Shown here: positions 1 through 64,000 of the stretch, piece after piece
How the letters are laid out: each line of letters begins with the position of its first letter
Numbering within the stretch: the first letter of the stretch is position 1
DNA from: Candidatus Gastranaerophilales bacterium
GTDB lineage: Bacteria; Cyanobacteriota; Vampirovibrionia; Gastranaerophilales; CAJFVJ01
DNA: 64,000 nucleotides
Assembly (NCBI GenBank): GCA_944323485.1
Contig: CALUSR010000001.1
Span: 66,437-130,436, forward strand
Direction: 5' to 3'
Program-made: the position numbers and the translations under genes
The notes under the pieces: model-generated
What the model was told of the DNA's origin: nothing
Database searches by the model: none
Seen by the model: only the letters and a program-made list of their open reading frames with translations

Positions 1-279
1 GGCAAAGTGATGTCCGAACAAAACCCACTTGTTCGTGGGAACATAATCATTCCCATCAGCCATGGTTGTAGCGGGAGTAAGATTCTCTTTTTTAAGTGCG
101 AGAACTTTTGCCGCAAGAAAAGCTGCATAATAACGGTAAGATATTGAATATATACACACGGCAGCAATCAACAACCATAGAGCGCTGATTTTTTCCTGAG
201 GATGAAATACCCCGACAACAACCCCGAGAGCATAAGCCCCTATAAAACTGACTATAAGCCAAAAAACTTTCTTTATCAT
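1..279 (-). CDS. cstA: carbon starvation protein CstA, N-terminal 93 codons (gene runs off the left edge)
   Basis: Edge-truncated, so absent from the ORF track. The minus-strand ATG at 279-277 reads MIKKVFWLIVSF...YRYYAAFLAAKVLALKKENLTPATTMADGNDYVPTNKWVLFGHHFA with no stop to position 1. The YR(F/Y)Y...DYVPT..K.VLFGHHFA block is the characteristic CstA N-terminus. Confidence 0.8.
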   Translation of the reverse strand, partial: MIKKVFWLIVSFIGAYALGVVVGVFHPQEKISALWLLIAAVCIYSISYRYYAAFLAAKVLALKKENLTPATTMADGNDYVPTNKWVLFGHHFA

Positions 280-298
280 AAAAAATTACCCCGCATAA

Positions 299-1288
299 TT
301 ATTTTGAAAATCCACCCGGATGTTTTTTGTGCCATTTCCATGCGGTAGAAATAATCTCCTCCAAATCAGTATAAACATGTGTCCATCCCAAAACCTTCCT
401 CGCTTTACTACTTGATGCAACAAGTTTTGCCGGGTCACCGGCTCTCCTTGGAGATATAACAGCGGGAATATTATGAGCACTCACTTTTCTTGCAGCTTCA
501 ATAACTTCTTTTACACTAAAGCCGACTCCGTTTCCGAGATTGAAAATATCACTGCCGCCGCCATTTTCAAGATATTTCAATGAAAGAATATGCGCCTGAG
601 CAAGGTCGGTAACATGGATATAATCTCTCACGCATGTCCCGTCTTTTGTATCATAGTCATCTCCGAATATGTTTATTACCTCTCTTTTCCCGTTAGGAAC
701 CTGTAAAATCAAAGGGATAAGATGACTCTCAGGACTGTGGTCTTCTCCTATTTCTCCGTTTATATGAGCACCGCAGGCATTAAAATATCGAAGAGAAACA
801 AATCTAAGATTATGCGCAGCAGATACCCATTTGAACATCCTCTCCATCGACAGCTTTGTTTCACCATATGTGTTTGTCGGTAAAGTATTATCCTCTTCGA
901 GTATCGGAATATTCTCAGGTTCTCCGTAGACAGCTGCCGTAGAAGAAAAAACTATCTTGTTTATATTATGCTCAACCATAGATTTCAACAGAACCATGGT
1001 TCCATAAAGATTGTTGTCATAATATTTCAGAGGATTGACCATACTTTCTCCAACAAGCGAGCTTGCAGCAAAGTGAATAACCGAGTCAATTTCCTCTTTT
1101 TTGAACAAAGCATCCAAAAATTCTTTATCCCTGATATCACCCTTGTAAAATCTTGCTTTCTTATGAACGGCTTCCTCATGACCTGTCATCAGATTATCAA
1201 CAACAACGACATCCTCTCCCGAGTCAATAAGCTCATAAACAGTGTGGGAACCTATATATCCTGCACCGCCCAAAACAAGTACGGTCAT
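299..1288 (-). CDS. galE: UDP-glucose 4-epimerase
   Basis: 329 aa. N-terminal Rossmann motif VLGGAGYIGSH, catalytic YGETK (YxxxK), and full-length resemblance to GalE. Confidence 0.9.
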   Translation of the reverse strand: MTVLVLGGAGYIGSHTVYELIDSGEDVVVVDNLMTGHEEAVHKKARFYKGDIRDKEFLDALFKKEEIDSVIHFAASSLVGESMVNPLKYYDNNLYGTMVLLKSMVEHNINKIVFSSTAAVYGEPENIPILEEDNTLPTNTYGETKLSMERMFKWVSAAHNLRFVSLRYFNACGAHINGEIGEDHSPESHLIPLILQVPNGKREVINIFGDDYDTKDGTCVRDYIHVTDLAQAHILSLKYLENGGGSDIFNLGNGVGFSVKEVIEAARKVSAHNIPAVISPRRAGDPAKLVASSSKARKVLGWTHVYTDLEEIISTAWKWHKKHPGGFSK

Positions 1289-1380
1289 AGTTACCTCTTT
1301 CTCTTATCTTATTCTGATATTTATTTTATTCTTTTTTCGCAATCCTGCCCATAAATTATAATTTCTTCAAAAAACTCGAA

Positions 1381-1401
1381 GCGGGCATATAAAATGCCCG
1401 C
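1381..1401 (-). terminator. rho-independent terminator downstream of 1422..1802
   Basis: GCGGGCAT-ATAAA-ATGCCCGC hairpin, followed on the minus strand by TTCGAGTTTTTT. Confidence 0.6.
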
Positions 1402-1421
1402 CCGAAACATAAATAAAAATC

Positions 1422-1802
1422 TTAATGGCAATGACCGCAGGAATGTCCTTCTCCATGACCGTGTTCATGATGGTGTGAACAATTTGCATCGGATATCTTC
1501 GGTAGTGTTCCCTGTATAAATCTTGCTACAGCTTCATCGGCATCACCCTGTACTCCTGCATAAAGTTCTATACCGTATTCTGCAAGAGCAGCAACAGCAC
1601 ATCCGCCTACTCCTCCGCAGATAAGAACATCAACTTTTATATTATTTAATAAATCAGCCAGTGCACTATGACCGCTGCCGTTTGAGCCGACAATTTCCGT
1701 TTCTGTAACTTTCTTATCCTGAACGGTATAAACCTTGAACTGCTCGCAGTGCCCAAAATGCTGAAAAACCTGTCCGTTATCATAAGTTACTGCTATTTTC
1801 AT
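1422..1802 (-). CDS. NifB/NifX-family (FeMo-cofactor biosynthesis domain-like) protein with a His/Cys-rich C-terminal tail
   Basis: 126 aa. MKIAV...QVFQHFGHCEQFKVY... layout typical of the NifB/NifX/DUF-type family. The tail is CSHHHEHGHGEGHSCGHCH. Confidence 0.6.
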   Translation of the reverse strand: MKIAVTYDNGQVFQHFGHCEQFKVYTVQDKKVTETEIVGSNGSGHSALADLLNNIKVDVLICGGVGGCAVAALAEYGIELYAGVQGDADEAVARFIQGTLPKISDANCSHHHEHGHGEGHSCGHCH

Positions 1803-1855
1803 ATCTAAATTCCTCTTTATCTAAAATAAATCAATACAATTATGATACTACAAAA

Positions 1856-3046
1856 CTATTGTAAAGGCGGCTTCAAAAATTTTATACTCCCTGCTTTGGT
1901 ATTGATGAGTTTTACTCTGAAAAATGTTTCAAGCTCTCGAAAATTACTCTCCCATCGACCATGTTTTTCTATAAAATCATTGCAGGCGCAAACAATATCT
2001 TCTCTCATATTCGCTTCTTTCAGATATTTTTTGCACAAATCTCTCGCGTCATAAGGCGAGTTATACATAGGAATATCAACGAAATCTTTTGTTTGCTCCT
2101 TCAACAGCGAGGAATAAGACGAAATCAACATACCGCTTGTTGCCATAATATCATATACCCTCCAGGGAAACGCATAGCCTCTTGTCTGGGGATGAGAGAT
2201 GCTCAAACATATCTTCGATTCATTGTAAACATCCTGATTGTGTTTCAGTGAAAATTTCGGAGTGCTGTCATAAGCAGACATCAACGCAATATTATTATCT
2301 TCGCCATCCCGCCAGCCTACACCGTACAAATTCAAACCGAGATCAAGAAGAGAAGAGAGAACATAGTTTCTCCAGTCAAATATCTGGGCTATATCATGTT
2401 TTGTACAGGTCAAATCAGGACAAAACTCCTTCAACAATTCTTCATAATCATAAGACCCGCTGCTCCAGTGTTTTTTTAGCATTTTGTAAATATTTGGCTT
2501 GTTTTCAGTAAGATAGTTTCTGATATTCTCACTCACTGTTTGCAGAAACTTCGTTCCGATAAAAGAAATATTCTTGTTTTTTTCTTTTTCTTCCCTCCTG
2601 CATGAGGTTGCTATTTTGATGGTACAAATTTTTTCCAGAGAAAATCCCATTTCACCATATACATTCTCCCAATTCTCATAGTGAGTCACCATGAAATATC
2701 TTTCAATATATTTGGATATACAATCTTTTGATGAAAATAAATAACTTGAATCAGCATCAAACAAACCGACAGGACAATTTGTGTTTTCAAGGACACACTC
2801 AAAAATTTGGTTATTAAACGCTATTATCAAGTCAGGATTAAATTTTCTTACTTCTTCAACAAGAAAATCCTCATGCTCTTTTGCATAAGACCTGAAATAA
2901 GCATCAGTAAACAAAATTCTGTTGAGTATCAACACCTCATTTCCAAATTTTTTGAGTTCTTCTGCAAAAGATTCATAATAACAGATAATATTATCTGAAC
3001 TGTCGCCTATCAACGGCTGCCAAAAAGATACAAGAATTCTCGCCAT
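1856..3046 (-). CDS. glycosyltransferase-like protein (CgeB/DUF3880-like)
   Basis: 396 aa, no signal peptide. The C-terminal block ...NESKICLSISHPQTRGYAFPWRVYDIMATSGMLISS... resembles the CgeB-type glycosyltransferase C-terminal domain. The call rests on recall only. Confidence 0.4.
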   Translation of the reverse strand: MARILVSFWQPLIGDSSDNIICYYESFAEELKKFGNEVLILNRILFTDAYFRSYAKEHEDFLVEEVRKFNPDLIIAFNNQIFECVLENTNCPVGLFDADSSYLFSSKDCISKYIERYFMVTHYENWENVYGEMGFSLEKICTIKIATSCRREEKEKNKNISFIGTKFLQTVSENIRNYLTENKPNIYKMLKKHWSSGSYDYEELLKEFCPDLTCTKHDIAQIFDWRNYVLSSLLDLGLNLYGVGWRDGEDNNIALMSAYDSTPKFSLKHNQDVYNESKICLSISHPQTRGYAFPWRVYDIMATSGMLISSYSSLLKEQTKDFVDIPMYNSPYDARDLCKKYLKEANMREDIVCACNDFIEKHGRWESNFRELETFFRVKLINTKAGSIKFLKPPLQ

Positions 3047-3051
3047 AGCAC

Positions 3052-4038
3052 TTACCTGTTGTTATCCGATAATTTTACATCAGTGAGTCTTTTTACGGTT
3101 TCAGAATAAAAACCTTTTTCTTTCAAATAAAATTCAAAAAATGTAGGGATATCATTCCTCTCAGGCAGAAGCCCCCAGGTCAAAAATATCTCCCCGCAAA
3201 AACATCTTTTAAAAGGGCATATAACCGTATCCCCCCCCCCGAGCCATTTTACGTCATCCGAATCCGTAAATGGCGTATCAATATTCACTTTAATCCCGTT
3301 GCAGGCTGTGCATCTTCTTCCGTTCCAATAATAAACAAGCGACCATCTGCCTGCCATACAAGGTTTATTTTCTTCTTTGTCAAAAAATATATTGCGTTGA
3401 ATATCAAGCTCTTTTGCCTCAAAAACATCAACTATTTTTTTATGCACTTCTTCATTATAAAAATCAAACGGCATCCAGTTTTTATCTTTGTCGAGAGCAA
3501 TTGTTATATTCGGCAAAAGCCCTGTTTTCGAAAGGCATACTTCTTTAATCTCTTCAAGAACAGGCATATATTTTTCATATACGGTTAAATCCATATGAAA
3601 TGAAACTCCTGCCTCTTTGCATCTTTGAAGGTTGTTGAAATATTCATCAAGGAGATTTTTCTTTTTCAATTCAAGATAGTGCAGACTCGCATGAATAATC
3701 AGCCTGCTTTTTAACGCCTCAGGCAGTGAAAGAAGTTTTTTCAAATTTTTTGAATATGTCAAATTTGTCACGACATTGACAACATGCCCTTCTTCAAGGA
3801 ATAACTTTATCGCTTCAATATTTTCGTCACACAAAAGGGTTTCGCCCAAAGTAACAAAGTTGAAAAAAGCGCACCCGCCTAATGCTTTTTTTGAAAAAGT
3901 TCTCATCAGCTCTTTTGGAGTGCAGAATTTTTTATCCGGCTTGGGGGAATCAAGATAACAATACTCGCATTTCAAATTGCAGAAATAATTTCCCGCACAA
4001 AAAAATACAACTCTTTTTATCTTATCTTCTTTAAGCAT
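3052..4038 (-). CDS. radical SAM protein (paralogue 1), contains a G10 tract
   Basis: 328 aa. CNLKCEYC (Cx3Cx2C) near the N-terminus and extra C-terminal Cys residues (CTAC, CPFKRCFC). Paralogous to the adjacent ORF (shared GETLL, EGH.V.VVTN, HYLELKK). Confidence 0.75.
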   Translation of the reverse strand: MLKEDKIKRVVFFCAGNYFCNLKCEYCYLDSPKPDKKFCTPKELMRTFSKKALGGCAFFNFVTLGETLLCDENIEAIKLFLEEGHVVNVVTNLTYSKNLKKLLSLPEALKSRLIIHASLHYLELKKKNLLDEYFNNLQRCKEAGVSFHMDLTVYEKYMPVLEEIKEVCLSKTGLLPNITIALDKDKNWMPFDFYNEEVHKKIVDVFEAKELDIQRNIFFDKEENKPCMAGRWSLVYYWNGRRCTACNGIKVNIDTPFTDSDDVKWLGGGDTVICPFKRCFCGEIFLTWGLLPERNDIPTFFEFYLKEKGFYSETVKRLTDVKLSDNNR

Positions 4039-4040
4039 CT

Positions 4041-5111
4041 TTAAACTTTCGTTTTAAGTTCTTCAAAAGTTTCTCTCGTCTTAGCATTAATCTTCTGCTC
4101 TTCTTCTTTTGAGAACAGAGGCATATAATTTTCGTATTTGAAATTCAACAATTCTACAAGTTTTTTGTTGAACAGCTTCGGTTTATAAAGCATATCACCA
4201 TAGGAAATAACATCATCAAAATCAGGCATAATCCCCTGTGATACCAGATTATAATGAAGAGCACAGTTTCCGATACAACAGTTTGTACCGATTGCGCCGA
4301 GTTTTATTTCAGAAGAAATATCTTTGAATATATTTTGTTCGGATGGCGAATAAAAACATCTTGATATGCTGCCGTTTGATGTGTTCAAAACAAAACTCCA
4401 CTCTCCTGCATAGCAGAAGTGTTTTTTCACATCAACAGATAAAAATCTGTCAAATGTGTCGTTTATTTTTGAGCCGAATTTTTCGGTAACAATTTTTTTG
4501 AATTCACTGTTATAAAAACCGTAAGGCTGCATCTTTGCTTCCGTAAAGTCAAGAGCTGACGTACAATGAGGGAGTTCTCCGAGATTTTCAATAAACACAC
4601 TTTTTATTTCGTCAAGCAGCGGAATATATTCCTCGCAGATTACCAAAAACGGAAAGCATGAAGCCCCGGCATCAACAACTTTTTTCATATTATTGAAAAA
4701 ATCATCGAGTTTGTTCAACCGCTTCAGTTCAAGATAATGAAACGACCCCTTAACAAGCAATCTTTCAAGATGTTCAGGAGGTGTATTGTCTAATAGCTCG
4801 TCAATACGATGATTGAGCGTCATGTTTGTAACAACTTCAACAATATGCCCTTCTGCAAGAAGCCCTTTGATAAAAGGAACGACATCAGGATGGAGCAGGG
4901 TTTCTCCGCCTCCTATGACAATAATATCCGCAATACCTCCCAAACGCTGTTTTGATAAAGCATTCAGCATATAATCAACGGAATAACGAAAATATGAAGG
5001 CTGATTTTTTTCTTCAACTCCCTGTTTTTTTCTGTAGCAGTACCCGCAATCGAAGTTGCAAGAAGTACCGGAAATACATGCGGTTATTGTATATCGAACT
5101 TTCTCAGACAT
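4041..5111 (-). CDS. radical SAM protein (paralogue 2)
   Basis: 356 aa. CNFDCGYC (Cx3Cx2C), GGGETLLHP, and a C-terminal Cys cluster (CCIGNC). Confidence 0.75.
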   Translation of the reverse strand: MSEKVRYTITACISGTSCNFDCGYCYRKKQGVEEKNQPSYFRYSVDYMLNALSKQRLGGIADIIVIGGGETLLHPDVVPFIKGLLAEGHIVEVVTNMTLNHRIDELLDNTPPEHLERLLVKGSFHYLELKRLNKLDDFFNNMKKVVDAGASCFPFLVICEEYIPLLDEIKSVFIENLGELPHCTSALDFTEAKMQPYGFYNSEFKKIVTEKFGSKINDTFDRFLSVDVKKHFCYAGEWSFVLNTSNGSISRCFYSPSEQNIFKDISSEIKLGAIGTNCCIGNCALHYNLVSQGIMPDFDDVISYGDMLYKPKLFNKKLVELLNFKYENYMPLFSKEEEQKINAKTRETFEELKTKV

Positions 5112-5172
5112 CTGATATCCATCTGTTTTTATATCCCCGTATTATTTTATCACAACAGCAGGCTTTAGCATA

Positions 5173-7929
5173 TCAATAACTCTTATATACAAGATTTTGA
5201 TTATTCAATTCAACAAATTCTTTATAAACATAAGGAATATCAACTTCTATCTTCCCGTATTTTTCATCAGGCATAAGGTTATAGTCGTTTACAAAATTCT
5301 TATCTAATGCAATGACATATTTTCCGGGGGATATTCCGGAAAAATAATAGCTGCCTTCCTCATCAACTGTTGAATATGCCACCTCAGCACCATCTTCATC
5401 ACACAAAGTAACTATGAAATCGGAAATGTTCATCTTTCTATCAAAATCATCAGAAATTTTCAGGATGCCAGAAATATTCCCGACAGAACTTCTGAGAGGA
5501 AATTCGACACGTGTTGTTTTCTGAGGTTCAACGCAAATATTTGCTTCAGCATTTTTTTCAGCAGAGAGATTTGTATGCATATTCTCCCCGTCCAGTTTAA
5601 CTTCATAGATTCCTTTCTCCACACATTGAAGAGGACAAAAACCGCTTCGTTTTGTCTTAATTGATTCGTTCTGCCAGCTTACTGAAACGGGAACATTCGA
5701 GACTTTTATATCTTCTTTGTCAAATTTGCCGTTTTTATTTTTATCGATATAAGCAACAATTTCAACAAATCCCTGATTTGGAGAACTAGACCCTATTGAC
5801 TGCAGACCGTTTTGAGAAAAAGCAAAAGTATCATTGAGCGTGAAATTTATTGAATGTCTTGCATTTGATGGGATGTACATGTTGTTGAAAATATATCCCA
5901 TAGCGGTATTATACTGATAATTCACACTCATAATCATTCCTGATTTTGTCCGGTATCCTAATGCCCCGCTGTAAGTGCAGCCGCCATCAAGTCCTGAATA
6001 TTTGTATCCGATGCCAAATCCAATCAAAACTCTTTTGAATTCAGGGAAACGGTAGTTCAGTTTTATCATATTGTAATTGTTTGAAGCCCCGCCTGACTCA
6101 TAGCTGACGTTATCATGTCCGAGTGTCAGCACGCCTTTATTTTTGGGAAGTCTATAATTTGCACTCATATAAGCAGTATCATAAGAACTTTTAAATCCGC
6201 TGTTAAAAGAGTTATTATCAGAATACTCGGTATTATACGCATTATTCATATATCCGGCTTCTAACGACAGACGCTGCCTGAAACTTCTTGATAAGTTGAA
6301 ATTATAATAATAATTCAGATTATCTCCAATGCCGTTCTCTCCATAGCGCAGATTACCATTAAGTCTTGCACGTGCAAGATTGAATATTTTCATACCGGAG
6401 TTGAAATACAGCTCATCAAAAGATGTCAACCCACCTCTATATCTCTTATCAAGATTGGAATAATACCTTGTATAACGCATATTTGCATTCAGATTCTCTC
6501 TTGAATAATTTGCCCCAATTTCTGCCCCTATTCTATCGCTGATAAAACCCGAATCAGATCCTGCGACATAATAATCAGGCGACTGCTGGTATAATCGAAG
6601 TTTGAAAGTGTAGTTTTTGTAGTCAAATATATTCTCAAGCGACAAGGAATACCCGGGAGAATATTCACCGTTGTTATAATTAAAATCTCTCGAAGCAGAT
6701 ACCCCGCCGAGTAAATTTAGGTGGTAATTCTTATTTTTGTAAAGATTTAACGTATTGATAATACTCAAACCCTCCATTGTATTCGGATTTCTATAGACCC
6801 CAGATGAAAGAAGCGAATAGTCGTTATAGAGGTTTGTAATAAATATCGCATCATCATTCTTCCGGATAATTTTATCAAAAACAACTTTCGTATCCAGAAT
6901 CATGTCATTTTTGATGCCGTATCGGCGGTTTATCCCGCCGACAAGTTTTTTTGAATTCATCTGATATATATAACCGTTTGAACTGAAAAGACGGTTATTA
7001 TATCCTGATACCCCCGCAAAAATGCGGTGTTGAACGTCACCTTTTTCGAGAAAGATTTTTTCTTCCGTTTGATTATCTTTTTTCTTTTCATATTCGTCAT
7101 AGTCAGAAAGCTGAGCACCTATGAGCATTGTACCGATTGAATTATAATCATCTCTCAGCCCTGATACCTGCCCTAGTTCATAAAAAAAATCTTTGATTTT
7201 GTTTCGATAAGAAAAACTTAACCCGCCAAAAGAAAACAACTCTTGAGTATAATTATTTGTATTGAAATTCAGAGCATAATCCCCGCCGCAGATTTTACCC
7301 TTCAGTCCCATTCTTGTATTGTTGTTGAACATAACATTATTCTGCGCAGTGTTCAAATACACCTGCTTTGTCGAGTCACTCATCATTGAGTTGTTAACTT
7401 CAAATGTATCAAATGATACTCGTCCCTTTGGTTTCGGTTTTAGAATTTCTTTCTGTTCTTCAACACTTTCCCCGCCTTTACCTGTAAGAGTTATGAGATG
7501 CTTATTTTCAACTCTTACACTCAAAGAATTCGAGTCAACATCAACATCAGATTCAAATATTTTTGATGCTGTCGTTTTATCAATAAAATATTCATCACTC
7601 CCAAGAATACCCTCTTTCTGAAAAATCGGCGAAGACAAAATTTTGACCCCGTTCATAAACACACCCTCTTTTGATACCAGAACCTCCTTGCCAGAGTAAG
7701 TCAAAAACCTGATTTCTTTTGAAGAATGGTTGATTGTAACCGGTATCTCAAGAATTTTTGAAGTTTGTTTTACCGGAATGAAAACCCTGTTTGATGAATC
7801 CATAAAAACTTCTATATCACAATATTCAGACTCATTCAGGACAAGAGAACTCACCGTCGATGATTCAGACTGTGCATAAGCACCGCATACACAACAAAGC
7901 AGAAGTAAGATGGTAAGTAAAAATTTCAT
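5173..7929 (-). CDS. large secreted outer-membrane protein, usher-like architecture
   Basis: 918 aa. Signal peptide MKFLLTILLLLCCVCGAYAQ, then a soluble N-terminal region. A long Asn/Tyr/Gly/Ser-rich segment is typical of OM beta-barrels. Two C-terminal beta-sandwich-like segments follow (GIYEVKLDGENM; EEGSYYFSGISPGKYVIALD). It lies immediately downstream of the subunit and chaperone genes. Confidence 0.4.
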   Translation of the reverse strand: MKFLLTILLLLCCVCGAYAQSESSTVSSLVLNESEYCDIEVFMDSSNRVFIPVKQTSKILEIPVTINHSSKEIRFLTYSGKEVLVSKEGVFMNGVKILSSPIFQKEGILGSDEYFIDKTTASKIFESDVDVDSNSLSVRVENKHLITLTGKGGESVEEQKEILKPKPKGRVSFDTFEVNNSMMSDSTKQVYLNTAQNNVMFNNNTRMGLKGKICGGDYALNFNTNNYTQELFSFGGLSFSYRNKIKDFFYELGQVSGLRDDYNSIGTMLIGAQLSDYDEYEKKKDNQTEEKIFLEKGDVQHRIFAGVSGYNNRLFSSNGYIYQMNSKKLVGGINRRYGIKNDMILDTKVVFDKIIRKNDDAIFITNLYNDYSLLSSGVYRNPNTMEGLSIINTLNLYKNKNYHLNLLGGVSASRDFNYNNGEYSPGYSLSLENIFDYKNYTFKLRLYQQSPDYYVAGSDSGFISDRIGAEIGANYSRENLNANMRYTRYYSNLDKRYRGGLTSFDELYFNSGMKIFNLARARLNGNLRYGENGIGDNLNYYYNFNLSRSFRQRLSLEAGYMNNAYNTEYSDNNSFNSGFKSSYDTAYMSANYRLPKNKGVLTLGHDNVSYESGGASNNYNMIKLNYRFPEFKRVLIGFGIGYKYSGLDGGCTYSGALGYRTKSGMIMSVNYQYNTAMGYIFNNMYIPSNARHSINFTLNDTFAFSQNGLQSIGSSSPNQGFVEIVAYIDKNKNGKFDKEDIKVSNVPVSVSWQNESIKTKRSGFCPLQCVEKGIYEVKLDGENMHTNLSAEKNAEANICVEPQKTTRVEFPLRSSVGNISGILKISDDFDRKMNISDFIVTLCDEDGAEVAYSTVDEEGSYYFSGISPGKYVIALDKNFVNDYNLMPDEKYGKIEVDIPYVYKEFVELNNQNLVYKSY

Positions 7930-8537
7930 CAGGGTTTTCTGTAAATATTCAAAGTAAGTACAGCTTCATACATACCGGCTGTATCCTGCTCAATTGAGTA
8001 TGTCCGGCTTAACGGAGTATTTCCTATATACTGTGCAATTGTCATCTCTTGCTGCCCCCCGCTGAAAATCCTGCAGCAAAGTTCTCCGTTGTAGCTCTGG
8101 GGTTTGAATTCTCCTCCGCTCCAACCCACAACAGGATATGCAATTATATTCGGATTATTCTCCGGATTACCGGAAACAATATCAACAACAGCAGATGATG
8201 AAGGAAGTCTGTCTTTGTTTGCCAACATCAGATAGAGTTTGCCCCCTTTCAAAAAATAACCGTTTTTCACTCCATGAACGGTTTCTATCGAGCTTGAGAG
8301 AACAAAGTCATAAGCTGAGTCATCTCCGTTGGTTTTTATGTTAAAAACAGCATCAAGACCTGAGTGAAAACCGTTTTGAGGGTCTATTACGCTGTTATTT
8401 TTGATACCAGAAACACTTTTGACAACTGCAGCAGCCGGAACTATCGTAACAATACGGCTGTCCAATACCGCTGCACCGGAGCAAGCCGGTGCAGTCAGTA
8501 ACAATATCAAAAAAATGATAAAATTGTGCTTCATCAA
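7929..8537 (-). CDS. secreted pilin-like subunit (paralogue A)
   Basis: 202 aa with a signal peptide. Shares IDPQNG, PSSSAVVDI, PENNPNIIAYPV and C-terminal AGMYEAVLTLNIY with the neighbouring 202-aa ORF. The G.Y....TL..Y ending resembles SCPU/Csu-type archaic pilins. Confidence 0.5.
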   Translation of the reverse strand: MMKHNFIIFLILLLTAPACSGAAVLDSRIVTIVPAAAVVKSVSGIKNNSVIDPQNGFHSGLDAVFNIKTNGDDSAYDFVLSSSIETVHGVKNGYFLKGGKLYLMLANKDRLPSSSAVVDIVSGNPENNPNIIAYPVVGWSGGEFKPQSYNGELCCRIFSGGQQEMTIAQYIGNTPLSRTYSIEQDTAGMYEAVLTLNIYRKP

Positions 8538-8545
8538 ATTTTTTC

Positions 8546-9154
8546 CTATGTTGTAGTATCGGTAAGTGTGACATAAGCTTCATAAGTGCCTGCTCTGTCA
8601 TTATATGAATATGTTGACGAATCAACGGACGGGGATACCGTTGTTGTTGCCGTTGTAATACCTGGATTTACACTAAATTCATACTGATTTTTGGCACTGT
8701 TGTATTTTGTTTCAGTTGTGGTAGCGCCCCCCAACACCACACCCATAACAGGATATGCTATCGCATTCGGATTGTTTTCAGGTGTTGCAGACCCTGTTTT
8801 GATATCGGCAATTGATGAAGAGTTCGGTTTGTGATCGATATTCGAGAGAATTACATAGACATTCTCTCCCTTCTGGAAAAACGCATTGTCATATCCTGAA
8901 TTCGTATTTGTCTTCGCATGCAGGTAAAGATTCAATTTGTCATTTGCTTTAACAGTAAAAACAGATGAAAAACAGGACTCGAGATTACCTGTTTGCGGAT
9001 TGATATTCTGCTCCTGTATCTCCGTTTCTGCGCTGATGTCAACATACGACGGAAGTTTTGCCCTCAAAATCTGGGTGTCAAAGTTCTCTGCATAGGCACA
9101 CATACTTGTTGCCGAAAGCAAAAGAAGTGCTGCAAAAAGTTTCGTTTTTTTCAT
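8546..9154 (-). CDS. secreted pilin-like subunit (paralogue B)
   Basis: 202 aa. Signal peptide ending CAYA-EN. Motifs INPQTG, NSSSIADI, PENNPNAIAYPV and AGTYEAYVTLTDT are paralogous to 7929..8537. Confidence 0.5.
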   Translation of the reverse strand: MKKTKLFAALLLLSATSMCAYAENFDTQILRAKLPSYVDISAETEIQEQNINPQTGNLESCFSSVFTVKANDKLNLYLHAKTNTNSGYDNAFFQKGENVYVILSNIDHKPNSSSIADIKTGSATPENNPNAIAYPVMGVVLGGATTTETKYNSAKNQYEFSVNPGITTATTTVSPSVDSSTYSYNDRAGTYEAYVTLTDTTT

Positions 9155-9163
9155 TTTTCCTCC

Positions 9164-9991
9164 TTAAATTGAATTTGTAACGCTGAATTGAGCTTCTTTT
9201 ATCAAATTCTTGCTCTCTCCTTTTTCGTTCTTATAAGTCAAAATTACCTTCATTATGTATTCTCCCTCTTCTAGATTCTGAGGAAGAATTCCCCTTTCTT
9301 CAAAAACACCGTTTGCACGAATTGTATTGCTGTTCATTTCAAACTCTTTAATCAATTTTTTATCTTTTATAATCTGAGCCTTCCCATGATATCTGACCTT
9401 GCTGTTTCCACCGGCGCTCAGGGACATTTTGTAGACAAGATTGTGATTTTCTTTTTGTATTTGCAAATCATCAAACCTTCCGACCTTTACAAAACGCCCC
9501 CTGTCAACATAAATCGGAATACCAAGCCTTGTTTTTACGATAAGTTTTGTACTCACATTTTTATTCCCGCTTGGAAGCAGCACTTCTTTTGCTTTTACAT
9601 CCTCAATAAACATAACCATTCGTGATTCACCGTCAGGCAGTTTTTTTATGTCGGTAAAAGTAACTCTCACAAGCTGAGGTTTACCGTCTTTCAGAGTAAA
9701 TTCGTTCGGAACAAATCTCGCATAAGGAATCAAATTATCAGCATTATTTGACGACGGAGCAGAGCTCATTTTGCCTGAATCGGTTATTGTAAAATACTCT
9801 GGATAAAGTTTGAACCTTATTGTTTCCCCCTTGTCTGCCTGCACGCTGAACGCCGTTGTCAAATAATTACCCCTACTTTTATTTGCATTAAGCTCTATAA
9901 GCGTAGGCATAACCCTGACGGCGGCAAAAGCAAAATTTGTCTGAAAGAACAAAACCAATAAAATAAAAGTTGTTACCGTAAAATCTTTCAT
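9164..9991 (-). CDS. periplasmic PapD-like pilus chaperone (putative)
   Basis: Start moved to the ATG at 9991 (AAGGAG SD 5 nt upstream; MKDFTVTTFILLV... signal). AVRVMPTLIEL...TIRFKLYP, LPDGESRMVMFIEDV and LIVKTRLGIPIYVDR mirror the conserved strands of two-domain fimbrial chaperones. Confidence 0.5.
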   Translation of the reverse strand: MKDFTVTTFILLVLFFQTNFAFAAVRVMPTLIELNANKSRGNYLTTAFSVQADKGETIRFKLYPEYFTITDSGKMSSAPSSNNADNLIPYARFVPNEFTLKDGKPQLVRVTFTDIKKLPDGESRMVMFIEDVKAKEVLLPSGNKNVSTKLIVKTRLGIPIYVDRGRFVKVGRFDDLQIQKENHNLVYKMSLSAGGNSKVRYHGKAQIIKDKKLIKEFEMNSNTIRANGVFEERGILPQNLEEGEYIMKVILTYKNEKGESKNLIKEAQFSVTNSI

Positions 9992-9992
9992 A

Positions 9993-10877
9993 TTACTCCT
10001 TCTCAATAATGTAAGTAAACGGATTTTGTCTTACACCTTCTTTTATATAGCTTTTTGAGTCAGGATTTCTAAACGAATATTCGATAATCAAATTTGTAGG
10101 AATACCATTCCCGCTTTCAATTCCATCGATTGTTCCTGTCCCTCTTGCAAGAAAATATCTGCGATTTGGAAGAATTCTGGTTCGATTATGTTCATAATCA
10201 ACAACACTTCCGTTCACGTTCTTTATGTAAAAATAATACTCCCCGTCAAGCTTCCCGATGTTTGAGGTGTCAAGACAGAGTTTCCATTTCGTGTTTGAGC
10301 TCAAATCAAGTCTTATGTCATTCTGATTCTTTACTGTAGAATATGAATTGAAAATATCATCATCACCAACCCTTATTAACGGTTCCCCGCTGAATGAGCT
10401 TATTGTCTGTTTCTCTTCAACAGAAAACGAAAACATATATTCCCCTTCATAATCTCTCATATTCCCATCACGGTTCATAAATTTCAAAAGTACTGAATAC
10501 ATCCCTGATGGCAGCTCTCCGATGTTTTCAAGGCGCAAGTTTACATTCTTGTTCAAAACGCCTGCCCCTTCCCCGGGGTCTGAAAAAAACATATGCCAGC
10601 CCTTATCACTGATTTGATAAGACTGCCCGTCGCATAGTATATAAAGATTGTTCACGGGAATTTTCACCGCAGGATTTTCATTATTAACAATAAATCCGTC
10701 AGCAGAGCGCACAAAGAGTTTTGAATGCCCCGATTGAAAATAAGACAAATTCAGATTTGCAACAACCGAGTTTGAAGTAATAATCGGAATACCTGTTTGC
10801 TCCGCACGGAAATAAGTATTTGCCTGCACATACAAACATAAGAAAAAAAACAAAACAGCGGTGATTATTATTTTCAT
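9993..10877 (-). CDS. secreted protein of the pilus-like locus (possible tip/adhesin subunit)
   Basis: Start taken at the ATG at 10877 (GAGGA SD; MKIIITAVLFFFLCLYVQA signal). It is the first gene of the minus-strand block, and its stop overlaps the chaperone start region. Confidence 0.4.
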   Translation of the reverse strand: MKIIITAVLFFFLCLYVQANTYFRAEQTGIPIITSNSVVANLNLSYFQSGHSKLFVRSADGFIVNNENPAVKIPVNNLYILCDGQSYQISDKGWHMFFSDPGEGAGVLNKNVNLRLENIGELPSGMYSVLLKFMNRDGNMRDYEGEYMFSFSVEEKQTISSFSGEPLIRVGDDDIFNSYSTVKNQNDIRLDLSSNTKWKLCLDTSNIGKLDGEYYFYIKNVNGSVVDYEHNRTRILPNRRYFLARGTGTIDGIESGNGIPTNLIIEYSFRNPDSKSYIKEGVRQNPFTYIIEKE

Positions 10878-11027
10878 CTTCTTAAAGTCCTCAACCACCA
10901 CTTTTATAAATTTTCACACATCGAAAAAAAATACCTCGTAGGATAGAAAAACAGGCAATATATTTTTTACCCGTCAAGAGGATTTCAAAAATTTTTGTGA
11001 AGAATAAAGTTTTGGTGAGGATAAAAT

Positions 11028-11513
11028 ATGAAAAGACTTATTCTTTCAATACTAACAATCATAATATTATTAACTCCGGAGTCATGTTTTGCAGAAACAC
11101 ACTCAACACAAACCATACAAGCCTCACTGCCTGAAGTGCTGCATATAGAAAAAATTATTGTAGACGGTGTTGAGTATGAGAAAGATGAAAAAATTGAAAA
11201 TGTCGAAATCAGAGGAGTTGAACAAATTAGCGAAGATTGTTACCGTCTCAGTTTCAATCCGTTTTCCGTAAGAATTAATACAAACATAGCGGATCCGATA
11301 CAGGTAAGTGCAAAGTTTGAAAGCTGCTGTAGCGCCTGCGGACGTTATCCGATGAAGCCGGAAGACCTGAGTGTCAGCCCATCATCCTATACAATCAACA
11401 ACCCGTATAATATGGTAGAAACCGATTTCTTTGTCCCTCAGGTGTTAACACATCCGGATACAGTATGTACAACTTATAATGCCAGGCTGGTAATATCTCT
11501 AGGAAGGGTCTGA
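11028..11513 (+). CDS. secreted small subunit-like protein (divergent from the pilus block)
   Basis: 161 aa with a signal peptide. The mature N-terminus TQTIQASLPEVLHIE resembles DTQILRAKLPSYVDIS of 8546..9154. The beta-rich C-terminal end is YNARLVISLGRV. Confidence 0.4.
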   Translation: MKRLILSILTIIILLTPESCFAETHSTQTIQASLPEVLHIEKIIVDGVEYEKDEKIENVEIRGVEQISEDCYRLSFNPFSVRINTNIADPIQVSAKFESCCSACGRYPMKPEDLSVSPSSYTINNPYNMVETDFFVPQVLTHPDTVCTTYNARLVISLGRV

Positions 11514-11514
11514 T

Positions 11515-12246
11515 ATGAGAAAAAAACTTCTTGCACTGTTTATAATATTATCTCTTAACACACCTTATGCATCAGCAAGAGTAGGCACACCATCATTCGA
11601 CTTTGAAATTGCAGAAAATCCCGCAGCACAGGACACAGGAAGCAAAGACAACGGATTATCCGGAGGAGCAGTTACGGCAATTACCCTCGGTTCTATAGGA
11701 GGTGCTGGATTATTGGGACTCGGAGCTTTTTTGCTGCGAAGACAGGCTGAAAAAAATCTTACGGCAGGAACAGTTATCGGAGCGAGAAAGCCAATCTGTC
11801 CGATTTGTCTTGACAAAAACCCGAATGCTCAAATATATGAAAGAATAAACAAAAACTACCCCTACCTGAAAAAAGCTCTCAGCCTTAATGAGATACACTA
11901 CTGCCCAGACTCAAAATATATCCTTGTATATGACACTTCTATCGAAAAAAGAAAATTCGATTTAATAAAATTCTATATCCCGCAAAATACAAAATCTTTG
12001 AAAATAACTCATGTCACTGACCCGTTTGAAGAAGGCGACATCTCTACAGAACTCTATATGTACAAAAAGAATCAATCGAACCCGAGCGAATCAGCTATGC
12101 TCAAAGGCGAGTCAAACAAACAAAACGGTATAATAATCAAAACAACATCATCTGATATATCACAATATGAAAGCGCATCATACATCATATCAAACTATGC
12201 TTCAAAGAAAACTTATGCCGTTGTTATAGAGCTTATTGCGGAATAA
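11515..12246 (+). CDS. single-pass membrane protein, unknown function
   Basis: 243 aa. Signal peptide, Gly-rich TM (GGAVTAITLGSIGGAGLLGLGAFLL) followed by RRQ, then a 170-aa domain. The ATG lies 1 nt after the stop of 11028..11513. Confidence 0.45.
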   Translation: MRKKLLALFIILSLNTPYASARVGTPSFDFEIAENPAAQDTGSKDNGLSGGAVTAITLGSIGGAGLLGLGAFLLRRQAEKNLTAGTVIGARKPICPICLDKNPNAQIYERINKNYPYLKKALSLNEIHYCPDSKYILVYDTSIEKRKFDLIKFYIPQNTKSLKITHVTDPFEEGDISTELYMYKKNQSNPSESAMLKGESNKQNGIIIKTTSSDISQYESASYIISNYASKKTYAVVIELIAE

Positions 12247-12712
12247 TGTTATCAAATAATTTATACGCCTCATCAGGACTGTCTATGCCTCTGACTTTTT
12301 TCTCCATAGGGCAAAGATTATCGCCGGCTCTATTTTTAATATTATCAACAACTTTATCTGCTCTGTATTTGACATGATGCTTTTTGAAAACCTCAACAGC
12401 TGGCTTTGAAATTAAAGGAGTATAAACATATTTTGCCCCGCCGTAAACAAACAAAAGTGCAGCCGCTTTTCCTATAACCTTATCGCCTGCATAAGCTCTC
12501 TCAAAATCCTTATTCCTGACATAATCAACCAGCGGTTTTATCCCTCTGCCGTCATAAACTTCTGTCTTTCCTTCTTTTATGACAACAAGTGAATGTTCTG
12601 AAAGCTGTTCTCTCAAAATATCAATATCTTCTTTCGCCATGCCTGCATACGCAAAAGCTGACGACAAAATAACAGTAAATATAACAGCGGCAAAAAAGTT
12701 TAATATTTTCAT
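12233..12712 (-). CDS. DUF1893-family protein with N-terminal signal/anchor
   Basis: 159 aa. ...GDKVIGKAAALLFVYGGAKYVY...NRAGDNLCPMEKKV matches my recollection of the DUF1893 (TM1506-like) family. Confidence 0.5.
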   Translation of the reverse strand: MKILNFFAAVIFTVILSSAFAYAGMAKEDIDILREQLSEHSLVVIKEGKTEVYDGRGIKPLVDYVRNKDFERAYAGDKVIGKAAALLFVYGGAKYVYTPLISKPAVEVFKKHHVKYRADKVVDNIKNRAGDNLCPMEKKVRGIDSPDEAYKLFDNIIPQ

Positions 12713-12803
12713 AACCTGCCCTCTTAAGCTTGTTAATATTATAATTGCCGAGAAAAAATATTTCTACTACAATTTAGGTACAAAAACGCAGGACGTTCTA
12801 ATT

Positions 12804-15725
12804 ATGTTTTTCTACTCTGATTTGCATATCCACTCAAAATACTCAAGGGCAACAAGCAAAAGCTGTAATCTCGAAGAACTTGCGTTGTGGGCACAGAAAA
12901 AAGGGCTTACCCTGATATCAACAGGAGATTTCACCCATCCGGCATGGTTTGAAGAAATAAAAGAAAAATTGATACCGGCAGAATCTGGCGTCTTCAAACT
13001 CAGACCGGATATAGAAAAACATCTTTTTCAAAATCCGTCGCCTGTCAGATTTCTTCTCTCTGTCGAAATTTCAACAATATACAAAAAATGGGATAAAACA
13101 AGAAAAGTCCACCATGTTGTTTTTATGCCGGATTTGAAAGCAGCGGAAATCTTCAGACAAAAACTCTCGGCAATCGGCAACATCAAATCTGACGGACGTC
13201 CTATCCTCGGGCTTGATTCCCGTGATTTACTCGAGATTGCGCTTGAATCAGGAGAAAACTCTTTTCTGATACCTGCCCATATCTGGACACCATGGTTTTC
13301 CGCCCTCGGTTCTAAATCAGGCTTTGACTCAATTGAAGACTGCTACGGTGATTTAGCAAGCCACATATTCGCCGTCGAAACAGGTCTTTCATCAGATCCT
13401 GAAATGAACTGGAGAGTTTCTTCACTTGATAAATACAGACTTGTATCAAACTCTGACGCCCACTCTCCGTCAAAACTCGCAAGAGAAGCAACTGTTTTCA
13501 ATACGGAACCTGACTATATGAGCATTATGAATGCACTGAAAACAGGCGACGGTTATGTCGGCACAGTCGAATTTTTCCCTGAAGAAGGAAAATACCACGA
13601 AGACGGACACCGAAAATGCAACGTGTGCCTTTCTCCTGAAGAAACAGTCAAGCTGAATGGCATATGTCCCGTGTGTCACAAACCAGTGACTATAGGTGTC
13701 ATGCATAGAGTTAACGAACTTACGGACAGGAGGGAAAAATCCGTCATTCCTCCAAAAACAGCAGGCAAAGTATTCAGCCTTGTCCCTCTGCCTGAAATTC
13801 TCTCTGAAATTATGCAGGTCGGCGTATCAAGCAAATCAGTCACATACGAATACGAAAATCTTATTCAAAAACTCGGGTCAGAACTTTCAATCCTGAGAGA
13901 AATCCCGATTGATGACATATCAAAAGCGTACTCACCCCTGCTTGGTGAGGGTATCTCAAGGCTGAGAGCAGGCAAAGTAATCAAACACCCGGGATACGAC
14001 GGTGAATACGGTGTCATAAGACTTTTTAAACCTGACGAACTTGCAAGAAAAAATTTTATAAACCTAAAATTGAATATAAACATCCCTGCCCAAAAGACAA
14101 CAGAAACACCATCTTTAAAGAAAATTGATTTTAAAAAAGATATCACAATACCTTTAAAAAAACAGGAGCAAACAAATTTCCACGGCTCTCTTGATGAAGC
14201 ACAGGAACACGCAATCAAAAATGAGAATAACCAGCTTATTATCACAGCAGGACCTGGGTCTGGAAAAACAACAGTCCTGACAAGGCGTATCGCATATCTT
14301 ATATCTCAAAAAAATGTTTCTCCTGAAAGTTGTCTTGCCATCACCTTCACCAAAAAAGCAGCCCAAGAAATGAGAGAACGGCTGGAAAAACTTCTTCCAG
14401 AACATTTTGATAAAATAAACATCCACACATTCCATTCTTTATGCTTTTCAATCCTGCAACAACACTCAAAACAGGCAGGGCTGGACAAGGATTTCAGAGT
14501 TATAAGCGAGCAGGAAAAAAAACTGCTCGATAAAGAATACCAAAAAGACAAAATGCTCGTATTCGACGACCTTATTTCTCTAACTCTAAAATTATTCGAA
14601 CAAAATCCCTCAATCAAAGAATCTTATCAAAAACTCTTTGAATTTGTTTCAGTTGACGAATATCAGGATATCGATGAAAATCAGTATAAGCTTATTAAGC
14701 TTCTTGTTCCCCCTGATGGGAATATCTGCGCAATAGGCGACCCAAATCAAGCAATCTACGGTTTTAGAGGCGGCGATGCAAAATTTTTCAATAACTTCGC
14801 AGAAGATTATCCAAAAGCAAAAATAATCAACCTCAAAAACAACTACCGCTCCGCTGCTAATATTATCAATGCTTCAAATCAAATGCTGAACTCTTATAAC
14901 ATCACCTCAAAATACGGAATTAATAACGAAAAAATCACAATCCACACAGCGCAAACAGATAAAGCCGAGGCTGAATTTGCAGTCAAAACGATAGAAGATA
15001 TGATAGGCGGCCACAGTTTTTTCTCACTCGACTCAAATAGAGCATCAGGAGAAGACTCAAATCTCTCGTTTTCTGATTTTGCAATCCTCTATAGAACCTC
15101 ATCCCAAATAGCTCCGGTTGAAGAAGCACTCAAAAGATCGGGAATGCCTTATGCAAAACTATCAAATAATATGCTCTGCGAAAATAAACATATACAAACG
15201 CTCATCAAAAAATTGACATCAAACATCGAAATAACAGAACAACTGAAATTGTTCAAACAGGAATTTTCTGACAAAATAGAAGACTATATCTGGGAGTACC
15301 TCTCATCACTCGCTTCAAACTATAACTCAAAAGACGAATTCATCCATGAATTATCCCTTCTCTCAGAAATTGACCTCCTCGATAAACGAGCAGACAGAAT
15401 TGCCCTGCTGACACTGCATGCATCAAAGGGGCTCGAGTTTGAATGTGTGTTTATAATAGGACTTGAAGAGGAGATTGTTCCTTTTTATCTGGTCGACACA
15501 CAGCACGACATTGAAGAAGAAAAACGTTTGTTATACGTAGGAATGACAAGAGCAAAACAAAAACTCTTCCTCACAAGAGCCGAAAAACGACTCTGGCGGG
15601 GCAAACTGCGGCACCTCGCACCTTCTCCGTTTCTGAACAAAATAGAAGAAAATCTTCTTAATCTTACAAAATACGAAAAAACTTTCTACGAAAAAGACAG
15701 CTCAAACCAGCTCTCATTATTCTGA
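12804..15725 (+). CDS. endonuclease Q-like PHP domain fused to a UvrD/PcrA-type SF1 helicase
   Basis: Start set at the ATG at 12804 (MFFYSDLHIHSKYSRATS, PHP motif); the track ORF from 12579 overlaps the converging gene. Zn ribbon CNVC-x13-CPVC. Helicase motifs GPGSGKTT, TFTKKAAQEM, VDEYQD, GDPNQAIYGFRG, NYRS, LTLHASKGLEF and VGMTRAK. Confidence 0.8.
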   Translation: MFFYSDLHIHSKYSRATSKSCNLEELALWAQKKGLTLISTGDFTHPAWFEEIKEKLIPAESGVFKLRPDIEKHLFQNPSPVRFLLSVEISTIYKKWDKTRKVHHVVFMPDLKAAEIFRQKLSAIGNIKSDGRPILGLDSRDLLEIALESGENSFLIPAHIWTPWFSALGSKSGFDSIEDCYGDLASHIFAVETGLSSDPEMNWRVSSLDKYRLVSNSDAHSPSKLAREATVFNTEPDYMSIMNALKTGDGYVGTVEFFPEEGKYHEDGHRKCNVCLSPEETVKLNGICPVCHKPVTIGVMHRVNELTDRREKSVIPPKTAGKVFSLVPLPEILSEIMQVGVSSKSVTYEYENLIQKLGSELSILREIPIDDISKAYSPLLGEGISRLRAGKVIKHPGYDGEYGVIRLFKPDELARKNFINLKLNINIPAQKTTETPSLKKIDFKKDITIPLKKQEQTNFHGSLDEAQEHAIKNENNQLIITAGPGSGKTTVLTRRIAYLISQKNVSPESCLAITFTKKAAQEMRERLEKLLPEHFDKINIHTFHSLCFSILQQHSKQAGLDKDFRVISEQEKKLLDKEYQKDKMLVFDDLISLTLKLFEQNPSIKESYQKLFEFVSVDEYQDIDENQYKLIKLLVPPDGNICAIGDPNQAIYGFRGGDAKFFNNFAEDYPKAKIINLKNNYRSAANIINASNQMLNSYNITSKYGINNEKITIHTAQTDKAEAEFAVKTIEDMIGGHSFFSLDSNRASGEDSNLSFSDFAILYRTSSQIAPVEEALKRSGMPYAKLSNNMLCENKHIQTLIKKLTSNIEITEQLKLFKQEFSDKIEDYIWEYLSSLASNYNSKDEFIHELSLLSEIDLLDKRADRIALLTLHASKGLEFECVFIIGLEEEIVPFYLVDTQHDIEEEKRLLYVGMTRAKQKLFLTRAEKRLWRGKLRHLAPSPFLNKIEENLLNLTKYEKTFYEKDSSNQLSLF

Positions 15726-15730
15726 AAGGC

Positions 15731-15994
15731 TTATTTTTTGAATAAATTTGAAATTTTTTCAGAGGTATAACTCCCGACTGATTTCAAAAACTCACCTGTT
15801 GATTTAGCTGACTCTTTACCCTTATCAAGGACATGACGGAGTTCTTCATCAGAACCAACAAATCTATCCGTATATTCGCCGGCTTTGTTGCGTATCTTTT
15901 GCACAGTATCTGACTCAGATAGGTTTCTGACCGCTTTTTGATATTCAGTATTGCATTTTTCAAATCCTCTTGAAAGCATATTTGTTAACTTCAT
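15731..15994 (-). CDS. hypothetical small protein
   Basis: 87-aa ORF, charged and helical. No recognisable motif. Confidence 0.4.
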   Translation of the reverse strand: MKLTNMLSRGFEKCNTEYQKAVRNLSESDTVQKIRNKAGEYTDRFVGSDEELRHVLDKGKESAKSTGEFLKSVGSYTSEKISNLFKK

Positions 15995-16086
15995 ATACGG
16001 GCTCCTTCATGTTTGTACATAATAAGTATAAAGCAGCTGAAAGATTTTTTGACCGTTTTTCAGCCGTTTGTAATATTTCCTAACAA

Positions 16087-18633
16087 CTAATCAGCCTTAA
16101 TGCTCAACACTTCATATCCGGCATTTGTTACCGCATCAGTCAAAATTTTGTCATCGATTTCTTTTGAACAAACAACAACAGCTGTCTTATTCTCAAGATT
16201 GACATCAACTTCGGCAACACCATCAAGCGCAGACAACACGTCATGAACTCTTTTCTGGCAATGAGCACACATCATACCATCTATTAGCATTATTTTTTTC
16301 ATATTTTTATCTCCTGCAAACAACTCTTTTTCTTTCGGCTGTTCTTCTATATTATCCCTAAACAAACGAATTCTCAATGCATTTGATACAACACACACCG
16401 AACTCAAACTCATGGCAGCAGCAGCAATCATCGGACTCAAAAGCAGACCAAAAGCAGGATATAACACACCGGCTGCAACAGGTATACCTATGATGTTATA
16501 AACAAAAGCCCAGAACAAACTGGTTCTGATGTTTTTCACAACTTCACCGCTAAGCCTGATTGCTCTGACAACATCGAGCAAAGAGTCCTTCATCAAAACA
16601 ACATCACCCGAGTCTACAGCAATATCAGTCCCCGCACCGATGGCAATACCGACATCAGCACGCACAAGAGCAGGTGCATCATTCACTCCATCGCCTACCA
16701 TGGCAACTCTATGACCGCTATCCTGCAGCCTGCCGACTTCTGCTTCTTTACCTTCAGGGCGAACATCGGCTATAACTTCATCAATCCCTACCTCTTTTGC
16801 AATTGACCCGGCAGTCAGTCTGTTATCGCCCGTTAATAAAATAACTCTCAACCCTGATTGTTTTAAATACATGACTGCCTCGGCACTCGTTTGACGAACG
16901 CTGTCTGCAACCGCTATCAGCCCCAAGAGTTTTTTATTTTTTGCAAAAAATAACGGTGTTTTCCCGAGATAAGAATATTTCTCCGACATTTTACCAAAAA
17001 ATGCAGAATCCTCCACCTCGTTCTCTGACATAAGCTTAATATTACCGGCAGTATATGATTCCCCGTCGATAACTGCCAGCACGCCCTTCCCGGGTATAAT
17101 TTCAAATTTATCGGGAGTTTTTATCTCTATGCCCTCTTCCTTTGCCTTGTTCACAACAGCCCCTGCAAGCGGGTGTTCACTTCCCTGTTCGATGCTCGCA
17201 GCAATTGAAAGAAAATCCTTTTCCGATAAGTTTGCAAACACCTCAACATCGGTAACTTTCGGACGTCCTGAAGTTACGGTTCCTGTCTTATCTAATACAA
17301 CCGTATCAACAGAATGCAGCCTTTCAAGACTTTCTGCAGATTTTATCAAAATACCGTACTCAGCTGCCTTACCCATCCCAACCATAATTGCAACAGGTGT
17401 TGCAAGCCCGAGTGCACACGGACATGAGATGACAAGCACTGATACCGCACAGTTGAAAGCAAACTCAAAACTCTGCCCTGCCGCAATCCAGCATATAGCA
17501 GTCAAAATAGCAATAACAATCACCGCAGGCACAAATATTCCGCTGATGCTGTCAGCAAGACGCGCAATAGGAGCCTTTGAACTTCCCGCCTCATCAACAA
17601 GTTTGATTATTCTCGCAAGAGTTGTGTCTTCTCCGACGTTTGAAGCCCGGAACCTAAAACTGCCGTTTTTGTTTACGGTAGCAGAAAGAACTTCATCACC
17701 GATATTTTTCTCAACAGGAATGCTCTCTCCCGTAATAGCGGACTGGTCAACATACCCGTAACCGTCTGTCACAACACCGTCGACAGGAATGCTTTCACCT
17801 GGTTTTATCAAAACAATATCACCCGATACAACCTGCTCGCTCGGAATAATAACTTCTTTTCCGTTTCTTATTATAACAGCTGTCTTTGGTGCAAGATTAA
17901 CAAGTTTATCAAGAGCATCGGAAGTCTTTGCTTTGGAGCGAGCCTCAAGATACTTCCCGACGGTAACAAGCGTAAGGATAGTCGCACATGATTCAAAATA
18001 AAGAACTTTAGAATATCTCAAGACAAAATCAAAGTTCCCGTGAGAAAATCCGTAAATCATCATATAAATTGCAAAAATCCCATACAGCAACGAAGCGCCG
18101 GCACCAATTGCAACAAGAGAATCCATATTCGGCATTTTGTTAAAAAAGGCTTTTATTCCTGAAACAAAAAAATGACCGTTTATTACAACAACGGGAATTG
18201 TCAGCAAAAACTGTGTGAACGCAAACAGAAGAGAATTTTCTTTACCTGATAAAAATAAAGGAACCGGCAGCAAAAGCATATGCCCCATCGAAATATACAA
18301 AAGAGGAATAAGAAAAATTATCGACAATATTAATCTCTGTTTAAGTTTCTTTTGATTTAAAACTTCTTCCTCTTTCCTTCTCTGCCACTCCCTGCGGAAA
18401 TCATTCCGCCCGCCGTGATGCTCAAACAAAAATGCACCATATCCCGCTTTTGAAACAGCCTCAGCAATTTTTTGAGAATCTGTCTTTAAGTCGTCGTATT
18501 TTACCACCATTGTGTTCGCAAGCAAGCTGACATCAACATCCGACACACCGTCGAGTTTTTGCACGCTTTTTGCAACATGTATCTGGCAGGCAGCACAGGA
18601 CATGCCTGTTATTTGAAATTTTTCCGTCTTCAT
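16087..18633 (-). CDS. copA: copper-translocating P1B-type ATPase
   Basis: N-terminal HMA (GMSCAAC), CPC in a TM helix (SCPCALGLATP), DKTGT, GDGVNDAP, and a second C-terminal HMA domain (GMMCAHC). The ATG at 18633 is preferred over the TTG at 18654. Confidence 0.9.
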   Translation of the reverse strand: MKTEKFQITGMSCAACQIHVAKSVQKLDGVSDVDVSLLANTMVVKYDDLKTDSQKIAEAVSKAGYGAFLFEHHGGRNDFRREWQRRKEEEVLNQKKLKQRLILSIIFLIPLLYISMGHMLLLPVPLFLSGKENSLLFAFTQFLLTIPVVVINGHFFVSGIKAFFNKMPNMDSLVAIGAGASLLYGIFAIYMMIYGFSHGNFDFVLRYSKVLYFESCATILTLVTVGKYLEARSKAKTSDALDKLVNLAPKTAVIIRNGKEVIIPSEQVVSGDIVLIKPGESIPVDGVVTDGYGYVDQSAITGESIPVEKNIGDEVLSATVNKNGSFRFRASNVGEDTTLARIIKLVDEAGSSKAPIARLADSISGIFVPAVIVIAILTAICWIAAGQSFEFAFNCAVSVLVISCPCALGLATPVAIMVGMGKAAEYGILIKSAESLERLHSVDTVVLDKTGTVTSGRPKVTDVEVFANLSEKDFLSIAASIEQGSEHPLAGAVVNKAKEEGIEIKTPDKFEIIPGKGVLAVIDGESYTAGNIKLMSENEVEDSAFFGKMSEKYSYLGKTPLFFAKNKKLLGLIAVADSVRQTSAEAVMYLKQSGLRVILLTGDNRLTAGSIAKEVGIDEVIADVRPEGKEAEVGRLQDSGHRVAMVGDGVNDAPALVRADVGIAIGAGTDIAVDSGDVVLMKDSLLDVVRAIRLSGEVVKNIRTSLFWAFVYNIIGIPVAAGVLYPAFGLLLSPMIAAAAMSLSSVCVVSNALRIRLFRDNIEEQPKEKELFAGDKNMKKIMLIDGMMCAHCQKRVHDVLSALDGVAEVDVNLENKTAVVVCSKEIDDKILTDAVTNAGYEVLSIKAD

Positions 18634-18710
18634 ATTTCTATTCTTTCTTTGCAAAAAGAAATATTCCGCTTCTATTTATAATAGCACATAACTCATCATC
18701 AACATTTTCA

Positions 18711-19220
18711 TTAAAAACAACCGTATAAACTTTTATACTCATCAACAACAGTATCGTTAATATCTGCAAAAATAATTTTATCAAAGCAGTCATCATGTGA
18801 AATAAACTCTTGAACTACACCTGATGCAATTTTACAGGCTTTATCAACGGGAAATCCGTAAACTCCGCATGAAACAGCAGGAAAAGCAATTGTTTTGATG
18901 TTATACTTTTTTGCCAGTTCAAGAGCTGTCTTATAACAGGATTTCAGAAGTTCACACTCATTTTTTCCCCCGCCGTACCAAACAGGACCGACTGTGTGGA
19001 TTACATATTTTGCCTGCAAATTATAACCCTTTGTAATCTTTGACTGCCCCGTTTCACACCCTCCAAGAGTTCTGCACTCTTCAACAAGCTTTCTGCCGGC
19101 AGCACGGTGAATTGCTCCGTCAACTCCTCCGCCGCCGAGAAGAGTCCTATTTGCCGCATTGACAATTGCATCAACCTGCAGCTTTGTAATATCACATTTT
19201 AAAATTTCTATTTCAGTCAT
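18711..19220 (-). CDS. macro domain protein (O-acetyl-ADP-ribose deacetylase/YmdB-like)
   Basis: 169 aa. [25 protein letters not shown] and VIHTVGP are typical macro-domain motifs. Confidence 0.85.
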
Positions 19221-19317
19221 AAGTTATTCTATTTTAACATCTTTTGACCGCAACAACATGAAATGTATAAAACGGATTTATCAAAAAATAAAGCAAATTT
19301 CATGGTAGAATTGCATC

Positions 19318-21999
19318 ATGAATACAAAAAACTCTGACGTTAAAATAAGAAATTCAATTAAAGAATTTGTCGAATACTGGAAAGATAAAGGCTACGAAAA
19401 AGGCGAAAGCCAAAAGTTCTGGCTTCAACTCTTGAGAGATGTCTTATGTATCGAACATCCGGAACAGTTCATTTCTTTTGAGGATAAAGTTCTCCTCGAC
19501 CATACAAGTTTTATTGACGCTTATATCCCTTCTACAAAAGTCTTAATTGAACAAAAAAGCTCTGATAAAGATTTAAATAAGGCTATAAAACAATCTGACG
19601 GCAGTTACCTGAACCCGTTTCAACAGGCAAAAAGATATATATCAGAACTTCCGCTTTCACAACACCCCAGATGGGTGGTAACATGCAATTTCCAAAAATT
19701 TCGTGTCTATGATATGGAACGCCCGAACGGTGAACCTCAGGAAATCTTATTGAAAGATTTGGAAAAAGAGTACTACAGACTCTCCTTTCTTGTAAACAGC
19801 GGAAGCGAACACCTGAAAAAAGAAATGGAAGTATCAATACAGGCAGGCAATATCGTCGGACTTCTTTATGATGCACTTTTGAATCAATATATTGATAAAA
19901 CAAGCGAAAAAACTCTCAAAAGTTTGAACATTCTCTGCGTCAGACTCGTTTTTTGTCTGTATGCGGAAGATGCCGGAATATTCCCGAAACATAACCAGTT
20001 TCTTGATTACCTCTCTCTCTTTGAAACAAACAGGATGAGAAAAGCCCTAATCGAACTGTTCGAAGTGCTAAACACAAAACCTGAAGAAAGAGACCCTTAT
20101 CTGGAACAGGAACTTGCTGCATTCCCCTACGTAAACGGCGGATTGTTTGCTGATGAACACATCGAAATCCCGAATTTCACGGACAAAATTCGAGATTTGC
20201 TCCTGAATAAAGCCAGCGCCGATTTTGACTGGTCAGAAATAAGCCCTACAATTTTCGGAGCGGTTTTTGAAAGTACCCTGAATCCTGAAACGAGAAGAAA
20301 AGGAGGAATGCACTACACCTCAATCGAAAATATACACAAAGTCATTGACCCGCTCTTTATGGATGAGCTCACTTCCGAATTTGAAGAAATCAAAAACTCC
20401 CCCCATGGAAAACTTCGGGATAAAAAACTTACAAGCTTTCAGGACAAACTTGCCTCATTAAATTTTCTTGACCCTGCCTGCGGCAGCGGGAATTTTTTGA
20501 CCGAAACTTATATTTCTCTGCGTAAACTCGAAAACGAAATTTTGTTCGAACTGCAAAAAGGTCAAATAACAATAGGACTTGTTACAAATCCCATAAAAGT
20601 TTCTATCTCCCAATTTTTCGGCATTGAGCTTAATGACTTTGCCGTAACTGTCGCCAAAACAGCTCTCTGGATTGCAGAATCCCAGATGATGAAGAAAACT
20701 GAAGACATTGTCCATATGGATTTGGATTTTCTGCCGCTAAAAACCTACGCTAATATTGTTGAATGTAATGCTTTGCGAATAAATTGGGAAGATGTCATTC
20801 CGAAAGACAAACTCAACTACATCATGGGCAACCCGCCGTTTGTGGGGTATTCTTTACAAACAAAAGAACAAAAAGAAGATATTATCTCAATTTATGTTGA
20901 TGAAAATGGCAAATCTTACAAAACTTCAGGTAAAATAGACTATGTTGCAGGCTGGTATTTTAAATCTTCAGAACTGATGCAAAACTCAAATATAAAAACA
21001 GCGCTTGTTTCAACAAACTCTATTACTCAGGGAGAGCAGGTTGCAGGTGTTTGGAAACCGTTGTTTGACAGATTTAATATCCATATTGATTTTGCACACA
21101 GAACTTTTAGATGGGATAGTGAATCAAATTCAAAAGCTCATGTCCATTGCGTGATTGTAGGTTTTAGCTGCACACCAAACAGAAATAAAAGAAAATTGTA
21201 TACAAATGAACGCATGCAGCTTGTTGATAATATTAATGCATATTTGATTGATGCACCGAATGTTTTTATAGAAAGCAAAAATCAACCGATATGTAATGTT
21301 CCCAAAATGACAACAGGCAACCGTCCTGCTGACGGAGGTCATCTTATAATAGAAGCCGAAGATTATGAGGAATTTATAAAAAAAGAGCCAAAAGCAAAAC
21401 AGTATATTAAACGCCTAACCGGAGCATTAGAGTTTATAAACAACAAACCTCGTTATTGTTTATGGCTTGTGGGAATAACTCCAAACGAATTAAGAGCAAT
21501 GCCAGAAGTTCTAAAAAGAGTCGAAGCATGTAAAGAAGACAGACTAAATGGAGCCGAGGACAGACAAAAACTGGCAGCTACTCCCTGGTTGTTCAGAGAG
21601 ACTAATTGTCCGAAATCATATATTATAGTTCCGGCAACATCTTCAGAAAATAGAAAATATATTCCTATGGGATTTCTAGATAATAATACAATAGCCACAA
21701 ATGCTGCAATTATCATACCAAATGCAGATAAATATTATTTTGGAATTTTGGAATCAAACGTACACATGGCATGGACAAAAGCTGTATGTGGCAGATTAAA
21801 GAGCGATTACCGTTATTCAAAAGATATTGTTTACAACAACTTTCCATGGTGCACCCCGACAGATGAGCAAAAAGCAAAAATCGAAAAAACTGCACAGGGA
21901 ATTTTGGACGCACGTGCCTTATACCCTGATTGCTCGCTTGCTGATTTGTATGATGAACTCACAATGCCTCCTGAACTCAGAAAAGCACATCAAGTGTAA
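19318..21999 (+). pseudogene. MmeI-family type IIL/IIG restriction-modification enzyme, 5' portion; C-terminal 44 codons displaced by an insertion
   Basis: N-terminal PD-(D/E)xK (FIDAYIPSTKVLIEQK), SAM motif LDPACGSGNFL and catalytic GNPPFVG. The frame reads ...ELRKAHQ, then V-stop inside foreign DNA. The in-frame continuation ENDKAVMEAYGF... is at 36692 onwards. Confidence 0.8.
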
Positions 22000-22043
22000 A
22001 GTGACACCAAATTTGAGAAAAAGTGACAGGGGAGTTTGAGAAA
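21998..22043 (+). repeat. tandem sub-terminal repeats (putative transposase binding sites), left end
   Basis: AAGTGACACCAAATTTGAGAAA is followed directly by AAGTGACAGGGGAGTTTGAGAAA. The shared parts are AAGTGACA and TTTGAGAAA. Confidence 0.5.
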
Positions 22044-22094
22044 AATAATACCCTTATATGTATTTGCTCATCCATAATTTATTTAATTTGTTTG

Positions 22095-22103
22095 TGCTAC
22101 AAT
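22095..22103 (+). promoter_or_regulatory. candidate extended -10 promoter element for the cargo operon
   Basis: TGCTACAAT (TGnTAnAAT) lies about 20 nt upstream of the AAGGAG SD and the ATG at 22124. Confidence 0.3.
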
Positions 22104-22123
22104 CTTAAAAAAGGAGTTAATCA

Positions 22124-22711
22124 ATGAAGTTAAATTCAGTAGATATTATTCTTTTACTTTTGTATAGCCCAGGTTACACTGACATGATTAACGAACCGAT
22201 AGATGGGCGAACAAAAATTACTAAAATGTTGTTTTTATTTGAAAAAGAGTTAGCTAAAAAGTTTAAATTAGATAAATTAACGGGAAATGAAGATATTTTT
22301 CGATTTACAGCATGGAACTTCGGTCCTATGTCAACAACGATATTTAAAAATTTAGATTTTTTAAAAAACATTGGCTTTGTAGAAAGCACTTATGCGACTT
22401 CTTATAGTGTTACCGCAGAAGAAGTAAGTGAATATAATCATTATTGCAATGAGTTAATTGAAAACGAAAATAATATAACAGAGTATAAAAGTGAGAAATT
22501 TTGTCTTACTGCAAAAGGAATAAAATTTATTGATGATAAGGGCAAATATCGTTTATTATCAGATAATCAAAAAAAATATTTAAGAGAGTTTAAATCTAAG
22601 CTCAATGGTGCAAATTTGAGAGATATTTTACGATATGTCTATATGACATATCCAAATTATACAGAAAAATCGATAATTAAAAATGAGGTGTTGGGAGATA
22701 ATGATGTCTGA
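22124..22711 (+). CDS. SocA/Panacea (YwgA-like, DUF4065) domain protein, candidate antitoxin
   Basis: 195 aa. GRTKITKMLFLFEKE...FRFTAWNFGPMSTTIFKNLDFL matches the Panacea pattern (K.QKLLYL...F.AW..GPV...vY). AAGGAG SD. Confidence 0.5.
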   Translation: MKLNSVDIILLLLYSPGYTDMINEPIDGRTKITKMLFLFEKELAKKFKLDKLTGNEDIFRFTAWNFGPMSTTIFKNLDFLKNIGFVESTYATSYSVTAEEVSEYNHYCNELIENENNITEYKSEKFCLTAKGIKFIDDKGKYRLLSDNQKKYLREFKSKLNGANLRDILRYVYMTYPNYTEKSIIKNEVLGDNDV

Positions 22712-23276
22712 TTTACAAATTGTGCCAGTAGTTTATCCTATAATTTCAGGGGTTCTTACTTTAGGAATATCATTATTCAGTTTATTTTCTCCATTTGTTG
22801 GTACAGAAATAGAGTTTACAAAAGATGCAAATTGGTATCTTTCCAAATTACAAGGTATGCGTATAGACAAATTAAAAAGGTTTATTTCTGAAGTTTTAAA
22901 TTTAAAAGTCGCAGAAGATAATTCCGAAGATAATAGAATGCCTTATGTTGTAGATATATATGAGTATTTCTCTACAGACATGGAAGAAATTATCCATCTT
23001 GAAAATAAAATAAAGCATTTTCTCAATAAATATAGAATAACAATGACTTCTTTTATGATTGTTCTATGGTTGTCCGTTACGTCAATTATTATTAGTTTAA
23101 TATTTAAACAAATAATAAAGTTAAATATTTTTTTAAATTACATTTTTTATTTTGCCATATTATTAGTATTAGTACAACTATTTAATATTATATATCTTCG
23201 TTACTTGTTTATAAATTCTCAAAATACGTATCAATTGCACATTTTTAGAGGAAAAGAAAAATGGAATATGAAATAG
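22701..23276 (+). CDS. three-TM membrane protein, candidate toxin/effector
   Basis: Start at the ATG at 22701 (GGGAGA SD), overlapping the upstream stop by 11 nt. One N-terminal TM (VVYPIISGVLTLGISLFSLF) and two C-terminal TMs (FMIVLWLSVTSIIISLIF; IFYFAILLVLVQLFNIIYL). Confidence 0.5.
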   Translation: MMSDLQIVPVVYPIISGVLTLGISLFSLFSPFVGTEIEFTKDANWYLSKLQGMRIDKLKRFISEVLNLKVAEDNSEDNRMPYVVDIYEYFSTDMEEIIHLENKIKHFLNKYRITMTSFMIVLWLSVTSIIISLIFKQIIKLNIFLNYIFYFAILLVLVQLFNIIYLRYLFINSQNTYQLHIFRGKEKWNMK

Positions 23277-23695
23277 ATATGGTTAATAAAGCAATTAAAT
23301 TTTATACTAATTTAGGATATAAAGTTTGTACAGAAGTTCCATTTTTACATCGTTCTATTGATTTAGTATATGAAAATAATGGGCAGTTAAATTCTGTTGA
23401 ATTTAAAAGAAGGGACTGGAAAAGAGCTTATGCACAAGCAAAAACACATATTTATGGATCAGATAAGGTTTATGTATGCATATTAAAGCCGTCAAAAGGT
23501 ATATCGCAAGAACTTAAAGATTATTTTAAGGATAGCCCGATAGGTCTATTAGTTTTTGATGAAACAAATACAAATTCTTTAATAGAAGAAATTTTTCCAG
23601 CTTCTAATGAACATAAAAAATGGAATATAGGTCAACAATGGTTAAAAAAAGCTTTTAACAAAAGACTCGAGGAGGAATTATGCCACAACAGTTAA
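23261..23695 (+). CDS. small PD-(D/E)xK nuclease-fold protein
   Basis: 144 aa. TEVPF...SIDLVYENNGQLNSVEFK gives an E...D-x13-E-x-K arrangement. GAGGAAAAG SD. 16-nt overlap with the upstream gene. Confidence 0.45.
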   Translation: MEYEIDMVNKAIKFYTNLGYKVCTEVPFLHRSIDLVYENNGQLNSVEFKRRDWKRAYAQAKTHIYGSDKVYVCILKPSKGISQELKDYFKDSPIGLLVFDETNTNSLIEEIFPASNEHKKWNIGQQWLKKAFNKRLEEELCHNS

Positions 23696-25065
23696 AGCAT
23701 TTAATGCGATTAGGTACTCATGGTGAAAAAAAATATTTTAAAGATTTTAAAGAATATTATGATGCGGTAATCATTAATGCAAGCATGATTGCTCATACTG
23801 TTAATTCAATGTCTACTTTTTTAGGTTGTGAACTTTCAAAACCATTTATCATTGATCCTCAAACATATGCGTTTCAATCATATACGCATCTATTACAACA
23901 AAGTAAAAACAAAAAAGATATTTCAGATGTTAAAGTAAAAAAATCTTTTTGCACTTTAATAGAAAACTATGGCGAAATGTTAAAAAAGATTATATTTGAT
24001 GAAAAACGCTCTATTAAAAGTTCTGATTTTAAGAATGATGATAACCAAAATTTGAAAGATTTTTGTAAAAATGTTTTAAAATATCAATTAGAAACAATCA
24101 CATCAGAAACACAAAATAATTCAGAATATAGTGAATATATTGAATATGAAATTGAAAATTGCAAAGATAATTTATCTTTAACTTTAGTCCCTGCTTTTTT
24201 AATTGCTCCATATTTTTATATGACACCTAATACATATTCGGATTGGATTGATATAAATATAGATGCTATAAATATTTCAAAAGAATTAAATTCCAAAGAT
24301 ATTGAAATTTATGCACAAATTGTAATTGATAAAGATATATTGTTAGATGATAGTAAAATTGAAGAATTGTGTGATAAATATAATTCATCAAGTGCGGAAG
24401 GATTTCTTATTTGGTTAGATAAATTTGATGAAAAAGAAGTAAGTGAAATTTATCTTGAAAAATTTATTAATTTTTTAAAATTATTGAAATGCAATGGAAA
24501 ACCGATATATCAAGTTTATGGTAGTTATTTTTCTATTGTTTTGACAAAAGATATACTTTCAGGAGTTTGTCATGGTATGGAATATGGTGAAAATAGAGAT
24601 GTTTATCCTGTAGGTGGCGGGATTCCTGTTTCGAAATTTTATTATCCAGCATTACACAAACGTTTATTATATCGTGATGCTTTAGATTTATTATTGAGAA
24701 ATGGATATTTGGAAGATTTAGAGGTTTACAATTCTAATGTATGTAATTGCAAAAATTGTCAAGAAATTATTAATACTCCAATTGAAGATTTTTCAAAATA
24801 TGGTGATGTTAATTCAACAACATTTAAACGAAAATCAGGCAATAGAGAATCTACTGTAACAATGGATTATCCAACTAATGATGCTAAAGATCTATGTTTA
24901 AGACATTATTTATACAATAAAATTACAGAATATAAATATGTTGAAAGCAAAAGTTATTCAGATTGTGCCGAAGATTTAATTCAATCATATAATAAGTACT
25001 ACGATTATTTAGGAGACAATGTTGATTATTTGAAGACTTGGCATAATATAATATTAAAAATTTAA
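23680..25065 (+). CDS. 461-aa unknown protein with tRNA-guanine transglycosylase/DpdA-like motifs (tentative)
   Basis: PFIIDPQTYAFQ (cf. TGT TDSGGFQ), GVCHGMEYGENRD (cf. GVDMFDCVMPTRN), CNCKNC (CxCxxC zinc motif) and a downstream LRHYL (cf. YLHHL). GAGGAGG SD. 16-nt overlap with the upstream gene. Confidence 0.3.
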   Translation: MPQQLKHLMRLGTHGEKKYFKDFKEYYDAVIINASMIAHTVNSMSTFLGCELSKPFIIDPQTYAFQSYTHLLQQSKNKKDISDVKVKKSFCTLIENYGEMLKKIIFDEKRSIKSSDFKNDDNQNLKDFCKNVLKYQLETITSETQNNSEYSEYIEYEIENCKDNLSLTLVPAFLIAPYFYMTPNTYSDWIDINIDAINISKELNSKDIEIYAQIVIDKDILLDDSKIEELCDKYNSSSAEGFLIWLDKFDEKEVSEIYLEKFINFLKLLKCNGKPIYQVYGSYFSIVLTKDILSGVCHGMEYGENRDVYPVGGGIPVSKFYYPALHKRLLYRDALDLLLRNGYLEDLEVYNSNVCNCKNCQEIINTPIEDFSKYGDVNSTTFKRKSGNRESTVTMDYPTNDAKDLCLRHYLYNKITEYKYVESKSYSDCAEDLIQSYNKYYDYLGDNVDYLKTWHNIILKI

Positions 25066-25068
25066 AGT

Positions 25069-26229
25069 ATGATGAAAAAAAATAAAAAATTAAGAGTATT
25101 TGAAGCTTTTGCAGGATATGGTAGTCAACGAATGGCTCTTCGTAATATTGGTATTCCTTTTGAAATAGTTGGAATTTCCGAAATTGAAGGAGAAGTTATT
25201 CGCTCTTATGCTGCTATTCATACTGATTTTTTAGAAAAAAGAAAAAATTTAGATAAATTTGTTAATCTTGATAAAGAAGAACTAATTGCTTTTTTAAAAA
25301 AACTCAATGTTCCGCTTGATTATAAAACATTTGTAAATAGAGCTCCTAAAATGAAAATAGAGCAGCTCAAAGAAATGTATCTTGCAAATAAATTAATTAA
25401 TAACTTTGGTGATATTACAAAAATTGATCCTGAAAAATTACCAGATTTTGATTTGTTTACATATTCTTTCCCTTGTCAAGATATCTCTGTTGCAGGATAC
25501 CAAAATGGTTTAAATGAAAGCTCCGGAACCAGATCTTCGTTGTTATGGGAATGTTGCAAAATCATAGAGGCAAAAAAACCTAGATATTTAATGATGGAAA
25601 ATGTTAAAAATCTAGTGGGCTGTAATCACAAAGCAAACTTTTTGAAGTTTTTAAGATATCTTGAAACTATTGGATATAAAAACAGATGGGCTGTTTTAAA
25701 TGCAAAAGATTATGGCACTCCACAACATCGAGAAAGAGTTTTTTGTATAAGTATTTTAGATGAAATGAATTATTTTAGATTTCCTAAGCCAGAACCCTTA
25801 ACAACAAAGTTAGCAGATATTTTGGAACAAGATGTTAATGAAAATTTCTACTTAAAAAATAATCAATTCATGGATTGCCCTATAGTACAAGATTATAGTT
25901 ATTGTATAGATTCCAACTATTGGAAAGGCTCTACATTAAGTAGTTTTTTAGAAAAACGCAGACGTCAATTAGTTACAGATAAAATTAATGAATATGGTGA
26001 ATATATGGTACGTCGTTTAACTCCGCATGAAGCTTGGAGATTAATGGGTGTATCTGATGAAGATTTTCACAAAGTTTCTTCTATAATGAGTAATACTAGT
26101 TTATATAAGCAGGCTGGAAATAGCATTGTAGTAAGTGTTTTAGAACGTATTTTTGCTAATTTATTTATTAATTACGATACAACTATACAAGACCCAGATT
26201 TTGCAGTACAATTACCTTTATTTAACTAA
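25069..26229 (+). CDS. DNA (cytosine-5)-methyltransferase
   Basis: Motifs FEAFAGYGS (I), SFPCQDIS (IV), ENVKNL (VI), QHRERVF (VIII) and GNSIVV (X). Confidence 0.9.
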   Translation: MMKKNKKLRVFEAFAGYGSQRMALRNIGIPFEIVGISEIEGEVIRSYAAIHTDFLEKRKNLDKFVNLDKEELIAFLKKLNVPLDYKTFVNRAPKMKIEQLKEMYLANKLINNFGDITKIDPEKLPDFDLFTYSFPCQDISVAGYQNGLNESSGTRSSLLWECCKIIEAKKPRYLMMENVKNLVGCNHKANFLKFLRYLETIGYKNRWAVLNAKDYGTPQHRERVFCISILDEMNYFRFPKPEPLTTKLADILEQDVNENFYLKNNQFMDCPIVQDYSYCIDSNYWKGSTLSSFLEKRRRQLVTDKINEYGEYMVRRLTPHEAWRLMGVSDEDFHKVSSIMSNTSLYKQAGNSIVVSVLERIFANLFINYDTTIQDPDFAVQLPLFN

Positions 26230-26248
26230 ATTTTAATAGAGGTATTTG

Positions 26249-27058
26249 ATGACTGCAAAAGAAGATATCATAGAATTGTTCCATAAAAACGTAAAAGGCA
26301 AAAGACCGAATGTCGAAGGAACAAATGAAAGACACGATGGTAGACAAGGACAATGGCTAGAACATCAATTTGGTATTCATTCTAATGACTATAATGCAGC
26401 TGACTTATGGGGATATGAGTTAAAAAATGAAACGACATCCAAAACAACATTTGGAGATTGGTCAGCAAATGAATATGTTTTTAATAATCCGGAATACCGT
26501 GATTATTTTGCAGGCACTAGTAAATTTGAAAAAAGAGAAGATTTTTTAAGAATATTTGGTAAACCTAATGAAGAAAAAGGTGGAAGATGTTCTTGGTCTG
26601 GTTCTCCTTGTCCCAAAATCAAATGCTTTAATGATTTTGGACAAAAACTTGTTATTGATAAGAATAAAGATATTTTGGCTATATACTCATACAGTCAAGA
26701 TAAAAGAATAAACAAAGCTGAAATAGTACCCAAAAGTTTGCAGTTAGAAGAATTAGTGTTAGCACGTTGGTACGGTGAAATATCACCAACTACTAAAAAA
26801 AGAGATAAATGTTTAAAAGCCAAATTAGAAGATAAATTTAATGATAAAGGTTGGTTTACATGTAAAACAGATGCGACGGGATGTTATTGTAAAATCTGTT
26901 TTGGCAAACCAATGAATTATGACGAATGGTTGGAGCTAGTAAAACAAGGAATTGTATTCTTTGATAGTGGTATGTATCAAGGCAACAAAAGACCTTATTC
27001 ACAGTGGCGTGCAAATAACAATTTTTGGGATAGTTTAATAGAAGAAACTTATGAATAA
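26249..27058 (+). CDS. type II restriction endonuclease (PD-(D/E)xK, MvaI/BcnI- or ScrFI-like)
   Basis: About 270 aa, located between two m5C MTase genes. GQWLEHQFGI...AADLWGYELK carries a D-x5-E-x-K catalytic motif similar to MvaI/BcnI-type enzymes. Confidence 0.55.
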   Translation: MTAKEDIIELFHKNVKGKRPNVEGTNERHDGRQGQWLEHQFGIHSNDYNAADLWGYELKNETTSKTTFGDWSANEYVFNNPEYRDYFAGTSKFEKREDFLRIFGKPNEEKGGRCSWSGSPCPKIKCFNDFGQKLVIDKNKDILAIYSYSQDKRINKAEIVPKSLQLEELVLARWYGEISPTTKKRDKCLKAKLEDKFNDKGWFTCKTDATGCYCKICFGKPMNYDEWLELVKQGIVFFDSGMYQGNKRPYSQWRANNNFWDSLIEETYE

Positions 27059-27131
27059 ATTGTGTCGATGTGATAAAAAAATATGCTTAATATAATAGCT
27101 TATTGCTCTTTCTTATGCTAATATTCAAGGT

Positions 27132-28079
27132 ATGAAATCAAAAAAGAAAGTAAAAATAATTGATTTGTTTGCAGGAATCGGTGGAATTAGACTTGGTTTT
27201 GAACAAGCTTTTAATGGAAATGTAGAATGCGTATTTACAAGCGAAATTGATAAATATGCGGTACAAACATACATTGAAAACTTTGGGTCAGACAATATTT
27301 ATGGAGATATAACTCAAATATCAGAAAAAGATGTTCCAGATCACGACATTTTACTTGCAGGGTTTCCTTGTCAACCATTTTCTCAAGCTGGTTTAAAAAA
27401 GGGATTTAATGACACTAGAGGAACATTATTTTTTGATATTGAAAGAATTTTACTTGAAAAGAAGCCAAAAGCTTTCTTGTTAGAAAATGTCAAACAGTTA
27501 AAAGGGCACGATAAGGGAAATACTTTAAAAGTTATACTTGAACACTTGCATAATGCAGGATATAAAACTTTTGTGAAAGTTCTTGCAGCGAAAGACTTTG
27601 GAGTTCCACAAAATCGTGAACGTATATATATTGTTGGATTCCTAGATAATAGTATAAATTTTGAATTTCCAGAACCAACATTAAAAGAAACTAAAGTTGG
27701 AAATATATTAGAAAATAATCCTGATGATAAATATACAATCTCTGATAAATTATGGGCTGGACATCAAAGAAGAAAATTAATGCATAAAGAAAAAGGGAAT
27801 GGTTTTGGATATGGATTATTTAATGCAAATAGTCCTTATACTAATACTATTTCAGCACGTTACTATAAGGATGGCAGTGAAATTTTAATAGAGCAAGATG
27901 GGAAAAACCCACGGAAATTAACCCCAAGAGAGGCCGCAAGATTGCAAGGATTCCCAGAAGAATATAAAATTACAGCTGTATCAGACAATCAATTATACAA
28001 ACAATTTGGTAATAGTGTATGTGTTCCAGTTATAGAAAAAATTGCTGAAAGAATAAAAGTTAATCTTGAGCAAGATTAG
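27132..28079 (+). CDS. DNA (cytosine-5)-methyltransferase (M.HhaI-like core)
   Basis: DLFAGIGG, GFPCQPFSQAG, TRGTLFFDI, ENVKQL, QNRERIYIVG and QFGNSVCVPV. Confidence 0.9.
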   Translation: MKSKKKVKIIDLFAGIGGIRLGFEQAFNGNVECVFTSEIDKYAVQTYIENFGSDNIYGDITQISEKDVPDHDILLAGFPCQPFSQAGLKKGFNDTRGTLFFDIERILLEKKPKAFLLENVKQLKGHDKGNTLKVILEHLHNAGYKTFVKVLAAKDFGVPQNRERIYIVGFLDNSINFEFPEPTLKETKVGNILENNPDDKYTISDKLWAGHQRRKLMHKEKGNGFGYGLFNANSPYTNTISARYYKDGSEILIEQDGKNPRKLTPREAARLQGFPEEYKITAVSDNQLYKQFGNSVCVPVIEKIAERIKVNLEQD

Positions 28080-29739
28080 TTTTTATAAGTTTTTCACTAT
28101 CCACCTTAAATTCTTTTGGTAAGAAGTTCAAAAAACTTTTTACTGAATATATATTATTAATTAACCCTTTAAATTTATAGTTTTCGTCCAATATATAACC
28201 TGAAAATTCATCAATTAATTTATATACATAGCCTTTATATTTATCTTTATACAAAATACCTATTTTTTTAGGAATATTATGTTCTAGATAACATATAAAT
28301 AAAGGCGAGTTTTTTGTAACATTAAAACTTGGTTTAAGATTTAAATAATTAAATTTATTAGAATAATTACCATCTTTTTTTCTTTTGTATACAATTTCAG
28401 AAGTTAAAGCATCTGTAACATATACGAAACTCGTTTCAATTTTTTGAAAGCCAATACAAACTTTATTTAATTTACATTCATAACAAGCTAATGGATTTTG
28501 TTTTCTGAATTCACCATTACCATTGGTTCCATACCTTTGACACCATAATAATTCCATATATTCTCTTATATTTGTTTTATTTGCTTGACTAGTTAACCAT
28601 ATTAGCCGTTCTAATTTTCCTAAATTATTAAATTGGTTAAAAAAATCATCTTTATTATCTATACCAAGAGCAAATCTATAAAATGTATCAATCCAAGTAT
28701 CAATAGGTATGACATTTGAATTTGCAAAGCCCTGTTGTATGAAACACGCTACTACTTTTTCAGAACATCCCTTTATTCCTGCATTATAAAATTTTTCAAA
28801 AAATACTTTATTCCATAAATTATAATCTGTATTCATAATAGTCATGATTGACCATATAAAGAAACAAGCACGCCACGAAAATCGATTAAAAGCATCGATT
28901 AAAAGCTCAATTTGATATTTATCTCCATTATTAAAGTCTATATTTGTGTCTTTGACCCAAGGTACTAACTTACTTTTTGTAAATTTTTCTTTATTTTGTT
29001 CCCAAGCATGTGGAATAGCTTTAAAAACAATGTCATCTATTTTTACTATTTGTGTATAATCTAATTTCCAAACTTTATACATAGACTTATATAAAGTTTC
29101 AAATTTAGAAAATTTTGTAAAATTTTGTTCTCTTACATCTTTATATATAGGCAATAAATAAAATTCTAAAAAATTCCATTGAGGAATTTCTTTATTATCT
29201 ATAGAAATTTTTTCACCAAAAGTACTTAAAAAATTATAAAGCATGCGCATTTCACTTTGCCTGCCTGTTTTAGGGCTAAATGCTGCAACAAAACGAATTA
29301 TTGAATATATCTCCTCATAAAAACGTCCAAAAGGTAATATATTTCCATATATGTTTGAACAAATATCAAATAAACTTGATAAAAAAGATTTATATTTTTG
29401 TGGAGATGCATCTATTATGTCTTGTTTTGTAACAGGATCAGATATTCCTATTCTATTTTTTAATTCTGTTCTTACAATTTCCCTAAATTTTGAATTTTCA
29501 GAAGCATTCAAATTTATATTGCTATAAAATAGAAAAATTACATTACAGGTTCCATTATTTTTATATTTTTGAGCTTTCATAGTTACAGGAAAACCATATA
29601 TTCTGGTATTATCTATAATTGTATGTACATATACAATTGGAAATCCTGGTAAATCAGGATAAAATAATTCTATTTTTGGTAACCATTTGACAGGGACGTT
29701 GTCAATCTCTATTTCGCTTGAATATTTGATTTTTTCCAT
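28060..29739 (-). CDS. 559-aa protein with an HhH-GPD/FeS-cluster-loop DNA glycosylase-like domain
   Basis: AGIKGCSEKVVACFIQQGFANSNVIPIDTWIDTFYRFALGI parallels the EndoIII sequence LPGVGRKTANVVLNTAFG...VDTHIFRV. LLWCQRYG...NPLACYECKLNKVC parallels LHGRYTC...PRCGSCIIEDLC. It converges on and overlaps the second MTase gene by 20 nt. Confidence 0.4.
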   Translation of the reverse strand: MEKIKYSSEIEIDNVPVKWLPKIELFYPDLPGFPIVYVHTIIDNTRIYGFPVTMKAQKYKNNGTCNVIFLFYSNINLNASENSKFREIVRTELKNRIGISDPVTKQDIIDASPQKYKSFLSSLFDICSNIYGNILPFGRFYEEIYSIIRFVAAFSPKTGRQSEMRMLYNFLSTFGEKISIDNKEIPQWNFLEFYLLPIYKDVREQNFTKFSKFETLYKSMYKVWKLDYTQIVKIDDIVFKAIPHAWEQNKEKFTKSKLVPWVKDTNIDFNNGDKYQIELLIDAFNRFSWRACFFIWSIMTIMNTDYNLWNKVFFEKFYNAGIKGCSEKVVACFIQQGFANSNVIPIDTWIDTFYRFALGIDNKDDFFNQFNNLGKLERLIWLTSQANKTNIREYMELLWCQRYGTNGNGEFRKQNPLACYECKLNKVCIGFQKIETSFVYVTDALTSEIVYKRKKDGNYSNKFNYLNLKPSFNVTKNSPLFICYLEHNIPKKIGILYKDKYKGYVYKLIDEFSGYILDENYKFKGLINNIYSVKSFLNFLPKEFKVDSEKLIKTNLAQD

Positions 29740-29790
29740 AATAGAATTCTACCATAAATTTTTAGTATAATAATTTTGGGGAGATTTCTT

Positions 29791-30135
29791 ATGGATATTG
29801 AATTTTTAAAAGAAAAAACAGTACAATTCAGAGATGCAAGAGATTGGAAGCAATTCCATACCCCTAAAAATCTAGCAATGGCATTATCTGTTGAAGCCTC
29901 AGAATTAGTTGAATTATTTTTGTGGGATGACAATACCAGTTCTTTTAGTATGACAAGAACTAAAAATGAACAACTGCAAGAAGAAATGGCAGATGTATTA
30001 ATATATCTTTTATCAATGTCGGATATTCTTGATATAGATTTATCTAAAGCCGTATTAGACAAATTAGAAAAAAATAATAAAAAATATCCTGTTGAAAAAT
30101 CAAAAGGATCTTGTAAAAAATATACAGAACTATAA
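29791..30135 (+). CDS. MazG-like nucleoside triphosphate pyrophosphohydrolase
   Basis: The ATG at 29791 has a GGGGAG SD. FRDARDWKQFHTPKNLAMALSVEASELVELF and EEMADVLIYL are typical MazG/dCTPase-like motifs. Confidence 0.75.
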   Translation: MDIEFLKEKTVQFRDARDWKQFHTPKNLAMALSVEASELVELFLWDDNTSSFSMTRTKNEQLQEEMADVLIYLLSMSDILDIDLSKAVLDKLEKNNKKYPVEKSKGSCKKYTEL

Positions 30136-30288
30136 TGATGTTTAAATATATTTTGATTTTGAGTAATGAATTACCATCCGAAAAAAGAATTAGACTGAAT
30201 AAGTGTGAAAAATATCGGATTAAAAAAGTTATTTAAATAGTATTCAAAATAAAATTATGTTTTAATGATACGTTTTACATGTAATCTC

Positions 30289-30316
30289 TTGATATTTATG
30301 TGCTTGAGAGTAATAT
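30289..30316 (+). promoter_or_regulatory. candidate sigma70-type promoter
   Basis: TTGATA, a 16-nt spacer, then TAATAT, upstream of the small-ORF cluster. Confidence 0.3.
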
Positions 30317-30335
30317 ATGTCATTGCCGATAAGAG

Positions 30336-30560
30336 GTGGCAATGATTGAGTTAGGCAAAAAATATAAACTTAAAAAGATTAAAGATTTTAGAAACTCTGA
30401 TAATGCATATTTCAAAGTAATTAGTTTATACAACTTTGACACTGTAATCTGCGAAAACGATTACGGAGAAAGATTTGTATTTATGAAAGAGTTTTTAACT
30501 GATTCAAATATGCCTGATGAAACTTATTCAGATTTAATGCTTGAAAGGAAAGAATCATGA
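30336..30560 (+). CDS. hypothetical small protein
   Basis: 74-aa ORF (GTG; alternative ATG at 30342). Its stop overlaps the next start (ATGA). Confidence 0.35.
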   Translation: MAMIELGKKYKLKKIKDFRNSDNAYFKVISLYNFDTVICENDYGERFVFMKEFLTDSNMPDETYSDLMLERKES

Positions 30561-30763
30561 CGAAAAAAGATTATGCACTTTACGGTACAAAGATTTTAAA
30601 CCACAAGACAGGTGAAATCGGATTATTAATTAAAACTTGGAAAAACAAGTATGCCGATGCAGAAATTGATTATGCAACTTGTGTTGATAAGCTCGGCAAA
30701 CGCTACAATATCAAACTTGATGAGATTTTACCGTTGGAGGAAACTGATGATTTTGAAAAATAA
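30557..30763 (+). CDS. hypothetical small protein
   Basis: 68-aa ORF, translationally coupled to the upstream ORF. Confidence 0.35.
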   Translation: MTKKDYALYGTKILNHKTGEIGLLIKTWKNKYADAEIDYATCVDKLGKRYNIKLDEILPLEETDDFEK

Positions 30764-30987
30764 ATTAACAAGAGAAACCATAGAAATAACTTATCCTGAA
30801 TTTAGAAAAAAGTTTGCAAAAGAGATAAGTACAGCTTTTGAAAGTTATTGAAGAACACAACTAAATAAATATTCTTATAATTTCAAAGATGATAATTCAA
30901 TGGAATACAACTTTTATTTTCAATTACAGTGGAATTTCAATCATTTTGGGAATTCTGTCTGGTATATAGAAAGGCTATGAGGGAAAA

Positions 30988-31194
30988 ATGAAAAAATATT
31001 ACTTAGAAGATAAAGAATTTCAATTTCTGTACGCTAAAAGCAAAAGAATTTACCATTCGTTGGTTGTAATAGATTATTTTTGCAGTAACTATAATGAAAT
31101 AGAAGAAATTGCGAATATATCGGGTATAATTAATTTCATAAAAAATGAAGCAGATATGCTATATTCAAAAATGATTAATTGTGAGCTTGATTAA
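30988..31194 (+). CDS. hypothetical small protein
   Basis: 68-aa ORF with a GAGGGAAAA SD. Confidence 0.35.
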   Translation: MKKYYLEDKEFQFLYAKSKRIYHSLVVIDYFCSNYNEIEEIANISGIINFIKNEADMLYSKMINCELD

Positions 31195-31319
31195 ACCCCG
31201 TTCAAAAAGTGTTCAAAAGGCTCTGTATTGAATTTATTTTAAAAATACAAGGGATTTTATTATAAAATAAAAATAGCCTGCTTAAATTTGGTTTAAACGA
31301 GGCTATTTGATAGAAGGTT

Positions 31320-31940
31320 TTATACATCTTGTAATCTTGATATCCTGCGAACTTCATATTCCGGAATTTGGTATTTTTCTCTTATGTCATCTTCGTAATT
31401 TATATAAAGGTCATAGAGTTTGTAGTTAAAAAATGATTTATCGCTATTTAGACAAGGTATTCTTTTTATGTCTTTATAACTTATTGCAGGAACATAAGAT
31501 TTATCTGAGCCTTGCAACATAAATTCCAAAAGGATATATCTGGTTATAACTTCCGCAAATTTTGGAGCTATCTCCATATATTCTTTAGCAACTGTTTTCA
31601 TTATTGATTTGATATAATCTTGAAACGCTTCTTGTTTCTTTACTCTGGCATTATATATATTTATTTGCAGGCTTTTCTTTTTATTATCTACACCTTTAAT
31701 TAAATCTTGATTAACCTCTATTTCTTCTTCAATTTTCTTTAGTCTTTTATTGATTTTAGAAACATCTTTCCCTTCTGCAAGTAAAGCAGGACGCTCCTCT
31801 TTTAGTTTTACGATTTCATCTTGCAGGGTTTTGATTTTATCTTGTGCTTGCTCCTTTCTTTCATCCATTGCTTTTATTTCGCCAAAAAATTTTCTGCATT
31901 CCGAAAATACTCTTTCCATTTTTTCCTTTGCATCTGTCAT
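31320..31940 (-). CDS. coiled-coil protein, unknown function (transposon module)
   Basis: 206 aa. The N-terminal half is a heptad-rich Lys/Glu coiled coil. It is the last gene of the minus-strand transposition block. Confidence 0.45.
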   Translation of the reverse strand: MTDAKEKMERVFSECRKFFGEIKAMDERKEQAQDKIKTLQDEIVKLKEERPALLAEGKDVSKINKRLKKIEEEIEVNQDLIKGVDNKKKSLQINIYNARVKKQEAFQDYIKSIMKTVAKEYMEIAPKFAEVITRYILLEFMLQGSDKSYVPAISYKDIKRIPCLNSDKSFFNYKLYDLYINYEDDIREKYQIPEYEVRRISRLQDV

Positions 31941-31955
31941 ATAAGCTCCTTTCTT

Positions 31956-32156
31956 TTACTTTAAATTTCTGTAATTAACACCAAGCTCATAAAATATGAA
32001 AATTTCAAAATCTCTGTTATATCTTTCTCCATTTATGAGTCTTGTAATGTATGACTCCGACATTTTTAACTTCTTAGATAAAGCTTTTTGAGTAATTCTT
32101 TTATATGCCAAGGCTCTTTTAATATTTTCCATTCTTTTCTTAAGAAACATCAGCAA
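31956..32156 (-). CDS. XRE/Ner-like helix-turn-helix protein
   Basis: 66 aa. ITQKALSKKLKMSESYITRLINGE HTH. Confidence 0.55.
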   Translation of the reverse strand: MLMFLKKRMENIKRALAYKRITQKALSKKLKMSESYITRLINGERYNRDFEIFIFYELGVNYRNLK

Positions 32157-32161
32157 ACTCC

Positions 32162-32836
32162 TTAATTAAACACTATTCTGTTTAAACTGAATTCGTTTCT
32201 CGGAGTAAGTCTTTTAACTTGAAAACTAAAACTGTTATTTGTAAAACCTTTATGATTTGCATAACTTAGCACTTGTTTTAATAAAGCCATTGTATTTTTA
32301 AATCTTCTCGGACTTAAATCCTTTTCTTCGCAATATCTAAAAAAGTCTTTTATAACAGAATCATCAATTTCTTCAGGTCTTTTTGTTTTGAAGTACGGTA
32401 AAATATGGTTCTTTAATAATGAGCGATAAGTTTGTATGGTACTTGGAGTGCAAAATTTTGCAGCATATTTTTCAAGAAAATTGTTTATAATTTCATAAAA
32501 AGAAAAATTTTCGCTTAGTTCATTATGTGGTACAAAAAATCCGTAATTTTTAGGCTTGTCGGACTTTTCTTTTTTCTCTTTTTCTTTCTGTTTTTGTTTA
32601 AATTTATCATATTCGCTTCCTTCAATAAAAGGTTTTACACGTGTTGTTTTAGGCGGTTCAAAGTTTTCAAAATCTTTGATAAAAAGATAGCCTTGTGTAT
32701 CTTTTTTAATCACGTTTTCTGTAATCAATTGTTCAAGAAGTTGGTTTAATTCTTCTTTTGGCATTTCTGCAAGCATAAAAATTTCATTGTAAGTAAAAGC
32801 TTTTAATTTTCTTGCAAGATAAATAAGTTTTTCCAT
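32162..32836 (-). CDS. DNA-binding protein: winged-helix N-terminus plus integrase-type SAM-like core-binding domain, no catalytic domain
   Basis: 224 aa. Lys-rich linker. The C-terminal TIQTYRSLLKNHILPYF...IKDFFRYCEEKDLSPRRFKNTMALLKQVLSYA resembles the N-terminal SAM-like domain of tyrosine recombinases. Confidence 0.45.
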   Translation of the reverse strand: MEKLIYLARKLKAFTYNEIFMLAEMPKEELNQLLEQLITENVIKKDTQGYLFIKDFENFEPPKTTRVKPFIEGSEYDKFKQKQKEKEKKEKSDKPKNYGFFVPHNELSENFSFYEIINNFLEKYAAKFCTPSTIQTYRSLLKNHILPYFKTKRPEEIDDSVIKDFFRYCEEKDLSPRRFKNTMALLKQVLSYANHKGFTNNSFSFQVKRLTPRNEFSLNRIVFN

Positions 32837-32848
32837 TTGTTCTCCTTT

Positions 32849-33538
32849 CTATTTCAATAAAAACCGCATATCTTTTAAGGTTATAATTGATAAATCATTT
32901 GCTTTGGCATAATTTTCGGCTTTATCTATAATCTTAACTATCTGTCGAAATCTGTTTTCCGTATTTTGTATGTGTTCTATAGCGGAATTATCAAATTTAA
33001 TTTCTGATAGCTCATTGATAAGATTTTTTGTGTCTTCAACCGAAAATTTTTGAAACTGTAATATCTCGGATAACCTGTCATACAAATGCTTATAGCGTTT
33101 TATTTTTTTATCAGCATAACTCATACCGATTAGAATAATAGGTGTATGTGTTCTGTCATGGATATCTCGGAGCATTTCAATTGTTGATTTTTCTTGGGTT
33201 AAATAATCAATTTCATCAACAATAATTAATCGTGGTCTTTTAATCAATTCACGTGTTATTTGTTCAAATATGTCCGCTGTTCTATAAAAAGGACTATCGC
33301 CGAGTTCTTTTACTATTTCTTCCAGCAGCCATTTTGTTGACATAGATTGTTTTGCACTCACAAATATCGCATCATCTTGGTGATTTGATACCCACCAAAT
33401 AGCAGCTCGAGATTTTCCAAGACCTGGCTCTCCATATATTAATGCCATCCCAGGTACACCTTGTGCTCTGTTTTGCAGGTTATTTATGGTGCTGATAAAA
33501 TTTTTCACGTTCTTTGTATTAACAAATACAGGCTTCAT
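32849..33538 (-). CDS. AAA+ transposition ATPase (MuB/TniB/TnsC-like)
   Basis: Start at the ATG at 33538 (AAAGGAG SD). Walker A GEPGLGKS and Walker B LIIVDEID. Located immediately downstream of the transposase. Confidence 0.75.
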   Translation of the reverse strand: MKPVFVNTKNVKNFISTINNLQNRAQGVPGMALIYGEPGLGKSRAAIWWVSNHQDDAIFVSAKQSMSTKWLLEEIVKELGDSPFYRTADIFEQITRELIKRPRLIIVDEIDYLTQEKSTIEMLRDIHDRTHTPIILIGMSYADKKIKRYKHLYDRLSEILQFQKFSVEDTKNLINELSEIKFDNSAIEHIQNTENRFRQIVKIIDKAENYAKANDLSIITLKDMRFLLK

Positions 33539-35498
33539 TCTTCTCCTTTCTATAAATTTGTTTATATTCTTCACTTAATTCGTATTCTTTAAACCAAGTG
33601 ACATCCTTGTCATTTTCAAATCCGTTTTGCAAATGCCATTCGTAGCGTTGGTACTTAAATTCAAAATTTGGTCTGCCATCTGTTGGTTCTGGATCTATAT
33701 TTCTTGTTATTTTAGGTTGTTGAACCGTTTCAATTTTAGGTATTTCTTGCCAATCCAATGTTTTAATATTTTGGGATTTAAGATAATTTTTCAGTTCTTT
33801 TACGGTTTGTTTTTCCAAACGTTTTTGTTGTCGCAGTTTAAATTTCAATTCTTCCTGATCTTTGATATCTCCTAAATAATTTGCCATAGGGTGAATTGGT
33901 ATAACTCTTTGAGCTTCGCAAATAAATTCATTTTTAAGTGTATAAATTTTTATTTTTGTTAAGTCAGATAAGCTGTATTTAATAATTACTCTGCCTTTTA
34001 AACCGTATAAACAATCATTGTAATAATCAGCTTTTAAAAACCTGATTCCGTTTCTTTGTATATTTTTAATTTCACAACTCAGCATTAAATCATCAAGTTT
34101 TTCTAAATCAACACCACTCCCTTTTCCTTCTTCAAGAACTTCGCCAATGGTTTTGCCTTTTACATTAGGGCATTTAAGAGTGCGGTGAAAACGCATGTAT
34201 GCTTCCAACATTTGTGACAGTTCTTCTATCGTAGGTATAAATTGAATATGGTGTTCTTTATGGAATTTCTCATTCCTTTTCATATATGCAGGTTGGTCTT
34301 TTATTGACGAACCGACAAAAGAAGGTAATAACCTTTCAAACCCGTCTTGCAGTTCTCTGAAAAATCTTTCAATAACTTTTGCTCTTGCATTATAAGGTTG
34401 AGCAAAAACTGGTGTAATATCAAGTTTATTAAATAAGCCGTTAATACCGCTTTCGTGTAAATCTCCGGTGAAAAATTTAGCTCGAAAAGCTTTCCCGTTA
34501 TCCTGATAACAAATTTTAGGAATTTTTCCTAAATTAATAATAGAATTTCTTAAAGCTGAAGATATGGCTTGAGTGTTTTCTTCAAGCATAATTTCATAGC
34601 CAACCAAAGCTGTTGATTTCCAATCGAGATAACCGATTAAAGTCGGTCTGCATGGTCTTCCCGTAAACGGATTTAAACATTGAACAGATAATCTGTGACC
34701 GTCTGCTACTAAAACATCTCCGACTTCTAATTTTGAAATATCTCTTATTATGTATGGTTGAACTTTATCTCTTAAAGCTTTTTGTCCTTCTCTTGCAAGT
34801 ATCCATTTATCATAATTATTGCGTTTAAAATTCTCTGCATATCTTCTAAAATTTCTTTCACTGCTTGGAGATTCCAAACCTTTCTTTTCAAGTATATACT
34901 TGGCAAGTTTGGTTGCTTTACCTATATTTGTTTTATTAGGAGTTAATAATAAGGATTTGAAAACTAATTCTTCTTCATGAGTAAGTTGAGGATTAGATTC
35001 TTTTTCTCCATAATCATAATTTGGAATAAGCTTTGTATAGTCGTCATTTCCTTTGATAGCTTTATGCCATCTATAAATAGTTCCGATAGAGATTTTTCCT
35101 AAGATATTAAACAAATAAGAATATATTTTTCCGTCATTATAAATATCAATAAATTCTTTTCCTGCTTGAGTTTTATTCTCAGAAATTTTCTTATAATCAA
35201 CCCATAGATTTACTAAATCATATCGAGCTAAGGCAATTTGTCGAGCATGAGGAGGTGTAATAGAGTTTTTTCTCAAAACAGGTTCCCTATTTTTCTCAAT
35301 TTCACATTTACTTTTCTCAAAATCGATTAAATTTTGAGTCGTTTCATTTAATGCAGGAACAAATATTTCATACATCAAACCCTTCTTACCGTTGACTTGG
35401 CGAACAACATATTTATTATTAGCAACTCCTTTTCTGATAGCACGTGGAGTTACTCCTTGTATTCTTGCAAGTTCATTAACTGTCAACCAGTCTTTCAT
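33519..35498 (-). CDS. DDE transposase (Mu A/Tn552/TnsB-like, rve core)
   Basis: 659 aa. N-terminal HTH (LTVNELARIQGVTPRAIRK). DDE triad candidates in LVADGH, YQDNGKAF and KVIERFF. Confidence 0.8.
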   Translation of the reverse strand: MKDWLTVNELARIQGVTPRAIRKGVANNKYVVRQVNGKKGLMYEIFVPALNETTQNLIDFEKSKCEIEKNREPVLRKNSITPPHARQIALARYDLVNLWVDYKKISENKTQAGKEFIDIYNDGKIYSYLFNILGKISIGTIYRWHKAIKGNDDYTKLIPNYDYGEKESNPQLTHEEELVFKSLLLTPNKTNIGKATKLAKYILEKKGLESPSSERNFRRYAENFKRNNYDKWILAREGQKALRDKVQPYIIRDISKLEVGDVLVADGHRLSVQCLNPFTGRPCRPTLIGYLDWKSTALVGYEIMLEENTQAISSALRNSIINLGKIPKICYQDNGKAFRAKFFTGDLHESGINGLFNKLDITPVFAQPYNARAKVIERFFRELQDGFERLLPSFVGSSIKDQPAYMKRNEKFHKEHHIQFIPTIEELSQMLEAYMRFHRTLKCPNVKGKTIGEVLEEGKGSGVDLEKLDDLMLSCEIKNIQRNGIRFLKADYYNDCLYGLKGRVIIKYSLSDLTKIKIYTLKNEFICEAQRVIPIHPMANYLGDIKDQEELKFKLRQQKRLEKQTVKELKNYLKSQNIKTLDWQEIPKIETVQQPKITRNIDPEPTDGRPNFEFKYQRYEWHLQNGFENDKDVTWFKEYELSEEYKQIYRKEKNEACIC

Positions 35499-35723
35499 GT
35501 TATTCTCCTATTTTGGTATACAAAATTTGCACCATAAATCACACACAACATTAGCTCGAAAGTCCTTAATATTGGAGTTTTAAAGGTGTTTTATTTAATT
35601 TTCGTATCATAGATTTTATTAAACAAATGTAAATGCTTAAGTTGATTTTTAATAAAATTTATGATATATTTTACACAAAGTATAAAACATTAAATAAATT
35701 TTGTCAATCGATTAGGTTACCAA

Positions 35724-36248
35724 GTGAACGAAAACGAAAAAATTAAACAAATCAGAAAATCTTTAAATCTTACTCAACAGGAAATTGCAGACAGTATAGG
35801 AGTAAGTAAACAATATTTTAGCAGAGTAGAAAACGGAATAACCGAACTTAGTAAAGAAAAAGCTACTATGTTATGTAATAATTACGGAATTTCTCTTGAT
35901 TGGTTACTTTGTGATAAAGGTGGCATGTTTATAAACGATAATACGATTACAAACAACCTATTGAATGACACCGATAATATACAAGGTGTATCAAGTATAT
36001 TAGGTGCGTTTTCAACTTACTTGGAAGTAGTATTTCCAATTATAGAATCAGAACATCCGAAAGCTTTAATAAGAGATAAAATAAGAGCTACTCAAGAACT
36101 TTTCTTTAATGATTTATTTAAAAGTGATAGAGTTTTGAAAACTCGTAAAGAACTAAAAAGTATATTGGAAAAAGATTTTGCGGATAAAGAGAAAGTTTTA
36201 AATGCTTATTACAAAGCTTATGTAGAAAGATGTGAAAAAAATAATTAA
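35724..36248 (+). CDS. XRE-family repressor (Mu c-like position)
   Basis: 174 aa. LTQQEIADSIGVSKQYFSRVENG HTH. Divergent from the transposase and reading toward the element end, as the Mu c repressor does. Confidence 0.65.
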   Translation: MNENEKIKQIRKSLNLTQQEIADSIGVSKQYFSRVENGITELSKEKATMLCNNYGISLDWLLCDKGGMFINDNTITNNLLNDTDNIQGVSSILGAFSTYLEVVFPIIESEHPKALIRDKIRATQELFFNDLFKSDRVLKTRKELKSILEKDFADKEKVLNAYYKAYVERCEKNN

Positions 36249-36559
36249 TGTCTGTTTGTCTTGACAATTTAGATATTTTTTAAATTTTTTCTCTCTTTTT
36301 CTTCTGTTCTTCTCTATATTTTTGTATTTTTATAGGTAAAATCTGCCTCGAATTGCTATTTTGATTTTTATTTTTACTTGATTATTGACTTCAATTCGGT
36401 TCTTAAAATCGGAATGAGTTTGAAATTATAAAGGAACTTAGTTCCACCTTAAGTTCCCCCTTGACTTATTGTCTTTTATTAGGACTTTTGAAAAATATCC
36501 GAATTTAACCGTTATATTTAGCTTTCGTGCATAGCAAATTCCAAAATCAAAAATTTTTA

Positions 36560-36676
36560 AGGACAATGATGACCTAATAAAGTCCAATTTGCCCATTTTT
36601 TGTCAATTTTAAAAAATAGGCTCTATCTTAAACACGTTTTACCTTTCAGCCCCTGTTCCCTTATTATCATTGTCCT
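36560..36676. repeat. inverted 11-mers near the right end of the element
   Basis: AGGACAATGAT is at 36560-36570 and its exact reverse complement ATCATTGTCCT is at 36666-36676, 10 bp from the inferred terminus. Confidence 0.5.
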
Positions 36677-36688
36677 ATTAATTTATAT

Positions 36689-36823
36689 CAAGAAAACGAC
36701 AAAGCCGTTATGGAAGCCTACGGTTTCAAAAAACGGGATGAAAATGACAAACTCCGCTGGCTTACAGAGCAGGAAACCGTCGCAGAACTGATGAAAATGT
36801 ATCTTGAACTTACAAACAAATAA
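36689..36823 (+). pseudogene. displaced C-terminal 44 codons of the MmeI-family gene
   Basis: Reads QENDKAVMEAYGFKKRDENDKLRWLTEQETVAELMKMYLELTNK-stop. It joins ...LRKAHQ at 21993 in frame once the insert and one copy of ATCAAG are removed. Confidence 0.8.
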
Positions 36824-36827
36824 AAAA

Positions 36828-36850
36828 AAACCGCCTGATGCGGTTTATTT
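36828..36850 (+). terminator. rho-independent terminator of the original MmeI-like gene
   Basis: AAACCGC-CTGAT-GCGGTTT hairpin followed by a T-rich stretch. Confidence 0.6.
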
Positions 36851-36855
36851 ATAAA

Positions 36856-36931
36856 TGGTGGAGGTTAGGAGACTCGAACTCCTGACCCTCTGCGTGCAAA
36901 GCAGATGCTCTACCAACTGAGCTAAACCCCC
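36856..36931 (-). tRNA. tRNA-Ala (anticodon UGC)
   Basis: 76-nt cloverleaf folded by hand: acceptor GGGGGTT/AACCTCC with G3:U70, anticodon loop TTTGCAC, T-loop TTCGAGT, and an encoded CCA. Confidence 0.9.
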
Positions 36932-37051
36932 ATGAGTTCTTAACATTCTTATGTTATCATCTAAAAATCTGTTGTCAACAATATTTTCTTCTTGCGCAAT
37001 TTTTTAGGTTGTAATGTTTTATTAATACTATCTGCATAAAAAGGAACAAAT

Positions 37052-37654
37052 ATGATTGGGAAAATAACATCAGACGTCGCATCAAAAATAAAAAACACTG
37101 ACTGGCAAAAAATCAGGCATTCTTTGAATCCAATTGCAACAAACTCACATCTTGAAGGTGCTTTTTCGAGCACAGGGGACAGCCTTCTAATCAGAAAAAT
37201 TTCAAAGCTTGAACAAGAGGGAAACTTTGACAAAATAAAATCAATCAGCTCAAAACTATACGAAAGAATGTTAAAGATGGATGAAGAATTCAAAAAGCTT
37301 CCGCCTGTGTTATTTGCCCGGAAATATTACCGTGGAATTATGGGGAAAAATAACGAAGGAGTCCAAATCCTGCAAAAAGCAAACACCGGAGACATCGTCA
37401 CTCCTGATAGTGGATATGCCTTTATCACAAAATCAAAAGATGTTGCCGAGGGATATGCAAGATATCTTGATAACAGCGCAGGAGGAGAAAATGTGTTTAT
37501 GGAAATAAAAATCCCCCGCGGAGCCAAAATCTCAAGAAATCCCTTTCACCTGAGAGAAGCTGTAATGCCGAGGAATGCAAAATTCGAAGTTCTTGATAAA
37601 CAGGAGCAGGAAGGACTCACAAAAGTTATCCTGAAATATATTCCATCGAAATAA
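37052..37654 (+). CDS. ADP-ribosyltransferase-like protein (R-S-E clade motifs), putative toxin/effector
   Basis: 200 aa. YYRG (Arg motif), GYAFITKSK (STS-like) about 33 residues later, and HLREAVMP (catalytic Glu region) about 40 residues after that. The spacing resembles C3/iota-type ARTs. Confidence 0.4.
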   Translation: MIGKITSDVASKIKNTDWQKIRHSLNPIATNSHLEGAFSSTGDSLLIRKISKLEQEGNFDKIKSISSKLYERMLKMDEEFKKLPPVLFARKYYRGIMGKNNEGVQILQKANTGDIVTPDSGYAFITKSKDVAEGYARYLDNSAGGENVFMEIKIPRGAKISRNPFHLREAVMPRNAKFEVLDKQEQEGLTKVILKYIPSK

Positions 37655-37949
37655 TTCTCATTAAAATATTATCAATACAATCACAAATAAACTCAAGTCC
37701 TTTTATATTTTGAATAATTCTTTTTCTGGATTCTTTTGATAGTTTTCTATAAATATTTTTATCACTTCTTATTAAATTTAAACAATCAAGTATTAACATA
37801 AACTCCAACTGCACCCGAACAAATTTGATAAGAGTTTTTCTAAACACTTCAAAAAAAGCTGATTCAAAAATTTTTCCTTCAAATTCTGTTCGAAAAAATG
37901 AATATAATCTTTTATTATACAGTTCGTTTATTTGTTTTTTTCTGTCCAT
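37626..37949 (-). CDS. hypothetical protein
   Basis: 107-aa ORF divergent from the HTH gene across the palindromes. Its 3' end overlaps the ART-like ORF by 29 nt, so one of the two ends may be mis-set. Confidence 0.35.
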   Translation of the reverse strand: MDRKKQINELYNKRLYSFFRTEFEGKIFESAFFEVFRKTLIKFVRVQLEFMLILDCLNLIRSDKNIYRKLSKESRKRIIQNIKGLEFICDCIDNILMRIISMEYISG

Positions 37950-37967
37950 AAATTATCCTCTTTTTAT

Positions 37968-38050
37968 ATTTATAGAAAATATATTCTAATACTAGAATAT
38001 ATTTTCTATAAATGTCAATCTGTTTATAGAAATATATTTCTATAAACAGA
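37968..38050. promoter_or_regulatory. two long perfect palindromes (operator candidates)
   Basis: 37968-38013 has 21-bp arms (ATTTATAGAAAATATATTCTA / TAGAATATATTTTCTATAAAT) around ATAC. 38019-38050 is a 32-bp perfect palindrome (TCTGTTTATAGAAATA|TATTTCTATAAACAGA). Both share TTTATAGAAA. Confidence 0.6.
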
Positions 38051-38072
38051 CATTATCTTATAATAGTAGACT

Positions 38073-38282
38073 ATGAATGCTATAAATGAAGTTAAAATGC
38101 TGGCGGCTAAAAAAGGGATAACTCTTACCCAGTTAGCTGAATACCTGACAAAAAACACAAACAAAAAATATTCTCTTGATACACTCTCAAAAAAATTGCG
38201 GGCTAACACCATAAGATACTCTGAGATGAAAATAATCGCAGAAGCTTTGGATATGGAGCTCATAATTCAGGATAAAAAATAA
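38073..38282 (+). CDS. small helix-turn-helix regulator
   Basis: 69 aa. ITLTQLAEYLTKNTNKKYSLDTLSKKL HTH-like segment. It starts 23 nt after the second palindrome. Confidence 0.5.
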   Translation: MNAINEVKMLAAKKGITLTQLAEYLTKNTNKKYSLDTLSKKLRANTIRYSEMKIIAEALDMELIIQDKK

Positions 38283-38289
38283 TTAAAAA

Positions 38290-38310
38290 AGACCTTTTAA
38301 GAAAAGGTCT
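38290..38310. terminator. bidirectional hairpin terminator
   Basis: AGACCTTTT-AAG-AAAAGGTCT. On the minus strand it is followed by TTTTTTAATT (terminating tRNA-Ile). It also closes the + strand HTH gene. Confidence 0.6.
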
Positions 38311-38329
38311 TCATCAAACTTTTTAAATA

Positions 38330-38403
38330 TGGGCCATCCTGGACTCGAACCAGGGACCTCACCCTTATCAGGGGTGCGCTCTAGCCACCTGAGCTAATAG
38401 CCC
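38330..38403 (-). tRNA. tRNA-Ile (anticodon GAU)
   Basis: 74-nt cloverleaf: acceptor GGGCTAT/ATGGCCC, anticodon loop CTGATAA, T-loop TTCGAGT. CCA is not encoded. Confidence 0.9.
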
Positions 38404-38466
38404 TCAGCCTCTCTCGAGGGTAATTATATAAATATCATAGACAAAACCTGAGTGCAACTATTTTTT

Positions 38467-39612
38467 TTAACGTACTGACAAATAATTGTAAACCGTCCTT
38501 GAAGCATTGATTATAAACTCTTTTGCCTCATAAGAATTCCAGGGTCTTTTCACCATTATGACAATAATATATCTCCGCCCGTCAGGCATCTGCACAATTC
38601 CTGCATCTCCGAGCATTTCTCCTATATCGCCCGTTTTATGGAAAAACTGGGCACCATCAGGAAGACCGGCCTTAATCAAAGAAGTGTTTCTTACCTTGCT
38701 CATAATTCCTATTATCTGTGTTCTGCTGCGAAGAGAGAGCAAATTCGTGTTGTCTATATTATAGAGCAATGTCGCCATATCTTTTGCTGTCGAACGATTT
38801 GTCCCTGTCAAATCAGGCAGCCAGTTTTTCATAGTTGTATTCTTCAAACCCCATAAATTCAAAGACCTGTTGAGCTGGTCCATTCCGCCGATACGGGAAA
38901 GCAGCATATTGGTTGCAGTATTATCACTGGTTTGAATCATCAAAGCTGCAAGCTGGGCAATAGACAAACTTGTAAGATTAACCGGTTTATATTGCAAATA
39001 TCCTGAGCCGCCTGTTACAAAATGCGGCAGCAGCGTCATCTTTTCATCAAGGCTGATAAGCCCCTGATCTATCTGCCTGAAAAGTTCATAAAGCACTGGA
39101 ATTTTTATAATACTTGCCGTCGGGATAGATTGTTCCCCGTTCAAGCTGACATATCTGCCTGTTGTATATTCCCATACAAAAATTGTCGGTTTTATATTCG
39201 GGTGAGCTTTAATCTGATTATTCAAGATATTTTGCAAACCAAACATCTGCGGACCGAGAATAAGCTCATCCATAATGTGAGACTCTTCTTTAACCAGCTG
39301 TCTTTGTCCGAAAAAAATATTTTGTGTAATATATTTATCAGACTCATTAACAAAATTCACCTTTTCAGGATTAATCAAAGCATTGTTCATAGGATTGAAC
39401 AATATTCTGCCTGAGAGTTCTTTGTAAGCAAACGGCAAAATGAACAAAGCCAACAACAGTACAAAAATAATCAATCTAAAATTGATTTTTTTTATTTTTT
39501 TTCTGCGCTTTGTCTTGATTTCAACTCTCGGTTGTTCACGCTCAACGCTGTGATAAGGCAGTGTTCTGCCTCTTGTATAATCATAGTTATAGCTAAATTT
39601 TGTATTTTGCAA
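38467..39612 (-). CDS. membrane-anchored class A beta-lactamase-like serine hydrolase
   Basis: 381 aa. N-terminal TM, SIIK (SxxK), SDN and KTG motifs. Confidence 0.7.
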   Translation of the reverse strand: MQNTKFSYNYDYTRGRTLPYHSVEREQPRVEIKTKRRKKIKKINFRLIIFVLLLALFILPFAYKELSGRILFNPMNNALINPEKVNFVNESDKYITQNIFFGQRQLVKEESHIMDELILGPQMFGLQNILNNQIKAHPNIKPTIFVWEYTTGRYVSLNGEQSIPTASIIKIPVLYELFRQIDQGLISLDEKMTLLPHFVTGGSGYLQYKPVNLTSLSIAQLAALMIQTSDNTATNMLLSRIGGMDQLNRSLNLWGLKNTTMKNWLPDLTGTNRSTAKDMATLLYNIDNTNLLSLRSRTQIIGIMSKVRNTSLIKAGLPDGAQFFHKTGDIGEMLGDAGIVQMPDGRRYIIVIMVKRPWNSYEAKEFIINASRTVYNYLSVR

Positions 39613-39802
39613 TATTCGGCTCCCAAATCCCGCTCAGATGTTTATATTTCATCACTTCCCCAATTTAATAAAAATTATAGCACACTTTATTTGGTAATCA
39701 AAATGTTGACTATTTTTATAATTAATATGCTGTAATTTAAACTATATCTGTGTACTTTTTTATGAAATTTGTTAAAATTAGAATTGTACTATAGTCAATA
39801 AT

Positions 39803-40693
39803 ATGGTGAGTTATATGAAAAATATTATTATTTATAATGAAGAAGCCAAAAGCTCATTGGTTGAAATGCTCCAAAATAACGATGAATACTATATCCAATG
39901 TGAAGAAACAGGCAACATCAAACAATCAGATGAACTCAATCCGGATGTAATCATTCTCGATGCCAAACCTGAAACCATACAAAATATAGCAATGACTACA
40001 AAATTTCATGTTCCGGTCATCATTGTCAACGACAGCATAATCGACGGACTCAAACCGCGTGCTGAAGCATTTGATTACATCATGACTCCTGTTGACCCTA
40101 AAGAACTTGATTTACGTGTCAAAAACATGATGAAAATAAAAGAACTTAAGAATGAAATCAGTTTTGTTTCAACAACAGACGAACTCACGGGATTATTTAA
40201 CAGAAGATATCTCCATGAACGTCTTGAAGCCGAAATTGCACGTGCAAAAAGATACCATTTCTGTGTATCATGCCTGCTCATTGATATAGATTTTTTCAAA
40301 GTAATCAACGATATGTACGGGTATGACTGGGGTGATGTTTTGCTCAAGCTAATAACAGACATTCTCAAAAGACACATTCGTAAAGAAGACATACTGACCC
40401 GCTACGGTGACGAAGAATTCTTGATAGTCCTTCCGAACACAAGCGAAGATAACGCTTATATCTTTGCGGAAAGAGTCAGAAAAGATGTTGAAAAACTCCA
40501 ATTTTTCCCTGACGGAGAAGAGGAAGCTCATCCTATCACAATAAGCGGCGGTATATCATGCTACCCTTATTTGGAGAATGTCGACGAAAGCGCAAACTCA
40601 ATCATAAGGTACGCAGAGCATGCTCTTTATAATGCAAAAAAACGTGGCAAAAACAGAGTAATCACTTTCTCACAAGTAAATCTTGAAATGTAA
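39803..40693 (+). CDS. receiver-like domain fused to a GGDEF domain with a degenerate active site
   Basis: GLFNRRY, RKED (RxxD I-site), then RYGDEEF in place of GG(D/E)EF. The receiver has TP where the conserved KP is expected. Alternative start at 39815. Confidence 0.75.
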   Translation: MVSYMKNIIIYNEEAKSSLVEMLQNNDEYYIQCEETGNIKQSDELNPDVIILDAKPETIQNIAMTTKFHVPVIIVNDSIIDGLKPRAEAFDYIMTPVDPKELDLRVKNMMKIKELKNEISFVSTTDELTGLFNRRYLHERLEAEIARAKRYHFCVSCLLIDIDFFKVINDMYGYDWGDVLLKLITDILKRHIRKEDILTRYGDEEFLIVLPNTSEDNAYIFAERVRKDVEKLQFFPDGEEEAHPITISGGISCYPYLENVDESANSIIRYAEHALYNAKKRGKNRVITFSQVNLEM

Positions 40694-40712
40694 ATATCAA
40701 AAATCATAAACT

Positions 40713-40742
40713 AAAAAGGATGAGATTTTTCTCATCCTTTTT
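40713..40742. terminator. bidirectional hairpin terminator
   Basis: AAAAAGGATGAG-ATTTTT-CTCATCCTTTTT between convergent genes. Confidence 0.6.
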
Positions 40743-42621
40743 AGTTTGATAAAAGTATTTCATAAAATTTATCGGCATCAAATGAATAATCATCATTTCT
40801 GGAATCAAGCAGCAGCTTTGTCAGATAACCGCTTGCCTTATGCTCAGGTGAGAGAGCATTTGGAATTTTTCTGACAATTTTGCTCCACTTCTGGTTCTTT
40901 GATGATGACGGTGTTTTTTCTATCAATGCATCCATAGTATCAAACAAAAACTGTTTATACTCATCCTGAGCAGTGTCAGATAGAAACTTTTCAATTTGTT
41001 TATCAGGAACTATCCTATCTTTGCTATAAAGAGGGTCTTTTGTCTGCAGGTATTTTATGGTTTCAGAAAGTTGCGGATCTTCTCCGAAAGCTTCCTGCAG
41101 TAATCTTGAATAAATACCCGACCTGTTTTTGACCAGAGCTTTTTTTGAATTTTCATACAGAACAGGCATCAGCTCCTCTGCATTTTTACCGGGATTATCT
41201 TTTGCCCACTGTGCAACTTTTTCTATAGCGGCAAGTTTTACCATAGATTCGCTGCGTGAGAAGAACGATTTGTATTTTTCTATCTCCTCTCCAAGCATTC
41301 TTCCTCTGAGAGAGTTTAAATCAGCCATCCGTTCTTTGGTAAACGGTTCAACGCCATCTGAAAGCATATGTTTCTTCTTGGTTTTCTTTACTTTTACATT
41401 AGATAAATCTAAAGACTGTACACCTGATAAGTCATCCAAAAATTTGCTCACAAAAGCATTCTGCGTATAACGTCTTACTTCTTTGCGCAATGTATCGGAC
41501 ACTTTCGGGAGATAATCAGGTACCCCGAGGTTTTTAAACCTCTTTGGATCCTCTTCCATTTTGTCTTTTACAACAGATAAATTTTCTACAACATTATCAA
41601 ATCTGCGAGGATTTCTAAACATATAATCAATCCACGGCATATCAGCTCTTTTTCCGTTGCAATAGGAATGGGTTATGAGATAGTTGGAATAATCGGAAAC
41701 TCCTTTCTTGGAAAATGGTTTGATATGCTCTGCCGTTGATAAAAACGGATATAAAATCTGCGCATAAAACATTTCCGATGATTCCATATCTTTTGGAATA
41801 AGCTCATCATTAATGTTCTTCTTGATTGCTTTTGAAATGAATTTTACAAGATATGCATCCTCATCAATAGAAGAAGAAGGCAGTTCATCAACCTTTGAAA
41901 TAATACGGTTCCATGTCTTCGCATGGTTGTTTTTTATTGCCTCAGGACTGTTTCTTATATCTTTTATATTCTGAATAATCTCTTTTCTGTATGCAACATG
42001 CTGTTTGTTTATCAAAAAATCAGACAGCTCTGCAAGAGAGATATCCTGTTTGAGAACAACATCCTGATTTCTGACATCTTTCACATACTTTGAAAGAGAA
42101 TGAGTTTTTAAATCTTCAGCCATCTCTTCGATATCATCATAAATCTTTGATTGTTTTTTTATCAGCCTTTCTCTTGAATCAACAAACAGTATCGGAAGAA
42201 GTTCTTCTGCCGTTTTATCGGGATGTTCAAGAGCCGTTTCTTCCAAAATTTTGAAAGCTTTCCTTTGAGAGTCGCCCATTTTATCAGGTGCCTGACGGAA
42301 ATATTCACCCATTCTATCAACAAGTTCAGATCCTTTAAGGTGAATCATTTCATGAAGATCTTCACGGGAGAGAACATCCTTCCCGCAATAAGCACATGGA
42401 ATACCTTTTACCTGTTTAAGAGCAAAGTTATACCCGAAGGATAAATCGCTGACTTTATCGTGACTTAATCCCGAAAGTCCATTCGTTGTCTTCTGGAAAA
42501 CATCTCTCGTCAACGGTGAACTCATCCGAATGCTCAAACCGGCATGCCCGACTGCTGACGGGTGCATGACATCCCGTTTAAACCCTGACCTGGAAAAACC
42601 TAAACTAACCGGCAAAATCAT
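40741..42621 (-). CDS. 626-aa protein with an HNH-like nuclease motif and an internal duplication
   Basis: CAYCG near residue 77 and AEHIKPFSKKGVSDYSNYLITHSYCNGKR near residue 300. Duplicated module: HPDKTAEELLPILFVDSRERLIKKQSKIY versus NPGKNAEELMPVLYENSKKALVKNRSGIY. Confidence 0.4.
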   Translation of the reverse strand: MILPVSLGFSRSGFKRDVMHPSAVGHAGLSIRMSSPLTRDVFQKTTNGLSGLSHDKVSDLSFGYNFALKQVKGIPCAYCGKDVLSREDLHEMIHLKGSELVDRMGEYFRQAPDKMGDSQRKAFKILEETALEHPDKTAEELLPILFVDSRERLIKKQSKIYDDIEEMAEDLKTHSLSKYVKDVRNQDVVLKQDISLAELSDFLINKQHVAYRKEIIQNIKDIRNSPEAIKNNHAKTWNRIISKVDELPSSSIDEDAYLVKFISKAIKKNINDELIPKDMESSEMFYAQILYPFLSTAEHIKPFSKKGVSDYSNYLITHSYCNGKRADMPWIDYMFRNPRRFDNVVENLSVVKDKMEEDPKRFKNLGVPDYLPKVSDTLRKEVRRYTQNAFVSKFLDDLSGVQSLDLSNVKVKKTKKKHMLSDGVEPFTKERMADLNSLRGRMLGEEIEKYKSFFSRSESMVKLAAIEKVAQWAKDNPGKNAEELMPVLYENSKKALVKNRSGIYSRLLQEAFGEDPQLSETIKYLQTKDPLYSKDRIVPDKQIEKFLSDTAQDEYKQFLFDTMDALIEKTPSSSKNQKWSKIVRKIPNALSPEHKASGYLTKLLLDSRNDDYSFDADKFYEILLSN

Positions 42622-42706
42622 CCCTATGTCCCAATAATCTCACACACATATAAAGATTAAAAATAAATAAAATTGATACTCTAGCCTCATTATCTATAGA
42701 AAAATT

Positions 42707-42730
42707 AATGCCGCTTAAAAAAGCGGCATT
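42707..42730 (-). terminator. rho-independent terminator after tsf
   Basis: AATGCCGCTT-AAAA-AAGCGGCATT. The minus-strand reading is followed by a T-rich run. Confidence 0.7.
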
Positions 42731-42740
42731 AAAAAGTTTT

Positions 42741-43385
42741 TTATTTTATTTGACTCATAACTTCTTCTGCAAAGTTATCCTGTCTTTTCTCAAGCCCCTC
42801 ACCGAGAGTATATTTCGTAAATCTTCTTACGGTAATTTTCTCTCCGATGGATGCTATTTTTTCTTTGATAAGCTCTTCTATTGTCTTAGAGGGATCTTTT
42901 ACAAACGGCTGTTCAAGAAGAACTCTTTGAGCCATAAGTTTATTAACTCTGCCCTCAACAATTTTTGCTCTTATTTGTTCAGGTTTGTTTGCAAGGTCTT
43001 CTTTTCCCATCTCGATTCTTGTTTCTTCTTCAATTACCGACTGAGGAATTTCATCTCTTGAAACATACTGTGCATCAGAACTTGCAATGTGCAAGCAAAT
43101 ATCATGAACCAGTGTTTTGAACTCATCGTTCTTTGCAACAAAGTCTGTTTCGCAGTTTACTTCAATCAAAACACCAATCTTATTATTATGAACGTAAGAA
43201 GAAATCATTCCCTCTGCAGCGATACGTCCCATTTTCTTTTCAGCTGACGCAATACCTTTCTGACGTAAGTATTCGGCAGCTTTTTCCATATCACCGTTGC
43301 TTTCGGTCAATGCCTTTTTGGCATCCATGATTCCTGCGCCCGTTTTTTCTCTCAGTTCTTTTACCTGTTGAGCAGTAACTGTCAT
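42741..43385 (-). CDS. tsf: elongation factor Ts (short form)
   Basis: 214 aa. [27 protein letters not shown]-like N-terminus. Immediately downstream of rpsB. Confidence 0.9.
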
Positions 43386-44228
43386 TTATTCTTCCTCCAA
43401 AACTTCTTCTTCGGTAGTTTCTTCTTCTGTTTCCGTTGTTTCTTCTTCTGATGCTTCTTCATTCAAGCTTTCTTCAGATACATTTGCATCTTCCGGCTTA
43501 ACTTCTTCTACTTTTGCATCATCGGCAATCTGTGCTTTGCTTTCTCTGATTGCTTTTCCTTCGAGGATAGCATCAACCATCTTTGATACAATCAATTTGA
43601 TTGAACGGATAGCATCATCATTACCCGGAATAACAATATTTACATCGCTCGGATCACCGTTTGTATCGACTAATGCAATGATAGGAATATTCATTTTGTT
43701 TGCTTCCTGAATAGCAATCAGTTCTTTTTTCTGGTCGATTACAAACAACAAATCAGGCATACCTCTCATTTCTTTGATACCGCCGAGAGTTTTTTCCAAT
43801 TTTTCAAGTTGTCTTGTAAGAACAGCAACTTCTTTTTTCGGAAGTCTTTCAAAATGTCCGCTTTCTTTCAGGCTTTCAAGTTCTCTTAATTTGTTTATTC
43901 TTCCTCTGATTGTTTCAAAGTTTGTGAGCATGCCGCCGAGCCATCTTCTGTTAATATAATATGCTCCGCCTCTTTTTGCTTCTTCTGCAACAATCTCGCT
44001 TGCCTGTTTTTTGGTTCCTACAAATACAACATTTCTTCCTCTTGCTGCATAATCTCTAACCAATTCATAAGCCTGATCAAGAAGTTCCGTTGTTTTTTGG
44101 AGGTCTAGTATATAAATTCCGTTTCTTTCTCCAAAAATATATTTTTTCATCTTCGGATTCCACTGTTGGGTCTTATGACCAAAGTGGACGCCTGCTTCCA
44201 ATAATTCTACCATTGATGCAACTGGCAT
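43386..44228 (-). CDS. rpsB: 30S ribosomal protein S2 with an acidic C-terminal extension
   Basis: Start at the ATG at 44228 (GGAGAA SD; [18 protein letters not shown]). The C-terminus is Glu-rich (...[24 protein letters not shown]). Confidence 0.9.
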
Positions 44229-44549
44229 GTTTTTATTTTCTCCTTTTTCATTTATCATTCTTTTTTATTCATTACGTTAAGATATAATAACACAAAGAAA
44301 AATAAGTAAACATAGTTTGGATTTCTTCGTAAAATGTCCTTAACATACCTGTTTTTATATTGCATTAAACATTAGTAAATACCTTGGTTTCAGATACATA
44401 AACTTAAAATAAGCATGCCCTGCATTTTCATCTTTTTATAGGAAATCCCCCCGCTTTTGTATAATTCATGTTCCATAGCATCTATAATTAAACATGACTT
44501 TTAAAAGAATTTTATTAAAACAAAAATATAGAACAAAAAGGGTTGTTTT

Positions 44550-44792
44550 ATGGTTGCAAATATCACAAATCTGATGAATAGAATTTTACAGACTTCTCAG
44601 TCTACATCGCTGACGCCGGTCAAACAGGCGCCTGCTGATGACAATCCTTTTGCAAACCCTTTCATATCATCATCAGGGAAAACAAACTATATGACTTACG
44701 GCAAAAATCAGCCGATACAGGGCGGATTTTTTGCAGGATATTACAACGGAAAGCCGAATATTGTCGGCAAAAGATTGTTTATTGAAGCATAG
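44550..44792 (+). CDS. hypothetical small protein
   Basis: 80-aa ORF with no recognisable motif. Confidence 0.3.
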   Translation: MVANITNLMNRILQTSQSTSLTPVKQAPADDNPFANPFISSSGKTNYMTYGKNQPIQGGFFAGYYNGKPNIVGKRLFIEA

Positions 44793-44905
44793 ATAAACAA
44801 CTTCATTTAGATATGTAAATTACAATTGAAATAATTATCGAAAATTCTCTCCATGTTTAATATAATTAACTGATGGTCAGATAAACATGTCAGGGAGCGG
44901 TATTT

Positions 44906-46285
44906 TTGAGCGTAGGGGAAGTTAATGATATTCAGAAAATAACAGGCAAAATGCCTCCTCAGAGTATTGAAGCAGAGGAAGCCGTCCTCGGTGCGCTTCT
45001 TGTCAATCCGAACTCAATAACAAGAATCGTCGAAACTCTGCGTCCGCAGCATTTTTATAAACCCGCCCACAGAGAAATTTTTGAAGCCGTTCTCGAACTC
45101 TTCAACAAAAACGAACCCGTTGATATCGTAACGGTGTCTGAACATCTGAGAGATAAAGATAAACTCGAAAAAGCAGGCGGCAGAAGCTACATCAATGATT
45201 TGGCTCTGGCCGTTGTCACAACCGCAAACATAGAATATTATGCGAAGATAATTGCAGATAAAAGCCTTCTGCGTGAACTTATTAATGCCGGCTCAGAGAT
45301 TGCCTCTCTTGCTTACGAAGACGACGGAACGACAGAAAACACTCTTGATAAGGCGGAAAAAATTATATTCGACATAGCACAGCAAAAGCCTTCATCAGAC
45401 CTGGTTCCAATAAAAGACCTTGTCCTCACAAGCTACGAACAAATTGAGTACAGATATAACAACAAAAATGAGATTTTAGGCGTACCGACAGGATTTTATG
45501 ATCTCGATAATATGACATCAGGCTTCCAAAAGTCGGATTTGATTATTCTCGCAGCAAGACCATCAATGGGGAAAACCGCTTTCTGTTTGAACATCGCTCA
45601 AAACACGGCAGTTAAGCATAAAAACCCCGTTGCAATATTCAGTCTTGAAATGTCAAAAGAACAACTTGCGCAGAGAATGCTGTGTTCTCAGGCTGAACTA
45701 GATTCAAATCGTCTGCGAACAGGTCACATGCAGTCAGAAGACTGGGGAAAACTCACGTCTGCAATGGGTGAGCTTTCTGAAGCTCCTATTTTTATTGATG
45801 ACACTCCTGCAGTAAATGTTCTTGATATAAGAGCAAAATGCCGCAGATTATGTATGGAGCATGGTCATCTCGGCCTGGTTATCATTGACTATCTCCAGCT
45901 TATGGAAGGTATCGGCAAAAGCAGAGGTTCTCTTGACCGTGTACAAGAAATCTCCGGTATATCAAGAGGGCTGAAAAGCCTTGCAAGAGAGTTAAAAGTT
46001 CCGATAATCGCACTCTCCCAGCTTTCACGTGCTGTGGAATCAAGACAAATCAAAAAACCGATGCTGTCAGACTTGAGAGAAAGCGGCAGCATTGAGCAGG
46101 ATGCCGATATAGTTATGTTTATCTACAGAGATGAATATTATAATCCTGAGAATGTCGAAAGCAAAGGTAAGGCAGAGATTATTGTCGCAAAACAAAGAAA
46201 CGGTCCTGTCGGAACCGTCGATTTGATATTCCAGTCAAATATTACAAAATTCAAAAATAAAACAAGCAAAGTTGAAATATTCTAA
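44906..46285 (+). CDS. dnaB: replicative DNA helicase
   Basis: PPQSIEAEEAVLGALL, Walker A ARPSMGKTAF, IIDYLQLM and SGSIEQDADIV. TTG start with an AGGGAG SD. Confidence 0.9.
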   Translation: MSVGEVNDIQKITGKMPPQSIEAEEAVLGALLVNPNSITRIVETLRPQHFYKPAHREIFEAVLELFNKNEPVDIVTVSEHLRDKDKLEKAGGRSYINDLALAVVTTANIEYYAKIIADKSLLRELINAGSEIASLAYEDDGTTENTLDKAEKIIFDIAQQKPSSDLVPIKDLVLTSYEQIEYRYNNKNEILGVPTGFYDLDNMTSGFQKSDLIILAARPSMGKTAFCLNIAQNTAVKHKNPVAIFSLEMSKEQLAQRMLCSQAELDSNRLRTGHMQSEDWGKLTSAMGELSEAPIFIDDTPAVNVLDIRAKCRRLCMEHGHLGLVIIDYLQLMEGIGKSRGSLDRVQEISGISRGLKSLARELKVPIIALSQLSRAVESRQIKKPMLSDLRESGSIEQDADIVMFIYRDEYYNPENVESKGKAEIIVAKQRNGPVGTVDLIFQSNITKFKNKTSKVEIF

Positions 46286-46286
46286 A

Positions 46287-46316
46287 AAGGATTTCTTAAA
46301 AGAAATCCTTTTTTTC
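46287..46316. terminator. bidirectional terminator between dnaB and acpS
   Basis: AAGGATTTCT-TAAA-AGAAATCCTT followed by TTTTTT. Confidence 0.65.
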
Positions 46317-46726
46317 TAAGAAATCTGCGTTGAACGATATCCGATAACAGTGGCTATAGCATTTGACTTTGAATGAGAGATGCTCACTTCCCAGTCTGTT
46401 ATGCATAACTTCTTTTCGAGCTCATGCGCCTTTCCATATAGCTTAATGCTGACAGCCCCGTTCTCGTCTTTCAAAACTTCAATATCCTTAAAATACATTC
46501 CTTTTTCCCATCCAAGACCGTTCATACCGATTTTTAAGGCCTTTGATACGGCTTCCTTCGCAGCAAAACGTGCAGCAAGACGGGGAACAGCCATTCTTTC
46601 ATTTGAAAGACAGTAGTTAATTTCTCTAAGAGTATAAATTTTTTTCAGAAATTCCTGACCGTATTTTTTATAAATATCCTCTATACGCTGAATTTCACAA
46701 ATATCAGTACCAAGAAAAAGTCGCAT
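46316..46726 (-). CDS. acpS: holo-[acyl-carrier-protein] synthase
   Basis: 136 aa. LGTDICEIQRI and RFAAKEAVSKAL motifs. Confidence 0.8.
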   Translation of the reverse strand: MRLFLGTDICEIQRIEDIYKKYGQEFLKKIYTLREINYCLSNERMAVPRLAARFAAKEAVSKALKIGMNGLGWEKGMYFKDIEVLKDENGAVSIKLYGKAHELEKKLCITDWEVSISHSKSNAIATVIGYRSTQIS

Positions 46727-46727
46727 A

Positions 46728-47069
46728 TTATTCCCTCAAATCCTTGCTGTGTTTATATTCTTCAAGCAGTTCAATTATTGTACGAAAAATCTCTTCAATA
46801 ATCTCTTTTCTGTCTTCTATATCAGTGATACGAAGTATCTCTATCGCCGAATGAAGATTTTCAAACTTGTCATACCATCTTCGTCTTATCGGAACATACT
46901 GGTCATCAAGCTCTTCTATAAGCTCATCGGTATTCGGAGAATAATTCTGCATCAAAAGCTGCAAAATTTCTGCCGTAACCTCTAATTTTGCTTCATCTGA
47001 TAATGCTTCAAGTACATGCATAAGAGCTTGAAGATTTTTATCTTTGTCATACCAGCGTGTATACTTCAT
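46728..47069 (-). CDS. hypothetical protein with an internal duplication
   Basis: 113 aa. TRWYDKDKNLQALMHVLE and RRWYDKFENLHSAIEILR each head a helical half. Confidence 0.45.
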   Translation of the reverse strand: MKYTRWYDKDKNLQALMHVLEALSDEAKLEVTAEILQLLMQNYSPNTDELIEELDDQYVPIRRRWYDKFENLHSAIEILRITDIEDRKEIIEEIFRTIIELLEEYKHSKDLRE

Positions 47070-47190
47070 AAAACAATTATAGACATTATAATAATTTTAA
47101 TCAAATAAATAAAAACTTGTAATGGTTGCTTATCTGCGATAAACTTTGAGAGATAGATTTTTAAAAGTTTATATGTAAGGAGAAATACTG

Positions 47191-48150
47191 ATGAGTGAAA
47201 GAAAATTGGTAGGCACCCAGGAAATGTTCAAAAAAGCCCTTGCTGGCAAATACGCTATCGGTGCATACAATGTAAACAACATGGAAATTCTTCAAGGTAT
47301 TGCTGAAGCTGCTGAAGAAACAAGATCACCTATTATTCTTCAAGTTTCTGCAGGTGCAAGAAAATACGCTAATCAAACTTATTTGATTAAGCTTGTTGAA
47401 GCAGCTCTTGCAACAACTACAGTTCCTATAGCTCTTCACCTCGACCACGGTGCTGATTTCGAAATTTGCAAAGCTTGTATTGACGGCGGATTCTCATCTG
47501 TTATGATTGACGGTTCAAGATTCCCGATTGAAGAAAATATAGCAGTTACAAAAAAAGTTGTAGACTATGCTCATGAAAGAGGTGTTTCTGTTGAAGCAGA
47601 ATTGGGCAAACTCGCAGGTGTCGAAGATGATGTTAAAGTAGATGCAAAACACGCTACTTATACTGACCCTGAAGAAGCAGCAAGATTTGTAAAAGAAACA
47701 GGCTGTGACTCTCTAGCAATTGCTATCGGAACATCTCACGGCGCTTACAAATTCAAAGGCGAAGCAAAACTTGACTTTGAAAGACTCGGCGAATGCAAAA
47801 AAGCTATCTATGAAGCTGTAGGCTATGACTATCCTATAGTACTTCATGGTTCATCTTCTGTTCCAAAACATCTGGTAGAAAAATGCAACAAATACGGCGG
47901 AAATCTGCCTGATGCTCAAGGTGTTCCTGAAGAAATGCTCGCTTATGCTTCTAAAAATGGTGTAGCAAAAATCAACATCGATACAGATTTGAGACTGGCT
48001 ATGACATCTACAATCAGAGAATTTTTCATCGAACATCCTGAAAAATTTGACCCTCGTGAATATATGGGTCCTGGAAGAACTGCCGTAAAAGAACTTGTTA
48101 TGCACAAAATGCAAGTCCTCGGAACAGCAGGTCATGCTGATGATAAATAA
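47191..48150 (+). CDS. fba: class II fructose-1,6-bisphosphate aldolase
   Basis: YAIGAYNVNNME, LHLDHG and GTSHGAYKF motifs. Confidence 0.9.
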   Translation: MSERKLVGTQEMFKKALAGKYAIGAYNVNNMEILQGIAEAAEETRSPIILQVSAGARKYANQTYLIKLVEAALATTTVPIALHLDHGADFEICKACIDGGFSSVMIDGSRFPIEENIAVTKKVVDYAHERGVSVEAELGKLAGVEDDVKVDAKHATYTDPEEAARFVKETGCDSLAIAIGTSHGAYKFKGEAKLDFERLGECKKAIYEAVGYDYPIVLHGSSSVPKHLVEKCNKYGGNLPDAQGVPEEMLAYASKNGVAKINIDTDLRLAMTSTIREFFIEHPEKFDPREYMGPGRTAVKELVMHKMQVLGTAGHADDK

Positions 48151-48181
48151 TTAAACAAAATATTATAAATATAAATTTTAT

Positions 48182-48210
48182 ACAGCCGTTTCTTCAACGG
48201 CTGTTTTTTT
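48182..48210 (+). terminator. rho-independent terminator after fba
   Basis: ACAGCCGTT-TCTTC-AACGGCTGT followed by TTTTTT. Confidence 0.8.
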
Positions 48211-48677
48211 ATGAAAAATTTCAATAAATTAAAACTTTAGTACCAGAAACTCCAAACCCAGGTTGAATTCAAAACGCCATCAAAAGGTTTTATTATATAT
48301 GTGTAACAAGGAAATACAAACAACAAACAAAAAGACTATTAACAACAAAAACAAAGTATTGTATTTGCACGCTCTGAAAAAATATCAAGGATTGATATAA
48401 ATCATTGCAAAGAGAATAAAAAGGATTTTTATTCCGGTAAATACCTGCTTTGACCTTACGGAAGCACAGTCAGGAAAAAGGATTTTCTAAAGTGGTTGAA
48501 AAAGTTGGCACGCACTCTGAATTAAAAATCAAATTGTAAGGGCATCCCCCTTGAATTTGGGCTGAAAATTTTTTAACAAACAAGAAAACTACCTGATATT
48601 AATACCAAGCTGATATTAATATCCTGACTCATCGCGCAAACACGGATGTACAGAAAGAAAAAAAGGAGATTTTTCGC

Positions 48678-49511
48678 ATGAGTATTGTAGTAAACACAAA
48701 CACAACATCTTTAATGGTACAAAGAAACCTGTCTAAAGCAACATCAAGTCTTGCAACTTCAATGCAGAGATTATCTACGGGTATGAAAATCAACAACGCA
48801 GGTGACGATGCAGCAGGTTTGGCTTTGTCAGAAAAAATTAACGGACAATTAAGCTCTTCAGATGTTTGTAAAAACAACGCACAAACAGGTCTGAATATGT
48901 TAAGCATCGCTGATGGTGACCTTGATGTAATCAACCAGAACCTCCAAAGAATTAAAGACCTCGCTGTTCAATCAGCCAACGGAGTCTACTCTGATGAAGA
49001 AAGATTATCAATGGATCAGGAAGTTCAACTCCGTCTTGAAGAAATTAACAGAATAGCAGACAGTTCAACATTCTCTGATGTGAACCTGCTTGACGGCTCT
49101 ATTGCAGATATGGTTCTTCAAATAGGAGCAGGCAGCGATATAGACCAAAACACAATCGATATCTCCGGAGCATTCCAGGAAGCACATGTATCATCATTGG
49201 GTATACAAGCTGACGCAAGCATCTCAACAGTTGATGCAGCAAGAACAATGATTGATGCAATTGATGAAGCTGTCAACAACATATCTTCTAGAAGATCAAT
49301 TATCGGTGCTTCTATGAACCGTCTTGATTCAACAATCGACAGAATTGATATAAGAAAAGAAAATCTTCAGTCAACTTATTCAACAATAAGAGATACTGAT
49401 ATCGCTGCAGAATCATCAGAGTTGACAAAACAGCAAATTCTTCAACAATCAGCAGCCACACTGCTCCAGCAGGCAAACCAAACTCCATCACTGGCGCTGA
49501 CATTGATATAA
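48678..49511 (+). CDS. flagellin
   Basis: 277 aa. N-terminal NTNTTSLMVQRNLSKA...MQRLSTGMKINNAGDDAAG and C-terminal LTKQQILQQSAATLLQQANQTP conserved flagellin D0/D1 segments. Confidence 0.9.
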   Translation: MSIVVNTNTTSLMVQRNLSKATSSLATSMQRLSTGMKINNAGDDAAGLALSEKINGQLSSSDVCKNNAQTGLNMLSIADGDLDVINQNLQRIKDLAVQSANGVYSDEERLSMDQEVQLRLEEINRIADSSTFSDVNLLDGSIADMVLQIGAGSDIDQNTIDISGAFQEAHVSSLGIQADASISTVDAARTMIDAIDEAVNNISSRRSIIGASMNRLDSTIDRIDIRKENLQSTYSTIRDTDIAAESSELTKQQILQQSAATLLQQANQTPSLALTLI

Positions 49512-49547
49512 AAAACTCTTTTTAACTCAGAGGTGCAAACAACAACC

Positions 49548-49575
49548 CGCCCGATTTTTCAATCGGGCTTTTTTT
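49548..49575 (+). terminator. rho-independent terminator after flagellin
   Basis: GCCCGATT-TTTC-AATCGGGC followed by TTTTTTT. Confidence 0.8.
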
Positions 49576-49697
49576 ATTACATTTTTCTTTTTACAACTTT
49601 AGATTGAAAAAATTACAACTTTATATAAATTGTTATCAGTCTTAATAACCTATAAAATATAAATACAGGATATGTGTAAAAACAGGGATATACAGTT

Positions 49698-50039
49698 ATG
49701 AAATCGTCCGACTCTTTTCTCATGGTCATAAAAGATAACAAAATTGACTCAGGCAATATTGACTCTCTCTTCAATTCTGTCAGAAATTTACTCTTTAACG
49801 GATACAAAAACATTTTTCTCGATATGAACAACGTAGAAAGTGTCGATAACTCTTTCCTGAATTTTCTGGAAAAATCAGGCGACCATGTCGACTTGAATTT
49901 ATTCAATTTGAACTCAAATATAATGTCAGTTTTGTTCATCACAAAATTTGATAAATTCGTAAAAATTTACAATGCCGAAACTGACGCAAAAGAAGCGCTC
50001 AAACCTATTATCAAAAGAAATTTCTCCCTCGTAAGCTAA
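49698..50039 (+). CDS. STAS-domain protein (anti-sigma-factor antagonist-like)
   Basis: 113 aa. ...IFLDMNNVESVDNSFLNFL...LNLFNLNSNIMSVL pattern typical of SpoIIAA/STAS. Confidence 0.5.
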   Translation: MKSSDSFLMVIKDNKIDSGNIDSLFNSVRNLLFNGYKNIFLDMNNVESVDNSFLNFLEKSGDHVDLNLFNLNSNIMSVLFITKFDKFVKIYNAETDAKEALKPIIKRNFSLVS

Positions 50040-50145
50040 ATACAATTGTAATTATTCATATACCATGATATAACTTATGAAAGAGCAATTTTTATAATGT
50101 TTTTGTTTTAAATCTGATAACTGGAAAAAGTGAAGGTATTAAAAC

Positions 50146-51039
50146 TTGGCAGCGCAAACTCAAGAATTGAATATCCAACGACTCGGACAACTCGAAAATT
50201 CTTTTGATGTTATCCCTGAACGCTTTGGTTATTCTGAACAAAAACGCTTTGATTTTGTCGAAAAAGAATTGATTAATATATTTGAAGAAGAAGAAAAACA
50301 GAGTAATCCTGTTTTTCTTTTTATTAAAAAAGGAACCATTCAGAAAATAGCCTATCACATCTGCAACCTCTCAGATACAAAACCGAGCATAGGAATAGCG
50401 GGAGAATCCGCAAGCGGTAAGTCAACTATTGCTATCGATATCATCAACGAAATCCAAAACTTCGCTGATGAACACGGCATCGATAACATGATTACCCGCC
50501 TCAATACAGATGACTACTACTATGACCGTTCAAAAGAAGTCAAAAAAGCAGGCGGTATGGCAAATTTCGCCAAAAACTACGACTTTGATGTCCCAGAAGC
50601 CATAGAACTTGACCTCATGAATAAACATATCGAACAACTCTCAAGAGGTATACCGACCTGGCTGCCAAAATATGACATGAGCGGAACTACAATAAGAATA
50701 GACAAACACACCTATGCATACCCGGGGAAAATTATTATTGCGGAAGGTTTATTCACGCTGACTCCGAAAATCAAAAATGCTTTCAACTTCCGTATCTATG
50801 TTGATGTATCACAGGATGTACAAAAAATGCGCTGGTACAAACGTGCAGAAGAAAGAGGACTCGGAAACGCAGCAGACAAAATCTATCAAAACGCATGTGA
50901 TAAAGCCAGAATTTATGTAAAACCAACCGTACAATACTCTGACATCGTCTTGAACGGAGAAGCTGACCGAGAAAGGTACAAAATTTTTACAAGAAAAATT
51001 CTCTCCGTTGTCGAAGACAGTATGTTAGCAGCCTGCTGA
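50146..51039 (+). CDS. uridine kinase/phosphoribulokinase-family P-loop kinase
   Basis: IGIAGESASGKST Walker A, and IIIAEGLF plus YVDV blocks as in Udk/PRK. TTG start. Confidence 0.55.
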   Translation: MAAQTQELNIQRLGQLENSFDVIPERFGYSEQKRFDFVEKELINIFEEEEKQSNPVFLFIKKGTIQKIAYHICNLSDTKPSIGIAGESASGKSTIAIDIINEIQNFADEHGIDNMITRLNTDDYYYDRSKEVKKAGGMANFAKNYDFDVPEAIELDLMNKHIEQLSRGIPTWLPKYDMSGTTIRIDKHTYAYPGKIIIAEGLFTLTPKIKNAFNFRIYVDVSQDVQKMRWYKRAEERGLGNAADKIYQNACDKARIYVKPTVQYSDIVLNGEADRERYKIFTRKILSVVEDSMLAAC

Positions 51040-51041
51040 AT

Positions 51042-51632
51042 ATGAATTTTTGTATCTACTCAGGCACCTTTAATCCGGTACACAACGCACACATCGGGGT
51101 AGCTTTAGGTGTTTTGCAATATACTGATACAGAAAAAATTATATTAATCCCATCCAAAATTCCACCTCACAAGAATGAAGAAATAATATCACCTAACCAC
51201 AGATTAAATATGGTCAAGCTGGCAATCGAAGATTATCCTGACTTTGAAGTAAACGACATAGAACTGACTCTCCCGGGAAAATCTTACTCCTACAACACCG
51301 TTATGAAAATTAAACAACTTTTTAAAATAAACGATAAAATAAACTTCATTATCGGAACGGATGCCTTCGAAAAACTCGACTCCTGGTATCATGCGCAAAA
51401 TCTGGTTGAGGAAGTGCATTTTATCGTCGTTCCAAGATGCAAAAACTTCAACATAGAACTCTCAAGAAAAAAAATAAAGCTCCCTGATATATCTTACTCT
51501 TCTCTTGAATTGCCGTTTCTTGATATCTCATCAACAAAGATAAGATACAATCTCAAACATAACCTGCCCGTTAACAGTCTTATCCCCGAAAAAGTCCTCA
51601 ACTACATCAAAGACAATAATCTTTATTCCTGA
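51042..51632 (+). CDS. nadD: nicotinate-nucleotide adenylyltransferase
   Basis: YSGTFNPVHNAH (HxGH-type) and ISSTKIR motifs. Confidence 0.85.
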   Translation: MNFCIYSGTFNPVHNAHIGVALGVLQYTDTEKIILIPSKIPPHKNEEIISPNHRLNMVKLAIEDYPDFEVNDIELTLPGKSYSYNTVMKIKQLFKINDKINFIIGTDAFEKLDSWYHAQNLVEEVHFIVVPRCKNFNIELSRKKIKLPDISYSSLELPFLDISSTKIRYNLKHNLPVNSLIPEKVLNYIKDNNLYS

Positions 51633-52402
51633 ACTTTCACAACAACACTTGCGTAACGGTCATATTTGTATTCAAGAAAACAGCTTTCTATTTTACCCAA
51701 AAGCTTATATTCAACTCCGGCATGCCCGTAAATAGCTTGCTGAACTTCGTATTCTTCGACATCCTGATTAACAACAAACATTGTTCCTCCTTCCTTCAAC
51801 AAAGAATAAGCATGCTCAAATAACTCAACAGGTCTGAATTCATCAAGAGGCAGCCCCCATTTTAGAAGAGGATATTCTAAAACAAACGGCAAAAACCATA
51901 TAATAAAATCGTATTTTCTGTTTATATCAAGCAAATTCCCGGCAATATACTCAGCTCCCTCAAGTCCCCTTGAATAAAACTTTGCTACCTCATATCTCGA
52001 ATACAAACTCGTGTATAACCTGTAAGCATCAATCTCAACACCGTCTAACTTCAACCTGCGGCAGAAATGCTTGAAGAAAAAATACTCCCCACAGGCATAA
52101 AACCAGTTCTTCGCTCCTATATCAAGAACCTCGAGTTTCTCTTTTCCTTCTGGAGACAAGTATCTGTCAAAGAGCTCAATCGTATACAAATTTTCAAGAT
52201 AGTTCATCCTCGTCGTAGAACTCTTCAAAAACTCCAGATTATATTTCTCATACAAATATCTCTCGCATAAGCATGCCTCAGAGTCATCATCAAACAACCC
52301 GTCTTTAGACTCCGGCAAAACATAATAATTACGCCTCGAAAACCTTATTCGACGGCGTAAATAAAAATCTATCCTGTTTCTTAAATTCTCTATAAAATTC
52401 AT
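51623..52402 (-). CDS. hypothetical protein (possible SAM-dependent methyltransferase fold)
   Basis: 259 aa. VLDIGAKNW is only loosely like motif I. Confidence 0.3.
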   Translation of the reverse strand: MNFIENLRNRIDFYLRRRIRFSRRNYYVLPESKDGLFDDDSEACLCERYLYEKYNLEFLKSSTTRMNYLENLYTIELFDRYLSPEGKEKLEVLDIGAKNWFYACGEYFFFKHFCRRLKLDGVEIDAYRLYTSLYSRYEVAKFYSRGLEGAEYIAGNLLDINRKYDFIIWFLPFVLEYPLLKWGLPLDEFRPVELFEHAYSLLKEGGTMFVVNQDVEEYEVQQAIYGHAGVEYKLLGKIESCFLEYKYDRYASVVVKVQE

Positions 52403-52432
52403 AGTACTAAAAAAGAGCCTAAAGGCTCTTTT

Positions 52433-52699
52433 TTATGCCAGAGTGTCTAACTTGTTTTGCTTTTTCGCCTGTTGTTCTCTTTGGTTTTCAAGAAAAACAT
52501 TTGCAAGCTTAAACATCAAATTGTCTCTAAGTCCCTGCAAATCAGCCTGTTTATCAGCCTGAGCCAAAGCCCCAAAGGACATATTATTGTTAGGACTCAG
52601 CAAGTTCATTCTTACAGCATTATTATTCATTGAAGAATAAGCTGCATCATGAGCCATTGCAGTATAATAAGCTGTAGTTGCTGCTTGTAATGCCATCAT
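52433..52699 (-). CDS. hypothetical small protein
   Basis: 88-aa ORF, Ala/Asn/Gln-rich. A terminator-like hairpin (AAAAGAGCCTTTAGGCTCTTTT) lies downstream. Confidence 0.35.
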   Translation of the reverse strand: MMALQAATTAYYTAMAHDAAYSSMNNNAVRMNLLSPNNNMSFGALAQADKQADLQGLRDNLMFKLANVFLENQREQQAKKQNKLDTLA

Positions 52700-52834
52700 A
52701 CCTAATTTCTCCTTCTGAGTGTTATCATTATAACACCAACTTTTTTATTTTTAAAGTGTTTTTTTTAAATTTTTTTCACTTGATATATAATAAAGAAAAA
52801 GGTCTGAAATAATTGCCAAAATTGAAAGGGAATT

Positions 52835-53665
52835 ATGAACAAAATTAAACTTATTGCTCTAGATATAGACGAAACTATTTTGCCACAAAACAATATAATT
52901 TCAGACAGAGTAAAAAAAACCGTTGAAGAAGCACAAAAACGGGGGATAAAGGTGCTTATCGCCACAGGACGTATGCACAAATCAGCCATGCCCGTTGCAA
53001 AGAATCTCAACCTTACATCGCCGATTATTTCTTATCAGGGAGCAATGATTAAAAACTTTTATGAAAATGAAGACATAATCTTCCACTGCCCGCTAAGAGA
53101 AAACCATGCAAAAAAAATTGTTGAAATTCTGAAAGACGATGACGTACAGCTGAATATTTATATGGATGATAACCTTTACTCTCAAACCGATACGGAACGT
53201 CTCAAACAATATTCGGCGAAACAAAACATAAAATATATACTAACGGACTCTTTGGACAAATTTCCCAAATTTGAACCGACAAAAATGCTCGCAATAGGCA
53301 AAACCCCGGAACACACAGATTTTATAGTCAAGAAACTGAAGGATTATTTCAAAGAAGAACTCTACCTCGTCAAATCAAGCCCTGTATTCTGCGAAATAAA
53401 CAATAAACAAACATCAAAAGGTAATGCTATCAAATATCTCGCAAATCTCTGGGGAATAAAACCCGAAGAAACAATGGCTATAGGAGATCAAAACAACGAC
53501 ATAGAAATGTTGAAATCTGTACATATCAAAGTAGCAATGGGAAACGCAACAGACGACCTCAAACAAGTTGCAAACTTCATCACTAAGGATATTAACAACG
53601 ACGGTGCAGCAGTGGCAATCGAAAAATTTGCTCTCAACAATGAGGAGCTGACATGTACAAAATAG
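52835..53665 (+). CDS. Cof-type HAD-IIB phosphatase
   Basis: [15 protein letters not shown] and [10 protein letters not shown] motifs. Confidence 0.85.
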
Positions 53666-54171
53666 GCAACGGCTACGACATTCACCGCCTTGTCGAAGGC
53701 AGAAAACTTATCCTTGGCGGAATAGAAATAAACTACGAAAAAGGACTCCTCGGTCACTCAGACGCTGATGTCTTAATTCACTCAATGATGGACGCAATGC
53801 TTGGGGCTCTGGCTCTCGGGGATATCGGACAACACTTTCCTGATACAGACCCCATGTATAAAGGGATATCGAGTGTGCTTCTGCTTGAAAAAGTAAATGA
53901 ACTTGTTTTATCAAAAGGTTATAAAATCAGCAATACGGATAACATCATTCTTGCTGAAAAACCCAAAATGAAAGATATCATACCGCTTATGCGTGAAAAT
54001 TTGTCAAAAATTTTGAAAATACCTCAGGACTCAATTTCCATCAAAGCAACAACGATGGAGAAACTCGGTCCGATTGGTGAAGGTCAGGCTATTGCAGTTC
54101 AATCCGTTGTCCTTCTTGAAAAAATTTCACCCACTGGCAAATGTTCATCAAATTTTGATGCGGAAGACTAG
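53653..54171 (+). CDS. ispF: 2-C-methyl-D-erythritol 2,4-cyclodiphosphate synthase
   Basis: [10 protein letters not shown] and [19 protein letters not shown] motifs. Confidence 0.9.
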
Positions 54172-54216
54172 ACTGAGTTCAAAATATCAAGACTTTTTTC
54201 TCCGCTCAGTATGACA

Positions 54217-55668
54217 TCAAACTTTCTGATATCTTACATTCAGCTGTCTTGCAGCCTGCACCTCATCAACCTTTAATACAGGAGTATTATGCGGTGCTTC
54301 AAAAAGCAACTCAGGAGCAATCTTTACTTCTTCTGCAATCTTGTGCATAATATCAACAAAATTATCAAGAATAGCCTTTGACTCAGACTCTGTAGGTTCT
54401 ATCATCAAAGCTTCATGCACAATCAGCGGGAAATAAACTGTCGGAGGATGCACCCCATAATCAATAAGCCTTTTCGCAATATTCATGGCAGTAATATGAG
54501 CGTCTTTGAAATTTTCAGCCGACAGCACAAACTCATGCATACATGGAATATCATAAGGAAGCTTATATACATCCTTCAACTTTTCTTTTAAATAATTCGC
54601 ATTCAATACTGCATCACAGCTTGCAAGCTTCAAACCTTCCATACCCATCATAAGAATATATGTGTAAGCCTTTATCATAACTCCAAAGTTACCGAAAAAA
54701 GCCTTCACTTTGCCTATAGAATCAGGTAAATCATAGTTTCTGAAATACTTAGTCCCGTCAAATTCAATAACAGGCACGGGAAGAAAACCTTTGAGCCTTT
54801 CAACAACCCCGACAGGGCCTGACCCCGGGCCACCGCCGCCATGCGGAGCCGCAAAAGTCTTGTGCAAGTTCAAATGTACAATATCAAATCCCATATCATG
54901 AGGAGTAGTTATCCCCATAACAGCATTCAAATTAGCACCGTCATAATACAACAACGACCCGTTTTCATGTGCCAATTTTGATATTTCAAGAATATTTTCC
55001 TCAAAAATACCGAGAGTATTCGGGTTTGTCATCATTATTGCAGCAACATCAGGCGATAGATTCTTCTTCACATCTTCTACATCAACCTGACCTCTTTCAT
55101 CAGACTTAATTTGAACTATCTCAAACCCGCACATATGAGCAGTAGCAGGATTTGTCCCGTGAGAAGAATCAGGAACAATCACTTTTGTCCTTTTTTCTCC
55201 TATTTTTTCAAAATATTTCTTCACAATCGACATACCTGTAAACTCACCATGAGCACCCGCTGCAGGCTGCAAAGTCATCGCATCCATGCCTGTGAGAATT
55301 TTCAAACTCTCCTGCAACTTGTACATAAGCTCAAGAGCTCCCTGCATATCATCATCATCCTGATGCGGATGAATATTCGCAAATCCCTCCAAAGACGCAG
55401 CCCACTCATTAACCTTAGGATTGTACTTCATTGTGCATGAACCGAGAGGATAAAAACCTTTTTCTATACAAAAATTCTTTTCGGATAAACCGGTAAAATG
55501 TCTCATTACCTCTAATTCGCTTAATGACGGTAAAAGAGGCGGTTTTTCTCTCAAATAATCTTTTCTCAAAATCTTTGATAAATCAAAAGTCCTGTCTGTT
55601 TCAAAAGAAACGGCATGTCTTTTTTGTGTGTCATCATTTGTTTTTTTCTCAAAAATAAGCTCGCTCAT
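54217..55668 (-). CDS. gcvPB: glycine dehydrogenase (decarboxylating) subunit 2
   Basis: Start at the ATG at 55668 (MSELIFEK; the AAGGAG SD lies within the end of gcvPA). PLP region HLNLHKTF. Confidence 0.9.
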
Positions 55669-55675
55669 AATTCTT

Positions 55676-56974
55676 TCAAAACAGCTCCTTAACTTTTGAT
55701 ACGTACAACTCCAAAGATTCAGGCTCAACCATCTCCGTAACAGCTACAAGAATATTATTTTCATCCAGTCTGATACCGCCTAAAATACCGCTTCGCTTGA
55801 GATGGGACAAAATTCTCTCTGACATCCCGTTTGTATTCAAAACAAACTCGTTCAAGAAGTCTTTGTATAAAATTCCCAAACCGTCAATTTTCTCAAGGTC
55901 CTCTGCTAGCTGATGAGCTCTTTGAACACTCAACAATTCAACCTCTTTCATACCTTCAAATCCGAGCAAAGACATATAAACAGTTGCAGAAAGAGCCATA
56001 AGAGAGTTATTTGTACATATGTTACTGGTTGCTTTCTCACGTCTTATATGCTGTTCTCTTGCTTGAAGAGTCAAAGTGAAAGCTCGTTTCCCTTCTTTAT
56101 CAACAGTCATCCCGACAATACGCCCGGGCAGCTGTCTTGCATAAGCACTCTTTGCTGCCATAAATCCACCATGTGGACCGCCGCAGCTCATAGCCAACCC
56201 GAGCTGCTGGAAATCACCGACTGCAATATCAACACCATAGCTGCAAGGAGTTTTCAAAACGGACAAGGACATCGGATCAACACATGCAATCAATAAAGCA
56301 GTCCCTTTCCTACCTTCAAGTTCTTCTATATTTTCAATAACCCCGTAATAGTTTGGAATTTGGAGCAAAACAGCGGCATATTCCGATAAATCACCGTCCA
56401 ACAAGGTTTTACCATCAACAACTTTGGCATATTCAATAACAGTACCGGCATCATGGCAGTAGGTTTCAACCACCTTTTTATAATCAGGATTCAACGCATC
56501 CGATACAAGAATTTTTGATTTTTTCTTAATTTTGACCGCCATAGCAACTGCCTCGGCACAAGCTGTTGCACCATCATAAACAGATGCATTTGACACATCC
56601 ATGCCTGTCAGCTCGCAAATCATAGTCTGAAACTCATAAATCATCTGAAGAGTCCCCTGAGAAATCTCAGGCTGATAAGGAGTATAAGCAGTATTAAATT
56701 CAAACCGGCGTGTAATTTCTCCTATCGCAGAAGGAATAAAACGATTATAAACACCGCCGCCCAAAAAACTCACAAAATCAATCTCATTTTTCTTTGAGAG
56801 CTTTTTTAGTTCTTTCTGCGCTTTGAGCTCGCTTATCCCTGATGTCAGCTTGATATCAGAGCGGACTTCTTTGCTTATCAGTGAAAACAGCTCATCTATG
56901 CTCGATAGCCCTATTTCTCCAAGCATAGTTTGTCTTATTTCATCAGTATGTGCCAAAAAATTATTCATCAACAA
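55676..56974 (-). CDS. gcvPA: glycine dehydrogenase (decarboxylating) subunit 1
   Basis: 432 aa. Typical P-protein alpha sequence, located between gcvH and gcvPB. Confidence 0.9.
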
Positions 56975-56976
56975 TC

Positions 56977-57360
56977 CTATTCTTCTACATCTGATATGTA
57001 GTCTTCATATTCCATTGCATCTTCAAGATCGCTCTCAAGAGATGCAGGTTCTACCTTAATTAACCACCCTTCTTCATAACAATCACTATTAATCAATTCG
57101 GGTTCGTTCAGGAGTCTTTCATTAATCTCAACAATTTTCCCTGATACAGGCATATAAACCTCTGAAGCCGCCTTCACTGACTCAATAGTCGCAAAGACTT
57201 CTTTTTTTTCAAGTTCAGTACCAACCTCGGGTAATTCAACAAATACAATATCTCCAAGCTGCTCAACGGCATAATCGGTAATACCTACTAAATAGCTTCC
57301 GTCTTTTTCATAAACATATTCATGAGTTTTTGTACATAAAATTCCTTCGGGTGCTCCCAT
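56977..57360 (-). CDS. gcvH: glycine cleavage system H protein
   Basis: 127 aa. Lipoyl-lysine motif ESVKAAS. Confidence 0.9.
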   Translation of the reverse strand: MGAPEGILCTKTHEYVYEKDGSYLVGITDYAVEQLGDIVFVELPEVGTELEKKEVFATIESVKAASEVYMPVSGKIVEINERLLNEPELINSDCYEEGWLIKVEPASLESDLEDAMEYEDYISDVEE

Positions 57361-57386
57361 TTTTTCCTCCTTATTTATTTTTACCG

Positions 57387-58490
57387 TTATTTTGAATAAA
57401 ACTTATGAACAAAAGGTCTTCGTGATATCTTTGCTTTGAAAAACCGTCCTCTGATTTCTATTTCTACAATATCATCAGTCTTCAGCCCCTTTGATGTGTC
57501 AACATATCCGAGAGCTATCCCCACTCCCAACATCGGGGATATACTTCCGCTTGTAACAATCCCGACTCTTATACCGTTTTTATAAATCAAACAATTATGT
57601 CTCGGGATTGCTCTATCTGTCATTACCAATCCGACAAGTTTTCTTGCCACACCGTTTTTCAACTGGGATAAAATTACATCACGACCGTTGTAGTCAGCTG
57701 TCTTTCCCTCGGGGACAGACCATCCTAGAGATGCTTCAATCGGCGTTGTTTGTTTATTCATATCCTGACCGTAGAGCAAAAGAGCGGCCTCAAGACGAAG
57801 AGTATCTCTAGCCCCGAGTCCGACAGGAGTAATCGAAAATTCTTTTCCTATCTCCATAAGATATTTCCACAGATGAGAAATATCCTCGTTCTTCGCAAGA
57901 ATCTCAAATCCGTCTTCTCCTGTATAACCGGTACGGGATAAAAACACATCGCAGCCGTCTATTTTTGTTTTAATGATTGAAAAAAACTTTGGCTGCATAT
58001 GTTTGAATATGCCTGATTTTTCAACGACATCCGATGACTTTGGTCCCTGCAGGGCAATCATTGAATACTCTTCAGACTTATTTTCAACTCTGACATCATA
58101 CCCCTGAGCATTTTTCTCTATCCATGCAAAATCATTATCTATGCAGGCAGCATTTATTATAAGCAAAAACTTTTCTTCTTCAAGTCTGTAGATTATCAAA
58201 TCATCAATAATTCCGCCCTGTTCATCAGTCATCTGACAATACACGGCATGACCTTCATGCAGTTTTGAAATGTCCTGAGGAACAAGATGCTGCAAAAAGA
58301 ATACCGCCTCTTCTCCTTCTGCAAAAACTTCTCCCATATGAGAAACATCAAACAAACCGCAGTTTTCTCTTACAGCTTTGTGTTCTGCAACAATTCCGTC
58401 AGGATACTGTATAGGCATTTCCCATCCGCAAAAATCAACCATTTTCGCATTGAGTTTCAAATGTTCATCGTATAGAAAAGTTCTTTTCAA
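57387..58490 (-). CDS. gcvT: glycine cleavage system aminomethyltransferase
   Basis: 367 aa. GWEMPIQY, FDVSHMG and TGYTGEDGFEI motifs. Confidence 0.9.
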   Translation of the reverse strand: MKRTFLYDEHLKLNAKMVDFCGWEMPIQYPDGIVAEHKAVRENCGLFDVSHMGEVFAEGEEAVFFLQHLVPQDISKLHEGHAVYCQMTDEQGGIIDDLIIYRLEEEKFLLIINAACIDNDFAWIEKNAQGYDVRVENKSEEYSMIALQGPKSSDVVEKSGIFKHMQPKFFSIIKTKIDGCDVFLSRTGYTGEDGFEILAKNEDISHLWKYLMEIGKEFSITPVGLGARDTLRLEAALLLYGQDMNKQTTPIEASLGWSVPEGKTADYNGRDVILSQLKNGVARKLVGLVMTDRAIPRHNCLIYKNGIRVGIVTSGSISPMLGVGIALGYVDTSKGLKTDDIVEIEIRGRFFKAKISRRPFVHKFYSK

Positions 58491-58652
58491 AAATAACCTC
58501 CTGCATTCCTCATCTATTGATTTTGATGTTAATTAAAGCTTTTGTCAAGAAAATTTTACATAGAGAATTTACACCAAAAAATAATTACTGAAAGTGATTG
58601 AGCAATTTTTCAATTCTTAAATATATAATAATTTTTAATAAGAGGAGATACC

Positions 58653-59915
58653 ATGAAACTGAATAATAAAAATGCATCCGATTTGCTGCAAAAAGATAAA
58701 ATAAAATCAAACAATGCAGCAAAAAATATTATAAACAACAAAGACCTCGACGCATGGAAGTGTCTTGTTGAAAATTCCGAATATATTTTTGATTTCATAA
58801 AAGACGCAGCCTGTGAAAAATTACTCAACGCCTGCACTAAAGACAATATCAACAATCTTTTTGATTTTATGCAATATTATGACATGGGTTTTGATGATTT
58901 TATTGCAGCAGCATTTGAAAAATTTCAGAATGAAGAAATCAACAAAAAATTTCTCTCTCTCCTTAAAGACGGCTCAGAAAGCGAAAAATGCTATGCTGCA
59001 AAATATTTTTGTTATGTTCAAAATCAAAATGCGCAAAAACTCCTGTTTGAAAATTCAAAATCAACAAACGATGCCCTATCACAGAATTGCGCACTCGCTC
59101 TTGCCTCCATGAAAGATATGGAAGCATTTGAATTTTATAAAAATCAGCTTAAATCAGATGATGACTGGCAAAAAGTTCAAGCTGTACAATTCCTGTCTTT
59201 TTATCAAGACAAAAACATTCTTCCTGATATGTTTAGAGCGATGAAAAACTCCTCAATGAAAGAACATATAGCAGGAGAAATAGCATTATCTACAGATATT
59301 TCCGAATACTTTAACAGCCCTGATAGCGAACTTAAAGAGCTATCGTTAGAATGTTTTGACTACATAATCTCTTCATTGTCTGAAATATGGCCGCTCAGCA
59401 CTATTATTGATTTCAAAATTTCAAAATGCCTGAACATAATCTTTGATTTATCAAAAAAACAAAACGACCCCTTCAAAGGCAAATACAGTGAAATACTCTT
59501 GAAATCACGAAGTATGTTTAATTTATTCAACGAATTTGATGAATACAAATTTGATGAAGATAAAAAAACTCTCCAAGAATTGACTAAAATATGCTCATTC
59601 CTGAACTCTTTGAGTAATGATTTTTGGGAAGCACAGATAGATGACCTGCTGGATGAGCTAACTTCAGAAAACAAAGCAAGAAAATCATCAGCTATCAATC
59701 TCATATCATATCTCGAGCTGAATATCGCAAGTCAATATTTGCTTGAAGTCCTCGACAGCGAAGAAAATGAGCAGATGATTTGCGAAATAGTCATGGCTTT
59801 ATCAAAGCTGAATTGCATCCCGCAGATTAAAAATAAAAAAGAGATTACGGAGAAAATAAAACACAACGAAAACATAAAAGCCATTGTCGAAAGCTTATTT
59901 GCAAATCATTATTAA
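58653..59915 (+). CDS. hypothetical all-helical repeat protein (possibly HEAT-like)
   Basis: 420-aa ORF with a GAGGAG SD. Repetitive helical composition only. Confidence 0.35.
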   Translation: MKLNNKNASDLLQKDKIKSNNAAKNIINNKDLDAWKCLVENSEYIFDFIKDAACEKLLNACTKDNINNLFDFMQYYDMGFDDFIAAAFEKFQNEEINKKFLSLLKDGSESEKCYAAKYFCYVQNQNAQKLLFENSKSTNDALSQNCALALASMKDMEAFEFYKNQLKSDDDWQKVQAVQFLSFYQDKNILPDMFRAMKNSSMKEHIAGEIALSTDISEYFNSPDSELKELSLECFDYIISSLSEIWPLSTIIDFKISKCLNIIFDLSKKQNDPFKGKYSEILLKSRSMFNLFNEFDEYKFDEDKKTLQELTKICSFLNSLSNDFWEAQIDDLLDELTSENKARKSSAINLISYLELNIASQYLLEVLDSEENEQMICEIVMALSKLNCIPQIKNKKEITEKIKHNENIKAIVESLFANHY

Positions 59916-60009
59916 GCTATACCCGCTTATATTAACCAACTGAGGGATAACTATCTTTTTTTTATTTTTATAATACAATAGAAGGATGAACTAAATAGAG
60001 GAGCCCCAT

Positions 60010-60393
60010 ATGAATAAGAAACTTATGAGCCACTCGATATGTTTGACACTGATGGTTTTACTATTAAACGCACCTGCCTCTTTCGGTGCCGAAACAAAAA
60101 TTCAACCCCACACAGGGTATGCAACATGGTACGCTGATTACTTTCATGGAAGAAGAACCGCCAACGGAGAAATATATCACAAAGATAAATTTACGGCAGC
60201 TCATAGAACGCTTCCTTTCGGAACCATGGTCAAAGTGACAAACCTCGATAACAATAAATCATGTATTGTAAAAATTAACGACCGCTGCGGAAATAATCCG
60301 AAAATGACAATAGACCTGTCAAAAGCGGCTGCTGCAGAAATAGGAATGATTTCGGCAGGCATACAAAAAGTTCGCCTCGAAATCATCGAATAA
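60010..60393 (+). CDS. RlpA-like double-psi beta-barrel (DPBB) lipoprotein/secreted protein
   Basis: Signal peptide, then GYATWYADYFHGRRTANGEIY...AAHRTLPFGTMVKVTN. Confidence 0.8.
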   Translation: MNKKLMSHSICLTLMVLLLNAPASFGAETKIQPHTGYATWYADYFHGRRTANGEIYHKDKFTAAHRTLPFGTMVKVTNLDNNKSCIVKINDRCGNNPKMTIDLSKAAAAEIGMISAGIQKVRLEIIE

Positions 60394-60474
60394 ATTAAAA
60401 CCATCAATTTGTAGGATTAAATAACATAAAATATACGTTATCCTGAAAAAGAGTAGGGGAGAACGAGGTATTTT

Positions 60475-60927
60475 ATGTTACCGACAGCAGCAGTTGAAAA
60501 AGAACACAACAGTTTTACAGCAGCAAAATTGTTTTCACAGGACAGTGATAACAACCAGAAAATTTCCAAAAAAGAACTCAGAGATTATATCTTTGACCTG
60601 AAAATCAACAATCAGGAAGTTCCTGAATTTCTCCAAAAATTGCAGGAACGTTTTGATGACCTCGACAAGGACAATGATAAAGAGCTTTCAATATCAGAAG
60701 TCGACTCACTCAAAAACAACAGAGGAATGTGGACTATATCTGAAACAACTGTCATTCATTCACCTGCATCGTCTGCAAATACAGCAGTAAACTCGTCTGC
60801 TTCTTCGAATAACTCAAATAAATTTTCTGACTTATTAAAAGACGGTGCCGAAGAAGCTGCAAAATATGCCTTCGAGAAACTGAAAGACAAAGTTGACATC
60901 AAAGAACTTATCAGTAAAGTATTTTAA
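60475..60927 (+). CDS. EF-hand calcium-binding domain protein
   Basis: Two canonical loops: DSDNNQKISKKE and DKDNDKELSISE. Confidence 0.6.
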   Translation: MLPTAAVEKEHNSFTAAKLFSQDSDNNQKISKKELRDYIFDLKINNQEVPEFLQKLQERFDDLDKDNDKELSISEVDSLKNNRGMWTISETTVIHSPASSANTAVNSSASSNNSNKFSDLLKDGAEEAAKYAFEKLKDKVDIKELISKVF

Positions 60928-61874
60928 CAAGCTAACTCAATAGCAAGCTTAATTGCGGCTGTCATGCTTGAACAGTCTGCAATCCCCTTTCCTGCTATAT
61001 CAAAAGCCGTCCCATGAGCCGGCGACGTTCTGATAACAGATAAACCTATTGTCGTATTCACAGTGTTCCCGACATCGATAGTCTTTACAGCACACAAACC
61101 CTGGTCATGAAAGCACGAAACATAACAATCATAAGGCTGAGTTCCTTCTTTGAAGGCTTTTGCCGCCTTTGAAAAAAGCATATCAGCCGGATACGGCCCG
61201 CTGATATTTATACCGTCAGTTTGCAGCTTCTCTACAGCAGGAATAAGAACATTTATCTCCTCATCACCTATCAACCCGCCTTCTCCCGCATGAGGATTCA
61301 GTGCACATAAAGCGATATTAGGATTGTTTATTCTGAAGTGTTTTTTCAGCTGGGAAGATAGCTCGTTTATTTTTGAAACAACAAAATCAAACGTAATCAA
61401 AGACGGCACTTTTGAAACAGGAACATGCCTTGTCAAAAGAAGTACACGAAAATCTTTTGATACAAAAAGCATCTCCGCTTTTTCTCCGTTTCTCGAAAGA
61501 AAATGTTCTAAAATTTCCGTCTGACCGGAAAAATGATGCCCTGCCAGATTAATTGATTCTTTAGATACAGGAGCTGTCACAATTGCCGAAATTTCAGACT
61601 TATTTGCCATATCACATGCCAGCTCAAGCGAGCGAAAAGACACTTCACCCGAAACTTTCGTAATCTTACCCGTTTCAAAATTATGAACCTCAGGCATTAT
61701 TTCAACAAACTCAATTTCCTTAGGAAAGCTAATCCCGTTTGCAAGGACAGACGCCTTATTACCGATAAGAATAAATTTATCAGGGTCAAATTTGTTATTC
61801 AAAAAAGATTTCAAAACTATCTCAGGACCTATAGACGAGGGGTCTCCAAGTGTTATTGCAATTTTCTTTTTCAT
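60924..61874 (-). CDS. pdxA: PdxA-family 4-hydroxythreonine-4-phosphate/4-phospho-tetronate dehydrogenase
   Basis: ITLGDPSSIGPEI, NPHAGE and SPAHGTAFDIAG motifs. Coupled to a DUF1537 kinase, which suggests the PdxA2 type. Confidence 0.8.
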   Translation of the reverse strand: MKKKIAITLGDPSSIGPEIVLKSFLNNKFDPDKFILIGNKASVLANGISFPKEIEFVEIMPEVHNFETGKITKVSGEVSFRSLELACDMANKSEISAIVTAPVSKESINLAGHHFSGQTEILEHFLSRNGEKAEMLFVSKDFRVLLLTRHVPVSKVPSLITFDFVVSKINELSSQLKKHFRINNPNIALCALNPHAGEGGLIGDEEINVLIPAVEKLQTDGINISGPYPADMLFSKAAKAFKEGTQPYDCYVSCFHDQGLCAVKTIDVGNTVNTTIGLSVIRTSPAHGTAFDIAGKGIADCSSMTAAIKLAIELAC

Positions 61875-63163
61875 TATTTATGTTGTTCCAAATATTTTAC
61901 AATATTAATTAATGTCTTCGGGGTTCCAAGATTTCCTGATTTTGTGATAACCCACTGCGAATTATAATCCAAACACAGAGGTATCGCCGGTTCAACCTCA
62001 TCAATCAGCTGCAAATTTTTGCTATTAAGCGCATGACAGCATTTATAAGATGTTTCACCTCCGACACTCACAAGAATCAACTCCTGCAGGTCAACTATCT
62101 TCTTCGTAAGTCTGCCTAAAAAATCGGTTATTATCGAAGACAACTCCGTTTTTGTAATATTATGGTTCTCCAAAAATTCATCACTGCACTCAAAATCTTC
62201 AATCTGAACAACAGATACACCGACTCTTTTCAGACTGTCAGCTATCCTTTGAGCATAATCCTGATCAGGCTCTGAAAATACTTTTTCAACAGGAACTTTC
62301 ACAAAATAAGCATCAACCTCTTCTTCTTCTTCAAGCCGAATAAGCTGATTTTTTGTAATATCCGTTGCACTGCCTGACACTATCAAAACAGGTAAATCTG
62401 CTATAACTTTTTTTATGTGATGATAATTCACATCAGCAAGCCAGATACCTGCAAAAGCCTGTGCCAAACCTGCTGAACCGCATGGAAGAACTTTATAAGT
62501 ACATTTTTTCACGGCAAGAGCTATCTGCTCCAAGTCAGTCTTTGAGAGAGCGTCTATAACAATGAGTTTCTTGCCTTGTTGTATCAAACTCTGCAATTCA
62601 ACAAGAATAGGTCCGGCGCCTTTTGTTACCGTACTGAACTGAATCAAATCAATATCATCATAATTCTCTTCTTTTACCTGCTGGCGCAGCAACGTTGGAA
62701 TATGCGATTCAAAAATAGGATTCTGTGGATCTCGGGCAAACTCGGTACGTTCAACAGGTACACCTTTAAGCATTTGATATCCGCCTATTGTTGTTCTGTT
62801 TTCGGCAGGAAATGCAGGAACAATAACCGCCGCATCATAATCAAGAGCTTTCATTGTTGCCCAACACTCATGGGCTATATTTCCACGAAGAGTCGAGTCT
62901 ATTTTTTTGTAAACATGCTCAAAGTTAAAGTTGAATAAAAGTCCTTGAGTAATTTCATAAACTTTTCTTGCCGCATAATCAGGATCTTCATTTCTTGTTT
63001 CAGTGCTGATTGCCCAGGCTTGTGTATAAGACTTACCCTCAGGTACTGCCTGATAATCAAACAAAATCTGCGTATTACACCCTCTCATCATAAATTGAAG
63101 AGCAGTATCATTCGCTCCCGTCAAATCATCCGCAATAATTGCTATATTATTAGTCAAAAGCAT
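61874..63163 (-). CDS. four-carbon acid sugar kinase (DUF1537; OtnK/DtnK-like)
   Basis: N-terminal IIADDLTGANDTALQF. Its stop overlaps the pdxA start. Confidence 0.75.
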   Translation of the reverse strand: MLLTNNIAIIADDLTGANDTALQFMMRGCNTQILFDYQAVPEGKSYTQAWAISTETRNEDPDYAARKVYEITQGLLFNFNFEHVYKKIDSTLRGNIAHECWATMKALDYDAAVIVPAFPAENRTTIGGYQMLKGVPVERTEFARDPQNPIFESHIPTLLRQQVKEENYDDIDLIQFSTVTKGAGPILVELQSLIQQGKKLIVIDALSKTDLEQIALAVKKCTYKVLPCGSAGLAQAFAGIWLADVNYHHIKKVIADLPVLIVSGSATDITKNQLIRLEEEEEVDAYFVKVPVEKVFSEPDQDYAQRIADSLKRVGVSVVQIEDFECSDEFLENHNITKTELSSIITDFLGRLTKKIVDLQELILVSVGGETSYKCCHALNSKNLQLIDEVEPAIPLCLDYNSQWVITKSGNLGTPKTLINIVKYLEQHK

Positions 63164-63175
63164 AAAACGACTTCT

Positions 63176-63502
63176 TTATTCCTGATCTCTTTTCCCGCCT
63201 AACAACTTCAAGTTGTTTGCAATAATCACAAATCTCTCACGCTGGGTACCGTCCTGTGCGGTCCATTTATTTATTGATAAACGTCCGTCGATAGCGACAA
63301 GGCGGCCTTTTTTGACATATTCGCCTGCTATCTCAGCTGACTTATCCCACAGCTCGATATTGAACCAATCAGTAAACTCACCGTTCTTTGACCATCTGTT
63401 CACTGCTATTGAAAAAGTTGTTTTGACTTTTCCTGATTCAAAATATCTCATATCAGGATCCTGTCCGACTCTTCCCACTACAACAACCGAATTTATCATC
63501 AT
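63176..63502 (-). CDS. ssb: single-stranded DNA-binding protein, short form without an acidic tip
   Basis: 108 aa. OB-fold pattern VVVVGRVGQDPDMRY...TDWFNIELWDKSAEIA...GRLVAIDGRL. It ends ...LLGGKRDQE. Confidence 0.75.
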   Translation of the reverse strand: MMINSVVVVGRVGQDPDMRYFESGKVKTTFSIAVNRWSKNGEFTDWFNIELWDKSAEIAGEYVKKGRLVAIDGRLSINKWTAQDGTQRERFVIIANNLKLLGGKRDQE

Positions 63503-63582
63503 TGTTCCTCTTTATAACATCAATTTAATAAATAAATTATACACAAAATAATCAAACTTATTCAATATGATGTAACAAAGAA

Positions 63583-64000
63583 CTAATTAAATAACATCCT
63601 CAAAACCCTGTCAAAAAAACTCCCGTTTTCTGAAACTTCTTCCTCAAAAACTCTATCCATCTCTTCTTTTGCTTCCTCATTCAAAGGATTATATTCAAGA
63701 ACCTTCAAATATTCATCATAAGACTGACCGTACCTTCCCATCTTGTGGTATAATCTCGCTATTTTATGATGAACCTCAGACTTTTGAACATCATCATCAA
63801 GCAGCTTCAATACACTTCTCAGAGCATCAATTGCATAAGAATTATTATTCTCAAGCACGCAGATTCTCGATTTCAAAAAATAATAGTTGATTTTATCCGT
63901 ATCATAATAAATATCAGCAAGCTCGCTTAATGCAGGCAAATTATCTTTATCAATTTTCAGGACTCTGTCATAATAGTCTATTGCCTCATCAGTTTTATCA
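63583..64000 (-). CDS. TPR-repeat protein, C-terminal part (N-terminus beyond the right edge)
   Basis: The frame stays open upstream of the listed start (..DEAIDYYDRVLKIDKDNLPALSELADIYY..). TPR-like A..Y..AL...P repeats. Confidence 0.6.
   Translation of the reverse strand, partial: DKTDEAIDYYDRVLKIDKDNLPALSELADIYYDTDKINYYFLKSRICVLENNNSYAIDALRSVLKLLDDDVQKSEVHHKIARLYHKMGRYGQSYDEYLKVLEYNPLNEEAKEEMDRVFEEEVSENGSFFDRVLRMLFN

Follow-up and report, generated by a model that had tools for sequence, protein, structure and literature searches.

A restriction-modification gene of the MmeI family in a Gastranaerophilales (Melainabacteria) chromosome has been truncated, very probably by the recent insertion of a 14,693 bp phage-less Mu-type transposon into the 3′ part of what was an intact resident gene. 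In the window, the whole 64,000 nt stretch analysed here, the transposon occupies positions 21995–36687 (5'-TGTAAAGTGACACC...CCTATTAATTTATA-3'). It is flanked by two copies of a 5 bp target-site duplication, TCAAG, at 21990–21994 and 36688–36692, identified by comparison with empty sites that contain a single copy. The original prediction was that deleting 21995–36692 would restore a continuous reading frame. It does, and the deleted stretch corresponds to the element together with exactly one copy of the duplication. The GC content of the transposon is 28%, against 37–38% in the flanks, which we count in favour of a foreign origin.

The truncated Type IIL ORF (19318–21999, plus strand) encodes 893 aa and has the abrupt C-terminus ...PPELRKAHQV that had been described. 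Its first 892 codons are native, and the GTG (Val) and TAA that follow are both contributed by the transposon end. All five MmeI domains were detected with Pfam. MmeI_N, MmeI_hel, MmeI_Mtase and MmeI_TRD are complete, and MmeI_C is represented by model positions 3–46 of 83 only. The catalytic motifs on which the family assignment had been based were all located (D67...E78-Q-K80, LDPACGSGNF at 384 and NPPF at 505). The orphaned 3′ end of the gene, 36693–36823 on the plus strand, comprises the final two bases of the Glu893 codon, 42 complete codons and the stop; 36689–36823 reads QENDKAVMEAYGFKKRDENDKLRWLTEQETVAELMKMYLELTNK-stop. When the two parts are joined, the protein is 935 aa long. The length had been given as 936 aa because a Gln codon inside the duplicated TCAAG was counted twice. 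The residues lost, replaced by Val-stop, number 43 rather than 44. A good terminator was also predicted after the gene. A hairpin is indeed present at 36828–36846, between the convergent MmeI-family and tRNA-Ala genes, but the terminator scan called it on the minus strand only (the tRNA-Ala side). As its plus-strand T tail is weaker, it is at best bidirectional. The tRNA-Ala(TGC) gene itself (36856–36931, minus strand) is a flank marker that is retained in the loci with empty sites.

The restored protein matches MmeI from Methylophilus methylotrophus (Type IIL, PDB 5HR4) with E = 4e-197 over residues 10–908, in agreement with the family originally proposed. It shares the five-domain layout of that enzyme, namely a PD-ExK nuclease, a helical spacer, a gamma-class N6-adenine methyltransferase, a target recognition domain and a C-terminal helical bundle (PMC4833311, PMC2731913). 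Joining the two parts extends the MmeI_C match to model positions 3–80 of 83, and the alignment with MmeI is collinear over the joint (...LKAHQKLDKAVDSVYGF in MmeI and ...LRKAHQENDKAVMEAYGF in the restored protein), so the 3′ fragment does encode the C-terminal region of the family, as had been suggested. Among the best 120 homologues, which are 926–957 aa long, none ends at ...AHQV. At 78 of 80 genomic loci the match extends to query residue 929–935, and the remaining two are on short contigs where it ends near the contig edge.

A search for the uninterrupted allele found the exact 935 aa protein in at least 24 public contigs. The DNA flanks were compared in three of these (L090, L091 and L092), which align to window positions 13319–21992 and then from 36687 onwards, with nothing between, at 96.5–99.6% identity. 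The gene is uninterrupted in same-species contigs (97–99.6% identical at the locus) and in the related species Candidatus Adamsella avium (L010), where the site is empty and the gene order is that of the window at approximately 90–93% nucleotide identity. TCAAG is present once in the empty site of L010; L090 has a single TCAGG, which differs from it by a synonymous SNP. These comparisons support the original view that the MmeI-family gene is a resident chromosomal gene, one that would have been intact before the insertion. The truncated 893 aa protein was found in four to five other contigs, and its first 892 residues are identical to those of the intact allele. The insertion is polymorphic among genomes that are 99.2–99.6% identical. 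As the truncated allele recurs in other contigs, we conclude that the insertion is both recent and polymorphic.

The window is probably part of a metagenome-assembled genome and its insert differs in GC content from the flanks, as might be expected if the juxtaposition had arisen by chimeric assembly or binning and the C-terminal fragment resembled the MmeI family by chance. We regard this as a negligible prospect. The 5 bp duplication is precise at both junctions and its site is single in empty alleles. The left junction was recovered at 99.9% identity in an independent assembly (L096, matching window positions 13756–30970), and the truncated protein is not confined to the window. As the reconstruction corresponds, residue for residue, to an uninterrupted gene in public assemblies, chance is excluded.

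We infer that the truncation has cost the enzyme its activity. By alignment, the lost residues correspond approximately to MmeI 871–919 and thus make up roughly half of the helical bundle at the C-terminus (residues 826–919; PMC4833311). No homologue examined, down to 56% identity, lacks them, and halving a helical bundle would usually destabilise a protein. It is possible, though doubtful, that the half-bundle is dispensable, the truncated enzyme still active and the insertion neutral for MmeI-type restriction and methylation. The nuclease, spacer, methyltransferase and target recognition domain are all complete, the native residues that remain are unchanged, according to PMC2731913 the C-terminal helices have no known function, and the bundle is absent from M.TaqI (PMC4833311).

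The core of the transposon lies to the right. A 659 aa MuA-like DDE transposase (33519–35498, minus strand) matches Mu-transpos_C (2e-13) and, over its full length, phrog_310 (1e-88), and its catalytic D266, D333 and E377 are in register with D269, D336 and E392 of MuA (PDB 4FCY). Immediately downstream is a 241 aa MuB-like AAA+ ATPase (32849–33574, minus strand), presumably the target-DNA activator, with matches to AAA_22, TniB, phrog_296 ('DNA transposition protein', 6e-55) and the structures of TnsC (7e-7) and MuB (1.5e-5). A 174 aa CI/c-type helix-turn-helix repressor (35724–36248, plus strand), whose position is kept in relatives, is oriented divergently from the transposase, facing the nearby element end, as in phage Mu. 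The transposase has only marginal direct sequence similarity to MuA (E = 0.003), comparable to its similarity to Tn7 TnsB (E = 0.012), so the designation 'Mu-type' rests on the profile matches, the gene order and the 5 bp duplication.

Three further core genes, all on the minus strand, are additions relative to phage Mu. A 224 aa protein (32162–32836) resembles tyrosine recombinases in its N-terminal SAM-like DNA-binding domain alone and lacks their catalytic domain; a distant relative (L101) has two full-length tyrosine recombinases at this position. A 66 aa helix-turn-helix protein (31956–32156) was recognised by a domain match and is itself a conserved neighbour in relatives. A 206 aa protein (31320–31940), conserved in close family members, has only weak database matches, to coiled-coil proteins of the SMC/Rad50 type. 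All core ORFs are intact, and neither a resolvase nor TnsA was found in the element. Three small ORFs (74, 68 and 68 aa; 30336–31194, plus strand) span the point, near 30584, where the variable cargo gives way to the conserved core; homology to L083 (97.7%) runs from the transposase-side end through to approximately this point.

The cargo-side end (21995–22046, plus strand; approximately 52 bp conserved among family members) contains two direct repeats of about 23 bp, AAAGTGACA-N6-TTTGAGAAAA, presumed to be transposase-binding sites. It is conserved in L083, L084 and L097–L100, and beyond it the sequences diverge into differing cargo. The transposase-side end region is 36249–36687 (439 bp, minus strand). 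Over their outermost 52 bp, the two ends are imperfect inverted repeats of each other (27/52 bases), and ACAGGGG occurs at equal offset in both. The terminal inverted repeat is weak (shuffling p ~0.002; 0.05% of interior 52-mers match equally well), and one end begins with TA rather than the canonical TG. Perfect 5 bp duplications of unrelated sequence flank three independent insertions: TCAAG in the window, CTTAT in L083 and ATAAC in L084. Four further insertions all begin 5'-TGTAAA and have unrelated flanks, which in L097 are GC-rich. Core and ends are common to the relatives, whose defence cargo differs, the family elements range from 12.3 to 14.7 kb, and a single transposase protein sequence recurs unchanged in at least three chromosomal contexts. 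The MuA/MuB-type transposon with its 5 bp duplication, the family with exchangeable cargo and the polymorphism within the species all go beyond the original prediction.

By analogy with phage Mu, we infer a transposition chemistry in which the transposase would bind the repeats at both imperfectly inverted ends and, with the ATPase, capture target DNA. The 3′ ends of the element would then be joined to target phosphates with a 5 bp stagger, and gap repair would generate the TCAAG duplication. The insertion exchanges the last residues of the enzyme for Val-stop and leaves the 3′ fragment of its gene untranslated, downstream of the element.

The element shares with phage Mu the DDE transposase with Mu C-terminal domain and aligned triad, the adjacent ATPase, the opposing repressor, imperfect ends starting 5'-TG/TA and 5 bp duplications at non-specific sites. 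It differs in its size of only 12–15 kb, in its remaining content of exchangeable defence cargo and in its lack of phage genes: no structural, packaging or lysis match was found among the insert ORFs of at least 100 aa and four shorter ORFs. Because the families matched by the transposase, ATPase and repressor are those of transposable phages and the genes follow the phage Mu order, the insert might be seen as a decayed, immobile Mu-like prophage remnant rather than an autonomous transposon. This is highly improbable given the missing phage functions, the intact core, the polymorphism between near-identical genomes, the recurrence of the same transposase and the elements with common ends, differing cargo and perfect duplications at unrelated sites. 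In addition, a search of IMG/VR with the end motif gave no match, and even the nearest phage transposases share only 22–28% identity. The size, an early region that is Mu-like and under repressor control, the absence of genes for conjugation or packaging and the spread to unrelated flanks would also fit a satellite that replicates by Mu-type transposition and needs a helper transposable phage to be packaged and to pass between cells. That reading is purely speculative and seems improbable, as profile searches of the element ORFs recognised no capsid-interference, packaging or helper-sensing genes, and neither IMG/VR nor the phage transposase comparison revealed a helper phage with related ends.

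Tn7-like transposons with defence cargo (Benler et al. 2021, PMC8649781) have a transposase of the same superfamily and an AAA+ regulator. Their conserved core occupies one end, and the variable cargo beyond it is rich in restriction-modification and other defence systems. The TnsC structures are matched by the ATPase described above. However, TnsA, a TniQ/TnsD target selector and attachment-site specificity were not found in the element, its insertion sites are unrelated, and it has a repressor at its end. The non-phage Mu-like CRISPR-associated transposons of types I-A and V-F (reviewed in PMC11656645), compared by description, are likewise phage-less and cargo-carrying with a Mu-type transposase. 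In contrast, the element described here has no CRISPR, Cas genes or RNA-guided targeting and instead carries restriction-modification and other defence genes.

The presence of restriction-modification genes in the element, as originally claimed, was borne out. Two C5 cytosine DNA methyltransferases, of 386 aa (25069–26229; PF00145 3e-73, MTase_II 1e-165) and 315 aa (27132–28079; PF00145 3e-109, most like M.HhaI at 7e-70), flank a 270 aa Type II restriction endonuclease of the LlaMI/MvaI-BcnI type (26246–27058; PF09562 2e-72, REase_II 2e-113), all on the plus strand. Convergent with the second methyltransferase gene, and overlapping it by 20 bp, is an ORF for a 559 aa protein (28060–29739, minus strand) that has no match in the libraries searched and may be the partner endonuclease. 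The remaining cargo genes are on the plus strand. The first encodes a 195 aa protein (22124–22711) with a winged-helix match and a weak SocA/Panacea-like one, both being under the curated Pfam cut-offs; it also matches PDC-M19A, a candidate-defence protein of PADLOC (E = 1e-9). Its gene overlaps by 29 bp the ORF for a 197 aa protein with hydrophobic stretches (22683–23276), which, like the next protein of 144 aa (23261–23695), has no family match. By eye, a D...E-x-K-like pattern can be read in the 144 aa protein. A 461 aa protein (23680–25065) has no match in any library searched, and a 119 aa MazG-like nucleotide pyrophosphohydrolase (29776–30135; PF12643 5e-18) completes the set.

The insertion event is clear-cut yet ordinary; of more interest is the transposon family. 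As the element carries its two C5 methyltransferases, LlaMI-like endonuclease and other defence-like genes, all presumably active, into a gene for another restriction enzyme, the host, a gut Melainabacterium, has probably given up one restriction specificity and gained others.

The 893-residue ORF at 19318-21999 on the plus strand ends ...PPELRKAHQV*. Its translation, and the assignment by Pfam of all five MmeI domains (N-terminal, helical spacer, methyltransferase, target recognition domain and C-terminal), confirmed the original prediction of an MmeI-type gene that stops at AHQV. The PD-(D/E)XK nuclease residues D67, E78 and K80 align with D70, E80 and K82 of MmeI (Pfam MmeI_N, E = 6e-37), and the same polypeptide contains matches to MmeI_hel (E = 5e-22), MmeI_Mtase (E = 2e-86) and MmeI_TRD (E = 2e-74). 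Motifs I (LDPACGSGNF at residue 384) and IV (NPPF at 505) of the gamma-class N6-adenine methyltransferases are also present. The MmeI_C match in this allele covers model positions 3-46 of 83, so the C-terminal helical region that follows the FPFP-type motif is incomplete. Enzymes of the MmeI family cleave approximately 20 nt from their recognition site and protect the host through methylation of one strand only.

On the far side of the insert, 36689-36823 translates as QENDKAVMEAYGF...ELTNK*. Removal of 21995-36692 restores a single reading frame, as had been proposed, and this interval corresponds exactly to the inserted element plus one copy of the target-site duplication. The restored protein is 935 aa and not the predicted 936 aa, as a Gln codon within the duplicated target sequence had been counted twice. 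The truncation removes 43 residues, and the Val codon and stop that end the shortened ORF are the first bases of the element. In the 935-aa reconstruction (19318-21993 joined to 36692-36823), the MmeI_C match extends over model positions 3-80 of 83. Comparison with the crystallised MmeI (5HR4; E = 4e-197) revealed an alignment that is unbroken across the joint, where ...LKAHQKLDKAVDSVYGF in MmeI is matched by ...LRKAHQENDKAVMEAYGF in the 935-aa protein; the 3' fragment is the family C-terminus, as predicted. As MmeI_C is incomplete in the window allele but extended in the restored protein, the window gene is, judged by its sequence, a truncated member of the MmeI family (Type IIL).

When the 935-aa and 893-aa proteins were used for exact-sequence look-up in public assemblies, both were found, the intact form in at least 24 contigs and the truncated form in 4-5. 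A megablast search of PLSDB returned no plasmid match to the MmeI-family gene. Three contigs of the same species that carry the intact gene (L090, L091 and L092) were compared in detail. They align to 13319-21992 and from 36687 onwards with 96.5-99.6% nucleotide identity and with nothing between, and they include the same neighbours as the window, namely a UvrD-like helicase, a heavy-metal P-type ATPase, a macro-domain protein and tRNA-Ala. The uninterrupted allele expected from the original prediction is thus represented in public assemblies, and an unsplit 935-aa orthologue with approximately 90-93% nucleotide identity is present, in the same gene order, in the related species Candidatus Adamsella avium (L010).

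Two other explanations for the short ORF were considered. A natural short form that ends at AHQV was excluded, as all of the 120 closest proteins are at least 926 aa. Matches in 78 of 80 genomic homologues continue through query residue 929-935, and the remaining two are short contigs in which the match ends near the contig edge. An assembly artefact was also excluded, because the left junction, together with 9 kb of the insert at 99.9% identity, recurs in a separate assembly (L096), and the intact 935-aa gene is found in public assemblies. As the intact allele is present in relatives, the occupied allele is present in other contigs and short homologues are lacking, we conclude that the gene is a resident one and was split by a genuine and recent event, for which a single species is polymorphic.

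The UvrD-like helicase near the MmeI-family gene is 1,048 aa (12579-15725) with an N-terminal extension of approximately 540 residues, and the adjoining macro-domain protein is encoded at 18711-19220. On the other side, tRNA-Ala(TGC) (36856-36931) and tRNA-Ile(GAT) (38330-38403), both on the minus strand, are separated by 1.4 kb that includes a 200-aa ORF. The usual place for this pair is the rRNA spacer; an Rfam search found no rRNA in the window.

Apart from the element and a 5-bp duplication, the filled and empty sites show no difference, and the two protein alleles do not differ beyond the truncation. The sequence TCAAG occurs on both sides of the insert (21990-21994 and 36688-36692), and the empty sites contain a single TCAAG (L010) or a single TCAGG (L090; a synonymous difference). 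An alternative register, with ATCAA as the duplication and the element at 21994-36686, was ruled out by two complete copies found elsewhere: that in L083 is 12,334 bp and is flanked by a perfect duplication of CTTAT, and that in L084 is 12,642 bp and is flanked by a perfect duplication of ATAAC. As these independent insertions settle the one-base ambiguity, with the true register one base to the right, the element extends from 21995 to 36687 (14,693 bp; 5'-TGTAAAGTGACACC...CCTATTAATTTATA-3') and has duplicated TCAAG. All three 5-bp duplications are at non-specific sites. The GC content of the element is 28%, against 37-38% in the flanks. The cargo-side end begins TG and includes two direct repeats of approximately 23 bp, which are putative transposase-binding repeats. 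The transposase-side end begins TA in the window copy and in L083, and TG in L084 and in the copy at L081. No terminal inverted repeat emerged from a generic repeat search of the insert; when the ends are compared as an imperfect inverted repeat, only 27/52 bases are identical, with ACAGGGG at an equal offset. The ends are definable only by comparison with other copies.

The core of the element, read inward from the right end, begins with a helix-turn-helix repressor gene (35724-36248) transcribed towards that end. The gene for a 659-aa transposase (33519-35498), transcribed in the opposite direction, is followed by those for a 241-aa AAA+ ATPase, a 224-aa protein (32162-32836) that has only the SAM-like N-terminal domain of tyrosine recombinases, a 66-aa helix-turn-helix protein and a 206-aa protein with only weak coiled-coil matches, with small ORFs beyond. 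The transposase matches Pfam Mu-transpos_C (2e-13) and, over its full length, phrog_310, the transposases of transposable phages (1e-88). Its D266, D333 and E377 are in register with the MuA triad D269, D336 and E392, though a direct comparison with MuA gives only a weak match (E = 0.003) and identity to known phage transposases is only 22-28%. The exact 659-aa protein is absent from the protein collection, perhaps because the start codon was called differently there (P0121, which is 98% identical, has 656 aa). The ATPase matches phrog_296, which contains Mu B-type 'DNA transposition proteins' (6e-55), and AAA_22 (2e-21); its matches to TnsC and MuB structures (MuB structure 8XVB, 1.5e-5) are weaker than the PHROG match.

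The element shares its gene order and 5-bp duplication with phage Mu, its imperfect ends may also correspond to those of Mu, and its transposition chemistry is presumably that of Mu. However, a Mu-like prophage carries head, tail, packaging and lysis genes in a genome of approximately 35-40 kb, whereas the element is 14.7 kb and no match to such genes was found in Pfam or PHROGs among all ORFs of at least 100 aa and four shorter ORFs. Phage structural or lysis genes were likewise not matched in its relatives. A Tn7-like transposon, in contrast, would include TnsA and a target selector with a defined attachment site, but Pfam and NCBIfam returned no match to TnsA, TniQ/TnsD or a CRISPR target selector within the element, and its insertion sites are unrelated. 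A resolvase was not found in the element either. Because the machinery, gene order and 5-bp duplication are Mu-like and the ORFs scanned have no phage structural, TnsA, TniQ or resolvase match, the most fitting description of the insert is a phage-less Mu-type transposon.

The cargo extends from 22124 to about 30584 and, as predicted, brings restriction-modification genes of its own. The gene for a C5 methyltransferase (25069-26229) adjoins that for an LlaMI / MvaI-BcnI-type endonuclease (26246-27058), and together they form a Type II restriction-modification pair. A second C5 methyltransferase, most like M.HhaI, is encoded convergently with a 559-aa protein (28060-29739, minus strand), and the two genes overlap by 20 bp. 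This arrangement makes the 559-aa protein a candidate novel restriction endonuclease that would be the partner of the second methyltransferase; it had no match in Pfam, NCBIfam, PHROGs or PADLOC, or among PDB sequences. The cargo also includes a gene for a MazG-like pyrophosphohydrolase. Adjacent to the left end is a block of four genes (22124-25065; 195, 197, 144 and 461 aa), each ORF overlapping the next, that is largely without assigned families. Only the first protein of the block (195 aa) had database matches, which were weak Panacea-like matches and one to the PADLOC candidate PDC-M19A; the 461-, 197- and 144-aa proteins had none in Pfam, NCBIfam, PHROGs or PADLOC. As a whole, the block may constitute a module for defence or a toxin-antitoxin system that is so far uncharacterised. 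The genes of this block, that for the 461-aa protein included, and the gene for the 559-aa protein may encode new defence functions. With the corrections made here, the observation of a split gene is confirmed and its interpretation as a resident restriction gene truncated by an incoming element is supported.

Transposases 66-98% identical to that in the window revealed the same conserved core in other assemblies, with different cargo after each; those with a named record belong to Gastranaerophilales or Cyanobacteriota. Between L083 and the window, identity is 97.7% across the 6.1-kb core and 94% in the last 52 bp, and the intervening sequences have nothing in common. The family consists of 12-15-kb elements in which the core and the ends are conserved and the cargo differs in nearly every copy. 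The cargo in L083 and L085, and in L100 by ORF sizes only, includes a C5 methyltransferase, an NgoFVII-type endonuclease and Z1, plus GmrSD/HEPN or AIPR. L084 carries Mrr, DUF2971, two C5 methyltransferases and HNH, L081 carries HNH and Eco57I-type enzymes, and L103 a SNF2 helicase and a MutH-like protein. Three methyltransferases, HATPase and TPR-CHAT are found in L086-L089, with SIR2 in L086, and HNH, Eco57I-type and C5 methyltransferases, a BpuSI-like enzyme and a Gabija-like pair in L102 and L104. At least three chromosomal contexts contain one identical transposase protein. When the far-end motif was used as a query, four further insertions were recovered, all starting 5'-TGTAAA and with unrelated flanks, and no match was obtained in the viral contigs of IMG/VR. 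As one transposon end (L097:446-485) abuts a GC-rich flank, unlike the AT-rich flanks in Gastranaerophilales, the family may also be present in other hosts. In a distant relative, L101, whose transposase is approximately 50% identical, two full-length tyrosine recombinases (540 and 544 aa; L101:5166-8432) occupy the position of the 224-aa SAM-like protein (32162-32836), which may be a decayed cointegrate resolvase.

Targeting of MmeI genes or of tRNA-Ala neighbourhoods, the latter suggested by a tRNA-Ala near the end in both L081 and the window, was rejected, as the L081 junction includes no MmeI fragment and the other seven insertion flanks are unrelated. The eight insertion sites examined show no apparent bias towards defence genes or any particular target sequence. 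The 3' end (...CTCCTAACCTCCACCA) of the tRNA-Ala in L081 (8327-8402) is repeated approximately 220 bp downstream, at about 8610-8640 beside the transposon copy; this repeat resembles a scar left at its attachment site by an unrelated integrative element.

The insertion removes approximately the equivalent of MmeI residues 871-919. As this region is retained in all homologues examined, loss or destabilisation of the enzyme is likely, and we think it less likely than not that the truncated 893-aa protein is still active. MmeI-family enzymes combine cleavage and protection in one polypeptide (PMC2731913), so inactivation of the gene should trigger no post-segregational killing, which would explain why the insertion was tolerated.

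It is nothing unusual for a restriction gene to receive a transposon insertion. The present event is a textbook-clean population-level example, unsurprising in kind, and opens no long-standing question. Because the filled and empty sites are so nearly identical, turnover of the defence repertoire within one species can be seen directly, with one restriction specificity hit while others arrive on the same DNA. The event also yields a transposon family that is well delimited and whose cargo is unexplored. For transposons of the Tn7-like type, cargo rich in defence genes has been amply documented (PMC8649781), and phage-less Mu-like transposons have been reported with CRISPR-associated transposase systems (PMC11656645). 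In the literature covered, which was incomplete, we encountered only reviews that mention Mu-like CRISPR-associated transposons and no account of a Mu-type family whose cargo serves restriction or defence. The family is the more useful lead: found in a gut phylum that has been little studied, it is the Mu-type equivalent of the Tn7-like elements laden with defence genes. It may deserve its own description, and its ends are known precisely enough to be surveyed systematically. Tentatively, and at somewhat less than an even chance, the insert represents an undescribed phage-less Mu-type lineage of gut Melainabacteria, and possibly beyond, that is a dedicated shuttle for defence islands, with the 6-kb core and the 52-bp far end bracketing a fast-turnover cargo slot for restriction-modification, Gabija-like, HEPN, SIR2, CHAT and unknown systems. 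If so, such insertions would remodel the restriction repertoire of their hosts, both adding and destroying systems.

Follow-up and report, generated by a model that had tools for sequence, protein, structure and literature searches.

A 14.7-kb element lying near a tRNA-Ala gene in a genome of Candidatus Gastranaerophilales is best explained as an intact, autonomous and recently active DDE transposon. It occupies positions 21995-36687 (14,693 bp) of the window, by which we mean the whole stretch of 64,000 nucleotides that was analysed, and both its sequence and comparison with an empty site reveal one clean insertion. Taken as a whole, the element is probably a transposon with a Mu-type mechanism. 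An earlier note on the window had described a Mu/Tn552/Tn7-like transposon at 21995-36686, a description supported by protein matches to phrog_310, MuA (4fcy) and phrog_296 and by the 5-bp target-site duplication.

Insertion site and element ends

The insertion interrupts a type IIL restriction-modification gene of the MmeI family, and the reading frame resumes across the junction. The 5' part of this gene (19318-21994, + strand; Pfam MmeI_N/hel/Mtase/TRD/C) now reads 893 aa, with its Q-V-stop falling inside the element, and the 3' remainder (...ENDKAVMEAYGF...LTNK-stop, from in-frame sequence) lies at 36693-36824 (+). An empty-site allele, for which the earlier note had proposed a search, is present on the related contig L087, where an intact 938-aa MmeI orthologue spans the insertion site. 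There the sequence ...GCACATCAAGAAAACGAC... is uninterrupted, with a single TCAAG, and is colinear with both flanks: 15972-21994 matches L087 1-6030 at 91%, and 36687-36827 matches L087 6025-6165 at 98%. GC content falls from about 0.37 outside to 0.25-0.31 inside, exactly across 22001-37000. A tRNA-Ala(UGC) gene, predicted by ARAGORN and Rfam at 36856-36931 (-), has its 3' end facing the right end of the element across a gap of 168 bp.

The junctions had been read as ATCAAG (21989-21994 and 36687-36692) and taken for a duplication of 5-6 bp. The hexamer is present, but the A at 36687 is part of the element: read inward, the right terminus TATAAATTAATAGG recurs in at least 10 copies whose flanks are unrelated; the duplication is therefore the 5-bp TCAAG (21990-21994 and 36688-36692) and not 6 bp, and the element is 21995-36687. 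The left boundary given earlier thus stands, and the right one shifts to 36687, the terminus being ...TTTATA and not TTTAT. That this is a single insertion with these boundaries we regard as practically certain. Nor are cargo and transposition module independent insertions, a possibility raised at the same time: there is one pair of ends and one 5-bp duplication, as in other complete copies (CTTAT in L003, AGTAG in L083 and TCAAA in L088).

The left, cargo-side end (21995-22050, +) has the terminus TGTAAA, conserved in other copies, and contains two direct repeats of about 22 bp (21998-22019 and 22020-22041; AAAGTGACA(CC/GG)..TTTGAGAAA), which are candidate transposase-binding sites; the left 50 bp are 94-98% conserved at the far end of L003, L083-85, L088, L089 and L096. 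The right, repressor-side end (36249-36687, -) is 439 bp of non-coding DNA, in which an alignment of nine right ends, with transposases (TnpA) 67-98% identical, delineates invariant blocks: repeated (T/G)TGACA / GTCAAG motifs, a GGAAC...GTTCC palindrome, AAGAACCGAATTGAAGTCAATAAT, and a hairpin with a T-run resembling a terminator for the repressor. Its terminus, read inward as TATAAATTAATAGGACAATG, is identical in independent copies at unrelated sites, and the search for other copies that had been suggested recovered the same ends. The heptamer noticed near both termini is confirmed, as ACAGGGG at 22026-22032 and CCCCTGT at 36650-36656; counting inward from 36687 (position 1) on the right, the two ends share the opening T(G/A)TAAA and have ACAGGGG at identical positions, 32-38. 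The earlier note could find no clean terminal inverted repeat, and what does exist is a weak and imperfect one: the ends match at 27 of 55 positions against 19.6 +/- 2.7 for random pairs drawn from the element, 0.9% of which attain 27. This weak likeness is counted against our best explanation; likewise, the right terminus is TA-3' and not CA-3', which is typical of MuA/TnsB substrates, and is counted against the Mu-type reading.

Transposition backbone and cargo

The backbone (30541-36687) has the right-end gene order previously claimed, a repressor on the + strand followed by a 659-aa transposase and an AAA+ ATPase on the - strand. The repressor (35724-36248, +; 174 aa, cI/Mu-c-like; Pfam HTH_3 3e-15 and Phage_CI_repr) is divergent from the transposase and reads outward, a position kept in all long-TnpA relatives. 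The MuA-like DDE transposase (33519-35498, -; Pfam Mu-transpos_C 2e-13 and HTH_Tnp_Mu_2) matches phrog_310, a Mu-phage transposase family, over residues 1-649 (E 1e-88). In the family comparison that had been proposed, MuA came ahead of TnsB, the best solved structure being MuA 4fcy (E 1.3e-8 over 136-572; TnsB, 6e-5). Its triad, D266, D333 and E377, is invariant in 20 relatives and aligns with the MuA motifs GDGY, IDNT and PVER, that is, with what we take to be the MuA catalytic residues D269/D336/E392. The ATPase (32849-33574, -; 241 aa, MuB/TnsC/TniB-like; Pfam AAA_22 2e-21 and TniB 2e-8) has Walker A GEPGLGKS and Walker B LIIVDE, and is nearest to phrog_296, a Mu-type phage transposition protein family (E 6e-55), with PDB matches to TnsC (7e-7) and MuB (8xvb, 1.4e-5).

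The product of the third gene, which an HMM places immediately behind the ATPase gene at 75 of 89 loci, had been noted as a small DNA-binding protein; it is one, and Pfam and Foldseek now specify it as a tyrosine-recombinase core-binding-domain protein. It is 224 aa long (32162-32836, -), with an N-terminal winged helix and a SAM-like core-binding domain (Pfam Phage_int_SAM_3/4/5), and neither Pfam nor the AF2 model contains a catalytic domain. The core-binding part is modelled at pLDDT about 86-92, and the top Foldseek match is 3nrw (TM 0.79, rmsd 1.4). Other clades have forms of about 550 aa in which the integrase domain is mostly inactivated; six of the seven longer homologues examined have lost the two catalytic Arg residues as well as the His, hence catalysis is dispensable and DNA binding retained. 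One family member, at L018, retains a recombinase that is probably active. The remaining backbone genes encode a 66-aa HTH_3 protein (31956-32156, -; Pfam HTH_3 3e-5), 53-98% conserved across clades, and a 206-aa protein (31320-31940, -) with weak SMC/coiled-coil-type matches only, conserved within the clade. Small ORFs at the border with the cargo (30336-31194, +; 74, 68 and 68 aa and a 66-aa frame) returned no match in family searches; by tblastn they have 41-76% amino acid identity in many family members, distant clades included, and the border DNA at 30538-30973 is about 73% conserved. Searches of the element detected no TnsA-like second nuclease or resolvase and no Rfam family, CRISPR or Cas gene, and its proteins had no match among phage structural families, the absence of which had been claimed.

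A cargo bay (about 22050-30540), the genes of which are as described earlier, separates the left end from the small conserved ORFs. Block 1 (22124-25065, +) consists of four co-directional genes encoding 195, 197, 144 and 461 aa and is a candidate defence module. The 195-aa protein has a weak wHTH match, with below-cutoff Pfam hits to HTH_45 and SocA_Panacea and a match of 1e-9 to the PADLOC candidate family PDC-M19A, beyond which the block gave no matches; the 197-aa protein is hydrophobic and membrane-like by eye, and for the 461-aa protein there are 727 representative relatives but no match in Pfam or PDB. An HTH-Peptidase_M78 gene takes the place of this block in L088/L089. Block 2 (25069-28079, +) is a type II restriction-modification system of CCNGG type, with two C5 methylases (25069-26229 and 27132-28079, both +; Pfam DNA_methylase, 3e-73 and 3e-109 for the pair) around a LlaMI-family endonuclease (26246-27058, +; RE_LlaMI 2e-72), and its genes recur at 98-100% in L008 and L088. 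The convergent gene described as glycosylase-like (28060-29739, -) encodes 559 aa with no Pfam or PDB sequence match, and the fold is confirmed by its AF2 model (pLDDT 91.9), for which Foldseek returned OGG and AlkA-type HhH-GPD glycosylases (E 2e-5 to 1e-4, probability 1.0). K328 and D347 are invariant, and homologues in C. butyricum and Nitrosopumilus adjoin a C5 methylase and a LlaMI/MvaI-BcnI endonuclease; the protein is an accessory of the restriction-modification module. A MazG-like nucleotide pyrophosphohydrolase follows (29776-30135, +; 119 aa; Pfam MazG-like 5e-18). Sister copies carry other cargo, mostly restriction-modification but also GmrSD, HEPN and SIR2 genes, and this, with block 2, bears out the defence-type cargo that had been proposed.

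Mobility and placement beside tRNA genes

More than 570 places carry relatives of TnpA, almost all of them within Gastranaerophilales, and we found no published description of this transposon family. Near-identical backbones of about 6.1 kb recur with different cargo at many sites, complete elements (L003, L083, L088 and that of the window) being 12-15 kb, and these demonstrate that cargo is exchanged between near-identical backbones. Mobility has been recent: copies of one sister element, found in five different contexts (L083-L087), agree at 99.98-100% over the length they share, and the element type of the window is found at a second locus, L096. Rearrangements also occur, since the flanks of L085 do not match and the right terminus of L084 is replaced.

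Placement adjoining tRNA genes is non-random. Family elements are found downstream of a tRNA or tmRNA gene with a frequency well above chance; in a set of 82 loci, the nearest upstream tRNA/tmRNA genes number 36, every one of them sharing the strand of the transposase. The 14 measurable loci of the short-TnpA clade have the right end 39-203 bp beyond the 3' end of a tRNA or tmRNA gene, 13 of them at 39-127 bp; here, proteins 83-92% identical adjoin Leu, Lys and Thr tRNAs, so that any recognition must target a feature common to tRNA genes. The clade of the window comprises at least eight independent insertions downstream of tRNA-Ala, at varied positions (gaps of 34, 37, 42, about 52, 68, 111, 168 and 385 bp) and in both orientations, two of them (L089 and L096, gaps of 37 and 42 bp) 4-5 bp apart in the same orientation; this region is a recurrent landing zone of the clade. 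About half of its insertions are away from tRNA genes (L003, L007, L008, L012, L016 and L088). The tRNA-proximal enrichment could partly reflect surviving insertions in dispensable island DNA.

Alternative explanations, known systems and mechanism

Were that enrichment entirely the product of purifying selection and of dispensable, island-rich DNA, the element would be a near-random Mu-type transposon without targeting, and its core-binding protein would serve end-complex architecture, regulation or be the relic of a cointegrate resolvase. We think this rather unlikely. Variable distances, both orientations, the sites away from tRNA genes (some within genes such as MmeI), the probably active recombinase at L018, and tRNA 3'-end duplications around segments of about 170-200 bp (L001, L014 and L068), by which other elements are seen to use these places too, all agree with it; yet at least eight independent insertions less than 400 bp from one tRNA gene are far above the neutral-space prediction, assuming genomes of roughly 2-3 Mb, the two insertions 4-5 bp apart share an orientation, and short-TnpA elements keep, with few exceptions, to one orientation and to a distance of 39-127 bp downstream of a tRNA/tmRNA gene. 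Resolution is also unlikely, since most of the recombinase homologues no longer have their catalytic residues. Guidance by RNA, in which a right-end transcript would pair with the tRNA gene like the homing spacers of type V-K CAST, would suit a conserved non-coding right end with its palindrome and the adjacency of close relatives to different tRNAs, but is scarcely plausible: the longest common substrings between each element and its own tRNA are 8-12 nt, a background length equalled by non-cognate tRNAs, and the element is without Rfam, CRISPR or Cas matches.

Two further readings dispense with an autonomous transposon. It is very improbable that the element is the early-region remnant of a decayed Mu-like prophage with late genes replaced by unrelated DNA: although the element has a transposase, an ATPase and a repressor of Mu-phage type, and IMG/VR contigs as long as Mu-like phages (about 38 kb) contain relatives at 40-51% identity, a 5-bp duplication brackets two intact ends, the backbone recurs with different cargo and in near-identical copies, complete elements reach only 12-15 kb, and neither a structural-gene match nor a close relative in the viral collection was found. 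Site-specific integration of a genomic island at tRNA-Ala by a tyrosine recombinase, to which the tRNA 168 bp away, the integrase-derived domain and the duplicated tRNA 3' fragments at related loci might point, is hardly credible at all, being contradicted by junctions that show a 5-bp duplication of MmeI-gene sequence and no repeat of the tRNA 3' end, by transposon-type termini identical at unrelated sites, and by a 224-aa protein lacking a catalytic domain.

The autonomous transposon resembles Mu in its outward repressor, transposase and ATPase order, in a full-length transposase match embracing the N-terminal DNA-binding region and the Mu-transpos_C domain, in the aligned triad, the 5-bp duplication, and the asymmetric ends with several sub-terminal sites and no second-strand nuclease. 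It differs from Mu in having no virion, lysis or late genes, in its length of only 12-15 kb, in the terminal TA-3', in its conserved recombinase-derived subunit and defence cargo, and in its bias to insert downstream of tRNA genes. Members of the Tn552 and Tn5053 (Tn402) family are likewise cargo transposons of non-phage type that make a short target duplication and encode a TniB-like ATPase together with a DDE transposase of the Mu-transpos_C kind. The plasmid records that match the transposase, at about 25% identity, come mainly from Staphylococcus and Enterococcus, and we take them to be Tn552-type copies; unlike this family, the element has no serine resolvase (BinL/TniR), TniQ, long perfect terminal repeats or res-site targeting. 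With Tn7-like elements, Tn6022 and CASTs included, it shares a MuA-superfamily transposase, a TnsC-like ATPase, a dedicated third DNA-binding protein and the 5-bp duplication, but it lacks TnsA and TniQ/TnsD, has a Mu-type repressor, and its transposase and ATPase are nearer to Mu-phage families than to TnsB/TnsC. The spacing of Tn7 to its target is fixed, whereas here it is loose (34-385 bp), with orientation not fixed in the clade of the window. Tn7-like elements are also alike in their large, variable, defence-rich cargo (PMC8649781) and in 'safe-site' insertion downstream of tRNA genes (PMC9881144). TnsF, an inactivated tyrosine recombinase, is the target selector in Tn6022 (PMC10293859) and a precedent for the 224-aa protein; TnsF combines zinc fingers with a pair of core-binding domains and an incomplete catalytic domain and acts through TniQ, in contrast to a wHTH with a single core-binding domain.

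We propose that the machinery derives from, or shares ancestry with, that of transposable (Mu-like) phages, less the virion genes. A divergent cI-type repressor would keep the element quiet; the transposase would bind asymmetric ends, the two 22-bp repeats on the left and several conserved blocks across about 440 bp on the right, and the MuB/TnsC-like ATPase would deliver or activate target DNA. Joining of 3' ends at positions staggered by 5 bp would produce the TCAAG duplication. Mu-like chemistry is expected given that TnsA-like nuclease and resolvase are both absent, and nicking and joining would be followed by replication or repair, presumably by replicative chemistry. Tentatively, the 224-aa protein is a candidate target selector or DNA-binding subunit, which, non-catalytic itself, may bias insertion to positions just downstream of tRNA/tmRNA genes, and of tRNA-Ala in the clade of the window, in a role analogous to TnsD/TniQ or TnsF of Tn7-like elements; this step is the least secure. 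The cargo bay is exchangeable, sister copies holding different defence modules, in what is a large and apparently undescribed transposon family of gut Melainabacteria.

A Mu-type transposon inserted in an MmeI-family gene

The 14,693-bp element at 21995-36687 of the window is an autonomous Mu-type DDE transposon with a defence cargo. In the composition profile of the window, G+C content is 0.25-0.31 in a stretch that runs exactly from 22001 to 37000, down from ~0.37, and ATCAAG is present at both junctions (21989-21994 and 36687-36692). The ORF at 19318-21999 encodes an MmeI-family type IIL enzyme with the Pfam domains MmeI_N, hel, Mtase and TRD and a truncated MmeI_C, and its reading frame is picked up again at 36693 (…ENDKAVMEAYGF…LTNK*), so that the region is an insertion inside a gene. 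The earlier note had named an empty-site allele as a check on its proposal, and such an allele is present, with the MmeI gene unbroken (938 aa), in L087, a 314-kb metagenome contig from a close relative of the host (the prefix L denotes other contigs or loci used for comparison). L087 is uninterrupted across the insertion site (…GCACATCAAGAAAACGAC…), its positions 1-6030 matching window 15972-21994 at 91% and its positions 6025-6165 matching window 36687-36827 at 98%. The insertion deprives the MmeI-type enzyme of its last ~45 residues; several metagenome samples that are independent of one another (L093-L095, L097) contain the same insertion, and with it the disrupted allele, which hence persists in the population.

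Contigs with transposase copies 87-99% identical to that of the window provided independent insertions for comparing the ends. Read inward, the right end is TATAAATTAATAGGACAATG, identical in L003, L005, L007, L008, L014, L083 and L085-L088 amid flanks that are all unrelated, and base 36687 therefore belongs to the element. In complete copies the target-site duplications are of 5 bp: CTTAT in L003, AGTAG in L083, TCAAA in L088 and TCAAG in the window. Both ends open with T(G/A)TAAA, and at positions 32-38 both have ACAGGGG (36687 being position 1); compared with one another they match at 27 of 55 positions, against 19.6 ± 2.7 for random pairs drawn from the element, 0.9% of which attain 27. 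The left end has two 22-bp direct repeats, AAAGTGACA(CC/GG)…TTTGAGAAA, and the right end comprises 439 bp of non-coding DNA with several invariant blocks in an alignment of nine relatives. In the close clade of the window's element the right end always starts TATA (that is, TA-3'), whereas more distantly related elements start TGTA there; at the left end both TGTA and TATA occur, varying by copy. The non-coding right end also holds a GGAAC…GTTCC palindrome (36390-36470, alignment columns 225-312), the inner stem of which varies between relatives in a partly compensatory manner (CTTA/TAAG versus CCAA/TTGG); after the palindrome comes a nearly invariant block, AAGAACCGAATTGAAGTCAATAAT.

Transposition genes, cargo and cargo exchange

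Annotation of ORFs and domains bears out the gene order that the earlier note had described. The 659-aa transposase (33519-35498, minus strand) matches phrog_310, a Mu-phage transposase family, over its whole length (1e-88, residues 1-649) and contains the Pfam domains Mu-transpos_C (2e-13) and HTH_Tnp_Mu_2 (1e-3). When a profile of 20 relatives was searched against the PDB, MuA (4fcy, 1.3e-8, residues 136-572) came ahead of ShCAST TnsB (6e-5). Residues D266, D333 and E377 are invariant among the 20 relatives and align opposite the MuA motifs GDGY, IDNT and PVER, which we take to hold the MuA triad D269/D336/E392. The gene for the 241-aa AAA+ ATPase (32849-33574, minus strand) directly follows; its product matches phrog_296 (6e-55), labelled by PHROGs as a phage DNA transposition protein, and in the PDB TnsC (7e-7) and MuB (8xvb, 1.4e-5). 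TnsB and TnsC are homologous to the element's proteins at superfamily level, but the Mu-phage families score better. Beyond the transposase, a divergent gene that reads outward, like its counterpart in Mu, encodes a repressor of HTH_3/cI type (35724-36248, plus strand).

No TnsA, TniQ, resolvase or phage structural family was matched by the element proteins scanned with Pfam and PHROG, a set comprising all but the tiniest ORFs. An exact-sequence look-up of the window's transposase gave no match; phage and plasmid collections yielded relatives of less than 28% identity only (Mu-like phages, together with plasmid records of which most are from Staphylococcus and Enterococcus), and no close relative of the element was found in IMG/VR. 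At least one IMG/VR contig, L116 (38.4 kb), has two tandem transposase-ATPase modules (2161-8915), the first with a third gene like that of the window and the second a separate Mu-like module; it may represent a family member beside or inside a Mu-like prophage.

The cargo includes a restriction-modification system (25069-28079) in which an LlaMI-family endonuclease lies between two C5 methylases by Pfam, and which is presumably of the ScrFI/LlaMI CCNGG type. Convergent to it, and followed by a MazG-like gene, is a gene for a 559-aa protein (28060-29739, minus strand) that has no sequence match in Pfam or the PDB. PDB sequence searches with this and with the 461- and 144-aa cargo proteins returned nothing useful, and the 559-aa protein was resolved only by a fold search: its model (pLDDT 91.9) shows the HhH-GPD glycosylase fold of OGG1 and AlkA (Foldseek E 2e-5, probability 1.0). 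K328 and D347, invariant in the family, would correspond to the lysine of the HhH motif and the catalytic aspartate. In both Clostridium butyricum and Nitrosopumilus, homologues adjoin a C5 methylase and an LlaMI/MvaI-BcnI endonuclease; from the neighbourhoods covered, namely this element family and one genome each of Clostridium and Nitrosopumilus, we conclude that the protein is an accessory of this class of restriction-modification system. Possible functions are the repair of deamination at methylated sites and participation in restriction. Members of the family, which include genes at L090 6001-7584 and L091 6001-7593, occur in bacteria and archaea at 40-47% identity and have no Pfam model. 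The four-gene block at 22124-25065 has a single, weak match, to the PADLOC candidate family PDC-M19A, and the 461-aa protein has 727 representative relatives and no Pfam or PDB match.

Against relatives at 98% identity, the conserved backbone spans 30541-36687, and outside it only the left terminal ~50 bp are held in common. Cargo varies by copy: L003 carries a C5 methylase with NgoFVII endonuclease, Z1, GmrSD_N and HEPN genes; L001, HNH and Eco57I-type type IIG genes; L083-L087, an AlwI endonuclease, two Dam-type methylases, SIR2_2 and a 742-aa protein; and L088 and L089, the window's own restriction-modification block, together with an HTH-Peptidase_M78 gene where the window has the four-gene block. 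Across five different contexts, the L083-L087 element keeps 99.98-100% identity, and the window's element type is present at a second locus (L096). In L085, the copy of this otherwise identical (100%) sister element has non-matching 5-bp flanks, CCTAC and GTAAA (6155-6160 and 19493-19498), and at L084 6160-6206 the terminal 47 bp are swapped for sequence with left-end-like repeats; both are signs of inter-copy rearrangement or intramolecular transposition. A set of very small ORFs (~66-77 aa; window 30336-31194, L044 2473-3228, L064 18541-19294, L082 18035-18788) retains 41-76% amino acid identity across distant clades, with DNA ~73% conserved, and in some loci is found on the opposite side of the transposase.

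A recombinase-derived protein and insertion beside tRNA genes

The third gene of the module (32162-32836, minus strand) encodes a 224-aa protein that, by Pfam, AF2 and Foldseek, consists of an N-terminal winged helix and the core-binding (SAM-like) domain of a tyrosine recombinase only; this C-terminal part is modelled at pLDDT ~86-92, and the best Foldseek match is 3nrw (TM 0.79, rmsd 1.4 Å). By HMM, the gene directly follows the ATPase gene in 75 of the 89 loci examined. Its product reaches ~550 aa in other clades, where a winged HTH, a Mu I-gamma-like HTH and the core-binding domain are joined by an integrase catalytic domain (Phage_integrase), as at L022 12626-14260, L029 5918-7570, L033 12616-14283, L043 12454-14115 and L018 12687-14408. 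Catalytic residues were read from seven long homologues aligned with XerD: R…R…H…Y is kept in L018, which appears intact, and both arginines and the histidine are gone in the other six (L022, L029, L033, L043, L059 and L077). The family therefore retains a tyrosine-recombinase homologue in which catalysis is dispensable. A role as cointegrate resolvase is disfavoured, as the window's protein has no catalytic domain and the catalytic residues have been lost from most of the long homologues.

When one genome was scanned for each species, more than 570 relatives came to light, and almost all of them belong to Gastranaerophilales/Melainabacteria MAGs. When loci were oriented by the transposase, a tRNA or tmRNA gene lay upstream in 36 of 82, in every case on the transposase strand (36/36). 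A sister clade has no repressor, and its transposase lacks the first ~75 residues (the short-TnpA clade). Here the insertions have a single orientation. Junctions were located in 14 loci (L030, L039, L046, L049, L061, L062, L064, L065, L068, L073, L078 and L080-L082), those of L053 and L075 being judged by eye only. In these 14 loci the right end follows, at a distance of 39-203 bp, the 3' end of a tmRNA gene or of a gene for tRNA Leu, Lys, Gln, Tyr, Ser, Thr or Ile, always on the transposase strand; the distance is 39-127 bp in 13 of them. The 203-bp gap belongs to L068, where the tRNA 3' end has been duplicated and the right end comes after the copy. Inverting the right-end motif found no left ends in this clade.

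The window's clade shows at least eight independent landings downstream of tRNA-Ala(UGC), in both orientations and with gaps of 34-385 bp. The right end is nearest the tRNA gene in the window (36856-36931, minus strand; 168 bp), L083 (68 bp) and L001 (385 bp), and the left end in L087 (34 bp), L089 (37 bp), L096 (42 bp), L014 (about 52 bp, inferred) and L085 (111 bp); further insertions of this clade lie away from any tRNA.

Several tRNA-proximal regions have features of their own. Immediately outside the current right end of L082 is a 42-bp 'ghost' right end (TATAACCTTTCAGGACAG…, 9546-9587), which suggests that the same site has been used repeatedly. Segments of ~170-200 bp between direct repeats of the tRNA 3' end (L001 8384-8616, L014 8569-8811, L068 9458-9660) have a common sequence (GAGAAC…GGTTCGAGCGA…GAGCAGAG), are located between the tRNA genes and the transposon ends, and could represent another tRNA-integrating element in remnant or miniature form. 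In the window, ~1.4 kb of lower-GC DNA (0.317) with three short ORFs separates tRNA-Ile(GAU) from tRNA-Ala(UGC) at 36932-38329 and may likewise have been inserted downstream of a tRNA; no rRNA gene was found anywhere in the window.

In the mechanism that we consider most probable, 3'-end transfer of Mu-like chemistry would give the 5-bp stagger, the ATPase would activate the target, and the non-catalytic recombinase-derived protein would bias target choice to tRNA-gene flanks. Recognition of particular tRNA types by the third protein was dropped, since proteins 83-92% identical adjoin Leu, Lys and Thr tRNAs and the sequence does not track tRNA type. An RNA guide or att-type repeat was likewise rejected: in 16 elements no segment matched its own tRNA better than non-cognate tRNAs, cognate matches being no longer than non-cognate ones. 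Rfam at gathering threshold reported only the two tRNAs. The lack of cognate matching and of tRNA-type tracking argues against both a guide RNA and type-specific recognition, and leaves two options: recognition of a feature common to tRNA and tmRNA genes, or regional preference combined with selection. We consider steering to tRNA-gene flanks by the third protein a real possibility, if somewhat short of an even chance. The main rival, which we regard as somewhat less likely, is that the bias arises for the most part because insertions survive in island DNA that is dispensable, the third protein serving some other role.

Relation to known transposons and significance

Readings as a prophage remnant, an integrase island or an RNA-guided element are each contradicted by specific results. 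In chemistry the element resembles Mu, with a MuA-type transposase bearing N-terminal DNA-binding domains, a MuB-type ATPase next to it and a 5-bp duplication. However, Mu termini are 5'-TG...CA-3' and the element's right end is TA-3', and Mu phage carries virion and lysis genes whereas the main proteins of the element match no structural family in PHROG or Pfam; the element is therefore not a Mu phage. In lifestyle it resembles Tn7-like elements, which carry defence cargo and use tRNA-side 'safe sites' (PMC8649781, PMC9881144). These insert at a fixed distance and orientation relative to their attachment site; on this point the family gives a mixed picture, with a strong regional preference for DNA on the 3' side of tRNA and tmRNA genes, but with gaps of 34-385 bp and both orientations in the window's clade, and of 39-203 bp with a single orientation in the short-TnpA clade. 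Having neither TniQ nor TnsA, it falls outside the Tn7-like group; TnsA, the cut-and-paste endonuclease, is also absent from some Tn7-like subgroups. As it has no serine resolvase (TniR/BinL) domain, it is also outside the Tn5053/Tn552 family. A published parallel to the third protein is TnsF, the inactivated tyrosine recombinase with which Tn6022, in concert with TniQ, chooses comM as its target (PMC10293859): both are non-catalytic tyrosine-recombinase homologues encoded with transposition genes. TnsF has N-terminal zinc fingers followed by CB1-CB2-pCAT and is TniQ-dependent, whereas the element's protein has a winged HTH (with or without a Mu I-gamma-like HTH) and one core-binding domain (with or without an inactive catalytic domain), and a TniQ gene is absent. 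A full-text literature search of incomplete coverage returned no description of this transposon family.

A broader proposal, which we offer with reserve, is that a large, Melainabacteria-wide family of cargo transposons derived from Mu phage arrived at Tn7-style 'safe-site' homing on its own. Its target selector, acting without TniQ, would be a domesticated tyrosine recombinase that some clades have inactivated and others have reduced to the core-binding domain; it would read a feature that tRNA and tmRNA genes have in common and pass the site to the MuB-like ATPase, the window's element being a repressor-controlled member that favours tRNA-Ala.

The family represents a third route, besides the Tn7-like and Tn5053/Tn552 elements, from MuA/MuB-type machinery to a dedicated carrier of defence genes, here in a poorly studied gut phylum. 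Its cargo reveals two widespread uncharacterised families, the HhH-GPD glycosylase-fold family linked to restriction-modification and the 461-aa family. Steering to tRNA flanks without TniQ, if true, would be an independent recruitment of the DNA-binding module of a site-specific recombinase as a transposon target selector, and would make target reading by AAA+ adaptors open to study in a compact system of three proteins. For the Gastranaerophilales, the family accounts for a hot spot downstream of tRNA-Ala at which defence islands recur, shows that defence cargo is exchanged inside a fixed chassis, and provides a case in which one defence element knocks out part of a resident MmeI-type system.

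Follow-up and report, generated by a model that had tools for sequence, protein, structure and literature searches.

Panacea-domain antitoxins, whose domain carries a 'GPV' signature motif (PMC8832971), neutralise unrelated toxins, among them transmembrane toxins that depolarise the membrane, and a role as sensors has been proposed for them (Kurata et al. 2022, PMC8832971; Ernits et al. 2023, PMC10440598). The PanA-PanT loci of these two studies comprise two genes, or at most three, and the PanAT survey disregarded conserved operons with four or more genes and, in its main text, says nothing of a SIR2 partner (Kurata et al. 2022, PMC8832971). Toxin-antitoxin modules of this kind are increasingly found to be defence systems (PMC10440598). 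Type IV CBASS, a defence system, employs a TGT-fold protein, Cap10 (bioRxiv 10.1101/2025.04.06.647259), and DpdA, of the same superfamily, inserts preQ0 in the Dpd system (PMC10164549). In Thoeris, short pAgo/SPARSA, DSR and SIR2-HerA a constant sensor core is combined with mutually exclusive SIR2 (NADase-type) or membrane effectors.

Here we analysed a cassette of four genes, A to D, that lie on one strand and span positions 22124-25065 of the window (the whole 64,000-nucleotide stretch of DNA that was analysed). Our main reading, to which we assign a probability of roughly 0.6, is that A-D form a widespread and horizontally mobile cassette, unnamed in the libraries searched, that provides anti-phage immunity of the abortive-infection type through a toxin-antitoxin-like design. 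The four open reading frames (ORFs) are arranged as follows:

22124-22711, forward strand: gene A, ORF of 195 aa
22701-23276, forward strand: gene B, ORF of 191 aa
23261-23695, forward strand: gene C, ORF of 144 aa
23680-25065, forward strand: gene D, ORF of 461 aa

With the start of gene B taken as 22701 (alternative ATGs are at 22683 and 22704), the ORF coordinates give overlaps of 11 nt between A and B, 16 nt between B and C and 16 nt between C and D, and a Shine-Dalgarno-like motif precedes each gene (GGAG for A, GGGAG for B, AGGA for C and GAGGAGG for D). The TAA stop codon of D ends at 25065 and is followed, after a gap of 3 nt, by the ATG of a first m5C methyltransferase gene at 25069, upstream of which no obvious Shine-Dalgarno motif was seen. 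The overlaps, the individual Shine-Dalgarno sequences and the 3-nt gap had all been reported in a preliminary description of this DNA, and the coordinates bear them out. The GC content of the cassette region is 25-28%.

The preliminary description had also placed the cassette on a transposon. Consistent with this, A-D lie inside a 14,692-bp insertion (21995-36686) that is bounded by ATCAAG repeats and carries Mu-type transposase and TniB-like genes, with the following features:

21989-21994: left ATCAAG direct repeat, a putative target-site duplication; the element begins at 21995 (TGTAAAGTGACACC...)
25069-26229, forward strand: m5C methyltransferase (Pfam DNA_methylase; PADLOC MTase_II)
26246-27058, forward strand: LlaMI-family endonuclease (Pfam RE_LlaMI, 2e-72; PADLOC REase_II)
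27132-28079, forward strand: second m5C methyltransferase (Pfam DNA_methylase; PADLOC MTase_II)
32849-33574, reverse strand: TniB-like ATPase gene
33519-35498, reverse strand: Mu-type transposase gene
36687-36692: right ATCAAG direct repeat; the element ends at 36686

The element cuts an MmeI-type gene (19318-21999), the last 44 codons of which resume at 36689, and the rejoined sequence aligned without a break to MmeI (PDB 5hr4_C). The element is poorer in GC (25-32%) than the DNA outside it (37-39%). A-D are the left-end cargo of this 14.7-kb Mu/Tn552/Tn7-type transposon, which sits in an MmeI-type restriction gene. The two methyltransferases (DNA_methylase at 3e-73 and 3e-109) and the endonuclease make up an M-R-M type II module (25069-28079), and the earlier proposal of a link between the cassette and this restriction-modification system held only in part: the module adjoins D and is probably co-transcribed with A-D, but the association is local to this genome. 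Downstream of D the module was absent from all other loci apart from L009, which is the same genome, and relatives whose D is 74-84% identical reside on an element with a resolvase and an integrase and without the M-R-M module. This comparison of loci suggests that A-D do not functionally depend on the M-R-M module, which would then lie outside the system.

Besides the copy in the window, the cassette was found at 88 loci spread over more than 15 bacterial phyla, Patescibacteria among them, with nearly all instances coming from metagenome-assembled genomes (MAGs). D was present in all 89 sources, C in 88/89 and A in 86/89; contig ends account for all the absences, the three sources without A being cut there. 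Thus the co-occurrence that had been proposed as a check was found: A, C and D occur together elsewhere wherever the contig is long enough, and these three genes are the constant core of the cassette. They appear in three fixed gene orders, A-B-C-D, A-C-D-SIR2 and D-SIR2-A-C, where SIR2 denotes a SIR2-like gene. None of A-D matched a characterised non-defence family, the other outcome that had been named as refuting the proposal, nor did they match a named system: PADLOC-DB v2.0.0 returned nothing for B and C, for D a match short of significance (E 0.009) and, for A, a partial match to PDC-M19A, although this is a 2023 library and 'unnamed' holds for that library, so that newer resources may differ. 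A literature search found no paper describing an A-C-D cassette. In a sample of 148 flanking ORFs, the families seen most often were N6/N4 methyltransferase (6), m5C methyltransferase (5), Resolvase (5) and Phage_integrase (4), followed by Recombinase (4), RE_HpaII (3), HNH_2 (3) and AbiEii-type AAA_21 (2), a descriptive tally that does not imply enrichment in defence islands. In four further neighbourhood sets with precomputed Pfam annotation, recombinases lay within 8 kb in 4/4.

Gene A had been called a SocA/Panacea-type protein, and Pfam matches across its family agree with a Panacea-like assignment, the window protein itself scoring below threshold. SocA_Panacea (PF13274) was matched by 12/32 A-family members at E<=0.01 (best 1.2e-7); the window protein matched HTH_45 (8e-5) and SocA_Panacea (6e-3), both under the curated cut-off, the latter at 17.9 bits where 25.7 are required. 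The middle part of A is winged-helix-like, and all 32 sequences compared share G67-P68 (FGP[MFW]S), so that A keeps the first two positions of the 'GPV' signature while its third residue is not V. The PADLOC match to PDC-M19A, a candidate system, covers residues 127-192 (9.7e-10). A is presumed to be an adaptor or an antitoxin-like regulator of the effector. The cassette resembles PanA-PanT loci in its Panacea-like A with an invariant G-P, in the unrelated alternative partners that include multi-transmembrane proteins, in its overlapping genes and in its mobility. However, in contrast to PanA-PanT, A is here tied to an invariant nuclease, C, and a zinc TIM-barrel protein, D, in a four-gene operon, and the conserved unit has four genes.

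The fourth slot of the cassette is filled by one of two unrelated and putatively toxic effectors, the predicted three-transmembrane protein B or the SIR2-like protein. In agreement with the initial reading of B, hydropathy analysis picked out the hydrophobic segments TM1 (about residues 7-32), TM2 (about 114-135) and TM3 (about 140-168), with an acidic, helical, soluble part at residues 34-112. No family matched B in Pfam, NCBIfam, PHROGs or PADLOC. Homologues of B were present in 44/89 sources, always between A and C, and in 6 further loci a divergent ORF of 159-195 aa with 2-4 transmembrane segments fills the same slot. The SIR2-like gene takes the place of B in 37/89 sources, or about 40% of loci, and 0/89 contained both. 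B is thus an interchangeable effector outside the invariant core, and it is presumed to disrupt membranes.

Pfam profiles matched the SIR2-like protein in many of 32 members (SIR2_2 in 22/32, SIR2 in 16/32), the individual matches being weak, and PADLOC SIR2 models matched down to 2e-9; a search of the PDB with the family profile found no sirtuin. The motifs GAGFS, NWD and LHGS are kept together with a CxxC..CxxC zinc ribbon. The alignment shows G18-A19-G20, W164-D165 and H222-G223-S224 without variation and N163 conserved at >=90%; the zinc ribbon has the majority consensus CPNC...CPxC, in which only C230 is invariant. On a neighbour-joining tree of D (calculated without support values) the B-type clade of the window and the main SIR2-type clade are sister groups, and another SIR2 clade has a separate position, which suggests that the effector was swapped more than once. 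The mutually exclusive exchange of B and SIR2 is the strongest comparative argument for defence, and it recalls Thoeris, short pAgo/SPARSA, DSR and SIR2-HerA; unlike in these systems, the core is made of A, C and D, which bear no relation to the TIR, Argonaute or HerA modules, and none of the PADLOC models for these systems matched A-D. Taken with the co-occurrence of the core and with flanks rich in restriction-modification and recombinase genes, this exchange supports the earlier proposal of A-D as a candidate new defence system.

The assignment of C to the PD-(D/E)xK fold, made beforehand from sequence, is upheld by a predicted model and a conserved motif. The AF2 model (pLDDT 94.4) consists of H4-17, E21-28, E31-39, E42-49, H53-65 and E69-75, in which the alpha-beta-beta-beta-alpha-beta core of this fold is seen. 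The motif is an intact E..D..ExK..Q: E4, D34, E47, K49 and Q59 were invariant in a 31-sequence locus alignment, and in a second alignment of 50 sequences D34, E47, K49 and Q59 were invariant and E4 was conserved at >=90%. The top Foldseek matches were XisH (2okf/2inb), AF1548 (1y88), Bax1, SfsA, lambda exonuclease and Hjc, at TMq of about 0.5. By sequence, C of the window had no Pfam match and no model in NCBIfam, PHROGs or PADLOC; Pfam Hjc (PF01870) is precomputed on 4/79 C-family members, JGI annotates some homologues as 'Holliday junction resolvase', and a search of the PDB with the C profile reached Hjc (1gef) at E=1.4 only. C thus shares its predicted fold and its E..D..ExK..Q motif with the minimal nucleases Hjc, XisH and AF1548, but in contrast to a housekeeping resolvase it is always found in a mobile cassette that also encodes A and D.

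D was predicted with similar confidence (AF2, pLDDT 91.9) as alternating strands and helices of a (beta-alpha)8 TIM barrel, with a large helical insertion (about aa 62-170) and a C-terminal part that contains a putative CxCxxC...H zinc site (C355, C357, C360, H409, invariant in 50 sequences), a beta-hairpin and two long helices. Every Foldseek match was a TIM barrel; ArcTGT (1iq8_A) was best at TMq 0.47, other TIM barrels reached TMq <=0.34, and DpdA (7ui4) stood at rank 45. TGT/DpdA-like motifs had been claimed for D, and this claim stands for the predicted fold and the CxCxxC...H site, but the sequence-profile tests were negative. D matched nothing significant in Pfam, NCBIfam, PHROGs, the PDB or PADLOC; Pfam TGT (PF01702) matched 0/50 members even at E<=10, and the D profile found nothing in the PDB at E<=10. 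The hhalign probability was 1.9% for Z. mobilis TGT and 2.4% for a five-sequence TGT profile, with CNCKNC of D paired with CHCAVC of Z. mobilis TGT. The catalytic aspartate pair of TGT is D102 and D280 (Z. mobilis numbering), with D248 in Cap10. In D, 26 residues are invariant in 50 sequences, including D59-P60-x-T62, E304, R306 and G313-G314. By sequence comparison, D59 closes a barrel strand in 'IIDPxTHAFQ', similar to 'LTDSGGYQ' of TGT, and the strand preceding the zinc site carries H298, E301, E304 and R306 where TGT has 'GIDMFDCV'.

Like the TGT superfamily (bacterial TGT, ArcTGT, DpdA and Cap10), D has a predicted barrel followed by CxCxxC...H, with ArcTGT as its closest fold, and like Cap10 and DpdA it belongs to an immunity-type operon. 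It differs from the superfamily in having no significant sequence or profile similarity, probably in the H298/E301/E304/R306 set at the region of the nucleophile aspartate, in its large helical insertion and in having no PUA domain. Furthermore, in contrast to Dpd and type IV CBASS, PADLOC gave no DpdB, DpdC, helicase, Cap9 (QueC-like) or CD-NTase partner in A-D or their neighbours, and neither QueC nor CD-NTase is among the families matched by at least two of the 148 flanking ORFs. D is the signature component of the core and presumably acts as an enzyme or as a base- or nucleic-acid-binding sensor with a TGT-like architecture. Conservation of their catalytic residues suggests that C and D are both probably active enzymes.

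In the mechanism that we propose, C and D would form the nucleic-acid-facing part, with the C-terminal face of the D barrel binding a base or nucleotide or acting on it, as in TGT-fold enzymes, and C cutting DNA. A would keep the effector inactive and/or sense the trigger, as proposed for Panacea-domain antitoxins; infection would then free the effector, with membrane damage (B variant) or NAD+ depletion (SIR2 variant) as the outcome. It is conceivable, if rather doubtful, that D is a TGT-derived enzyme turned immune sensor, its output passing to C and freeing the effector held by A. D might flip non-canonical bases, such as the 7-deazaguanines introduced by phages through DpdA, out of invading nucleic acid and recognise or excise them; in a second version it might perform a Cap10-like conjugation of nucleobase and protein.

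The cassettes lie beside resolvase or integrase genes or, in the window, on a transposon, and the same genomic picture would be expected if A and B (or A and the SIR2-like protein) were a PanA-PanT pair that stabilises the mobile element, with C and D as accessory DNA-processing genes. A is Panacea-like and adjoins the effector in A-B-C-D and D-SIR2-A-C, as such an addiction module would have it; however, the effector is apart from A in A-C-D-SIR2, and C and D are conserved as strictly as A and more than either effector. Furthermore, the element types vary (Mu/TniB transposon, resolvase plus tyrosine integrase, serine recombinases), so that C and D belong to no single mobility machinery. We consider simple addiction unlikely, and because toxin-antitoxin modules are turning out to be defence systems, it overlaps with immunity, our main reading. 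Modification and restriction of DNA or RNA in the manner of Dpd, with D swapping a base, C restricting unmodified DNA and A serving as a DNA-binding regulator, would suit the predicted TGT-like fold and zinc site of D, the predicted nuclease C and the restriction-modification genes adjoining the cassette. Yet families of 7-deazaguanine synthesis (QueC/D/E, FolE) did not recur (two or more matches) in the 148 flanking ORFs, PADLOC found no DpdB/DpdC or helicase partners in A-D and their neighbours, D is not a TGT/DpdA member by sequence, and the cassette is present in Patescibacteria, bacteria of minimal metabolism. Alternating transmembrane and SIR2 proteins are moreover typical of abortive-infection systems, which they are not of modification-restriction systems, and we judge a Dpd-like role to be quite improbable.

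Exchangeable transmembrane and SIR2 effectors are also typical of signalling systems such as CBASS, Thoeris and Pycsar, and the barrel face of D is conserved and enzyme-like; D could make a small-molecule signal, for instance a base or nucleoside in free or modified form, when it senses infection, and this signal would activate B or the SIR2-like protein. However, SAVED, SLOG, STING, CARF and Macro domains are absent from both effectors in Pfam and PADLOC searches, and signalling leaves no role for the invariant Panacea protein or the nuclease; we hold it to be very improbable. As for chance neighbours or spurious ORFs, DNA of 25-28% GC is rich in AT, and in some of its frames stop codons set less of a limit on long ORFs, but homologues of all four genes were found, in an order conserved across phyla, and the models of C and D exceed pLDDT 91. 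Recurrence in 88 loci and these confident models refute a chance origin.

If our main reading of A-D as an immunity cassette is true, they constitute a new immune system of several genes. D, its signature protein, represents a family of 1,067 clusters at 50% identity (E<=1e-3), about 1,000 in round terms, that is modelled in none of Pfam, NCBIfam, PHROGs and PADLOC, and it would be the third independent defence use of the TGT-type fold, after DpdA and Cap10. The Panacea domain would be part of a larger sensor-effector machine, beyond two-gene toxin-antitoxin pairs, and the swap of a membrane protein for SIR2 on one core would offer a clean natural experiment. Were the doubtful sensor role of D also true, it would define a new class of modification-sensing abortive-infection immunity across more than 15 phyla including Patescibacteria.

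Sources of the cassette include gut Melainabacteria, a Bacteroides thetaiotaomicron MAG, candidate-phyla-radiation bacteria and Moorella mulderi DSM 14980; the order is A-C-D-SIR2 in M. mulderi and D-SIR2-A-C in the B. thetaiotaomicron MAG. Immune repertoires are poorly known in the first three of these hosts, and the cultured or tractable sources, M. mulderi DSM 14980 and the version in the B. thetaiotaomicron MAG, make the hypothesis directly testable.

The four reading frames A to D were recovered as claimed in the preliminary description, including their overlaps of 11, 16 and 16 nt. The cassette that they form lies in the window together with restriction-modification and transposition genes:

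22124-22711, plus strand: gene A, 195 aa, Panacea-like protein
22701-23276, plus strand: gene B, 191 aa, protein with three predicted transmembrane (TM) segments (alternative ATGs at 22683 and 22704)
23261-23695, plus strand: gene C, 144 aa, predicted PD-(D/E)xK nuclease
23680-25065, plus strand: gene D, 461 aa, putative zinc TIM-barrel protein
25069-28079, downstream of D: type II restriction-modification module (m5C methyltransferase, LlaMI-family endonuclease, second m5C methyltransferase)
32162-36248: transposition module (integrase-SAM-like protein, 224 aa; TniB/AAA_22 ATPase, 241 aa; Mu-transposase_C DDE protein, 659 aa; divergent HTH_3 repressor)

Each gene of the cassette has its own purine-rich Shine-Dalgarno-like motif before the start, as had been described (GGAG for A, GGGAG for B, AGGA for C and GAGGAGG for D). 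The stop codon of D and the ATG of the first m5C methyltransferase gene are indeed 3 nt apart; no terminator-like site was found between the two genes, and a ribosome-binding motif is not obvious before the methyltransferase gene. A promoter and terminator scan was uninformative because the DNA is AT-rich and the counts equalled the shuffled expectation, and it neither supports nor excludes co-transcription of A-D with the restriction-modification genes.

We then analyzed the occurrence of the cassette in other genomes. A word-seeded search identified at least 292 D-family proteins, and an exhaustive search covering 1.84 billion representatives gave 1,067 clusters at 50% identity (E ≤ 1e-3), 535 of them at E ≤ 1e-30. 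In total, 80 genome loci and 14 metagenome or viral loci encoding D relatives were fetched, and iterated profiles of the four proteins were run against their ORFs. The counts cover 89 sources, namely loci L001-L088 and the window; one of these loci (L009), from a Candidatus Gastranaerophilales (Melainabacteria) MAG, is 100% identical to the window. The genes co-occur elsewhere: A was present in 86/89 and C in 88/89 sources, with all absences at contig ends, and thus A, C and D form a conserved three-gene core. Chance juxtaposition of the four genes is excluded. B was found in 44 of the 89 sources, and six other loci carry a divergent ORF of 159-195 aa with 2-4 TM segments in its slot. The remaining loci lack B and carry a conserved SIR2-like gene of about 400 aa, which was present in 37 sources and never together with B; the two types of effector thus exclude each other. 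Among 32 SIR2-like members, 22 matched SIR2_2 and 16 matched SIR2 in Pfam, and PADLOC SIR2 models matched these proteins down to 2e-9. G-A-G, W-D and H-G-S are invariant in the family, and its consensus holds a CxxC..CxxC pair; a PDB search with the family profile gave no match. Three gene orders are fixed: A-B-C-D, A-C-D-SIR2 and D-SIR2-A-C. On a neighbour-joining tree of D, which carries no support values, these architectures form coherent clades: the main SIR2-type clade and the B-type clade of the window are sisters, and another SIR2 clade branches elsewhere. This implies more than one exchange of the effector.

The hosts belong to Melainabacteria, Bacillota, Alpha- and Gammaproteobacteria, Campylobacterota, Bdellovibrionota, Myxococcota, Planctomycetota, Verrucomicrobiota, Omnitrophota, Bacteroidota, Ignavibacteria, Acidobacteriota, Sumerlaeota, Kryptoniota and several Patescibacteria lineages. 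D was found on just 4 of 2.9 million IMG/VR contigs, with the same architectures as elsewhere, and a phage function of the cassette was therefore rejected. INPHARED phages, PLSDB plasmids and complete E. coli genomes gave no D match. One contig labelled as an Escherichia coli MAG (L073) carries D-SIR2-A-C, with a SIR2 gene that looks frameshifted (207 + 283 aa); none of 5,426 complete E. coli genomes matched this locus, whose assignment to E. coli is probably a binning artefact.

The assignment of A to the SocA/Panacea proteins was supported by its relatives. A of the window matched Pfam HTH_45 (8e-5) and SocA_Panacea (6e-3), both below threshold, and SocA_Panacea was matched by 12/32 family members (best 1.2e-7). 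Furthermore, G67-P68 is invariant across the A family and corresponds to the opening two positions of the 'GPV' signature, which is critical for Panacea function according to Kurata et al. (PMC8832971). PDB searches with A by sequence and profile gave no match. In B, hydropathy analysis located the three hydrophobic segments expected of a protein with 3 TM helices, together with a soluble part of about 80 aa that is acidic and helical; searches of Pfam, NCBIfam, PHROGs and PADLOC gave no usable family model. For C, the AF2 model (pLDDT 94.4) and the catalytic motif agree with the PD-(D/E)xK fold that had been proposed. Foldseek matched the model to XisH, AF1548, Bax1, SfsA, lambda exonuclease and Hjc, and E4, D34, E47-x-K49 and Q59 are invariant in a 31-sequence alignment of the family. 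C itself had no Pfam match, nothing usable in NCBIfam, PHROGs or PADLOC, and only non-significant matches to AF1548 and Hjc in the PDB by sequence or profile; some of its homologues carry Pfam Hjc. From motif and model we conclude that C is a predicted minimal PD-(D/E)xK nuclease, with a complete putative active site.

D belongs to no family in Pfam, NCBIfam, PHROGs or PADLOC, even when 50 members were scanned at E ≤ 10, and had no PDB match by sequence or profile. Its family has 26 invariant residues. The AF2 model (pLDDT 91.9) shows a TIM barrel that is extended by a helical insertion (about aa 62-170), the invariant motif C355-x-C357-x-x-C360 ... H409, a beta-hairpin and a pair of long helices at the C-terminus. 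By E-value, Foldseek favoured TIM barrels of generic type, for example GH10 xylanases (TMq ~0.3), while the best global structural match was archaeosine tRNA-guanine transglycosylase (TGT; TMq 0.47 and 0.45), with DpdA at rank 45; viral structures in BFVD were uninformative (best TMq 0.36, to uncharacterised proteins). Profile comparison of the D family with TGT by hhalign reached a probability of only 1.9-2.4%, through either the zinc motif alone or a long low-confidence alignment in which the strands stay in register between barrel strand five and the zinc motif, and D was therefore not placed in the TGT family. Thus, of the description of D as 'TGT/DpdA-like', the fold and the CxCxxC...H site stand, whereas significance at the level of the sequence profile does not, and we describe D as a putative zinc TIM-barrel protein with TGT-like architecture in its model. 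The putative catalytic residues of C, D and the SIR2-like proteins are intact.

The cassette is mobile. In the window, GC content drops from 37-39% to 25-32% between ~22,000 and ~37,000, and a MmeI-type IIG restriction-modification gene is split into its N-terminal 893 codons (19318-21999) and its last 44 codons (36689-36823); the rejoined protein aligns to MmeI (PDB 5hr4_C) across the junction without interruption. The insert (21995-36686, 14,692 bp) is flanked by the 6-bp direct repeat ATCAAG at 21989-21994 and 36687-36692. Since A-D lie within this insertion, between the repeats in the split gene and together with transposition genes, the claim that they are transposon cargo proved right. 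The left end begins with TGT and bears two GTGACA-N-TTTGAGAAAAA repeats, possible binding sites for the transposase. No convincing terminal inverted repeats were found, and the element family was consequently left among Tn552-, Tn7- or Mu-like. The insertion, which brought other defence genes, has thereby inactivated, or at least C-terminally truncated, a MmeI-type defence gene.

The M-R-M layout of the restriction-modification module presumably resembles ScrFI-type systems. As this module is absent from all loci other than that of the window's own genome, it was rejected as a part of the cassette. Relatives with 74-84% identical D sit at the end of a resolvase and tyrosine-integrase element that has no restriction-modification genes, and thus the adjacency in the window is local. 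Pfam families were counted in a random sample of flanking ORFs.

Pfam families among 148 randomly sampled ORFs flanking cassettes (descriptive, no matched background)
N6/N4 DNA methylase: 6
m5C methylase: 5
Resolvase: 5
Phage_integrase: 4
Recombinase: 4
RE_HpaII: 3
HNH_2: 3
AbiEii-type AAA_21: 2

This association with restriction-modification and recombinase genes, descriptive as it is, is typical of defence islands carried by mobile elements. In some of the 74-84% relatives a Beta-lactamase2-family gene abuts the cassette (in L001/L003 at 9632-10552, after a 74%-identical cassette on the resolvase and integrase element). The window has such a gene at 38467-39612 (minus strand), just past the island and a tRNA-Ala/tRNA-Ile pair, with tRNA-Ala immediately outside the element. 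This shared neighbour suggests that the site may be a chromosomal integration hot spot common to different mobile elements.

We infer that A-D most likely constitute an immune module of abortive-infection or toxin-antitoxin-like type. In this module C and D would be the part facing nucleic acid, A would restrain the effector and/or sense the trigger, and the response would be executed by B through membrane damage or by SIR2 through NAD+ depletion. Panacea antitoxins neutralise unrelated toxins, membrane-depolarising ones included, and have been proposed as sensors (PMC8832971, PMC10440598); TGT-fold proteins have precedents in immunity in DpdA (PMC10164549) and Cap10 (bioRxiv 10.1101/2025.04.06.647259). 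More speculatively, D might sense or excise modified bases, e.g. phage 7-deazaguanines; glycosylases that excise modified bases were recently found in defence (bioRxiv 10.1101/2025.10.29.685425). It is plausible that the cassette is purely an addiction module of mobile elements, an explanation that overlaps with the immune module; however, addiction does not account for C and D being kept more strictly than any effector, nor for their persistence across unrelated element types. A Dpd-like modification-restriction system is improbable: deazaguanine-synthesis partners were not found among the recurrent flanking families, the effectors are of abortive-infection type, and the cassette is present in Patescibacteria. 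We consider small-molecule signalling slightly less probable still, as sensor domains were not detected in the effectors by Pfam or PADLOC.

In agreement with the preliminary description, no PADLOC v2.0.0 model fits the cassette, Pfam 2025 and NCBIfam 2026 contain no model for B, C or D, and full-text literature searches turned up no account of these genes in combination. Conserved operons of more than three genes were explicitly left out of the PanAT survey (PMC8832971). We rate the cassette as a candidate modular abortive-infection/toxin-antitoxin-like defence system with a previously unclassified signature protein family, although it may have been named recently.

Further genes were observed around the cassettes. 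The element also carries a 559-aa ORF (28060-29739, minus strand), convergent with the second methyltransferase gene with a 20-nt 3' overlap and without a match in Pfam, PADLOC, NCBIfam, PHROGs or PDB sequences, and a gene for a MazG-like nucleotide pyrophosphohydrolase (29776-30135; Pfam MazG-like, 5e-18). The MmeI-type gene is preceded by genes for a UvrD-type helicase of 1048 aa (12579-15725), whose N-terminal extension of ~530 aa is without a Pfam match, and for a stand-alone Macro-domain protein (18711-19220); the chromosomal site may thus already be rich in defence genes. Finally, in the cultured Moorella mulderi DSM 14980 (L043), a second protein with a SIR2-like region (3443-5938, 831 aa, E = 4e-73 to the effector profile) is encoded about 2 kb upstream of an A-C-D-SIR2 cassette.
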